Below are positions 1-64,000 of a stretch of 64,000 nucleotides of DNA, piece after piece. Position 1 is the stretch's first letter. Each line of letters begins with the position of its first letter. The DNA is taken from positions 59,086,001 to 59,150,000 of the forward strand of contig OY740787.1 of the NCBI GenBank assembly GCA_963514005.1, in the 5' to 3' direction. Under the pieces are notes generated by a model that saw nothing but the letters and a program-made list of their open reading frames with translations, did no database searches and was not told where the DNA came from. Source of the DNA: Raja brachyura. Its lineage: Eukaryota. The translations under genes and the position numbers were made by a program.

Positions 1-362
1 GTTGGACAGGCTAGATGCAGGAAGATTGTTCCCGATGTTGGGGAAGTCCAGAACAAGGGGTCACAGGTTAAGGATAAGGGAGAAGTCTTTTAGGACGGAG
101 ATGAGAAAATCTTTTTTCACACAGAGAGTGGTGGATCTGTGGAATTCTCTGCCACAGAAGGTAGTTGAGGCCAGTTCATTGGCTATATTTAAGAGGGAGT
201 TAGATGTGGCCCTTGTGGTTAAAGGGATCAGGGGGTATGGAGAGAAGGCAGGTACAGGATACTGAGTTGGATGATCAGCCATGATCATATTGAATGGCGG
301 TGCAGGCTTGAAGGGCCGAATGGCCGACTCCTGCACCTATTTTCTATGTTTCTACATTTCTA
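1..362 (+). mobile_element. CR1/HER1-like LINE 3' end
   Basis: ORF2 C-terminus RTRGH..FFTQRVVDLWNSLP..FKRELD, then the 3'UTR and a (TTTCTATG)-like tail. Confidence 0.9.
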
Positions 363-400
363 CAATCACACCATCCACAGAGCATAAATGCAGATTGCGA

Positions 401-708
401 GCGGCACAGTGGTGTAGCGGTAGAGTTGCTACCTTACAGCGCCAGAAACCTGGGTTGGACCTGACTACGGGCGATGTCTGTGCGGAGTTCGCATCCTCCC
501 TGTAACGACATGGGTTTCCTCCAAGTGCTCCAGTTTTGTCCCACGTCCCAAAGACATGCAGGTTTGTAGATTAATTAGCTTCTGTAAAAAATTGTAAATT
601 GTCCCAGATCTGCAGGGTGATCGCTGGTCGGCGCAGACTCAGTACTACTGATTGAACCCGGGTCTCGCCCTGTAAGGCAGCAACTCTGCTGCTGTGCCAC
701 TGTGCTGT
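401..708. mobile_element. HE1/V-SINE-like tRNA-derived SINE (+, 401-645) followed by an inverted 5' fragment (646-708)
   Basis: tRNA-like head GGCACAGTGG..GGTAGAG and V-domain-like core TGGGTTTCCTCC..GTGCTCC. Confidence 0.75.
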
Positions 709-924
709 CCTAACTTGAACCTTATAATGCTTCATGGTAATATCAACAATCAGTATCAACAATATTAATATCAGTAACTTCAGAGTCAAAATTTGGGAGA
801 CAAATAATTTGTTCAGAAAGCAGCCCCACGGTGATGAATGATCATGCAACACCTCCACCTAGTGACCACACATATATAATAACTACAGCCAACAAAACTC
901 AGCAAGACTCGATACTACAACAGA

Positions 925-1362
925 ACAGAGTGAGGCCACATGCAAATTGGAGGAACAACACCTCATATTTTGTTTGGGCACCTTACAACCCAGCGGTATG
1001 AACGTTGATTTCTCTAATTTCAAGTAACCCCTGCATTCCCTCTTCCCTCCCAGATTAGCCGTCTGTCTTGCTAGTTTCACTGTTCACATCCCTGTTATCT
1101 TCTCATTATCTCCTCTTCCCCAGCCAACAATGGGCCATTAAGGGGTCCACCCATCCTTGGTCATCTATTGCCACTCCTGATTTGTTCTGGCCTTTTCCTA
1201 CCTCCAATTCCCCGCATCCATCTACTTTCGGTCTGAAGAGGAGTTCTGACCCGAAACATCACCTATTCTTTTTCTCCAGAGATGTTGCCTGATCCGCTGA
1301 ATTACTCCAGCACTTTGTGTCTGCCGTCGATATAAACCAGCATCTGCAGTTCCTTGCTATAC
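925..1362 (+). mobile_element. Penelope-like element 3' fragment: GIY-YIG C-terminus and terminal region with a hammerhead-like motif
   Basis: Frame reads SEATCKLEEQHLIFCLGTLQPSGMNVDFSNFK*, followed by CTGAAGA..CGAAAC at 1233-1260. Confidence 0.8.
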
Positions 1363-2229
1363 GTAGAACAGTACAGCACATGAATAGGCCCTCCGGCCCA
1401 TAATATCCAAGTTGAACATGAAGACATTAAGATAATACCATTGTCACATTTAAAAAAACAAAACATTTTATGTTAAAGGAGGTTCACTGTTTTGAAATCT
1501 AGCAAATAGATCCAGATGTTATCTTCAGTGCAAGAACCATGGGATTTCCAGGAGCCAGCTCACCACCGCTAAAATCTAGGTCACATTTGGAGTATTGTGT
1601 TCAGTTCTGGTCACCCCATTACAGGAATTATGTGGAAGCTTTGGAAAGGGTGCAGAGTAGGTTTACCAGAATTATGCCAGGCTTAGAGGGTATTAGCTAC
1701 AGGGAGAGCTTGGACAGACTTGGATTGTCTTCTATGGAACACTGGAGGTTGGGGGAAGACCTGATACAAGTATATAAAATTATGAGAGGCTAGTATCTGC
1801 CCTTTGATACCATGGGCTTTTAAATATGCTCCTAAAGCTTACCCCGCTAGTCCAGTTCAGTACAAACACTGACTCAAGCACTGGACCAACTAATCTTTAT
1901 TTTTAGAACAAACACAAATTCCCCTATACGATAGCTAACCACCACGGGTTTGATCCTTGTCTTTGCCTGGCCAAGCCCTTCAGCCTCATGCAAGCAGACA
2001 CTGCCCAAAAGGTCACGCAATCCCAAGCGCCCTTCCAGAAGATCAACACCGATCTAAATTGGGGCTACCTTTTATAGGTCCACGAACCTTGAGGGGCCGA
2101 ACTACATAGAGGTGGTTCCCCTTACAATTCAATCATACATATCAATTACATCTATACATTATTGACAGTTCCCCAACCCAATTACAGAGAGTCTTAAACA
2201 ATGTTGACTCATGGCTAATCCTTGAAATT

Positions 2230-2490
2230 CCACTTCAAGCAGGGTGCAAGGCCACCAAATTCAAGTGCGGTTTCATGCCACTTCAAGCAGGGTGCAAGGC
2301 CACCAAATTCAAGTGCAGTTTAATGCCATTTCAAGCAGGGTGCAAGGCCACCAAATTTAAATGCAGTATCATACCATTTCAAGCAGGGTGCAAGGCCACC
2401 AAATTTAAATGCAGTATCATTATATTTCATGCAGGGTGAAAGGTCACCAAATTCAAATGCAGTTTCATACCATTTTAAACAGGGTGTACC
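2230..2490. repeat. 48-bp minisatellite, about 5.5 copies
   Basis: Unit CCACTTCAAGCAGGGTGCAAGGCCACCAAATTCAAGTGCGGTTTCATG starts at 2230, 2278, 2326, 2374, about 2422 and 2470. Confidence 0.92.
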
Positions 2491-2496
2491 TCACCA

Positions 2497-3458
2497 CATA
2501 GAAACATAGAAATTATGTGCAGGAGTAGGCCATTCGGCCCTTCGAGCCTGCACCGCCATTCAATATGATCATGGCTGATCATCCAACTCAGTATCCCGTA
2601 CCTGCCTTCTCTCCATACCCTTAGCCACAAGGGTCACATCTAACTCCCTCTTAAATATAGCCAATGAACTGGCCTCAGCTACCCTCTGTGGCAGAGAGTT
2701 CCAGAGACCCACCACTCTCTGTGTGAAAAAAGTCCTTCTCATCTCGGTCCTAAAGGATTTCCCCCTTATCCTTAAGCTGTGACCCCTTGTCCTGGACCTC
2801 CCCAACATCGGGAACAATCTTCCTGCATCTAGCCTGTCCAACCCCTTAAGAATTTTGTAAGTTTCTATAAGATCCCCTCTCAATCTCCTAAATTCTAGAG
2901 AGTATAAACCGAGTCTATGCAGTCTTTGTTCATAAGACAGTCCTGACATCCTAGGAATCAGTCTGGTGAACCTTCTCTGCACTCCCTCTATGGCAATAAT
3001 GCCCTTCCTCAGATTTGGAGACCAGAACTGTACGTAATACTCCAGGTGTGGTCTCACCAAGACCCTATACAACTGAAGTAGAACCTCCCTGCTCCTATAC
3101 TCAAATCCTTTTGCTATGAAAGCTAACATACCATTCGCTTTCTTCACTGCCTGCTGCACCTACATGCCTACTTTCAATGACTGGTGTACCATGACACCCA
3201 GGTCGCGCTGTACCTCCCCATTTTCTAATCGGCCACCATTTAGGTAATAGTCTGTTTTCCTATTTTTGCCACCAAAGTGGATAACCTCACATTTATCCAC
3301 ATTATACTGCATCTGCCAAACATTTGCCCACTCACCCAGCCTATCCAAGTCACCTTGCAGTCTCCTAGCATCCTCCTCACAGCTAACACTGCCCCCCAGC
3401 TTAGTGTCATCCGCAAACATGGAGATATTGCCTTCAATTCCCTCATCCAGATCATTAA
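2497..3458 (-). mobile_element. 5'-truncated young CR1 LINE (RT motif FADDTKL to the 3' tail)
   Basis: ORFs 3160-3549 and 2569-3159 share a frame and are split by one TAG. Flanking direct repeat TCACCACAT at 2491-2499 and 3459-3467. Confidence 0.92.
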
Positions 3459-3887
3459 TCACCACATTAATCACCACACAAAACACCACATAAAACAACA
3501 CATAAAAACAACATATAAAAACTACATTAAAACCACATAAAAACCACACTCACAATTCAGTAGACATTCAGTGTGTTAACAGCTGGTTCACAGCTCAGAC
3601 AGAGAGTCGTGACCTCTCTCTCCCCATCTTGCAGAGACTGAGCCACGCCCACACTTCCGGGTTTTATAGTATCTACCCCTCCCACCAGAAGGGCTGTAGC
3701 CTTCATGGAGTGATTGACAGGGGAGCGAATCTCAACATTTTTTAAACACTAATAACTCTTTTATTTTTCATCAATGGGAAAAAACCTCTGCACCTGATGA
3801 GCAGAGGGGGGCTCTGAGTAAGATGGCCAAGGATCACAGCCATAAGTGTAGCGTTTTTTCTACAATCAATCTAGAGTGCAAACAGAG

Positions 3888-4390
3888 GGAGTACAGAGAA
3901 GGTTCATCAGACTGATTCCTGGGATGGCAGGACTTTCATATGAAGAAAAACTGGATAGACTCTGCTTGTACTCACTAGAATTTTGAAGATTGAGGGGGGA
4001 TCTTATAGAAACTTACAACATTCTTAAGGGATTGGAAAGGCTAGATGCAGGAAGATTGTTCCCGATGTTGGGGAAGTCCAGAACAAGGGGTCACAGTTTA
4101 AGGATAAGGGGGAAGTCTTTTAGGACCAAGATGAGAAAAACATTTTTCACACAGAGTGGTGAATCTCTGGAATTCTCTGCCACGGAAGATAGTTGAGGCC
4201 AGTTCATTGGCTATATTTAAGAGGGAGTTAGATGTGGCCCTTGTGGCTAAAGGGATCAGGGGGTATGGAGTGAACAGGTACAGGATACTGAGTTGGATGA
4301 TCAGCCATGATCATATTGAATGGCAATGCAGGCTCGAAGGGCCGAATGGCCTACTCCTGCACCTATTTTCTATGTTTCTATGTTTCTATG
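3888..4390 (+). mobile_element. CR1 LINE 3' fragment nested in the Helitron-like copy
   Basis: RGDLIETY..RTRGHSLRI..LWNSLP with a (TTTCTATG)n tail; host sequence GTGCAAACAG resumes as AACAGGAAATGG. Confidence 0.9.
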
Positions 4391-4427
4391 TAACAGGAAA
4401 TGGTCAAGTTTAGACTTTTAATTGTAA

Positions 4428-4695
4428 GCTTTTTCAAATCAACTACCACCACCACCACATTTGCTTAGCTTTTTCAAACCAACCACCACCACCACCACAT
4501 TTGCTTTGCTTTTCCGAACCACCCAACCACCACCACCAAATTTGCTTTGCTGTTGCAAACCATGTAACCACCACCACCACAGTTGCTTGGCTTTTTTGAA
4601 CCAACCAACCACCATCGCAATTGCTTTACTTTTTCCAACCAACCAACCGCCACCACATTTGCGTTGCTTTTTCCAACCAACCAACCGCCACCATG
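4428..4695. repeat. About 38-bp minisatellite (TTTTCCAACCAACCACCACCACCACATTTGCTTTGC), about 7 copies
   Basis: Direct reading; it explains ORFs 4439-4736. Confidence 0.85.
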
Positions 4696-5235
4696 TTAGT
4701 AAACATGTGTTCAGTGTTATTCACAGCTCAGTCTGAGAGTCGTGACCTCTCTCTTCCCCATCTTGTAGAGACTGAGGCAATTTTATAGTCCCTCCCCCTC
4801 CCACTGGAAGGGGCATGGCCTTTATGGCATGATTGACAGGAGAGAGAATCTCAACGTTTTTTAAACATTAATAAGTCTTTTATTTTTAATTGATGGAAAA
4901 ATCCTCTTGTCCTGCGCAGCGGAATGGGACTCTGAGTAAGATGGCCAAAAATCAAAGCTTTAAGTGGTAGCGTTTTTTCTAAAATCAATATGCAAACAGG
5001 AAGATTTGAGTTTTAATTATATAGATTATCAATTAAGAGGAAATGAGGAGAACACCTGGATCGTTCACCATCCTGCATATCAATCTGAGGCTCAGACTGG
5101 CCGGCGCCATCAGCAGCCTGTAATTTTACACTGACAAAGGTTAAGCAATTCTGACAAATGCAGGGATTCTTCATTTTATAGTGTCTTTAATTTGGTCAAT
5201 ATTAACAGGCTCCCATCTTCCTTAGCAGCCTCCCA

Positions 5236-5872
5236 TGTTCAAAGGTTCAATGTTCAAAGGGTATTTTATTGTCACGTGTACCAATTAAGGTACAATTAAA
5301 TGAGTTACCACAAAGTCATATTATAAAAATCAACAAGACACACAACTACATAAAAGTTAACATTAACATCCACCACAGCGGTTTCCCACATTCCTCACTG
5401 TGATGGAAGGTAATAAAGTCTAATCTTTGTTCTCTTTATTCTCCGCGGACGGGGCAGTCGAACCATCTGCAGTGGGGGTAATCGAAGTTCCTGCAGCCGG
5501 AGATCGAAGCCCCCGCGATTGGGGCGGTCGAAGCTCCTGCGGCTTGGAGCTCCCGAAGTCGGTCCCTAACCAGGGAATGTGAGCCCTACGATATTAAAGT
5601 ACGCAGGCTCCCACGGTTGGAGCTCCGAGGTTGATCCCCAGCAAGAGGCCGCCAGCTCCTCGATGTTAGCCCGCAGTGCGGACGGAGATAGGATACAGAA
5701 TAAAATTGCATCTCTGTCGAGGTAAGAGATTTTAAAAAGTTACCCCAACCCCCGCCCCACATAAAACAAAGCTAAAGAACACTAAAAAATACATTTAACA
5801 CGTACTAAAAATCAACAAAGAAGAAAAGGGCGAGACAGATTGTTGGCGAGGCAGCCACTGCGGCACCACCCG
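5236..5872 (-). mobile_element. Non-autonomous GC-rich retroelement with a Rex/L2-type 3' tail
   Basis: (TTGAAC)-like tail, GTGACAATAAA 3' motif and CpG-rich body; related copy at 21465-22255. Confidence 0.6.
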
Positions 5873-5879
5873 ATAGTTA

Positions 5880-8582
5880 ATATCATGACACCTTATCAAA
5901 GGCTTTCTGAAAATCTAGGTAAACAACATCTACTAAATCTCCTTCGTCTGTCCTGCTATTTACTTCTTCAAAGAATTCCAGCAACTTTGTCAGGCAAGAC
6001 CTCCCCTTCACAAAGCCATGCTGACCGGCTTATTTTACCGTGAACTTTTAAGTACTCCGTAACGTCATGCATTATAATCTTACGAACCACTGAATTCAGA
6101 CTAACCGGCCTATAGTTCCCACTATTCTGCTTTGCTCCCTTCTGGTGCAGCGGGGTAATATTAGCAATTTTCCAATCATTTGGAACCACTCCGACTCTAG
6201 TGATTCTTGAAATACTGTATCGCTATCAATGCCTCCACCATCTCTAAAGACACCTCTTTCAGAACCCTAGAATGCAGTCCATCTGGTGCAGGTGACTTAT
6301 CCACCTTCAGCCCTTTCAGCTTCCCAAGCACCTTCTCCCTGATAATAACCACTCCACTAACTTCCACCCCCTGACTCTCTTGAATTTCAGGCATGTTGCT
6401 GGTGTCTTCTACTGTGAAAACGGATGCAAAAAAGTTATTCAACTCCTCTGCACAGGGCCAGATTTATGTATAAGCTTCACAAGCTTAAACTTAGGGCCTT
6501 GAGATCTAGGGGGGCCTTGGCAGTACCAGATTTACCTATAGGCTTCATAGGCTGCAGCCTAGGGCCTCAAAATCTAGTGGGCCTCTGGCTAAGGTGTTTT
6601 TTTACCAAAGTAAAAAAAATCCTGAAAAAAAAAATTGGAGCGCTATCAGCGTTTCCATTTTGACAGAAATTACCCAAAATTCTGGTTCCGATCCCGCTGG
6701 ATGTTTTGGGGAAAAAAATTGCGACCATCCGCGCCTGCGCAGTTGGGGGATGCCGGTGACACAGTAGCGATGCAAAATGATGATGTCTCTCCGCTCGTGC
6801 GCAGTGGGGCGGGTTCAGACGTCTATTTGCACTCCACACAAACACCTCGATGCTTCGTGTCTACCAAAGATCCTAGGTGTCTACTCCAGGTAAGTAGTGG
6901 TATTGCATTGCGAGAGTGCCCGCTTCTCCGGGCCGGGTGGGGGGGGGGGGGGGGGCTGCGGTGTCTGCGGCACGGAGTCGGAGCCTTGCTGTGTGGGAGG
7001 GAGAGAGAAGGGGAGGGAGGAGAGAGAAGGGGGGATGTGAGAGTGGGGAAAGGGGGGGTTGAGACAGAGGGGGAGAGAGATGGAGGGGAGGGAAAGAGAG
7101 AGAGGGTAGAGAGAGAGAGGGGGAGAGAGAGATGGGGAGGGGGAGAGAGGTGGAAGGAGGGGGGAGAGGGAAAGGGGGATTATCTTTAGTGAGATTGCAA
7201 AATTAAGGTAGGTTTTAGAGCAATTATATTTTCGCCTCCATATGAATAATATCAAACAATTGGAACTGCTTTCTTTTCCATGATAACAATACTGAAAAAT
7301 ATGTATTCCATAGTTTACGACTTTCATTTTGCATCATATTTTTAATGTGCACACACTAACACAGTCGAACAGTAACAGGCAATCAAATCAACGCACAAAA
7401 CATTTTCTAAAAGAAGGTTTTATTTACTGCAAAAACACAGTATTTTATTTGCAGTGTTTGCATGCTTATTTATAACATTTTACATAACATTTTACAGTAT
7501 AACTTGATTATTAAGGACAGCTTCAATTCTTGATTTTTAAAAATGTATGCAACAATGTTCCCAATCATCCCATTCCAACCACTCATTACTCTTGACTTAA
7601 CCAAAATTATTTCTGAAATACTGGTTATAATTTTGGTGCAAAAATGCTCTAAAATAAGGCTCAGAATGCACCAGAGAGCATCTAAAATCCCAGAGCTTCC
7701 AGGGCCCTTTAGCGGGACTTTGAGCTTAGCGCTTATTATATGCGCTGCGTGCACTTATTTCAATTTTTTTTTATAATCCTGCCATGCCACCCCCCTTTTT
7801 GAAACACTTCGTACGGGCATGGTGTATAATATATTTGACACTGTCATAGGCCTTTCTTACATATGCTGTCACAACGTACTGTATTCTTCAAACAACATTT
7901 CAGTAATTTTCCTTGCCCTCCATTTCAGAATAATAGTGTTTTAAGCCGATAACTCGACACTAGCACTGGCAATAAATAAAAAGCGCAGCTTTCCAGCCCT
8001 TATCTCATTGGCCACGCTCGGCTGCACTTCGGTGTCAATCTGGCGGACTCTTCCTTTCGTCGTGGGGTTGGGGGATTGGGAGGGGCCTAGGGGCTCTCTT
8101 CAACTAAATCCAGCCCTGCCTCTGCCATTTCTTTATTCCCCATTATCACATTTCCTGCAATATTTTCCAGTGGTCCAAAGTCCACTCTTGCCCCTTTATT
8201 ACTCTTTATATAACTAAAGAAACTCCTGCTATCCTTTTTTATATTATTAGCTAGCTTATCTTCGTATTTCATCTTTTCTATCCATATTGCCTTTTTAGTT
8301 ACTTTCTGGTGTTCTTTAAAAGCTTCCAAATCCTCTGGCTTCCCACTAATCTTCGCAATGTTATATTACTTCTCTCGTAGTTTTATAGTCCTTGACTTTT
8401 CTTGTCAGTCACCATCGCCTCCTTCTCCCCCTAGAATCTTTCTTCCTCTTTGGAATGAAAAGGTCCTGCCTCTTCCGAATTAATCGCAGAAATTCCTGCT
8501 ATTGCTGTTCCACCATCATCCCTGCTAGAATCCCTTTTCAGTCAACTTTGGCCAGATCTTCCCTCATGATTCTATAGTCCCC
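5880..8582 (-). mobile_element. CR1 ORF2 internal fragment split by a DNA transposon
   Basis: GNKEMAE (about 8120) continues as ELNNFFASVF (about 6445); also KSPAPDGLH, WKIANITPL and GNYRPVSL. Confidence 0.9.
6453..8118. mobile_element. Non-autonomous hAT-like DNA transposon (1666 bp)
   Basis: TIRs CAGGGCCAGATTTA and TAAATCCAGCCCTG (12/14). 8-bp TSD CCTCTGCA/CCTCTGCC at 6445-6452 and 8119-8126. No transposase ORF. Confidence 0.85.
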
Positions 8583-10274
8583 TACAGTTTCCTTCCACAT
8601 CCCAAAGATGTGCGGATTTGTTGGTTATTTGGCACTCTGTGCATTTCCACCAATGTATAGGGAGCGGATGTGAAAGTGGGATAACGTAGAACTAGTGTGA
8701 ATGGCCGATCAATGGTCGACATGGACTCAGTTGTCCGAAGGGGCTGTTGACCATGCTGCCAAATTAAACTAACCCTCTCATTGGATCACTCCTGATATAA
8801 TATTCATGACATGGACTTCACACAATTTCTGTAAAGTACCTCACACAACCATTTATTCCCATTAGAACATAAAGCTCAGAACAGTGCAGCATAGAAACAG
8901 ACCCTTCGGCCCACAATGTCCATGCCAGACACGATATCAAGATAAACCAATGCCCTCTGCCTGCACGTGATCCATATCCCTCCATTCTTTGCGTATCCAT
9001 GTGCGGATCTAAAGGCCTCTTAAACAACACTATCGTATCTGCCTCCACCACCATGCCTGGCAGCACATTCCAGGTCCCTACCACCCTCTGTGTAAAACCC
9101 TTGCCTCATACATCTCCTTTAAACTTTGCCCCCCTCACCTTTAAGTCATGACCTGAGGTTCCTATTAAAAATAAATGAATAATCAGGTACTATTACAACG
9201 TTTAAGAAACATTTAGATAGGTACATGGATAGGATAGGTTTAGAGGGATATGGGCCAAACATAGGCAGGTAGGGCTAGTGTAGATGGGGCACATTGGTGG
9301 GCATGGACAAGTTGGGCCAAAGGGCCTGTATCCTTACTGTATGACTCGATGACTATTTGCTTTCAGTCAGAGTGCAAGACTGCTCTCTACTGTTTTAGAT
9401 GAAAATTGCAAGCAATGTGTTTCCAGAATCAAACATCTTCCTGTGGTTAATAGGTGACTAAACAAGCAGTAAAACTACAGACTCAGACAAAGGCAATCAT
9501 TAATTTATAATATTTTTAAACATTGTATTGTTTATAATATTCTTACAGTGGATAGGTACATGGATAGGATAGGTTTAGAGGGATATGGGCCAAATGCAGG
9601 CAAGCAGGACTAGTGTAGATGGAACATGTTGGTCGGTGTGGGCATGTTGGGCCAAAGGCCCTGTTTTCTCGCTCTATGACTCTATGACTCCACTGAAACG
9701 ATGTACCAAGATACCTTTAAAGTTTAGTTTAGTTTATTATTATTATTGTCCCATGTACCGAGGTACAGTGAAAAGCTTTTTTGTTTGGTGCTATCCAGCC
9801 AGCGAAAAGACTATACATGGTTACAATCAAGCCATCCACAGTGTACAGATGCAGGATAATGGGTATAACGTTTAGTGCAAGATGAAGTCCAATGAAAAAT
9901 GTTGGTCTGAGGATCTCCAATGAGGTTGATGGGAGGTCAGGATCGCTCTCTAGTTGTTGATAGAATGGTTCAATTGCCTGATAACAGTTGGGAAGAAACT
10001 GTCCCTGAATCTGGAGGTGTGCATTTCACTCTTCTGTACCTCTTATGTGATGGGAGAGAGGAGAAGTTGGAGTGAGTGGGGTGAGACTGGACCTGGATTA
10101 TGCTGGTGGCCTTGCCGATGCAGTGTGAAGTGTAGATGGAGTCAATGGTGGTTGGTTTGTCTGATGGTCTGGGCTTACATTTGAAATGAAGCATCTATGT
10201 AATATTTCTCCAGGCTGGAGTGAGGATGGTTAAATATTATTCCTGGCATATGGTACACTAATTCAATCTGTGAT

Positions 10275-10755
10275 GGGGTGCAGAAAGGATTTACGAAGCT
10301 GTTGCCAGGACTCAAGGGCCTAAGTTACAGCTAGAGGTTGAGCAGGCTAGGAATTTATTGCTTGGAGCACAGGAGGATGAAGGGTGATCTTATACAGGTG
10401 TATAAGATCATGAGAGGAATCGATAGAGTAAATGCACAGAGTCTTTTACCCAGAATAGGGGAATTGAGAACCAGAGGACAAAGGTTTAAGGTGAGAGGGG
10501 AAAGATTTAATAAGAACCCGAGGGGTAACATTTTCACACAAAGGGTGGTGGGTGTATAGAACAAGCTGCCAGTGGTGGTGGCTGAGGCAGGTACTATCAC
10601 AACGTTTAAAAGACATTGGGACTGGTACATGGATAGGATAGGTTTGAAGGGGTATGGGCCAAACGCAGGCAGGTAGGACTAGTGTAGATGGGGCATGTTG
10701 GTCGGCCTGGGCAAGTTGAGGCGTAGGGCCTTTTTCCACACTGCATGACTATGAC
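10275..10755 (+). mobile_element. CR1/HER1-like LINE 3' fragment
   Basis: KGDLIQVYKIMRG..RTRG..FTQRVV and a (TATGAC) tail. Confidence 0.85.
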
Positions 10756-11655
10756 AATTAATTTCTTGAAATACACTTCAGATGCCAGAAATGACTGGAT
10801 TATACGCAAATACTTTTATAAGCAAGTTTGGTCAATCATGGTATCAAATATACATCAGAAAATCACAGGCTATAATGTCCTTAATATAAAATGATGATGC
10901 ACAGTTACGGGAGATAATGAACGAGGTGATCCTTTTCGATATTTAATGGTGTTAAGCATCTGCTATTGTGTGCTGAGGTGTAATTTATAGTTGAAATTAT
11001 GAAGATCACAAGATGTCACCACAGGTGCTGATATCTTGTGATCTCCACCATTTCAATCACATCCCAAATCAAAGAAGCCTTTATCCTAACACGTGACCCA
11101 CCAATCTCTCAGACAGATTGCATCTACTTCAATCTGGGTCACCATGTCTAGCTGCAACACTGAAACACGCAGAATTAATCAATTGCCTTCACATCAGTGA
11201 GGACATTTATAAATCTATGAGAGAATTTCCAAGAGATTTGAAAGTAAAATCGCCTGAGTTAATTTAAGTTATCCGGCCATCTAGCAAATCGAGTTGTTTT
11301 AATTAATGCTGCCTTGAAGCATTACAGTGAACAGAAGGTAAGGCAGAAGTGAAACAAAAATAGTTACAGCTAAAAAAAGTACAGTATTTCATTTTGGAAA
11401 TCTTACATAAAGTTTATCTGATTGAATGTCATGGTCCTAGATCAGGAAGAACAGTTTAGGTTTAGGTGGTGCAGTTGTAGTGTTGCTGCCTTACAGCGCC
11501 AGAGACCCAGGTTGGATCCTAACTACGTGTGCTGTCTGTATGGTGTTTGCACGTTCTCACCGTGACAGCTTATATTTTCCCCAGGATGCTCTGATTTTCT
11601 CCCACACGCCAAAGATGTACAGGTGTAGGTTAATTGGCTTCGGTAAAGATTGTAA

Positions 11656-12455
11656 AGGTCCTGTCCCACTTGGCGATTTTTTCGGCGACTGCCGGCATCA
11701 TTTAATGACATATCAGCTCACCGAAAAATTTGCGGCGTAATGCGGCATGACGTGGCGTGATGCGGCGTGACGCGGCGTGACACGGTAGTGACGCGACTTT
11801 TTCAAGTGTCGCAACATTTTTTAAACATAACCAACAGAGGGGAGTGGGCAGCACAGAAAATAATCGGCTGCCCACTCCCCTCTCTGATGGACATTTACAC
11901 CTCCCGCTGCCTCAGCAGGGCGAAGAACATTATCAAGGACAGCTCCCATCCTGCATTTGGCCTGTTCAACCTGCTACCCTCAGGGAGGCGCTATAGGTGC
12001 ATCAGCGCTAGGACAAATAGACTCAAGAACAGTTTCTTTCCAAAATCCATTATCTCCCTGAACTCACACATGCACTGACTTCACAGCCTAACCCCCGGAC
12101 TTTCATCTATCCACCTACTGTAATTTGTACTGTAACTGTAATTTCCAATATGTGCAATAACCCATACTGGATATAGGAATCCTATTATCCATTCTATTTA
12201 TCCATTGTATTTTTATAGATATGTATATACCGCTGCAGAAACTGTGCACCTTATCCCCCCCCCCCCCCCTTTTTATTTTGTTTTGCACTGAGTAGGAGCA
12301 GCTTTTAATCTCATTGTACATGTGTATAGTGACAATAAAAGGCATTCTGATTCTGATTCTGATTCTGATTCTGATTTTTGTGTCGCTGCTGGATTTTGAA
12401 ATGCTCAAAATCTTTTGGCGACACTTATATGACGCTGGCAAGTGGGACAGACTCT
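11656..12455. mobile_element. PIF/Harbinger-type MITE containing a LINE insertion
   Basis: TIRs AGGTCCTGTCCCACTT and AAGTGGGACAGACTCT; TAA TSD at 11653-11655 and 12456-12458. Confidence 0.8.
11825..12375 (+). mobile_element. Rex1/Babar-like LINE 3' end
   Basis: IIKDSSHP..LLPSGRRYR..TNRLKNSFFP, then GTGACAATAAA and an (ATTCTG)n tail. Confidence 0.82.
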
Positions 12456-26299: not shown

Positions 26300-27465
26300 T
26301 AGATAGACAATAGACAATAGATAATAGACAATAGTTGCAGGAGTAGGCCATTCGGCCCATCAAGCCAGCACCGCCATTCACTGTGATCATGGCTGATCAT
26401 CCCCAATCAGTACCCCGTTCCTGCCTTCTCCCCATATCCCCTGAATCCGCTATCTTTAAGAGCCCTATCAAGCTCTCTCTTGAAAGTATCCAGAGATCCG
26501 GCCTCCACCACCCTCTGAGGCAGAGAATTCCAGACTCACAACTCTCTGTGTGAAAAAGTGGTTCCTCATCTCCGTTCTAAATGCCTTACCCCTTATTCTT
26601 AAACTGTGGCCTCTGTTTCTGGACTCCCTCAGGAAACATGTTTCCTGCCTCTAGCGTGTCCAAATCCTTAATAAATTACATGTTTCAATAAGATCCCCTC
26701 TCATTCTTCTAAATTCACGCCCAGCCACCGCCGAGCTAAATTCAGTATACAAGCCCAGCCGCTCCATTCTCTCAGCATGTGAGTCCCGCCATCCCAGGAA
26801 TTAACCTCATGAACCTACGCTGCACTCCCTCAATAGAAAAAATGTCCTTCCTCAAATTATGGGATCAAAACTGCACACAATACTCCAGGTGTGGTCTCAC
26901 TAGGGCCCTATAAAGCTGCAGAAGGACCTCTTTGCTCCTATACTCAACTCCTCTTGTTATGAAGGTCAAAATGCTATCACTTTCTTCACTGCCTGCTGTA
27001 CCTGCTTACTTTAATTGACTGATGAACAAAGACCACCAGATCCCATTGTATTTCCCCTTTTCCCAATTTGACACCATTTAGATAATAATCTGCCTTCCTG
27101 TTTTTGCTACCAAAGTGGATAACCTCACATTTATCCACATTAAACTGCATCTGCCATGCATCTGCCTACTCTCGCAACCTGTCCAAGTCACCCTGCATCC
27201 TCATAGCATCCTCCTCACAGTCCACATTGCCACCCAGTTTTGTGTCATCTGCAAATTTGCTAATAATCCCTTCATCTAAATCATTGATGTATATTGTAAA
27301 TAGCTGCGGTCCCAGCACAGAGCCTTGCGGTACCCCACTAGTCACTACCTGCCTTTCTGAAAGGGACCCGTTAATCCCAACTCCTTGTTTCCTGTCCATC
27401 AACCAATTTCCTATCCATGTCAACACTCTTCCCCCAATGCCATGTGCCATAATTTTGCCCACTAA
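26300..27465 (-). mobile_element. CR1 LINE fragment (RT domain to the 3' tail)
   Basis: [22 protein letters not shown] and a (CTATTGT)n tail. Confidence 0.92.
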
Positions 27466-28774
27466 TTAGGGGCATCTTGGATGACAGGGACAAGCTGTGC
27501 CTTATGACTCTACCAATGAATCTGTGCTTGAAACCTGCTTGCAAGGTCAAGTAAAGGTAAGAGTTTACCCAATTCCAAATCAAGAAGTAAATACCAAATA
27601 AATATAAATTGCACAAGTGATCATCTTTATGTATTTCCCTTGAAACAAGACATGACTCACTAAAGTTTGCATTGTTTGCCTGTCTGTACAACAAAAGAAA
27701 ATGTCTGACCATCTGCAACATTCCAATATATACTCCCGCCGTTCATTTACCGGTGTCTGACGCATCTCAGTTGTGAATGTTGGTCATGTTAACGATAGTT
27801 ACATGATAGTTCAATGAGTAACATGCCTTGTTACCCACAGCCATCCGCTGACTTCACTACATAACATAGAGCATAGAACAGTACAACACAGGAACACACC
27901 ATCCGGCCCACAATATCTGTGCCGAACATGATGCCAAGACCAACTCTTAACTTTACTTTAGACATTAAACTTTCATGACAGAGTGTGGGAACAGGTCCTT
28001 CGGCCCTCCGAGTCCACACCGACCAGCAATCACCTCATGCACTAGCATTATCCATTAGGCTAGAGGGAATTTATTATTTTTACCTAAGCCAAGTGTGGGA
28101 GGAGATCGAGCACCCGGAATGAGAACGTGCAAACTCCGCACAGACAGCACACGGAGCCAGAATCAAACCCAGGTCTTTGTGCTGTAAGGCAGCGGCTCTT
28201 CCGCTGTGCCACTGTTCCACCTGCACATGATCCATATCACTCCATTCCCTGCATATCCATGTACCTTTCCAAAAGCCGCTTAAACGCCCCTATTGTATCT
28301 GCCAACACCACCACCCCGGCAGCACGTTCCAGGTACCCTCCACCCTCTGTAAGAAAACTGGGCCCGCACATTTTCTTTCAATTTTTCCCCTCGCACCTTA
28401 AAGCTACGTCCTCTAGTATTTGATATTTCAACCCCGCGACTTCATAATTTTATATACTTCTATCAGGTCTCCCCATCTTGGAGGAAGTTCCTGGTGGTAG
28501 GAATCCCTGAGATTGTCTACAATCACACAACTTCCAGCAGTGGCTTGAAGAGTTTGGAGTCTGAAGAAGGGCCCAAGTGTGGGAGGAAATCGAGGGAATG
28601 TGGAAGGTAATCGTCACCTGTTCATGTCCTCCAAAGATGTTGCCTGACCCATTGAGTTACTCCAGTACTTTGTGTCTTTTTTGTTTTAAACTGGCATCTG
28701 CTGTTCCTTGTAACAGCATGAAGACTTTGTTGCAGATGATCACACATGTTATGGACATTCAGTCACAGTATATG

Positions 28775-28996
28775 TTGAAAGGAACTGCAGATGCTGGTTT
28801 ACACCGCGCATAGACACAACATACTGGAGTAACTCAGCGGGTCAGGCAGCATCTCTGGGGAAAAGGAAAAGGCGACGTTTTGGGTTGAGACCCTTCTTCA
28901 GTCTGAAGATGGTTCACGACCTGAAATGTCATCTATTCCTTTTCTCCAGAGATGTTGCCTGACCCGCTGAGTTACTCCAGTATGTTGTGTCTATCT
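28775..28996. mobile_element. Palindromic Penelope-terminal element (inverted pair)
   Basis: Arms are reverse complements around TCTTCAGTCTGAAGA (about 28902). Confidence 0.75.
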
Positions 28997-30649
28997 ACAA
29001 TCACATTATCCCTTCTCATCAGGACAATTAAAGATGACAGAAGTCGGAGATTGCAATATTATGTGCTTACCGTCAGTTGAACTTGCCTCTGAGACGCCAT
29101 AACATTGGACGAACCTAATGCATTGTTGTCTCACTGTTATGCCAAATGGGATGAGGTCTTCAGCTCTCCCAACAGTGTGAATTACCTGATAAATACAGGT
29201 TTGGGCGATTTTGCACAGATCCTTCAATCTTCTCAAAAACTAAAACTCGTCATAATTTCACAGGCTGAGCAATCCAAGCGGGTGATTTTGGCCGGAGAGC
29301 TACCTGCATTGCAGATGCTACTCGCTAGTAGTTGGAAATGCTCTGGGTTAAGGTGTGGGAGTTCCCATCTGCTCCAGGGCTTCCACTTCCTTTCCTGCTT
29401 CAATGGCATGTCGCCGAATACTCTCTTGAGCTTCTACAGGTGTACGGTAGAGAGCATATTCACTGGTTGCATCACTGCCTGGTTTGGGAACGAAGGAGAT
29501 CACAGAGAGTGGTGGACACTGCCCACTCCATCACGGGTACTGATCTTCCCATCATCGAAGGGATCTACAATAGTCGCTGCTTCAAAACGGCAGCCAGCGT
29601 CGTCAGAGTTTGACAACCGGGAGATTGTGTCGGCCAAGGTGGACTGAGCGTAGGTGTCAGCAAAATGATCACCCAATCTGAGCTTGTTCCCGCCGATATA
29701 TTCGATATATCCTTCCTATTCACATGTCTAGGGCAGCATTACAATTGCCCTTGTAAACACTGATCGCTAATAAAAAATGATAATCTCCCAGTTGCCAAAC
29801 ATTTACTGCTTTACTAAATGTATGCCTCCGTTATCACCTCCTCCACAGCCAACAATGGACCATTGTGGGCTCCTTAGCAATCGGTGCCGGCTCCAATTAG
29901 TTATGTACTCTTTCATACACCTAGTTTCCCTCTGCCCTGACTCTCAGCCTGAAGATAAATGAAGCTATGTCCTCAGGTACATCCCTAGGGCCTGATGGTA
30001 TGCATCCCAAGAAGGAGGTGGCCCGAGAAACTGTGAATACATTGGTGATCATTTTCTCATGTTCTATAGACTCTGGGTCAGTTCATGTGGACTGGAGGGT
30101 AGCTGGATTGCTGCCTGACCTGCTGAGTTAGTTACTCCAGTACTTTGTGTCTTTGTAAAAAACAGCACCTGCAGTTCCTTGAATCGCCAAGATTATTTTG
30201 TGTGTGGGAATGAAAGTGAACACATTCAGATAAAACTCTTTGACACATGGGACCTCACCACTGAAAGAGCATGTTAAATTATTGCTGCTGCAAGTGGTGT
30301 GATTGGCTCCGTGCTCTAGACGTTAAGGATCAATATCTAGGGCAGCACAGTGGTGCAGCAGTAGATTAAACAATCTCGACATCTTCCTTTTCACTCGGCT
30401 TTGATAATTATTATATTGTCCCATGTTCCATCATCATTTTATCTTCATGGTACATATTGGATGGGACATCATGAGGAAGCTGTACAAGTTGTTGGTGAGT
30501 CCACACTTGGAGTACTGTGTGCAGTTCTGGTCACCCAGTTACAGGACAGAAATCATTGAGTTGGAGAGGGTGCCGAAGAGATTCACCAGGATGTTACCAG
30601 GGATTGAGTTATAGGGAGAGGTTGGATTGGCAGGGACTATTTTAGAAAT

Positions 30650-31080
30650 ATAGAAACAGAAACATAGAAAATAGGTGCAGGAGTGGATCATTTGGCCCTT
30701 CGAGTCAGCACCGCCATTCAATATGATTATGGCTGATCTTCCAAAATCAGTACCCCGTTATGCTTTCACCCCATACCCCTTGATTCCGTTAGTCCTAAGA
30801 GCTATATCTAACACTCTCTTGAAAACATCCAGTGAATTGGCCTCCATTGCCTTCTGTGGCAGAGAATTTGACAGATTCACAACTCTCTGGATGAAAATGT
30901 TTTTCCTTATCTCACTCCTAAATGGCCTACCCCTTATTCTTAAACGGCGACCCCTGGTTCTGGGCTCCCCCAACATCGGGAACATTTTTCCTGCATCTCG
31001 CCTGTCCAATCCCTTAAGAATTTTATATGTTTCTATAAGATCCCTTCTTATCCTTCTAAATTCCAGTGAATATAAACCAG
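30650..31080 (-). mobile_element. CR1 LINE 3' fragment
   Basis: ORF 30758-31009 RTRG..QRVVNLSNSLP. Confidence 0.85.
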
Positions 31081-33399
31081 ATTAAAGTAGCATCCTGACC
31101 TGAACTGCATTTAACATTGTTCTCCGAAGATGCTGGCTGACCCACTGAGTTACTCCAGCAGTTTGTGACTTTTTGCCACATACAAATCCTTCCTGTGCCC
31201 GGTCTAAGAATGTTCCCATATGTCAGTGGAAGGTATGATATCAGAAATAGTTTTGTAATAAGGTATTAAAAGATTTCTTAAAATGGGCATGTGAATGATT
31301 GGAGACACAAGAAACTGCAGATGCTGGAATCTTGAGCATGCTATCCAGTCAGCGGAAAGACTATACCCGAGTACAATCGAACCGTTCACAGTGTACAGAT
31401 ACAGGATAATGGGTATAATGTGAAATCCGATGCTGGAATCCTGGGCAAAACATAAAGTGCTGGAGTAACTCAGCGGGTCAGGCAGCATCTGTGGAGGGGA
31501 ATGGACAGACAATGTTTTGGGTCTGAACATGAAAATGGTGCCTTTCCATTCCTTCCGCAGGTGCTGCCTGACCCGTTGAGTTCCTCCAGCACTTTAAGTT
31601 TTATCTCAACTTTGCCTGTTTTAGTGCCAGAAGAGAAGGCACCCATTGTCGGCATGCAAATCCCAACAAAGCATAATGATTGCAGATAGTGCAAGGGAGT
31701 GAATCTAATCGCCGTCTCAAAGAGGTACTTGGCATGGACTTGAAGTGAATGATGTTAATAAAGAAAGCACTTTTAAATGGCATAAATGCTACAGGAAGAA
31801 TAACAAGCTGTGATATCAGGACAGCAATGATGGTGAAATGAGCACACAAACGGCTGCAAATTGCTCTCTTATAGGCAGAGGCATACAAAGTCACACAATA
31901 GGCTGCAGATGTTAGCCAGTTAGTTGGTTTAGTTTTTGTCTCGTGAAAACAGTGAAATGTGTTTTGTTGAGCTATCCAGTCAGCGGATAGACTATACATG
32001 ATTACAATCGAGCCATCCACAGTGTACGGATAAAGGGAATAACATGAATAACCTTTAGTGCAAGATAAAGTCTAGTAAACCCCAATCAAAGATATTCCAA
32101 AATCTCCAATGAGGTAGATGGTAGCTCAGCGATAGTTCAATCACTTATGGCTGATAAGAAAACCGGGAGTCGGGGATATGGCAATACTCTACTGGGCCGA
32201 TTGTAAGGAACAATACTTCACTGTGTTAGCACTTCACACACATGACAATAAAAGGACCATTGAAGCATTCAACCATCCTAGTGAACAGAGTCGTGGGATT
32301 GAAAGTGTGCAAGAAGACATCATAGCTGAATGTGAGGAAACGAGTGATGCACTGACTGACATTTCAAATGGGATAATCGCTGAAGATCGCTGTCTCAAAA
32401 AGGCAGCCAGCATCATCAGAGACCCGCACCATCCTGGCTATGCTCTATCTTCATTCCAGCCATTGGGAAGAAGGGACAGAAGTCTAAAAGCTGTGACCAC
32501 CAGGTTCAAGGACAGCTTCTTCCCAACAACCATCAGGCTCTTTGAACACTGCACAGCACTAAGGGCAGGTAGAGCTGCTGCCTTACATCGCAGAGACCCG
32601 GGTTCAATCCTGACCTTGAGTGCTGTCTGTACGGAGTTTGCATGTTCTCCCTGCGACCGTACGGGTTTGTAGGTTAATTGGCCTCTGCAAATTGTGTGTG
32701 GAATGGATGAGAAAGTGAGATAACATAGAATTAGCGTGAACGGGTGATCAAGGGTTGGCATGGACTCAGTGGGCTGAAGGGCCTGTTTTCATGCCGTATC
32801 TCTGAAGTTAAACTGATATAAACACTAACCTTCGTAACTATGTCCTTTTATGACTGTGATTTTGGTTGCACTACAGAATTTGGTTTTACACTATTATTGT
32901 TACCCAGTGACACTGTTATTCATTTAATATATTATTGATTATTATATATTTATTTGCCTGTTATTGTATGAATGGGCCTGTAAAGCTGCAGCAAATAAGA
33001 ATTTCATTGTCGCTGGCACATGTGACAATTAAACACTCCTCTGGTTTCCTCCCACACTACAAAGACATACATGTTTGTAGGTTAATTGGCTTAGGTAAAA
33101 TTGTAAATTGTCCCTAGCGAGTAGGATAGCGTTAGTGTACGGGATGATCACTAGTCGGTGTGGACTCAGTGAACTGCTGGCCCCATTTCCACACTGTATC
33201 TCTAAAGTCTGCAATGGTTATGCATCTCACCGGATCAGGCAGCATCTCTGGAGTAGATGGATAGGTAACATTTCAGGTTGGGTCCTTTCCTCAGGCTGAT
33301 TGTAAAATTATACTCTTAATATATTAATCTATAATGGTATAACAAGGGGTCTCCGAGGGAAGTTGACAATTGCAAATGAAAAACAAATTGAGGGTTGGG

Positions 33400-34285
33400 T
33401 AATGCTGGGGAATGTTGTGGAGTGGAGTGATCTTGGAGTGCAGATAGATAGGGTGGCCAAGAAGGCTTTGGCCCTCATCAGTCATGGTGTTGCTTATAGT
33501 ATAGGAAGAAACTGCAGATGCTAGTTTAAACCAAAGATAGACACAAAAAGCTGGAGAAACTCGGCCAGACAGGCAGCATCTCAGGAGAGATGGAATGGAT
33601 GATGTTTGGTTCAAGAGGAAGTGTCTCGATCCAAAACGTCATCCATTCTTTCTCTCCTGCGATGCTGCCTGTCCCGCTGAGATACTCCAGTTTTTTGTGT
33701 CTATCTATGGTATTGCATATAGATGTTGGGAGATCATGTTGCAGTTATATAAAGCATTGATGAGGCACCATTTAGAGTATTGTATTCAGCTTTGGTCTCC
33801 ATGTTATAGGAAAGATGTTGTCAAGTTGCAAAATGATGCGGATAAGATTTACAAAGATGTTACCAGGACTTGAGGGTCTGAGCTGTAGGGAGAGATTGAA
33901 CAGGCTACGACGTTGTTCCTTGTAGTGCAGCAAGGTGAGGGGTGCTCTTATTGAGGTGTATATCATGAGAGGAATAGATAGGGTGAATGCTCAGAGTATT
34001 TTGCGGGACATGAGGACATAAGTTTAAGGTGGGGGATTTAATAGGAATTTGAGGGTTAACCTTTTTATACAAAGGGTGGTGGGAGAATGGAATGAGCTGC
34101 CCGACGAGGCAGTTGAGACAGGGTCTATCACAACATTTAAGAAATATTTGCACAGGTACATGGATGGGATAGGTTTAGAGGGATATGGGCCAAATGCAGG
34201 CAGGTAAGACTGGTGTAGATGGGACATGTTAGTCAGCATGGGCAAGTTGGACCAAAGGGCTTATTTCCACGCTGTATGACTCTAA
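33400..34285 (+). mobile_element. Degenerate CR1 fragment interrupted by a Penelope-terminal palindrome (about 33500-33707)
   Basis: HLEYCIQLWSP motif and CR1 3'UTR; inverted GATGCTGCC/GGCAGCATC arms inside. Confidence 0.7.
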
Positions 34286-35715
34286 CATCACCCAGTGAAA
34301 AATATCCAGAATTCAAGTGTAGACATACAGTGAACAATATCTAGAATACAAGTGTAGGGATGCAAGTATGTGGCTCTACAGTTTGAATAAACTAATGAAT
34401 AAGTTTATTGGCCAAGTATTCACATACAAGGAATTTGCCTTGGTGCTCCACCTGCAGGTAACAACATGACATGGTGACAGGTAGGAATGACACATAAAAC
34501 ATTAATAAAACATTATCAATTAAACATGTGAATTATATAAAATACGAGCAAAAGGAGGCTACAAGACTCTTGGTTATTGAGTAGAGCTCGTGGGGAAAAA
34601 GCAGTTTTTATGCCTAAGCCAAGCTGTTTTACGCCATTCATTGAAGTAGAGCTGGTATTGTGTTCTATATGAAGATCTGATGGGCTGTGATGTCCATTGA
34701 GCTATTCCTGAGAATTAGAACATAGAACAATACAGCACAGGAGCCGGCCCTTCAGCCCACAATGTTTGTGCCAAACAAGATGCCGTGTTAAACAAATCAC
34801 CTCTGCCTGCACGTGAACCATATTCTTCAATTTCCTACATATTCACGTGCTTATCCAAAAGCCTCTTAAATACCCCTACCCAAAAATACATGTAGTATTT
34901 CTATGAACAGTACTGGCAAACAAATATCATTCAGATTTGTAAAGATTTTTGGGAAGTGTTGCCACTCTTGGCAGCTCGATTTCTTCATCTGATGGGGGAT
35001 AGTCTCAGATGGAGTAAACGGTTTCAGTAAAAATGTTGCAGTTAATGGTTTTTCTATATATTTTTTTTTTCAATGGAATACATTCTCTGACCATTTGAAG
35101 AAACTTCCCGACCCAAAACGTCACCTGTCCATTCCCCTCCTAGATGCCTGACCCGCTGAGTTCCTCCAGCACTTTGTGTGTTCCTCAAGATTCCAGCATC
35201 TGCAATTTCTTGTGTCTCCCTTGATGAAATCCCCTGCTTCTGTCGACAAGCTCTCAACATAATCAACTTCGTTACCAGCGATCAAGTGCTGGAGTAACTC
35301 AGCGGGCCAGGCAGCATCTCTGGAGAACATGCATAGGTGGCGTTTTAGGTCGGGACCGATCTCCAGACTCCTTATGAGCCGAGTGTTCCTATTAGTGTTG
35401 AATTCACCTGCAGTTATTGGAGAATAGACGAAATCGCTGGTCTCGTTTTGCAGATCTCCCGATTCCGATATGGACACGCGATTCAAGCTCCCTGTTTATA
35501 CACCACCACGACAGCACACAAATAACAAGGAACTAATATGGATGTCACATATCAGAGCATTGTATGCATGTGAACTGGTTTTTACTCTTACAAAGATCTC
35601 AAAATGTTTAACTATGGTCTTAAGGATCTGTTAAAGGATCTGTTAAAATCTTAGATAGACACAAAAAGCCGGAGTAACTCAGCGGGTCAGGCAGCATCTC
35701 TGGAGAAAAGGAATA

Positions 35716-35749
35716 CGTAACGTTTCGGATCGAAATCCTTCATCAGACG
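35716..35749 (-). ncRNA. Minimal type-I hammerhead ribozyme-like motif, best-preserved copy
   Basis: Minus strand reads CGT-CTGATGA-A-GGAT(TTCG)ATCC-GAAA-CG-T-T-ACG: intact core, stem II with UUCG loop, palindromic AACGTT stem III and a 3-bp stem I. Activity is untested. Confidence 0.55.
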
Positions 35750-38700
35750 ACTCGCCCCGAAGCGCCATCCGTTCCTTCTCTCCAGAGATGCTTCCTGGCC
35801 CGCTGAGTTACTCCAGCACTTTGTGTCCATCTTCGGTTTAAACCGGCGTCTGTAGTTCCTTCCCACACATAAATTAAAACCATGGTCTGTTGGAACTGTC
35901 AGAAATTGGACGAAGCATTTTTTTTGTGAGGCATCTTATGTCAAACGATTCCTCTTTAACATATATACATATGCGCAAATATATATACGCGCAAATGTTA
36001 TTTTTGAGTTTAGTTTACATCCCCCCCCCCCCCCCCCCCCCCGGCGCAAAAAATCAAATTACCGACATTGAGTTCCACCGAACTGTTTCATCTAAAGGAA
36101 GGTCACCACCTGAAAGATCTCCTATACATGTTCCCCAAAGATGCTGCCTGACTCGCTCAGTTACTACTCCGGCACTTTGTGTCCCATCGACTTTATAGTA
36201 ATGTGGAGAGTATTTTTACATTGTATCCTAAGTTTTTTTATATATCAATAGTGTCTAATTTAAGTATGATTCGCTTGGTAGAGGGAACCAAAGGTCACAG
36301 AGGGTCAGCCATGAAGTGGCATGTCGAGTGGAATCCGCGATAAGCATAGAGTGGAACTGCAGATGCTGGAATCATGAGGAGAACACAAAGTGCTGGAGGA
36401 ACTCGGCGGGTCAGACAGCATCTGTGGAGGGAATGGACAGGTGCCCTTCTTCAGTGTCCTCAGATTTAGTCAAGGGGATGTATGCCATTGGGGAAAAAAA
36501 ACTATTGCAAGACCATTAATCACAACATTTTTACTGAAACAGTTTACTCCATCTGAAACAATTCTCCACACCAGAAATGAGCTGCCAAGTGTAGTAATCA
36601 AACCAGCGTTTCCCCAAAACAAAAAAGGCACAAAGTGCTGCTGTAACTCAGCAGATCTGGCAACATCTCTGGAGAACATGGACAGGTGATGTTTTGGGTC
36701 GGGGTCCTTTGTTGGAAGATTCGAAAAAAACCCCAAAGTATTTGAACGCTCAGTGAATAATTCCCCTTGACCAGGTTTCATTGCCAGGTTTATAGTAGAA
36801 ACGTAGAACTGCAGATGCTGGTTACATCTGAGGAAGGGTCCCGACCAGAGACCTCATCTATCATGTTCTCCAGAGATGCTGCCTACCCGCTGAGTTACTC
36901 CAGCACTTTGTGTCCCGTCGGCTTTATAGCAACTTGCACAGTATTTACACGTTACCTCCGAAGGATTGGGGTTTTGAACATGACTACTATTCGAAGCATA
37001 CACCTTCTGCGGATTGGATACATTTGGCTAAGGAAGCATTTCTCAACATCTAAGCTCATTATTTGTAAACGTGGTGCAGCAACATAACACGAAGCGCGTT
37101 AAAAGTTCATAAAGGCTCTTATTAGGTCAAGAGTAAAAGACAGCTTCTTCCCAGCTGTCGTCAGGCAACTGAACCATCCTATAAACAAAGACCTGTGATC
37201 TATCTCATTGGAGACCCTCGGATTATATTTAATCGAATTTTACTGGATTTGCACTAAATGTTATTCCCTTTATCCAGTATCTGTACACTGTGGCCGGTTT
37301 GATTGTAATCAAGTATAGTCTTTCCGACTGGATAGCACACGACAAAAAGTTTTTCATTGTACATTGGTACGCACGACAATAAACTAAACTACGCATGGAG
37401 ATAACTTGTGAAAACGTAAATAGTTGTCTGACATATCGCAGACACGCTGTATTTGCAGGTGGGTGCGTGGGGGGTGCTATGAGTATCGGAGGTACAAGAA
37501 ACTGCAGGTGCGGGTTCACAAAAAAGACACATAGCGCTGGAATAACTCAACGGGTCAGGCAGCATCTCTGGAGAACGTGAATAGGCGGCAAAGACGTGTA
37601 ACGTTACCTATCCATGTTCTCTAGAGATGCTGCTTAACCCGCTGAGTTGCTCCACCACTTGAGTCTCTCCGCGAGTATCTGACTCCACTTAAAGTTGTAT
37701 TAAGGGCTTTAATGAGGCCAGGAAAAATGCAATCCGTGTTAAATGAAGGTTTTATTTGAGTGTAGAAATATCAAGAAAAAGTTTGTGACTGAACTGTTAA
37801 AATTCTCAGAACACATCTTATCTTTCCCATTCTCCATTCAGTCATACTCAGTGAGTTTTTGAATGGTTATTATATTTTGTTCAATGTCGATACAAGGAAC
37901 TGCAGATGCCGGTTTAGAACAAAAGTGCAGGAGTAAATCAGCGGGTGAGACAGCATCTCTGACCCGCAGAGTTACTCCAGCATTTTTTTTTATTTTTTAT
38001 TTTTTAATTAAATATCAAACGTTGTATAGTTAGTAGTAGACATTTAGTATTTTTTGAATATTCAACATTTTAGAAATGCTACTATAGGGAAATCAGATTA
38101 AGTTTATTTTTTAAAGATTCCTGCTAAAAAAATCTGTAGGAAGGAACTAGATTATACCGAATATGGACACAAAATACCGGTGTAACTCAGCAGGTCAGGC
38201 AGCATCTCTGGCGAAAAGCGATAGATGGAACTGCAGATTCTGGTTGTACCTGCTAAAAATCTTAGTTAATTTGCACAATTATCGCAGGAGACTTTAGGCA
38301 CTCAATTTCTCTACTTGCACTGTGTTTGCTAACGGGATATTTATTAATTCAGCATGCATTATTCGAAAACAAATTAAAGATCATTTGACGTAAACGAGAA
38401 ATAATTAATTTAAATTCCAGTTATGAACAGAAAGCCTTGGTAAAATGCGAATATGATTGCTGTTAAGTAAATTGGATTTGTACCACGTTGAAAATTGCAA
38501 GAAACTAAGTAATAGGAACATAACAAATAAAAGATTTCTGATAATTATAGGATTTATTATCGATTTAAATACCGAACCGAGCAACGAAACGATTCAGACA
38601 AAATAATTAATATGTCGAATTAGCTGCCCCAGGGAGAAATATTAAAATGATTATAAAATAACTCAGATTACAGATTAACATGCCTGCATCCGCAACTAGA

Positions 38701-39086
38701 TGTGGCTATGATAGCCATAGAATACATTGGGTTTAAGCCACGTAAAAACATTCCTCACAAAAGGTGAACTCTGGTGCCGCACGTTTAAAATTTTATTATG
38801 CAGCAAATTACACGGAACATGCAAATGCTTTACCCTCCACCACCCCCCTCCCCATCACACACAACTAGCATTTTACGGTAAATTAAAGGAATACACTTGT
38901 TCCTCAACACACTAAATCACGCTCCTTCCCTACTATATTTAATAGAGCACGCGAGATGTAAAGCTGTCCAGCAAATGAATCATTGGATCAAATGGGTTAA
39001 AAATGGAGGATCTGTAAATATGGCAGGAAATCAGAAAAGAATAATTGTAATAAATATTACCAAGGCCACCACGGTTTAATTTTCTT

Positions 39087-39092
39087 TTTATT
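39087..39092 (-). terminator. Candidate TBR1 poly(A) signal AATAAA, with ATTAAA nearby
   Basis: TTTATT on + about 1.1 kb past the stop, in AT-rich unique sequence. Other candidates lie at about 38553 and 37751. Confidence 0.4.
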
Positions 39093-39968
39093 ATTTTACT
39101 TTACACATTAACTGGCGAAAGAAAAAAACAGTATCTGTGACGTTCACTTCAGAGGGAACGGAAAAGTATACCCATATACAAGCACGATCATATCTTTACA
39201 GAATAGACAAAATGTACATGTCAGCCCTGAAAAAACGTCATGGACCCCAACCCCCTCCCTCCCCCTATTGCAAACAGATCAAGATATATTTCTTGGGGGA
39301 TCTCCGTCACTTTAGAGTCCAGTTTAACAACGTGGCAATGTCAGGAACTGGACTCTAAAATTCTACGCTGCATTAAAAACGGGTGCATTAAAATCTATTC
39401 TAGAGCCCGAGGACATTCAACGCAAAATAATTCCACCATTCTACCATTTAAAATGATGATATGTACACATAATGTATATAGAAGCCAACGCCAAAACGTT
39501 GGCCAACGGATTTGAAGGGATTTATTTCCTGTACAGACATGATTTACAAAACGAAGCTTCAATTGAAGTGTTGGGGAGAGGTCTGTACAGATGAACACAC
39601 GGATTTTAAAACTTCACTCTTATAGTTATTTAAATCACATTTAGAACACTGATGGGTGTTTGCAAAATTAAAAAAACACCGGCCTAGGATTGCCATCGAG
39701 AGAAGGCGCCAGCAGCACAAGGGGGAGAAGAGGAAACACAGGGGACTGGAGCGAGATGGAGGGGTCTTTGTGCAGCGCGCAGGAATCTCTTATGACCAAA
39801 AACTGAAGCAAAAACACCGGCCTCGGATTTGGCACTGTCCCGGGAGAGGGAGATCCGAGTGGGATCTGCTGGAAGTTTGGACAGGATCTGGTGGATCCCA
39901 TGAGATCTGAATGGAATCCCTGGGAGGTGGCTGGACGAAATGTGGGTGGGATCTGGAGGAGATGATGT

Positions 39969-39999
<31 letters not shown>

Positions 40000-40205
40000 G
40001 GGGCTTCTGGTGATCTGGGTAAGATCCAGGGAGGAATTGGAGATCTGGAATGGCTATGGATCTAGTAATCTCTGGGATATAAGGGTTGGGGAGATCTGGA
40101 ATGATGTCGTGGAGAATTGGTAGAACTTGGAGGGTGGGGGGATCTGGAGAGCATGTGGGTCCTATCCGCCAGGCAGGGAAGGGGGTGGGGGTGGGGGAGG
40201 GGGCT

Positions 40206-41076
40206 TCAGGCGTGAGAGTAGAAGCCGTAGAAAGCCATCTCCTTGGCACAGTTCTTCTCGCAGTCTCGGGGGGGCAGCGCCTCGCTCTTGAGAGGGGCCG
40301 AGCTCTCGGGGGGAGCGGGGGCGGGCGGCTGGGCGTCAGTCGACATCCGCCTCCTCTTCACCTGCTCGTAGATGCCGGCGTCCGCCCCCGAGTCCATTGT
40401 CTTGATGGTCGACTGCGTCTCGATCCAAGAGGCGGCGTCGGGCAAATCCTTGCCTTTCGTGTCCTCGGCTCCGGCCGACAGGGCCGAGCGGTCGGCGCCG
40501 CCGGCTCCAGGAGCCGGACCCAGGCCCTCGGCTGCGGCCGCCGCCGCCGCTGCAGCCGCCGCCGCCGCCGCCTCCTCCAGATACGAGTTGGTGGAAGCTC
40601 CTCGGCCCCAGGGCAAGACGGAGCTGGCTTTGCAGGAGTATTGCGGGCTGCGCGCCCCCCAGCCCGACGGGTCGGGGTAGTAGCCCAGCGGGCGGTTGCT
40701 GGCTTGGAGGGGCAGCGCCTTCACCCCCACCCCGTAAGACAGCAGCGCGTTGCCGGCGAAGTCGGCGTCGTAAGCCGAGAAGTCGAGGCGGTTGTTGGCC
40801 GGGGTGACGAACCAGCGCTGGGGCGACGGGGCCGCCGGTTCATCGCCCGCTTGCTGCTGTGGAGACAGCAGCCCGTTGGTGTGTGGCACGCTGCGCTCTC
40901 CTCCCCCCGGCCCCGGGCCCCCGTGGTGGTGGAAGCGGGCTTTGGCGTAGTTGTTGACGAACTGTTCTTGCAGGAAGGACTGGGTGACCGCATAGCGGGT
41001 GCCCGGCACGATCTGCGAGCGGGGAGAGTCGCTGGGAGACGGGGTGAGCCGGTCCATCTCGCAGCCCGTGTAGATC
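40206..41076 (-). CDS. TBR1: TBR1 exon 6 ([14 protein letters not shown]...[10 protein letters not shown]), GC/CpG-rich
   Basis: Acceptor GCAG; 871 nt to TGA. TBR1 C-terminal motifs [19 protein letters not shown] and CEKNCAK. The six exons sum to 2049 nt in one frame. Confidence 0.96.
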
Positions 41077-41249
41077 CTGCACAAACAACGAGAGAAGGGG
41101 AGAGGGGCAGAGGGTTGAGGGGGAGAGGGGAAAACAAGAGTGGAAAATAGAGAGGGGAAGTGACAGGAGGGGGAGAGGGAAAGAGAAGAGGGCGAGGAAA
41201 GAGGGGGAGCGAGGAGAGAAAGATAAAGAGGGGAGAGGCCTATTAAAAA

Positions 41250-42448
41250 CTATATTCCAATTAAAAGCGTAAAACCGAGCAAAACGAATGCATTCTTAGT
41301 GGAGAGCAGCAAGTCTTACTTATTTCAAAACTAAAAACCTTACTCAAATAAAACAGTGCAAAAGAACGCGCACCACCAGACTCAGGATCAGCTTCTTCCC
41401 CGCTTCTGAATGGCCCTTCCATAAACTAGGGTACTGTCCGATTCACCTCTGCACCATTGGGTCTCTGGAACTGGTGCGCTACAATGCTGAGAACTACATT
41501 CTGTACTCTGTATCTCCCCCTTTGCTCTACCTATTGTACTTTAGTTTGAACTGATTGTCTAAGAAACATAGACCCTTAATATTTTCTTAGTGGAGAGCAG
41601 CGAGTATTATTTCAAATTAAAACATATACAGTTTAAACGGTGGGGAACAGCGAATCTTTCTCATTTCAAAAGTAAACATTAAAAAATAAAGCGTAAAAAA
41701 GGACAGCGTAAGCTAGTACTCAGTGTAGCGACGAGCAGCGAGTCTTTTTATATACACATTTCAAAATAAACCGCTCTAAATAAAACATATGTGATGTTAA
41801 AGAGCTGTTCAAAACTGCTAATCCATTCTTGGTGAAGAGCAGCGAGCAGTATTTCAAAATAAAGTATAAAGTGGAAAGAACCATAAAACCCGTTCCTCGC
41901 CATTAATAATATTTTAATTTTAAGAATAAATTTTATTCAAAAAAGGACCTACACAATGTAAAATAACCGCGCAGAACTATTTATATTTTTTGTCAAGAGG
42001 AGCAAGTCTTTTATTTTTCAAAATAAAAACTTCATTCAAAACTGCAAAATAACAGTAATACTTAATATATTCTTACTGGAGAGAAGAGAGTCGTCTTAAA
42101 TTTCAGAGACAAACCTCACATTCAATGTAAAAGAAACGTGCAGAACTCTTCAGACTCATTCCTTCCACTAAGAACACATTTCATTTTCAAAATAAAGCAG
42201 GTAACATAACCGCGCGTAACTCTTAGTATGTTCTTCATGGCGAGGAGCGAGTCTTCTAATATGTCAAAAATAACCTTTATTTAAAATAAAATAAGCAATG
42301 CGAAATAAAAACCATGCAAAGCCAAAAATCACCCCCGTCAACTAAGACCGTGTTATGAGTTTACACTGTACATTTGTTTTATTACGAATAAAGTTTACTT
42401 TTGAAAAAGAGACTCACTCCTCTCCACAAATAATATTTCAAAAATAAG

Positions 42449-42482
<34 letters not shown>

Positions 42483-42510
42483 AAACACTCTTACATGATT
42501 CTTAGTGTGT
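41250..42510. repeat. Degenerate tandem array of roughly 80-90-bp units in TBR1 intron 5
   Basis: TTCTTAGTGGAGAGCAGCGAGT..TTTCAAAATAAA-like units at about 41293, 41584, 41648, 41733, 41826, 41996, 42070 and 42231. Confidence 0.8.
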
Positions 42511-42514
42511 CTGT

Positions 42515-42700
42515 ACATTCAACATTGCCATTGTTATAGCCAGTAGTGTTAACACCTCCCCTTGTCCCTTGCATATCGCACCATTGCCCCACTCGTGCCC
42601 CCCTGGGGTGATATCCCCTGCCTTGTTTGAGAGGTGGCCCCACCGGTCTCTGCCCCTCAATGTCCAGCAGTGGAAGGAGCGAGTCTCTCTGTTCACTGGC
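42515..42700 (-). mobile_element. Tx1-like LINE 3'UTR fragment in TBR1 intron 5
   Basis: Shares CCTTCCACTGCTGGACATTG..GGGCAGAG..TCAAACAA with 14140-14216. Confidence 0.5.
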
Positions 42701-43071
42701 GCTGCATCCCAAACTAACCTCACCATGTGGACTGCTTCTCCACGCGACAACCTGCTGTCCAAATCAACAAGCCCACGACACCAACCCTACGTCGGTCTGG
42801 TCACCTCGAAGGCTCCCCATGCACCACGTGAATATTTAGACTCTTAAAACATTCCTCTACTACTCTTAGTATATTGACATCCGCAAGGAAACAGCAAAAA
42901 TACAACAAATACTTTGGATTTAAACACAAATGTATCCAAAATACCGAGTTCTTAAAAACGCACATCACTAACTAAAAATCCTGTAACTCTGAACCCAGAC
43001 CGTGAATCTCCATGTGATAATTAAAAAGTAATAATTCAGCAAATGTTTAAAAAATAAAACTAACAAACTCA

Positions 43072-43167
<96 letters not shown>

Positions 43168-43755
43168 TCAAACCGCTCCAATTTCTCAGGAACTTAAGGT
43201 GCAGACAACTTAAATTTGTTTCCCGAAAGGTTTTTTTTTTAAATATAGATTTGTGGAATACAGTGCGAAAGTCCGGGTAACAAGATGAAGAAGGGGACTT
43301 TGTTCCCTGGTGGCGTTTAATTCCACAACTCAAAGGATGACATTTTTTGTAAATGATCAGAAACCCGGCAGGTATGACTTCCTGATTTTAACATAACATT
43401 CCATGTACAGTCTGAAACGTGCAAAACTCTTGTGTAATTCGATGTACACAAGGAACTGCAGATCCTAGTTTACAAAAAAACGCGCGCAGAGTGCTGGAGT
43501 AGCTCAGCGGGTCTTCGGAGAACATGGACAAGTGACATTCTAACCGAAAAGTTGTCTATCCATGTTCTCCAGAGATGCTGCCTGACCCGCTGAGTTACTC
43601 TAGCACCTTGCGTCTACGTTTAATTCAAAGTTAGGCATTTTAATTATTAAAAGAACTCTAGCTTTTTAAAACGGTGGGAGCAGACCAAGGTGCGTCTACA
43701 ATTCCTATTTTGTTCCTCCCTCCCACCCCACATAAAGACAATTGTTTGGTTTTTA

Positions 43756-43974
<219 letters not shown>

Positions 43975-44175
43975 TTACTTTGGCCAGAGAAACAAATGCG
44001 CTTTATTGCCTCACTCTGTATATCTATATCAATAGTTATACAGCGCTATTCCCGTCAGAACAGCACTCGCGTATAGTGGTTTCCAGACTCATTTATTAAG
44101 TGCTGAACTCCACTATAAAACAAGGTCTTAAATCTTTGATTTTCTTTTCACAGGGAGAGCATGGAAATGGCATCA

Positions 44176-44699
<524 letters not shown>

Positions 44700-45235
44700 T
44701 CAAAAATAAATAAAAGCAAGAAAGACATTAAAAATTTAAAATATAGATGTGTTCGAGCTTGTTTGTGTCAGAACGCATAGCTATCAACTCACTGCTTTGC
44801 CCTGACTTTGAAAATTGTATTGCTGTCATGTGCTTTGAAAAGTGAAAGATGCCAAAATAAAATCCCTTCATTGGTTAAAAACGCAAGTTTCTTAGTTTAA
44901 AAAAAAACATTGATAAAGAAATAAGCACATAAAGGAACGATAAATAGGCACACATTAACTACTCTGTAGTGAGCAGAAGCCCTCAATTGCTGGGACATGA
45001 GGGGTTCTGCTCAGACTAGAGAGTAAATAATTGATATATTAAAATAACACAATTTCGAGTCCTGGCTAAAATATCTTTTTTGAAACTCCGTTTCTAGTGT
45101 GTGCCGCTTCGAAATAGATACACGTTGGCGTGACTCTGCAATGGTAAACTCATTCTCCCAACTGAAATCGGTTAGTGTTCGGTGCAGCGTCAATTTAAAA
45201 GCAAACATTGGTGGTTTTCACGAAGGTCCACTCAC

Positions 45236-45915
45236 CTGCCTTGCTTGGTGATGATCATTTCCGTTTGATGCCTGTGGAATTTAAGCCATAGCGGCCTGTT
45301 ACACAAATACACCTGGGCTTTGCCGGGAACTAGCCCTGGCTGACCAGAAGAAAATTGGTAGAAAGGTCCTCCTTGGTAGGTGTGTCCATACTGCTGGGGA
45401 TAAGGGTAACCAGATCCCGGATAGCCTTGGGGAGAGGAATTGGAGAGAATGCTATTGTAGGCTCCATTTGTGATCACGGGATGGTGAGCCATGTATCTAC
45501 TCGGACTGCTGATGGAAAACGCAGGATGTGTGGGTCCATGCTGGCCGGTGTAAGGGAACATAGCACTCGGAGTAGCAGTCGGTTGCTGTGCTTGGCTCGA
45601 CTGTGACAGGATGTATCTCTCTGCCGCTGATCCATCGAAATTATGACGAATTTCAGAGACTCCGTCCAAAACAGGAGAGAGCTTGCTTCGGTGGACGTCC
45701 CCCGACGCGTCCTTGGAGTCGGGAAAATTATCTGCCTCTGATTGATTCGTCATTCCCCTGGTAATTTTTTTCAGAGGTGAACCTCTCTCCAGGCTATCAG
45801 TGGCCGAGATGATGGGATCGTGCAGAGTAAGCTCGCTGTTGGGATAAGTGCTGTTCACATTCAAAAATTTCTTCGAGAGCATTATAGATGATGATAAACA
45901 ATGCTCCAACTGCAT
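45236..45915 (-). CDS. TBR1: TBR1 coding exon 1 ([16 protein letters not shown]...MIITKQGR), N-terminus and start of the T-box
   Basis: Translation matches the vertebrate TBR1 N-terminus and T-box start ([28 protein letters not shown]). ATG at 45915; donor AG|GTGAG; 680 nt. Confidence 0.97.
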
Positions 45916-46200
45916 AGCTTCACAAACAAGCACTTCGTCCTACAAAAAACCCTCAGCAACAGCGAGGGGGGAAAAAAACACAACCCGCTTGAAAGCAATT
46001 CTTTAAACACTCTCACAAAGGGCTTGTACTCGATTTTTTTTCTCCCAAAAGCAATTGGCCAATTGACAGTTTGCAGTAGTAACGAAGGACTCGCTTTTGA
46101 TCTCTCCGGTTGCACAACTAATGAAACGACTCTTGCTATTGGTTAGCAGCTGACAGTAATTTAATTAGACAGACATTAATTAGGATAATCACCTGAGTCC
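45916..46200 (-). promoter_or_regulatory. TBR1 5'UTR and proximal promoter region
   Basis: Unique sequence directly upstream of the ATG, with CCAAT (46138-46142), CAGCTG, two TGACAG sites, TAATTA clusters and the palindrome CAATTGGCCAATTG. Confidence 0.6.
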
Positions 46201-49200
46201 TAATGGCAATGATGGCAAATTGCAAGATGATCTCATTGCACAGACAGTTTGCGTGTTGTTAACAAGCATCCATCCCTTCCCCATTTTTGGACGGAGGATG
46301 ATGTGGACAGAGGGGAGCAAATTTGCAAAGAATAAGGATCCACTTAAATTGTGTGTGAACTTTGATTTCTTGCCGAAATCATGATCATTAGCAGACAGAG
46401 GAGGAAAAAGTAATGTCACTGTAAATAAGCAATACTTCCACGCCACTTATTTGGAGCGGGGCTTTTTTTTTCGCAATTCAACATTATTCAGTCGCTATTT
46501 TATGATCTGCGAATTATGCTTTTTGTACTGTGAAAATAGTTTTCGGCATGACTTCATTTTTACATGTCGCTTTGGATGAGGGTTAGGACCTGCACGAAGC
46601 AATTTAGGTGCAGGCCACTTGATATGTTTTTTATTAAATCTATTTATTTATGAATAGTGGGGGAAAAACTCAGCGCAGCGTCAGCGAGTGTGCGGGTTTC
46701 TCAGACCTTTTCGGAAAAAAGTGAGCAAAGGATACGCAAGAAACCAATAAGATTAATAAAGTAATATAAATAAATAATAGTTTGCAATACACGAGAGACG
46801 TTCATCTTTTAACTACGGAGTGAATGCAAAGCTACAAAAGAGTACCTATACGTGAAGAATTCTGCAGAAGACCTCACGTTTTTTTCCTTTTCACTCACAG
46901 GGCAAGTGCAGGGAATAAAGTTGTACGCTGGCAGTGCTGGTTCAGATTGCGTCTTTAAATGTGTCGACGTGCCATTTGGGGCTCATGTGGGGAAAGAGCC
47001 ATTTTTCCCCGGCTGTTTACTCAAATTGTAATAATTTCGCTTTAGCGAGAATGTCATCAACAGAAAACCATTGCAGATCAACGTATTTCCATACCAGCCA
47101 TTGAAGATACTTGATTGTATACTCTGACACCCTAAACATTGTTATTTACTTCAATTGCGCTCGTTGCAAAGAAATGTTGACTTAATGGACTTTCATTTGC
47201 TACCCCAAATTACTAATTTAACGTACTTTAAATCCATTATTTGGAGTTGTTGTACATATTGTGTGTATATAATACTCCACGTCACAATTTCGCTTAAGAT
47301 GAAGTGAACGCAATCGGCTGAATAACTTTTAGTCTATTTTATTAAATATAATTGCTTCACATTTGCGCGCGTTTCCTATCATTCTGTGAATTGGAAAGCA
47401 TTATAATCAACGAAAAGCGCCTTCAAATGTTCATTTCAACCCCCGTGTTGCCCAGCACCAAAACCGGATAGGTTCCAATGATTCTTCTGTCTGAGAGCGC
47501 CCGTGTTAAGGTGCGCATTGGCAGATTTTATCACTAGAAACTTCTGATGTAAAATGTGATTTGAAATTGCACCGCAACCTCACTGCCGCCAGTATGAGTA
47601 TTAATCTGAACGTGCCGCGGAAAATGTAGTATTTCCAAGTACAGGACAATGCAAATCACAACTTTATGTGATTGGAAAAAAAAATAGGAAAAAAAAGTGA
47701 CTAAATGGTCAACATGACATGGAATTATATATGTAGGCACAGGGTTCTCTCGTCAAAAAACTTGGAGTCCTATGCTTCAAATAAGGAGCGAAATCACAAT
47801 TCTCTTGGTAATACATTAATATGGGGGTTGAACATAATGTTGCCTTTTGGAATTATCGTTTGGGGAACTTCACCCATTAAAACAAACAGTGGAGAATTGT
47901 GTAATCCGGTCACTCGCCAGCACGTCGGATTAATGTAATGAAATCTATTGTCAAATTAATTTGCACCTATTGAAATGATTACATAGTTCACGCACATACG
48001 TTGAAACTTACAATATTTTAATCAAGCCGCTTTAAACCAGGGTGCAGTAAGGGGACTTTGTGAATTAGTACAAGCAGCATTTGCTGTTATGTATCTACGT
48101 GATTCATGTTCATTACATTTTTACCAGCGCACATGATAGTTTCTGATATTAAAGTACTTTATTCATTGGTATAACTATGTATATAGTTATAACTATATAG
48201 CTATACCAATGCAATAAAAACGTTTGGTGTGTGTGTGCGCACAGAGCAAGTGCCTGGTACATTTAGATGTTCCAGATAATCTGTTCATGTGGGAGATTGA
48301 TTATACAATTCTACCGCATGAATAATCGTACTATCGTCCAACCATTTCAAGACGGTACTGTTGCCGAGTTCTCTATCAGTATCGGGAAGGGTGTTGGGGG
48401 TGGGGAGAAACATCTTTTCAGTAAGAGAGGTGAAGATAATATTTTTGTGGTCTTTGAAAGTCGAGAGGAATCGATCATCTCAAAATAGCTCGGGATATTT
48501 CAAGATCTTTGAAAAAAATGTTTAAACACGAGGGGATAAAAAAAAACAAATGTCTAATGACCAGTTTCAAAAGATTTGAGGATTTTCAGTGCTGAAAACG
48601 TCGAACACTTTCAATTGTGCACTACATAATACGCAAAACTTTATCCTCACCGCGATTGTAGTTTTACCACGGACGTTAAAACCTTCCATGATAAATGTAC
48701 TGACATCCAGCGCCCTGCAGTTCATAAATAAGTTTACATCCGTTCCATAGTTGCATTTCATGTAGAGACCGCTATGTTTGTTTTTTTATTTCAAGAAAAT
48801 TGTAATGTTGATAGGCGAACAATTAAATGTTTTCATCGTGCAAGAATGAAATGCATACCAATTGTGTCAGATCTGCAACTCAATGATACATTCAGATGTG
48901 TTTACACTATTTATTCCTGATAGCGTAAAACCACCAACCCCTTACAAATAAATGATAGAAACATTTTTTTATAACAATCTGTAATGACTATGGAGTACTG
49001 TCGTTTAAAACCGCCAGTCATTGCAAGTTATGGCTGGATTGTAGCAAGGTTAATCGTAACATAACATTCTCAAAAAAAAATCTTGTGCATGTCTTATTCA
49101 TGGATTAGTGGGTTAATGTACCTAACGTTCCCCGTGCCAAGCAGTTGGTTCAGAAATGTCATTCTTCACAGACTAGACTCTAGTTTGACCTTAGCATCTG

Positions 49201-49449
49201 CCATATTCACAGCTCCGACCCTAGAGGTGTTAGACATGTGCTACCTCTGCAGTGCAGAACAACTCTTAATAAACAAGGATCAGAGAACATCTAACTGCTT
49301 TTATCTAGTCGAGGTTTCGGCTTTAGAAATGATACCGCATTTCAGGATGAAGTCTTCAGAAATTGCAAAACCCTTTTTTTAATTTAAGGCAGCACAAATC
49401 TGTTTGTATGTGACAGTGGGAAGTCACGTAACAAAGAACAGTTCTAACT

Positions 49450-49460
49450 TTTATTTTATT
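49450..49460 (-). terminator. Candidate PSMD14 poly(A) signal (overlapping AATAAAATAAA)
   Basis: Two overlapping AATAAA hexamers about 290 nt past the stop codon. Confidence 0.55.
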
Positions 49461-49750
49461 GGTAGTTTTGAGATGCAAAAATGTACACGAGTGCAAATAC
49501 CAAAAAACAAATTTGGACACTCATTTTGACTATATTTTTTAAAATGGGAAAAACAGAGCTGAAATCCATTTGTCCTGACAAATGGTTAAAAAACAAAGAC
49601 AGGTACTGCACGATTGTTCTCAGCTTTAGATGTAATGGCTGTGGTTTTAGGTCATCTTCAGCAGTCTCAATGATAGTGGGATTTGAGTAGAAACGGCCTC
49701 ATAATAAAACACAACAAAATGACTCAATACGTTTATAATATTACAGTTCA

Positions 49751-49936
<186 letters not shown>

Positions 49937-50656
49937 TCATTACAATTGTTAAATACCCAATAATAAGACCCTATATATTTTCCAATACCATATCAGTCCA
50001 ATTTTATACAATATGAAAGTGTCTTGCAGCTTTAAAACAAAGCAATTTTAAAATGATTTAAACTATAGTTCTTGATTATAAAGGAAAATAATTTATGAAC
50101 CATATTTAAATCCCGAGTCTCTAAAATACATCTCAGACAATAATTCAGAGGAAGGATGCAGGTGGTAATCCTCAGCTAAAAAAACAGATTAATTACAGTT
50201 TAAAATTCATTGAAGGATGCCAACTGATTTTTTTTCCCCACAGACAAAATGAGTGAAAGCACAGAGGAACCATTTTCACTGATTTTTTGATCTTTCAATG
50301 ATGCTTAAAGTGGATAAAATTAAGTTACTTCACACAGTTAAAGAATTGTGGTATAATGTACAAAAAATGTTGTTCTAAATGTTTAAAGACATTTCTGAAA
50401 TGTTGTGTCTTTGTGTAATTTTCTTTTAATTGGAACTTCCGTAAATGATGATTTACTGGGTCCACATTCAGAGATTTTACTGCAAGTAAACGGGAAAACA
50501 TTATTTTTCACTTAAATTTATTTCACAGGCATGGCCAACAATTTAAGGCCCAGATCAAATAATCATTTTTAGCATGCACTATCGAGTTCAAACAAATTGC
50601 TGTAGATCTGTGGTTGTTGGTAATGATGCCACAAGGACGGCAGATTTCCTTAATTT

Positions 50657-53598
50657 CAAGAGTCAAGAGTCCAGATAGAACAATGAAATTCTTACTTGCT
50701 GCAGCACAACAGAATATGTAAACATAGTACATAAATGAGATTAAAAAAAGCTCAGTGTGTATATCTACACATACACACAGACTCAAAAAATAAACAAATA
50801 TAGTGCAATAATAATAATTGTTGTAGTTCAGAGCCTATTTGTTTACGTGTTTAGTAGCCTGATGGCTGAAGGGAAGAAGCTGTTCCTGAACCTGGATGTT
50901 CCAGTTTTCAGGCTCCTGTAACTTCTTCCCGATGGCAGTGATGAAATGAGTGTGTGGCCAGGATGGTGCGGGTCTCAGATGATGTTAGCTGCCTTTTTGA
51001 GGCAGCGCCTCCGATAAATTCCTTCGATGGTGAGGAGGTCAAAGCCGGTGATGGACTGGGCAGTGGTCACAACGTTATGCAGTCATTTCCGCTCCTGGAC
51101 GTTCAAGTTGCCGAACCAGGTCACAATGCAACCAGTCAATATGCTCTCCACTGCACACCTGTAGAAGTTCAGGAGAATCCTCTTTGACATAACAAATCTC
51201 CGTAATCTTCTCAGGAAGTAAAAGCGCTGATGTGCTTTCTTTATAATCGCACCAGTGTGCTGGGTCCAGGAAAGATCTTCGGAAATGTGCACGCCCAGGA
51301 ATTTGAAGCTTTTGACTCTCCACCATCGTCCCATTGACTCTCCACCATCGTCCCATTGTGGGTCCTCTTCCTTCCTCTTCCAAAGTCCACAATCAGTTCC
51401 TTGGTTTTACTGATATTGAGAGCCAGGTTGGTGTGCTGGCACCATTTGGTCAATCGATCGATCTCACTTCCATACTCTGAATCATCACCATCTGTAATTC
51501 GTCCAACAACAGTGGTGGCATCGGCGAACTTGATGATGGAGTTCACTATATGACTGGCTACGCAGTCATGCGTATAGAGTGAGTAGAGCAGGGGGCTGAG
51601 CACGCAGTCTTGAGGTGCACCCATACAGATTGTTAATGAGGACGAAGTATTCGAACAGACTATGATCTGTGGATGAGGAAGTCGAGGACCCAATTGCAGA
51701 GGAGATGCACAGAGAGCCAGTTCCGTGAACTTGGTAACCAGCTTTTTTTTTGTATCAAAAAATAATTTATTTAAATTCCAACACGATTCAAAAACCAAAA
51801 AAAACAAAACCGTGGTGACATACCCACCACCATGTTACGAAATCATCAAACATCTATTTTACAAATATTCTAATAACTGAATCGGGCAAAGCCCTCTTCC
51901 ACCTGGCACCGTGACTCGTGGATGGCCAGCTTGGCCAGGCCTAGGAGCAACCCAACCAGGACATCTTCAGGCCTGCCTACTCATAGATCCCGTCACCAGT
52001 CCTTTGGTCACTAACAGCAGAGCCACTCCTTGTAGACCCTACGTGGAGTGGCGGTGCTCCTTGACCTCCGGACCCTGGCTACAAGGGACGCTCTATTGGT
52101 CCCTTGGTAACCAGCTTGTAGGGGATGATGGTGTTGAACGCCAAGCTGTCGTCTACAAACAACAGCCTGATGTAAGTGTTTTTATTGTCCAAGTGGTCCA
52201 GTGCAGAGTGGAGAGCCAGTGAAATTGCATCCTCAATTGACCAGTCGTGACGGTAGGTGAACTGTAGTTGGTCGAGGTTCTTGTCGAGGTAGGAATGATA
52301 TGCTCCATAACCAACCTCTCAAAGCACTTCATCACCACGGACGTTAGTACCATTGGTCGGTAGTCGTTGAGGCATGTCACTTTACTCTTCTTCGGCACCG
52401 GTATTATTGATGCCCTTTTAAAGCAGGTGGGAACCTCAGACCTCAATAGTGAGAGGTTGAAAATGTCCACAAAAACTCCAGCGAGTTGGTCTGCACAGGT
52501 TTTGAGAACTCAACCGGGTATACTATCAGGTCCAGGTGCTTTCTGAGGGTTCAACCCCCTGAAGGATATTCTGACATCAGCCTCTGTGACTACGACTGTA
52601 ATACCATCAGGGTGTATGGGGGCTCGGGAAGGCACATCAGTGTTCTCCCTATCAAAGCGTGCGTAGAATGCATTGAGCTCATCAGGGAGTGATGCTTCGC
52701 TGACAATTGAGCTGCCTCCTGATTTCGCCTTATAGGAGGTGATTGCATTCAAGCCCTGCCACAGTTGCCAAAGATCCGTCTCACCCTCCAGCTTAGAGCA
52801 GAAGTCCCTTTTGACCGTTTTGATGGCCTTGTCAAGGTCGTATCTGGACTTCTTATAGACCTCTGCATCACTAAACCTGAATGCCCGGGATCTGGTCTTC
52901 AGAAGAATGTGGATCTTCTGGTTCATCCAAGGCTTCTGGTTAGGAAAAACTCAGAAGGTTTTTGTTGGAACAGTCCTCCACACATTTCCTTATGAAGTCT
53001 GTAACGACTGTGGCGAATTCATTCAGGTCCGTTGAAGAGTCCATGAACACTGCCCAGTCTACTGATTCCAAGCAGTCCTGGAGTTGTTCCTCTGCCTCCC
53101 CAGACCAGCTCTGTGCAGTCCTCACCTCTGGGGGTGCGTTCTTCAGTTGCTGCCTGTATGCTGGAAGAAGCAGCACCGCTGAATGGTTGGATTTCCCGAA
53201 GTGAGGGCGAGGGATAGAGCGGTAGGCATCCTTGATGGTCGTATAGCAGTGGTCAAGGGTGTTTGATCCTCTGGTGCTGCAGGGGACATGTTGGTGGTAG
53301 TTTGGGAGTGATTTTTTCAGGTTGGCTTTGTTGAAGTCCCCGGCTATGGTGGTAAATGTCTCGGGGAAAGCTGTCTGGTGCTTGTTGACCACCGCGTGCA
53401 GCTCCTCCAATGCCAGGTGGATGGACGTCTGCCTGGCCTGGGATGTAGACCGCGTCATGATAATGGGTGAATTCCCTGGGTAGGTTGAAGGGACAGCACT
53501 TCACCGCCAGGTGCAGAGAGCAGGAATTAGAAACAACTGCCACGTCTGAGCACCACGAAGAGTTGACCATGAGGCAGACGCCCCCTCATCTCCCTTTC
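50657..53598 (-). mobile_element. Rex1/Babar-like LINE, about 2.9 kb and frameshifted, in the last PSMD14 intron
   Basis: APE motifs (IAGDFN, TLDHCY, GKSNH), RT motifs (NDYRP, GAPQDCVLSPLLYSLYTHD, KFADAT) and a (CTCTTGA) tail. Confidence 0.9.
51745..52102 (-). mobile_element. Poly(A)-tailed Tx1/L1-like insertion inside the Rex1/Babar LINE
   Basis: 15-bp TSD CTTGGTAACCAGCTT at 51730-51744 and 52103-52117; AATAAA plus A-run; peptide DVLVGLLLGLAKLAIHES. Confidence 0.82.
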
Positions 53599-55731
53599 CC
53601 AGATGTGTGCGTACACGTTATCCCACTTTCTCATCCACTCCATACACACTGGGTGCAATTTTCAGAGGGCCAATTAACCTATGAACCTGCATGCTTTTGG
53701 GATGTGGGTAGAAACCCACGAGGTCACAGGGAGAACGAGTAAACTCCACACAGACAGCACCTGTAGTCAGGATCGGACCCGGTTCTCTGGCACTGCATGG
53801 CTCTACCAGCTATGCTGCCCTCCTTTAATGAACTTCAACTTTTTTGAATTTTTAAGATGATCCAGCAGTTCTACAGTCATCATAACTGATACCAATTCTG
53901 TTATTCCAGTATTTAATTAACATATTTAAGTTCCCCAACCCTCATGTTAGAATTTGATCTTGAAACTCTTGACAACCCCAATTGATTGCAAATTAAAAAA
54001 TAAAGCAAAAAATTGCAAATAAACCAGAAAATGCTGGAATCACTCAGCAGGTCAGTTAGCTTCGATTGAAAGAGCAACGAGCGATATCAAAAATCCTTCA
54101 TCAATACCTAGACATTAGGATTAAAGATAGACACAAAATGCTAGAGTAACTCAGCGGGACAGGCAGCATCTCTGGAGAGCAGGAATCGGTGACATTTCGG
54201 GTCGAGACCCTTCTTCAGACCCTCCTTGAGTCTGAAGAAGGGTCTCGAACTGAAATGTCACCCATTCCTTCCCTCCCCTACTCTGGGTAAAAGACCCTGT
54301 GCATTCAGTCCATCAATTCCCCCCATGATTTTATACACCTCTATAACATCAACCCAGATTCCTGTGTGGAAATAAAGCGAGAAACAGAGAGCATTTCAGG
54401 TGAAAGACATGGTCAGAAATGGGAAATAAAGTAAATGGGTTACTTGGAGCTGTGGAGAGGGTGGCAAACAAATGAAGGACATCTGTAAAGAAATATATAT
54501 TCTGATGAAAGTTTGCATGGAGTTTGTATGATCTGCCTGTGACCACATGGGTTTTCTTCAGGTGCTCCGGTTTCCTCCCACACTCCAAAGATGTACACGT
54601 TTGTAGGTTAATTGGCTTCGGTAAAGAATTGTAAATTGTAAATTGTCCCTAGTGTGTAGGATAGTGCTAGTGTACGGGGTGATTGCTGGTCGATGCGGAC
54701 TTGGTGGGCCTAATGGCCTGTGTCTGTGCTGATGAGTACTTTTGTAACTTTGCCAGCACCTTTGTGGCGACTCTTTTGTGTACTTTGTATGCAAAAACAA
54801 AGAATTTCACTGCACCTAGCTAGGTACAAATGACAAAATATCATCATCATCAAGTCAAAGTTAATAGCAATCTCAGAGTCTCCTCCCCTACAAGCTAAAC
54901 ACAGGTACTCTTCAAAGTAATCATCCAATTACTTCTCTTATGTAGTGAAGGTCAAGTTAGCAATGAATGCAGTACAGTACACAAGTTTAGAGATACAGCA
55001 TGGAAACAGGCCCTTCGGCCCACTGACTCCATGCCGACTATCGATCAACCGTTCACACTGGTTCTATATTGTCCCACATTCTCACCCACTCCGTACAAAC
55101 TAGGGTCAATTTTAAAGCGGCCAATTAACCAATAGAACTACTCGTCTTTGAAGTCATTCCTCAAATGTTACTCAGTATTACATTTGTCTTATATGTGGAA
55201 ATGTACAAAGAGAATCGATTGAAAGAATGAATCAGGTGACAATTGATTAGTTAATCTTATGCCAGCCTTCATGCAAATAATGTTTAAGAAATAAAATAAT
55301 ACCCAACATATGGAATAAAAACAAAACATGTTGGGAACATTCAGCAAGTCAAGTAGCTTCCGCAAAGGAAGAACACAAAGTGCTGGAGTAACTCAGCGGG
55401 TCAGGCAACATCTCTGAAGAACATCGCTAGGTGACGTTTCTGGTCAGGACCTTTCCTCAGAGTGAGTTAACGTTTCAGTTCAATCATCTTTCATTTCAAT
55501 AACGACGAAATAATTGATTCCTATAGTAATGGAGATGCAAATTGTAGAAGGATCTTCAAATGAAGCCCCTTTCATAGAACAGGAACAAAAAAGGGACGAT
55601 CACTTTGATGTTGGTACTACTGGCATCCTGACAATCAGGATAAACTTGAGCAGCAGACATGTAGACATATTAGAAAGACACAAGAGTAATAGTACCAGAG
55701 GAGGACGGGATTTTGATTTGCTCAATATTAA

Positions 55732-56040
55732 CGGCAGCACGATGGTGCAGCAGTAGAGTTGCTGCCTTACAGTACCAGAGACCCGGGTTTCATTCTGACT
55801 ACAGGTGTGTATCTGTACGGAGTATGTACATTCTGCTCAATCCTAAGTGGGTTTTCTCCCGAATCTCCAGTTTCCCCCCCACACTCCAAAGACATAAAAG
55901 TTCGTAGGCTAATTGGCTTGGTATAATTGTAAATTGTCCTTAGTTTGTGCAGGATAGTGTTAGTGTGCGAGGATCGCGGGTTGGCGAGGATTCGGTGGGC
56001 CGAAGTACCTGTTTCCACACTGTATCTCTAAACTAAACTA
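55732..56040 (+). mobile_element. HE1/V-SINE-like SINE
   Basis: tRNA-like head, V-like core and (AAACT)n tail. Confidence 0.85.
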
Positions 56041-56944
56041 GGACTGTTTTGAATGTGAAAGAGGGTGCATCCTGGAGAAAGCTTTGATCATGTATGTAGA
56101 TATTCCGACTGGAAAAAAGGGCAGTACTGGACCTAATCTTACAGAAGATAGTCATAAAATGCTGGAGTAACTCAGCAGGTAAGACAGCGTCTCTGGAGGA
56201 AAAGGATGAGTGGCGTTACGGGTCAGAACCCTTCTTCGGACTCTTAGGGAATGTAGCTGGGTCAGAGACTGGAGTGCCAGTGGGAGGACACTTCGTAGAT
56301 AGTGACCATAACTCCAAGTCTGAAGAAGGGTCTCGACCCGAAACATCACCCATTCCTTCTCTCCAGAAATGCTGCCTGTCCCGTTGAGTTACTCCAGCAT
56401 TTTGCGTCTATCCAAGTTTCAAGGTAGTTACAGAAAATAAAAATGATGGACGTTGAAATTCAGGTTCTGAACGTGGCCTGAATTCAATAGCATAAGAGAA
56501 AATCTGGCAAAAGGAGATTGGGAGCAACTACTTGAAGGTTGGTCTACAGTAAGTGGGAAGCATTTACATGTGAAATTGTAAAAAATCAAAGCCAATATGT
56601 TCCCATTAAAAACATGGCAGCAAATAAAAAGAAATATCTGAGGGCCAGGGAACCTTGGATGTTAAGGAATAAGGAGGGCTGTATAAAAAATAGCAACCAT
56701 ATGACAGAAACAGAAAATCCCTTCAGAAGTAGAGATAGTGTGGGGAGGTTCAAATCTCATTATACTGGACAGCAAGCCAAAAAAGATTTGACACTTATAG
56801 TAATATAAGTGATGGTTGGAAGCATTCCTGGCAGAAGGTTCTTAGTTCAAATCCCAACCAAAAACCTGAGAACAAAAGTCTAGACTAATGCTCAAATGAA
56901 AGGGGAGTATTGCACTTGTAGGATTGAGGCCACTTCTACTTAGA

Positions 56945-57600
56945 TTCATAGTCATACTCCATGGAAATAGGCCCTTCACCCTAACTTGCCCATGCCAACA
57001 AACATGCCCCATCTACACAAGTCCCATCTGCCTGCGTTTGGTCCTATCCATGTACCTATCCAAATGTCTTTTCAACATTGTGATAGTATCTGCCTCAAAT
57101 ACCTCCTCCAGCAGCTCGTTCCATATACCCACCACCCTTTGTGTAAAAACGTTGCGCCTCAGGTTCCTATTAAATATTTACCTCCTCACCTTAAACCTAT
57201 GTCCTCTGGTTCTTGATTCCCCTACTAGTAAAATACAGTGCATTTACCCTATCTAATCCCCTCATGATCTTATACACCTCCTCGTCCTTATGCTCTCCAA
57301 GGAATAAACTCCCAGCCTTCTCAACCTCCTGGCAACTTCTCTGCATTCTTTCCAACTAAATAACATATTTCCGATAAAAGGTAACCAAAAACTGAACACA
57401 ATACTCCAAATATCGCCTCACCAAAGTGTGCATCCATAATCTCCCAACTTCTATACTCAATACTCTGACTGATGAAGGCCAATGTGCCAAAGCCTCTTGA
57501 TCACCCTGTCTACCTGTGATGCCACTTTCAAGGAACAATGTACCTGCACTTCTAGATCCCTGTGCTGTCCAACACTCCACAGAGCCTGCAATTCACTATG
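56945..57600 (-). mobile_element. Degenerate CR1 3' fragment; a second copy lies at about 57800-58140
   Basis: LEYCVQF motif and CR1 3'UTR. Confidence 0.75.
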
Positions 57601-58293
57601 AAATATGATCACATGACAATATTTCAAAGAGTAGGGTCGTAATCCCCAGAGTCCTGGACAACACTTATCTATGAATCAACATTCCTAAAACAGATTATCT
57701 AGTCATTATCACATTGCACCTTTTGGGAGTTGTGTGTACAATGTACTTAAAATATTTCATTCACTGAAAAGTGTTTTATGATATTCTGTAAAGGCAGTGG
57801 CATACAGCAGGGAAATAGGCCCTTTGGCCCAACCCGTCCATGCTGACCAAGATGCTCCATCTAAGCTAGTCACATTTGCCCAGCTTTGGTCTATATCCCT
57901 CTGAGGCGTTCCTATCCATGTACCTGTTCAAGTATCTTATAAATGCTATTATAGTAACTGCCTCAACTACTTCCTCTGCCAGCTGATTTCATATATCCAC
58001 TACCTTCTGAATTAAAAAGTTGCCCCTCAGGTTCATATTATATATTTTCTCTCTCACGTCCTCCTGTTTTTGATACACCTACCGTGGGTAAAAGACTCCA
58101 TGCATTCTCCCTATCATCCCCTCATGGTTTTATACACCTGTATATAAATGCACATTTTCCGTTCTTTTGCAGGAAGACGTATAATTATCTCCAATATTAA
58201 AAAAAAGTCAGGACTGTACCTAGATGCAATTCATCCCAATCATTAATTTGGTTATTGTTAAACTGATAATGGAGAAAAGTAAATTTCAGATTC

Positions 58294-58680
<387 letters not shown>

Positions 58681-58785
58681 CTATTAAATAAATAAATATT
58701 CAAGTATATATAATTTATAATCCCCAAAAAACAATTTAATGCAATTAACAGTACAGTTTAAAAATAGGAATGAAATAAGAGATTA

Positions 58786-58956
<171 letters not shown>

Positions 58957-59049
58957 TTATTGAGCAGCAGGAAGAAGAGTTTCAGCATATATGTGCTGGC
59001 CCCTCATAATATTAAATAATTCAAAAATTGTGAATTCCAAAGTACCAAT

Positions 59050-59721
59050 TGCACACGCATGCTTGCACACACACACATGTACACTTGCACACACACATGT
59101 ACTCTTGCACACACACAAACGCTTTCACGCACACACATATGTACTCTTGCACACACGTACGCTTGCACACACATGTACGCTTACACACACACGTATGCTT
59201 GTACACACACACACGTACGCTTGCGCACACACACGTACGCTTGCACACACACACACGTACGCTTGTACACACACACGTACGCTTGCACACACACACGCTT
59301 GCGCACACACATGTACTCTTGCACACACACACGTACACATACACACACAGTATTCTTGCACACACACGTACACTTGCGCACACACACACTTGCACACACA
59401 CACGAACGCTTACACACACGATTGCATACACACACAAGCTTGCGCATACACACAAACGCTTGCACACACACATGTACTCTTGCACACACATACGCTTGCG
59501 CACACACACATACTCTTACACACACACATCCTTACACACACACACATGTACACTTGCACACACACGTATGCTTGCACACACACATGTACACTTGCACACA
59601 CACGTATGCTTGCACACACACACGTATGCTTGCACACACACGCGCTTGCACACACATGTATGCTTGCACACTCATGTATGCTTACACACACACGCTTGCA
59701 CACACACACACATGTATGCTT

Positions 59722-59760
<39 letters not shown>

Positions 59761-59785
59761 TGCTTGCACACATGTAAACACACAC
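59050..59785. repeat. Compound (CA)-rich repeat (CACACACATGTATGCTTG-like units)
   Basis: Direct reading; it produces the spurious HT/CV-rich ORFs. Confidence 0.95.
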
Positions 59786-60234
59786 CCCTCTCCTCTCCCC
59801 CCCCCCCCCTTCCCCACCCCTTTGGTGGACCTCAACAAGTCAGGCAGCATCTGTGAAGGAAACGGACAGATACATTTCCAATCAGGAAGGGTCCCAACCT
59901 GATATGTCATCTTCCCATTCCCTCCGCAGAAGATGCCTGACCCGCTGAGTCCCTCCAGCATTTTGTGTCTTGCTCATGGTTCCAGCATCTGCAGGTCTTT
60001 GTGTCACCAATTCCATTAACATTTATGCGACAACAGGATGGTCAAGCACCATTTGTTTTTTGTGTGTTAGGCAATCTAATTTCTGTAGAAATAAGAAACT
60101 GCAGATGCTGGTTTATGACCTTGTTCATGACCTTATCGATACATAAAATGACAAGTTCAAAAGGATGCAATTAACCTTCAAACCGGGGTCTCTGGTGCTG
60201 TGAGGCAGCAGCTCCACCAACACTTAGAGACTTA

Positions 60235-60728
60235 AGGCATGTCCCACTTGCATGCGATTGCATGCGTTTGGCGCGACCAAACGGAAGCGGAGTTCGCCCT
60301 AAGTTTACGGTAAGTACGCGGTAAGTACGCGCTAAGTTCGCGCGTGACATAATTCACGTCACGCTCACCGATCAGCTGGGCAGGAGGCGGGCCGACTCAA
60401 TTTGGGCATCGCACGGCTAGGCATACGGTGACGTCGCGCAACGCCACGGGCTAGGCATACGGCGTCAAGACGCTGCGTACGACGTCAAGACGCAACGTAC
60501 GCCATCAAGATGCTGCATACGCCCTCAATGCGCCTGCGGCCCACAGGCCGTTGGTATGCGAAGGTTTCGGACAGTGCGGGATTTTCGGAGCCCTGCGCGA
60601 TGTCGGGACCAGCCCCGCACAACTCCATACGCCTCTGCACTTGGAAGTGGGACCGGCCCCGCGCGCCTCAAGCGACCACGTTTGGTCGCGCCAGACGCAT
60701 GCAATCGCATGCAAGTGGGACAGGCCCT
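60235..60728. mobile_element. PIF/Harbinger-type MITE, CpG-rich, in a PSMD14 intron
   Basis: About 48-bp TIRs (TGTCCCACTTGCATGCGATTGCATGCGTYTGGCGCGACCAAACG) and TTA flanks at 60232-60234 and 60729-60731. Confidence 0.88.
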
Positions 60729-60789
60729 TTAGACAGCAAACTTAGTTTATAATAATGAGAGGTGTGTACGCGGGAGTCAGCCACTGTTA

Positions 60790-60966
<177 letters not shown>

Positions 60967-61806
60967 CTAAAAGTACAAAAATCACAGCTTAACAATTGAA
61001 AGGGAACAGCTACATGACTAAGCTAACCTGCATATTTTGGTTGTTTCAAATTATCTGCTGAAAAAAATTGACAGAAGGTGAATTTGGCAACAAATTGATG
61101 TTCACACACGTTTTAAAAGCATACACAATTTGTATTTCTCACATCAAATTTACAATATCACAGTCAATTATGACCAGATTTGTTAGGTGTAATTCATTCA
61201 TAAATTCATTTGAAATAAAACTTCAAATTTCTGCTACTCTTTTATGTATAAAAAAAATAGAATTAGCTTGCACACAAGATGTTGATGAGAACGCACTTGG
61301 AGAATTGTGTTCAGTATTGGTTACCATGCATAAGAAAGACGCCGCTAAGCTGGAAAGAGTACAGAGAAGATTTACAAGGATGTTGCCAAGAATCAAGGGC
61401 TGAGAGGTTGGGCAGATGAAGGCTTTATTTCTTGGAGCACAGATTGTTGAGGGGTGATCTTATGGAGGTGTATCAAATCACGAGGGAAAATCAACAGGGT
61501 GAGTCTTTTTTCCAAGATAAGAAATCAAGGACCAGACGACAGGTTTAAGGTGAGGGAAGAATTAAACAGAAATCATTACAGTGTGGTAAGTAAATAAAAC
61601 GAGTTGCCAGAGGAAGTAGTTGAGTCCGGTACAATAATAACATTTCATAGACACAAACTGCTGTAATAACTCAGTATTTTGAGATTCATCTCTGGATAAC
61701 ATGGGTAGGTGACATTTCGGGTCTCTTCTACTTTATGCAAACCAGCATCTGAAGCTCCTTGTTTCTAACATTTAAAAGACATTTGGACAGGTATATGGAT
61801 AGGAAA

Positions 61807-63111
61807 CTAGACCAGGTGCCGACCTGATGGACCCGTCCCCCAAAGCAATACTCCACCACTGACCCACAGCCCCCATCTGCGCAGGCGCGGCTGGCGGGTT
61901 CCCGTTGTGACGTCAGAGATCCCCATTGTGACGCGAGTTACGGCAACCCTCCCCAAACTGCGCAGGCGCGGCCGGCAAGTGGGGGCGAGACTGCGACGCT
62001 TTTAAAGTTCAAAATGGCAATAACCTGGATATTATAAGATCAATATGAACACGTCCCACTCTCCTTCTTCAGTCCCCTATTCCCCTCCTTCATTATCCTC
62101 CCTCTCCACACCCTCCACTGCTTCCTCCCCTCGCCCCTCCCTCCTCTCCTCCCTCTTCCCCTTCCCCTCCTCCATTACCTCGCCATCCTTCCTACCCCTA
62201 TCCTTCTCCATTCCCACATCCCCCAGCACTCCCTCCCCCTCCTTTTCACCCTCCCTCTTCTTTCCCCTCTCCTCCTCCCCTTTCCCACTCCCTCCCTCAC
62301 CTCTCCCTCTCCTTCCCCCTACCCTCAGTCACTCCCTCCCCTCCATAACCACTCTCCCCTCCCTAACCCCCTCCCTACCCCCCCTCCTCTTTCTCTATCC
62401 CCCTGCTCCCCCTCACCTCCCCCCTATCCCACCCCCACTCTCCCTCCTCACCTCCCCCACTGCCCTCCTCTCCTTCTATCCCCCACTCCCTACCTCTCCC
62501 ACCTAACCCTCCTCTCCCTCTATCCCCCCTCCTCCCCCGCTCTCCCATCTCACCTCCCCCACTTTCCCCTCCCATTCCCTCCCTACCCCCTCCTCTCCCT
62601 GTCCCCCTGCTCCCCCATTCTTCACCTCCTCCCTATCCCACGCCCTCACAATGAAAATCGTAATGGTTTTTTTTTAAATGAAATTCTCAATGAAAATCGC
62701 GCCTTTTCTTTAAAATAACCTAAAGACAATGTTAGTTGTTAATGAAAACAGAAGAATTTGATTAAGAGGGGTTTTTCATTAGAATAAAATCAATGTCAAT
62801 GTAAATGCATTGTAAAAAAAAAGATATTCTGGATCCCATTGTGACGCCATTGTGACGTCGAACACAGCTTACGGGCAGGACAAGTGGAAAAATTGTTTGG
62901 TAAAGTGGTTTTTGTAAAGTTTAAAATGTCAATGACTTGTAAAATCTAATATCAATCTGAACGAAACTTGTTACAGCACATCACAGGACAATGGTGAGTA
63001 AGGTGGGTGAAAAATTGTTGCGCTATCATGTACCATTTTGCCGGAGTTCCGAGAACACACGCACAAGCACGCATATATACGAAAAAACAAGATGAGAGTT
63101 TTAGTAATATA
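61807..63111 (-). mobile_element. Non-autonomous Helitron-like element
   Basis: Minus strand begins TATATTACTAAAACTCTCATCTTG and ends GGTCTAG|T. No TSD or TIR seen; it abuts a CR1 3'UTR. Confidence 0.7.
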
Positions 63112-63790
63112 CTAGATCAATCGTCCCCACATGGTGTTGGGTGGGGGGGGAGCACAATCACAATCCACAAGGAAAATTCTTGAATTTTTTTTGTAAACAA
63201 ACCTCTGCCCTATTCCACCGCCCACAATGAAACGAGGAGCTCCCCCCCCCATCCCAACCCCCCACAAGGAAAATCGCAACCTCTCCCCTATTCACCACCC
63301 CACAGTGAAAAAAGCTCCTCCCAAGAAATCTTTTTTTTTTCAATGAGATTAGCAATCCCAGATTTGCTGCTAAATGAGATTCCATTGTGATGTACCCATT
63401 CCCCCAACGCAACCTGTTCCTCAACACAATAATCACCCATAGCCCCCAACTGCGCAGGTGGGCTCATACACTCCCTCCCCCTCATCTTCACCCTCCCTCT
63501 TCTCCTCCTCCCCTCCTCCGCTCCCTCCCTCACCTCTACCTCACCTCTTCTCCTCCTCCCCTCCTCTGCTCCCTCCCTCACCTCTACTTCCGTTTCCCTA
63601 CCCTCAGGCACTCCCTCTCTCACCTCTCCCCTTTCGCACTCCCCCACTAAACAAAATGCCAAATCAAACCTTAAAATAACCCAATTATTATGTTAGTCGT
63701 CAATGAAAACGTAAGAATTCTAATAAAATCAATGTTTATAAAAATCGCAATTTTTTTTTAAAAAGCAACTATAAACAAAATGAATCTTGT
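63112..63790 (-). mobile_element. Second Helitron-like copy (3' part), head-to-tail with the previous one
   Basis: CTAG at 63112-63115; shares CCCCAACTGCGCAGG, the pyrimidine tract and AT-rich blocks. Confidence 0.6.
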
Positions 63791-63930
63791 CTTTAAAGAA
63801 TGAGCAGGTTATCCACTGAATCAACCAGCAGCACCAGCAGCTAGAAGTAAAGCAGCGTGTTTTTAACCCAAACAGCGGCTAATCAATCCGTACCACGTGA
63901 AAACAAAAATTAAACTGCCAAATCTTTTTT

Positions 63931-63932
63931 TC

Positions 63933-63999
<67 letters not shown>

Positions 64000-64000
64000 G
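63931..64000. repeat. (TCTG)n microsatellite running off the window end
   Basis: Direct reading. Confidence 0.97.

Follow-up and report, generated by a model that had tools for sequence, protein, structure and literature searches.

Terminus fragments around PSMD14

The analysed window comprises 64,000 nt of Raja brachyura DNA (GCA_963514005.1, contig OY740787.1, positions 59,086,001-59,150,000, forward strand). It holds exons of the host gene PSMD14, all on the minus strand (PDB match, E 1e-21), and 44 fragments of a repeat terminus that were detected by profile search, with 0 matches in the reversed-sequence control (Table 1). All 13 sites at which an earlier note had listed copies of a hammerhead-like motif lie inside a profile match, and 8 of the 44 fragments sit between identified PSMD14 exons, in agreement with the intronic position claimed for some of them. 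Searches with the two halves of the motif returned 17 matches in the window compared with 3.1 expected by shuffling, and in a second search 9 compared with 0. The very high copy number proposed for the family is borne out by about one million terminus copies, as extrapolated genome-wide, and by 73,145 intact-core matches in the genome. Most copies are 95-130 bp long; short copies account for 132 of 148 in an unbiased sample, and an inverted partner accompanies 27 of the 44 window matches and 70 of the 148.

Most cores were said to be decayed, and rightly so: the 12 catalytic letters are kept in 10 of the 23 core-spanning window fragments, and a single one of the 23 (35640-35748) also retains stem II and the CG palindrome. 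Remnants of a GIY-YIG C-terminus are present at both places where they had been reported, 926-1021 (+) and 23970-23800 (-), and a third was found at 19684-19486 (-). The peptide KLEEQHLIF..LG.LQP.GMN given for the first two is exact at 926 on the plus strand; in the minus-strand copy at 23.9 kb it has diverged.

Table 1 Copies of the repeat terminus and host exons in the window
Position	Strand	Feature
926..1365	+	PLE copy truncated at the 5' side; has GIY-YIG end, UTR rich in pyrimidines, motif (1233), tailed terminus
13534..13736	.	head-to-head pair of a minus arm (13586-13534) and a tailed plus arm (13607-13736)
15686..15758	+	terminus fragment lacking the core
18769..18867	-	terminus, pyrimidine-rich upstream; possibly one insertion with EN remnant 19486-19684
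19486..19684	-	GIY-YIG remnant of PLE ORF
23087..23208	+	solo short copy, tail, 10-bp target-site duplication
23477..23970	-	PLE copy truncated at the 5' side; has GIY-YIG end, UTR, motif (23595), tail
24418..24528	+	short copy, core carries deletion
24969..25018	-	terminus fragment
25894..26059	-	short copy, tail, upstream inverted stub
28609..28719	+	tailed terminus; 5' core piece detached at 28561
28768..29004	.	head-to-head pair, joint is CAGTCTG near-palindrome; only minus arm tailed
30108..30189	+	terminus fragment, tail; UTR fragment upstream at 29821-29955
31120..31176	+	terminus fragment
31424..31601	.	head-to-head pair
33222..33303	-	solo short copy
33496..33714	.	head-to-head pair, one arm tailed; source of below-threshold Rfam miRNA hairpin matches
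35094..35214	+	solo short copy
35282..35369	-	solo short copy
35640..35873	.	head-to-head pair; minus arm alone in the window keeps core, stem II and palindrome intact
36091..36215	+	decayed copy
36346..36454	-	decayed copy, tailed
36617..36934	.	minus copy 36709-36617; plus copy 36827-36934 with inverted tail stub
37493..37673	.	head-to-head pair
37888..37986	.	head-to-head pair, 3' fragments
38134..38226	-	terminus fragment, tailed
43448..43628	.	head-to-head pair
49751..49849	-	PSMD14 last coding exon (host)
54025..54276	.	fragment and head-to-head pair (54220-54115 minus; 54229-54276 plus, truncated by another repeat), in last PSMD14 intron
55368..55467	-	solo short copy, last PSMD14 intron
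56136..56423	.	head-to-head pair, ~75-bp spacer, last PSMD14 intron
58618..58680	-	PSMD14 exon (host)
58804..58929	-	PSMD14 exon (host)
59823..60009	.	head-to-head pair, PSMD14 intron
60892..60966	-	PSMD14 exon (host)
61646..61761	.	minus copy showing an 8-bp duplication and an inverted tail stub; upstream of last exon identified

The repeat is the end of an autonomous Penelope-like element

The repeat is the pseudo-LTR (pLTR) end of a Penelope-like element (PLE), one that is autonomous, was active recently and is probably of Neptune type. A 1203-codon open frame occurs at five loci, four of which are 98.4-99.8% identical, and intact young copies carry an RT-GIY-YIG ORF of 1191 aa. The protein (P0002) combines a reverse transcriptase (RT) with DKG and YIDD, a CX4CX2C linker and, C-terminally, a GIY-YIG with CCHH in a single ORF, and has 644 relatives at E<=1e-20. 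Its Pfam matches to RVT_1 and GIY-YIG are both under the curated cut-offs; in another locus, L049, GIY-YIG scores above the cut-off. As in other EN+ PLEs, pseudo-LTRs stand on either side of the ORF in a partial tandem, and a 30-40 bp tail occurs together with an inverted, 5'-truncated partner. An identical 28-nt core is present in 20 of 20 young loci and in both pLTRs of the pLTR-ORF-pLTR partial tandems at L101, L102, L104, L105 and L116. The link to Penelope ORFs that had been proposed is thus a direct one, since both pLTRs of intact RT-GIY-YIG elements bear the motif core. A CX2-5CxxC linker between RT and EN defines Neptune and is also found in Nematis (PMC8557442); the CX4CX2C linker fits this form, and assignment to the Neptune clade is probable. 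The C890 array, considered as a master locus, turned out to belong to the host: it is a tandem repeat that contains truncated copies.

Hammerhead core and stems

The minimal type-I hammerhead core described earlier is indeed present, with the boxes CUGANGA and GAAANNUH, one extra base, G10.1-C11.1 and a palindromic 15.2-16.2 (ACGU). Core letters are invariant in 7 of 7 subfamilies, in which changes are confined to tolerated positions; in dead copies they are lost at about the neutral rate. Stem II, with 4 bp and a tetraloop, falls within the range of the published descriptor for minimal hammerheads (3-7 bp, loop 3-10 nt). Stem I does not: it has 2 bp in 26 of 26 motifs of young elements against a minimum of 3, among core matches it reaches at least 3 bp in 2 of 7 from the window and in 1 of 20 from the unbiased sample, and position 2.3-1.3 is mostly A.C. 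The repeat is very abundant, yet almost none of its copies would consequently be picked up by the descriptor. Changes in stem II are all one-sided (wobble), and two-sided covariation in the stems was not found among the 7 subfamilies, whose divergence is shallow. The compensated stem II of copy 35640-35748 was dismissed as covariation evidence, as this variant has 94 genomic copies compared with 73,145 of the standard form, which is about chance. The predicted fold of the motif disfavours the hammerhead, and an Rfam scan of the window gave no hammerhead match at E<=5; its miRNA matches are explained by head-to-head pairs or simple repeats.

Given the 2-bp stem I, the lack of two-sided covariation and the nearly neutral decay of the core in dead copies, self-cleavage appears doubtful. 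With so short a stem I, cleavage by the motif is probably weak, dependent on protein or absent altogether. Flanking DNA was considered as a source of stem I and rejected: 25 of 30 GGT-preceded copies do reach at least 4 bp, but these were chosen for GGT, and their flank letters can mostly be put down to purine-rich junctions and to microhomology with GGGTC of the element itself. Nor did a cleavage-site footprint withstand scrutiny: 148 copy starts at this site, which lies after GUC, seemed raised over 96 and 20 at control sites, until an equally filtered control gave 149. Insertions at the cleavage site (17) likewise show no clear excess over a control (12).

Copy ends and promoter-like signals

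The 93 copies whose starts were mapped lie within a single contig, inside one stretch of 2.5 Mb. In 46 of 65 short young copies the start falls at -7 to +2 relative to the first core letter, with the mode at -3, and 0 of the 93 start between -70 and -8. Genome-wide, the element's own upstream letters are absent from 16,182 of 40,808 exact GT+core copies; upstream of the 5' edge lies target DNA or an inverted copy. Many head-to-head junctions fall exactly within the CAGTCTG near-palindrome, and solo copies bearing duplications share the same start position. Duplications of at least 8 bp flank 20 of 46 solo short copies, compared with 1.6% of shuffled pairs. The 3' ends are bimodal, near +93 and +128 (about 35 nt apart), in long and short copies alike. 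The main sequence variants of the autonomous element recur in short copies, and one 3'-end variant is enriched there (42 short and 2 long, versus 134 and 56, in a biased pool).

The common 5' edge coincides with an initiator-like CAGT. TATA[TA] is found 29 nt before the A of CAGT in 55 of 125 UTRs and in 0-2% of control windows. Note that a TATA-like word is missing from 64 of the 125, that the UTRs bearing it come mainly from one subfamily or two related ones, and that the short copies have no such word upstream. TATA and Inr have been reported in rotifer pLTRs (PMC3846280). G directly precedes the edge in 48 of 100 among the copies listed versus 28% expected, a weak cap signal; A is also raised there (10 A and 8 G in 18 copies without inverted partner). 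The fixed 5' edge is likely to be the start of the element's own RNA. A match to a downstream promoter element was discarded as weak, off-position and judged by eye. An intron, suggested by a pyrimidine tract and CAG before the core and by donor-like sites near the ORF stop and start, was not supported by any GT-AG joint among the joints listed (15 of 251, in assembled contigs). Splicing would leave identical stem I letters.

Origin of the short copies

We consider it probable that most short copies are run-off cDNAs made on uncut mRNA by the enzyme of the active Neptune-type PLE whose pLTR end they represent. Transcription would begin at the A of the initiator-like CAGT, so that the mRNA would open with the hammerhead motif, over its first ~31 nt. 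Reverse transcription would start internally, at one of two tail sites; internal starts and an uncut template have been shown in vitro for an anole element (PMC11167929), and tail and inverted copy have precedent in PLEs (PMC8557442). On the 5' pLTR, RT would reach the end of the RNA after ~95 or ~130 nt, and the cDNA would be inserted, at times with a fold-back that yields a hairpin (head-to-head) pair; on the 3' pLTR it would yield the longer, ORF-bearing, 5'-truncated copies. Stubs, arriving without the upstream TATA-like word, would then decay neutrally. The hammerhead core is held constant in active lineages, and cut RNA would not serve as template of the stubs. In line with this, the ends suggest that insertion uses uncut RNA.

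In principle, the short copies could instead belong to a non-autonomous SINE- or retrozyme-like family, with short units that are self-transcribed and re-amplified by the PLE enzyme and whose RNA is processed by the hammerhead. The predominance of short copies, their fixed 5' end and their own duplications would fit, a short-only lineage would predict a short-enriched 3'-end variant, a stub could keep an internal promoter such as that of D. virilis Penelope (PMC2377424), and PLE-derived retrozymes have been described in vertebrates (bioRxiv 10.64898/2026.07.22.740005). However, the main variants are those of the autonomous element, target DNA or an inverted copy rather than a TATA-like word lies upstream of the edge, tandem arrays of the motif were not found within the window, and starts show no excess at the cleavage site. 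The ribozyme-bearing non-autonomous family suggested in the earlier note was thus not supported, and we regard its existence as unlikely; as most stubs begin at the likely RNA start, they probably arose as side products when RNA that had not been cut was copied. Ordinary 5' truncation, in which RT begun in the 3' pLTR would either stall or, at CAGTCTG, fold back, and the edge would mark a structural hot spot instead of the RNA start, is about equally improbable. It would account for the many junctions in the near-palindrome, self-priming has been proposed at palindromes of this kind (PMC3846280), and PLE copies are generally 5'-truncated (PMC8557442), but duplication-flanked solo copies share the same start, the predicted structures have the edge at their far side, breaks are absent from the 63 nt that follow upstream and the TATA-Inr-like spacing is fixed.

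An efficient dimer ribozyme whose cleavage products are the main intermediates is hard to reconcile with a 2-bp stem I throughout the young elements, a disfavoured fold and cut-site starts and insertions equal to controls. We consider it very improbable despite the invariant core, the weak cleavage by dimers of other minimal hammerheads (PMC4209133), an AAA insertion at the scissile bond in 4 copies and one 61-nt triple repeat that begins there.

Run-off synthesis on uncut mRNA can be extended to a more tentative scheme, possible but less credible as a whole. The hammerhead would make up the first ~31 nt of a capped mRNA, the TATA-initiator start would limit stem I to 2 bp, the roughly one million stubs would be strong-stop-like cDNAs, and the same cDNA, by jumping templates, could rebuild the pseudo-LTRs, so that the motif may persist more as a promoter or RT-binding leader than as a catalyst. 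If true, reverse transcription of PLEs would have left in the stubs a fossil record with nucleotide resolution. A hammerhead in a PLE is not news in itself, because such ribozyme-bearing elements are already known. The family offers a test bed for the role of PLE hammerheads and for the origin of pseudo-LTRs and head-to-head insertions: a young intact element and ~70,000 near-identical termini can give the exact template start, the RT start sites and the junctions.

Comparison with known elements

Minimal hammerheads in metazoan PLE pLTRs (PMC4209133, Cervera and De la Pena 2014) likewise have CUGANGA, one extra base, G10.1-C11.1, GAAA-CG-UH and a palindromic 15.2/16.2, lie in both pLTRs and occur mostly as dispersed single motifs. 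Their descriptor demands at least 3 bp in stem I, and 2 bp, as found here, are described only for a D. virilis variant. Moreover, ~4,000-9,000 copies are reported for coelacanth and Xenopus, compared with 73,145 intact cores here, and the skate motif appears to form the first bases of the RNA. Neptune/Nematis-type EN+ PLEs (Craig et al. 2021, PMC8557442) share the DKG RT, the CX2-5CxxC linker, CCHH GIY-YIG, partial tandems, the inverted 5'-truncated partner and a 30-40 bp tail at one end. In contrast, the 1191-aa ORF here includes a long N-terminal part rich in Pro and His, 700-950 aa being the size of most relatives listed, and insertions mostly measure 95-130 bp and share a fixed 5' edge.

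Non-LTR retrozymes (PMC7229834; bioRxiv 10.64898/2026.07.22.740005) are also non-coding, hammerhead-bearing and related to PLE pLTRs, but they are head-to-tail tandem repeats processed to circles, whereas the copies here are single or head-to-head, and head-to-tail units each with a hammerhead were absent from the window. PAc (PMC11167929, Frangieh et al. 2024), which belongs to the Poseidon elements and comes from Anolis, seems to be similar in that RT starts internally at two sites and these set the tail; the element here may also resemble it in using uncut RNA as template and in having a hammerhead that, for PAc, is dispensable for insertion in vitro. PAc belongs to another clade, and its ORF begins inside the hammerhead, whereas here it begins ~135 nt downstream of the cut site.

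The motif belongs to an autonomous Penelope-like element

The 106-aa endonuclease piece matches Pfam GIY-YIG and gave 125,544 first-look candidates across the genome. A young subfamily retrieved with an RT query contains five open frames of 1203 codons. Its 1191-aa protein P0002 combines an RT, a CX4CX2C linker and a CCHH GIY-YIG domain, the layout of Neptune/Nematis in the accessible part of PMC8557442. The identical 28-nt hammerhead core is present in 20/20 young loci, in five of them at both ends, which ties the motif to Penelope ORFs as the earlier note had held. The terminus repeat behaves as a standard EN+ PLE end does and belongs to that class. Retrozymes are described in available sections of PMC7229834 and of bioRxiv 10.64898/2026.07.22.740005, the latter, as far as those sections go, with one chondrichthyan studied. 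Since no tandem arrays of the motif occur within the window, the copies there are not of the retrozyme kind. A literature search, with Repbase and most subscription papers outside its scope, found no paper on the R. brachyura terminus family or on run-off stubs.

In the young intact element L102 (3607-7182), residues about 170-460 of P0002 form a long Pro/His/Ala-rich stretch that brings the ORF to 1191 aa; most listed relatives have 700-950 aa. A 41-codon upstream ORF (L102:3494-3619) starts 50 nt past C3, the first core letter, and extends in another frame across the start of the main ORF. A pyrimidine tract plus AG lies ahead of it, and the main ATG lies inside a donor-like word. This small ORF might hold translation down or indicate a small exon.

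Copies in the window and the genome

The repeats of the window (G000:C7:59086001-59150000 in the 2.7-Gb genome) resemble those of a cartilaginous fish. Pattern searches of it for both motif halves returned 17 matches versus 3.1 expected and, with a second pattern, 9 versus 0 expected. Terminus fragments were sought with a profile derived from 81 ORF-anchored termini, which detected 44 in the window and 148 in an unbiased sample of 40 evenly chosen 10-kb stretches; reversed-sequence controls gave 0 matches. By hand calculation this extrapolates to about one million fragments genome-wide (roughly 0.7-1.3 million). In the genome, 70,757 exact matches were counted for the young terminus and 73,145 matches for the intact-core pattern. 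All 13 copies listed in the earlier note are among the 44 window fragments. Eight of the 44 fall between identified exons of PSMD14, which lie on the minus strand, confirming that some copies are intronic, and GIY-YIG remnants precede the motif at both places where such a C-terminus had been noticed. A third remnant was additionally found.

The hammerhead core

The motif has the features that the accessible text of PMC4209133 gives for min-HHR, namely both boxes, the extra base, G10.1-C11.1 and the ACGU palindrome, and to this extent the hammerhead assignment stands. The motif resembles the class but misses its stem I criterion: the descriptor in that text asks for 3 bp, whereas stem I has 2 bp in 26/26 young-element motifs. 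Across seven subfamilies, 0/15 core positions vary versus 18/62 downstream (p 0.016), in clusters that share ancestry and with downstream stems equally invariant. The motif changes concern loop II, H17, two wobble-preserving sites and one unpaired site. Stem covariation, earlier named as a check, was looked for among copies and subfamilies, and no two-sided covariation was found. The forced hammerhead is predicted at -4.2 versus -7.2 kcal/mol for the best fold. Since copies differ at 5.1% of non-CpG core letters and 6.4% of downstream letters (CpG core letters, 23.7%), the core decays neutrally in individual copies.

With 148 starts at the cut site versus 149 in a similarly filtered control (other controls, 96 and 20), genomic copies have no cut-site footprint in excess of that control. 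Insertions there number 17 versus 12. An AAA insertion sits precisely at the scissile bond in four young copies (G000:C3:975308, C18:3252208, C18:5744654 and C1334:453), and loci L342-L344 are a 61-nt triple repeat beginning at this bond; these cases are too few to exceed controls. In a predicted leader fold of L102 (3441-3578), the purine-rich core start pairs with the tail and a long stem closes between two 3' end points. The fold, which has no covariation support, might account for some of the conservation of the core.

Short copies and their common start

Short copies make up 132/148 unbiased and 41/44 window matches when judged with a cleaned UTR library, a call in which old copies whose UTRs are missing from the library may count as short. 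Inverted partners accompany 70/148 and 27/44 matches, respectively. We mapped 93 distinct young copies, all in C1:0.17-2.7 Mb, among the first 100 places listed for a pattern downstream of the core. The 3' ends of these copies fall into two groups, around +93 and +128 from C3, at the PLE tail. Duplications of at least 8 bp flank 20/46 solo short copies versus 1.6% of shuffled pairs. At the 5' side, 46/65 short young copies start at -7..+2 (mode -3); among the 93 mapped copies, none starts between -70 and -8 and one starts at the cleavage site. Exact core copies genome-wide are preceded by CAGT (24,626), DAGT (6,473), GGT (5,397) or YGT (4,312), which puts the break no more than 4 nt from C3 in 40% of them. 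Upstream of the break, target DNA or an inverted copy was mostly seen (90 cases inspected).

The initiator consensus is YYANWYY, and the A at -3 falls within an initiator-like word. TATA[TA] starts 29 nt upstream in 55/125 UTRs versus 0-2% in control windows, although these UTRs are from related subfamilies, not independent, and half have no TATA[TA]. For the pLTRs of rotifers, a TATA with an Inr has been proposed (PMC3846280), an internal promoter is described for D. virilis Penelope (PMC2377424), and in an anole element two internal RT start sites define the tail, with uncut RNA as template (PMC11167929). Taken together, these observations suggest that the short copies are run-off cDNA reaching the mRNA start, which would lie at the edge. 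The RNA would then begin at -3, leaving only three bases for stem I. A G stands ahead of the edge in 48/100 copies among the matches listed (hand count; p 3e-5), a result expected from copying of the cap, but A is enriched there as well. Against the run-off reading, one variant is enriched in short copies (short:long 42:2 vs 134:56), and no RNA end was seen among assembled contigs.

Other repeats and window features

Loci L351 and L352 (G000:C890) belong to a 4.27-kb host tandem repeat with two truncated element copies per unit. In the window (see table), the GAAACGTTAAC-type stub possibly represents an older hammerhead-bearing PLE family, and the GC-rich stretch is possibly a CpG-island gene start. 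Translation of the motif gives DPKRH, the peptide with which the last PSMD14 exon also begins; at the DNA level, exon and motif are alike over these codons only, and the match is probably coincidence.

Positions of individual features in the window
Feature	Position	Details
GIY-YIG remnant	926	ahead of motif
GIY-YIG remnant	23970	ahead of motif
GIY-YIG remnant	19684	
GAAACGTTAAC-type stub	55470-55500	minus strand; upstream of 55460 copy
Motif translated as DPKRH	13621, 33628, 35110	
Last PSMD14 exon, opening with DPKRH	49849	
Tandem repeat	2230-2486	48-bp x5.4
Tandem repeat	17816-18186	191-bp x1.9
GC-rich stretch	40001-42000	54% GC; GCC repeats at 40531-40572
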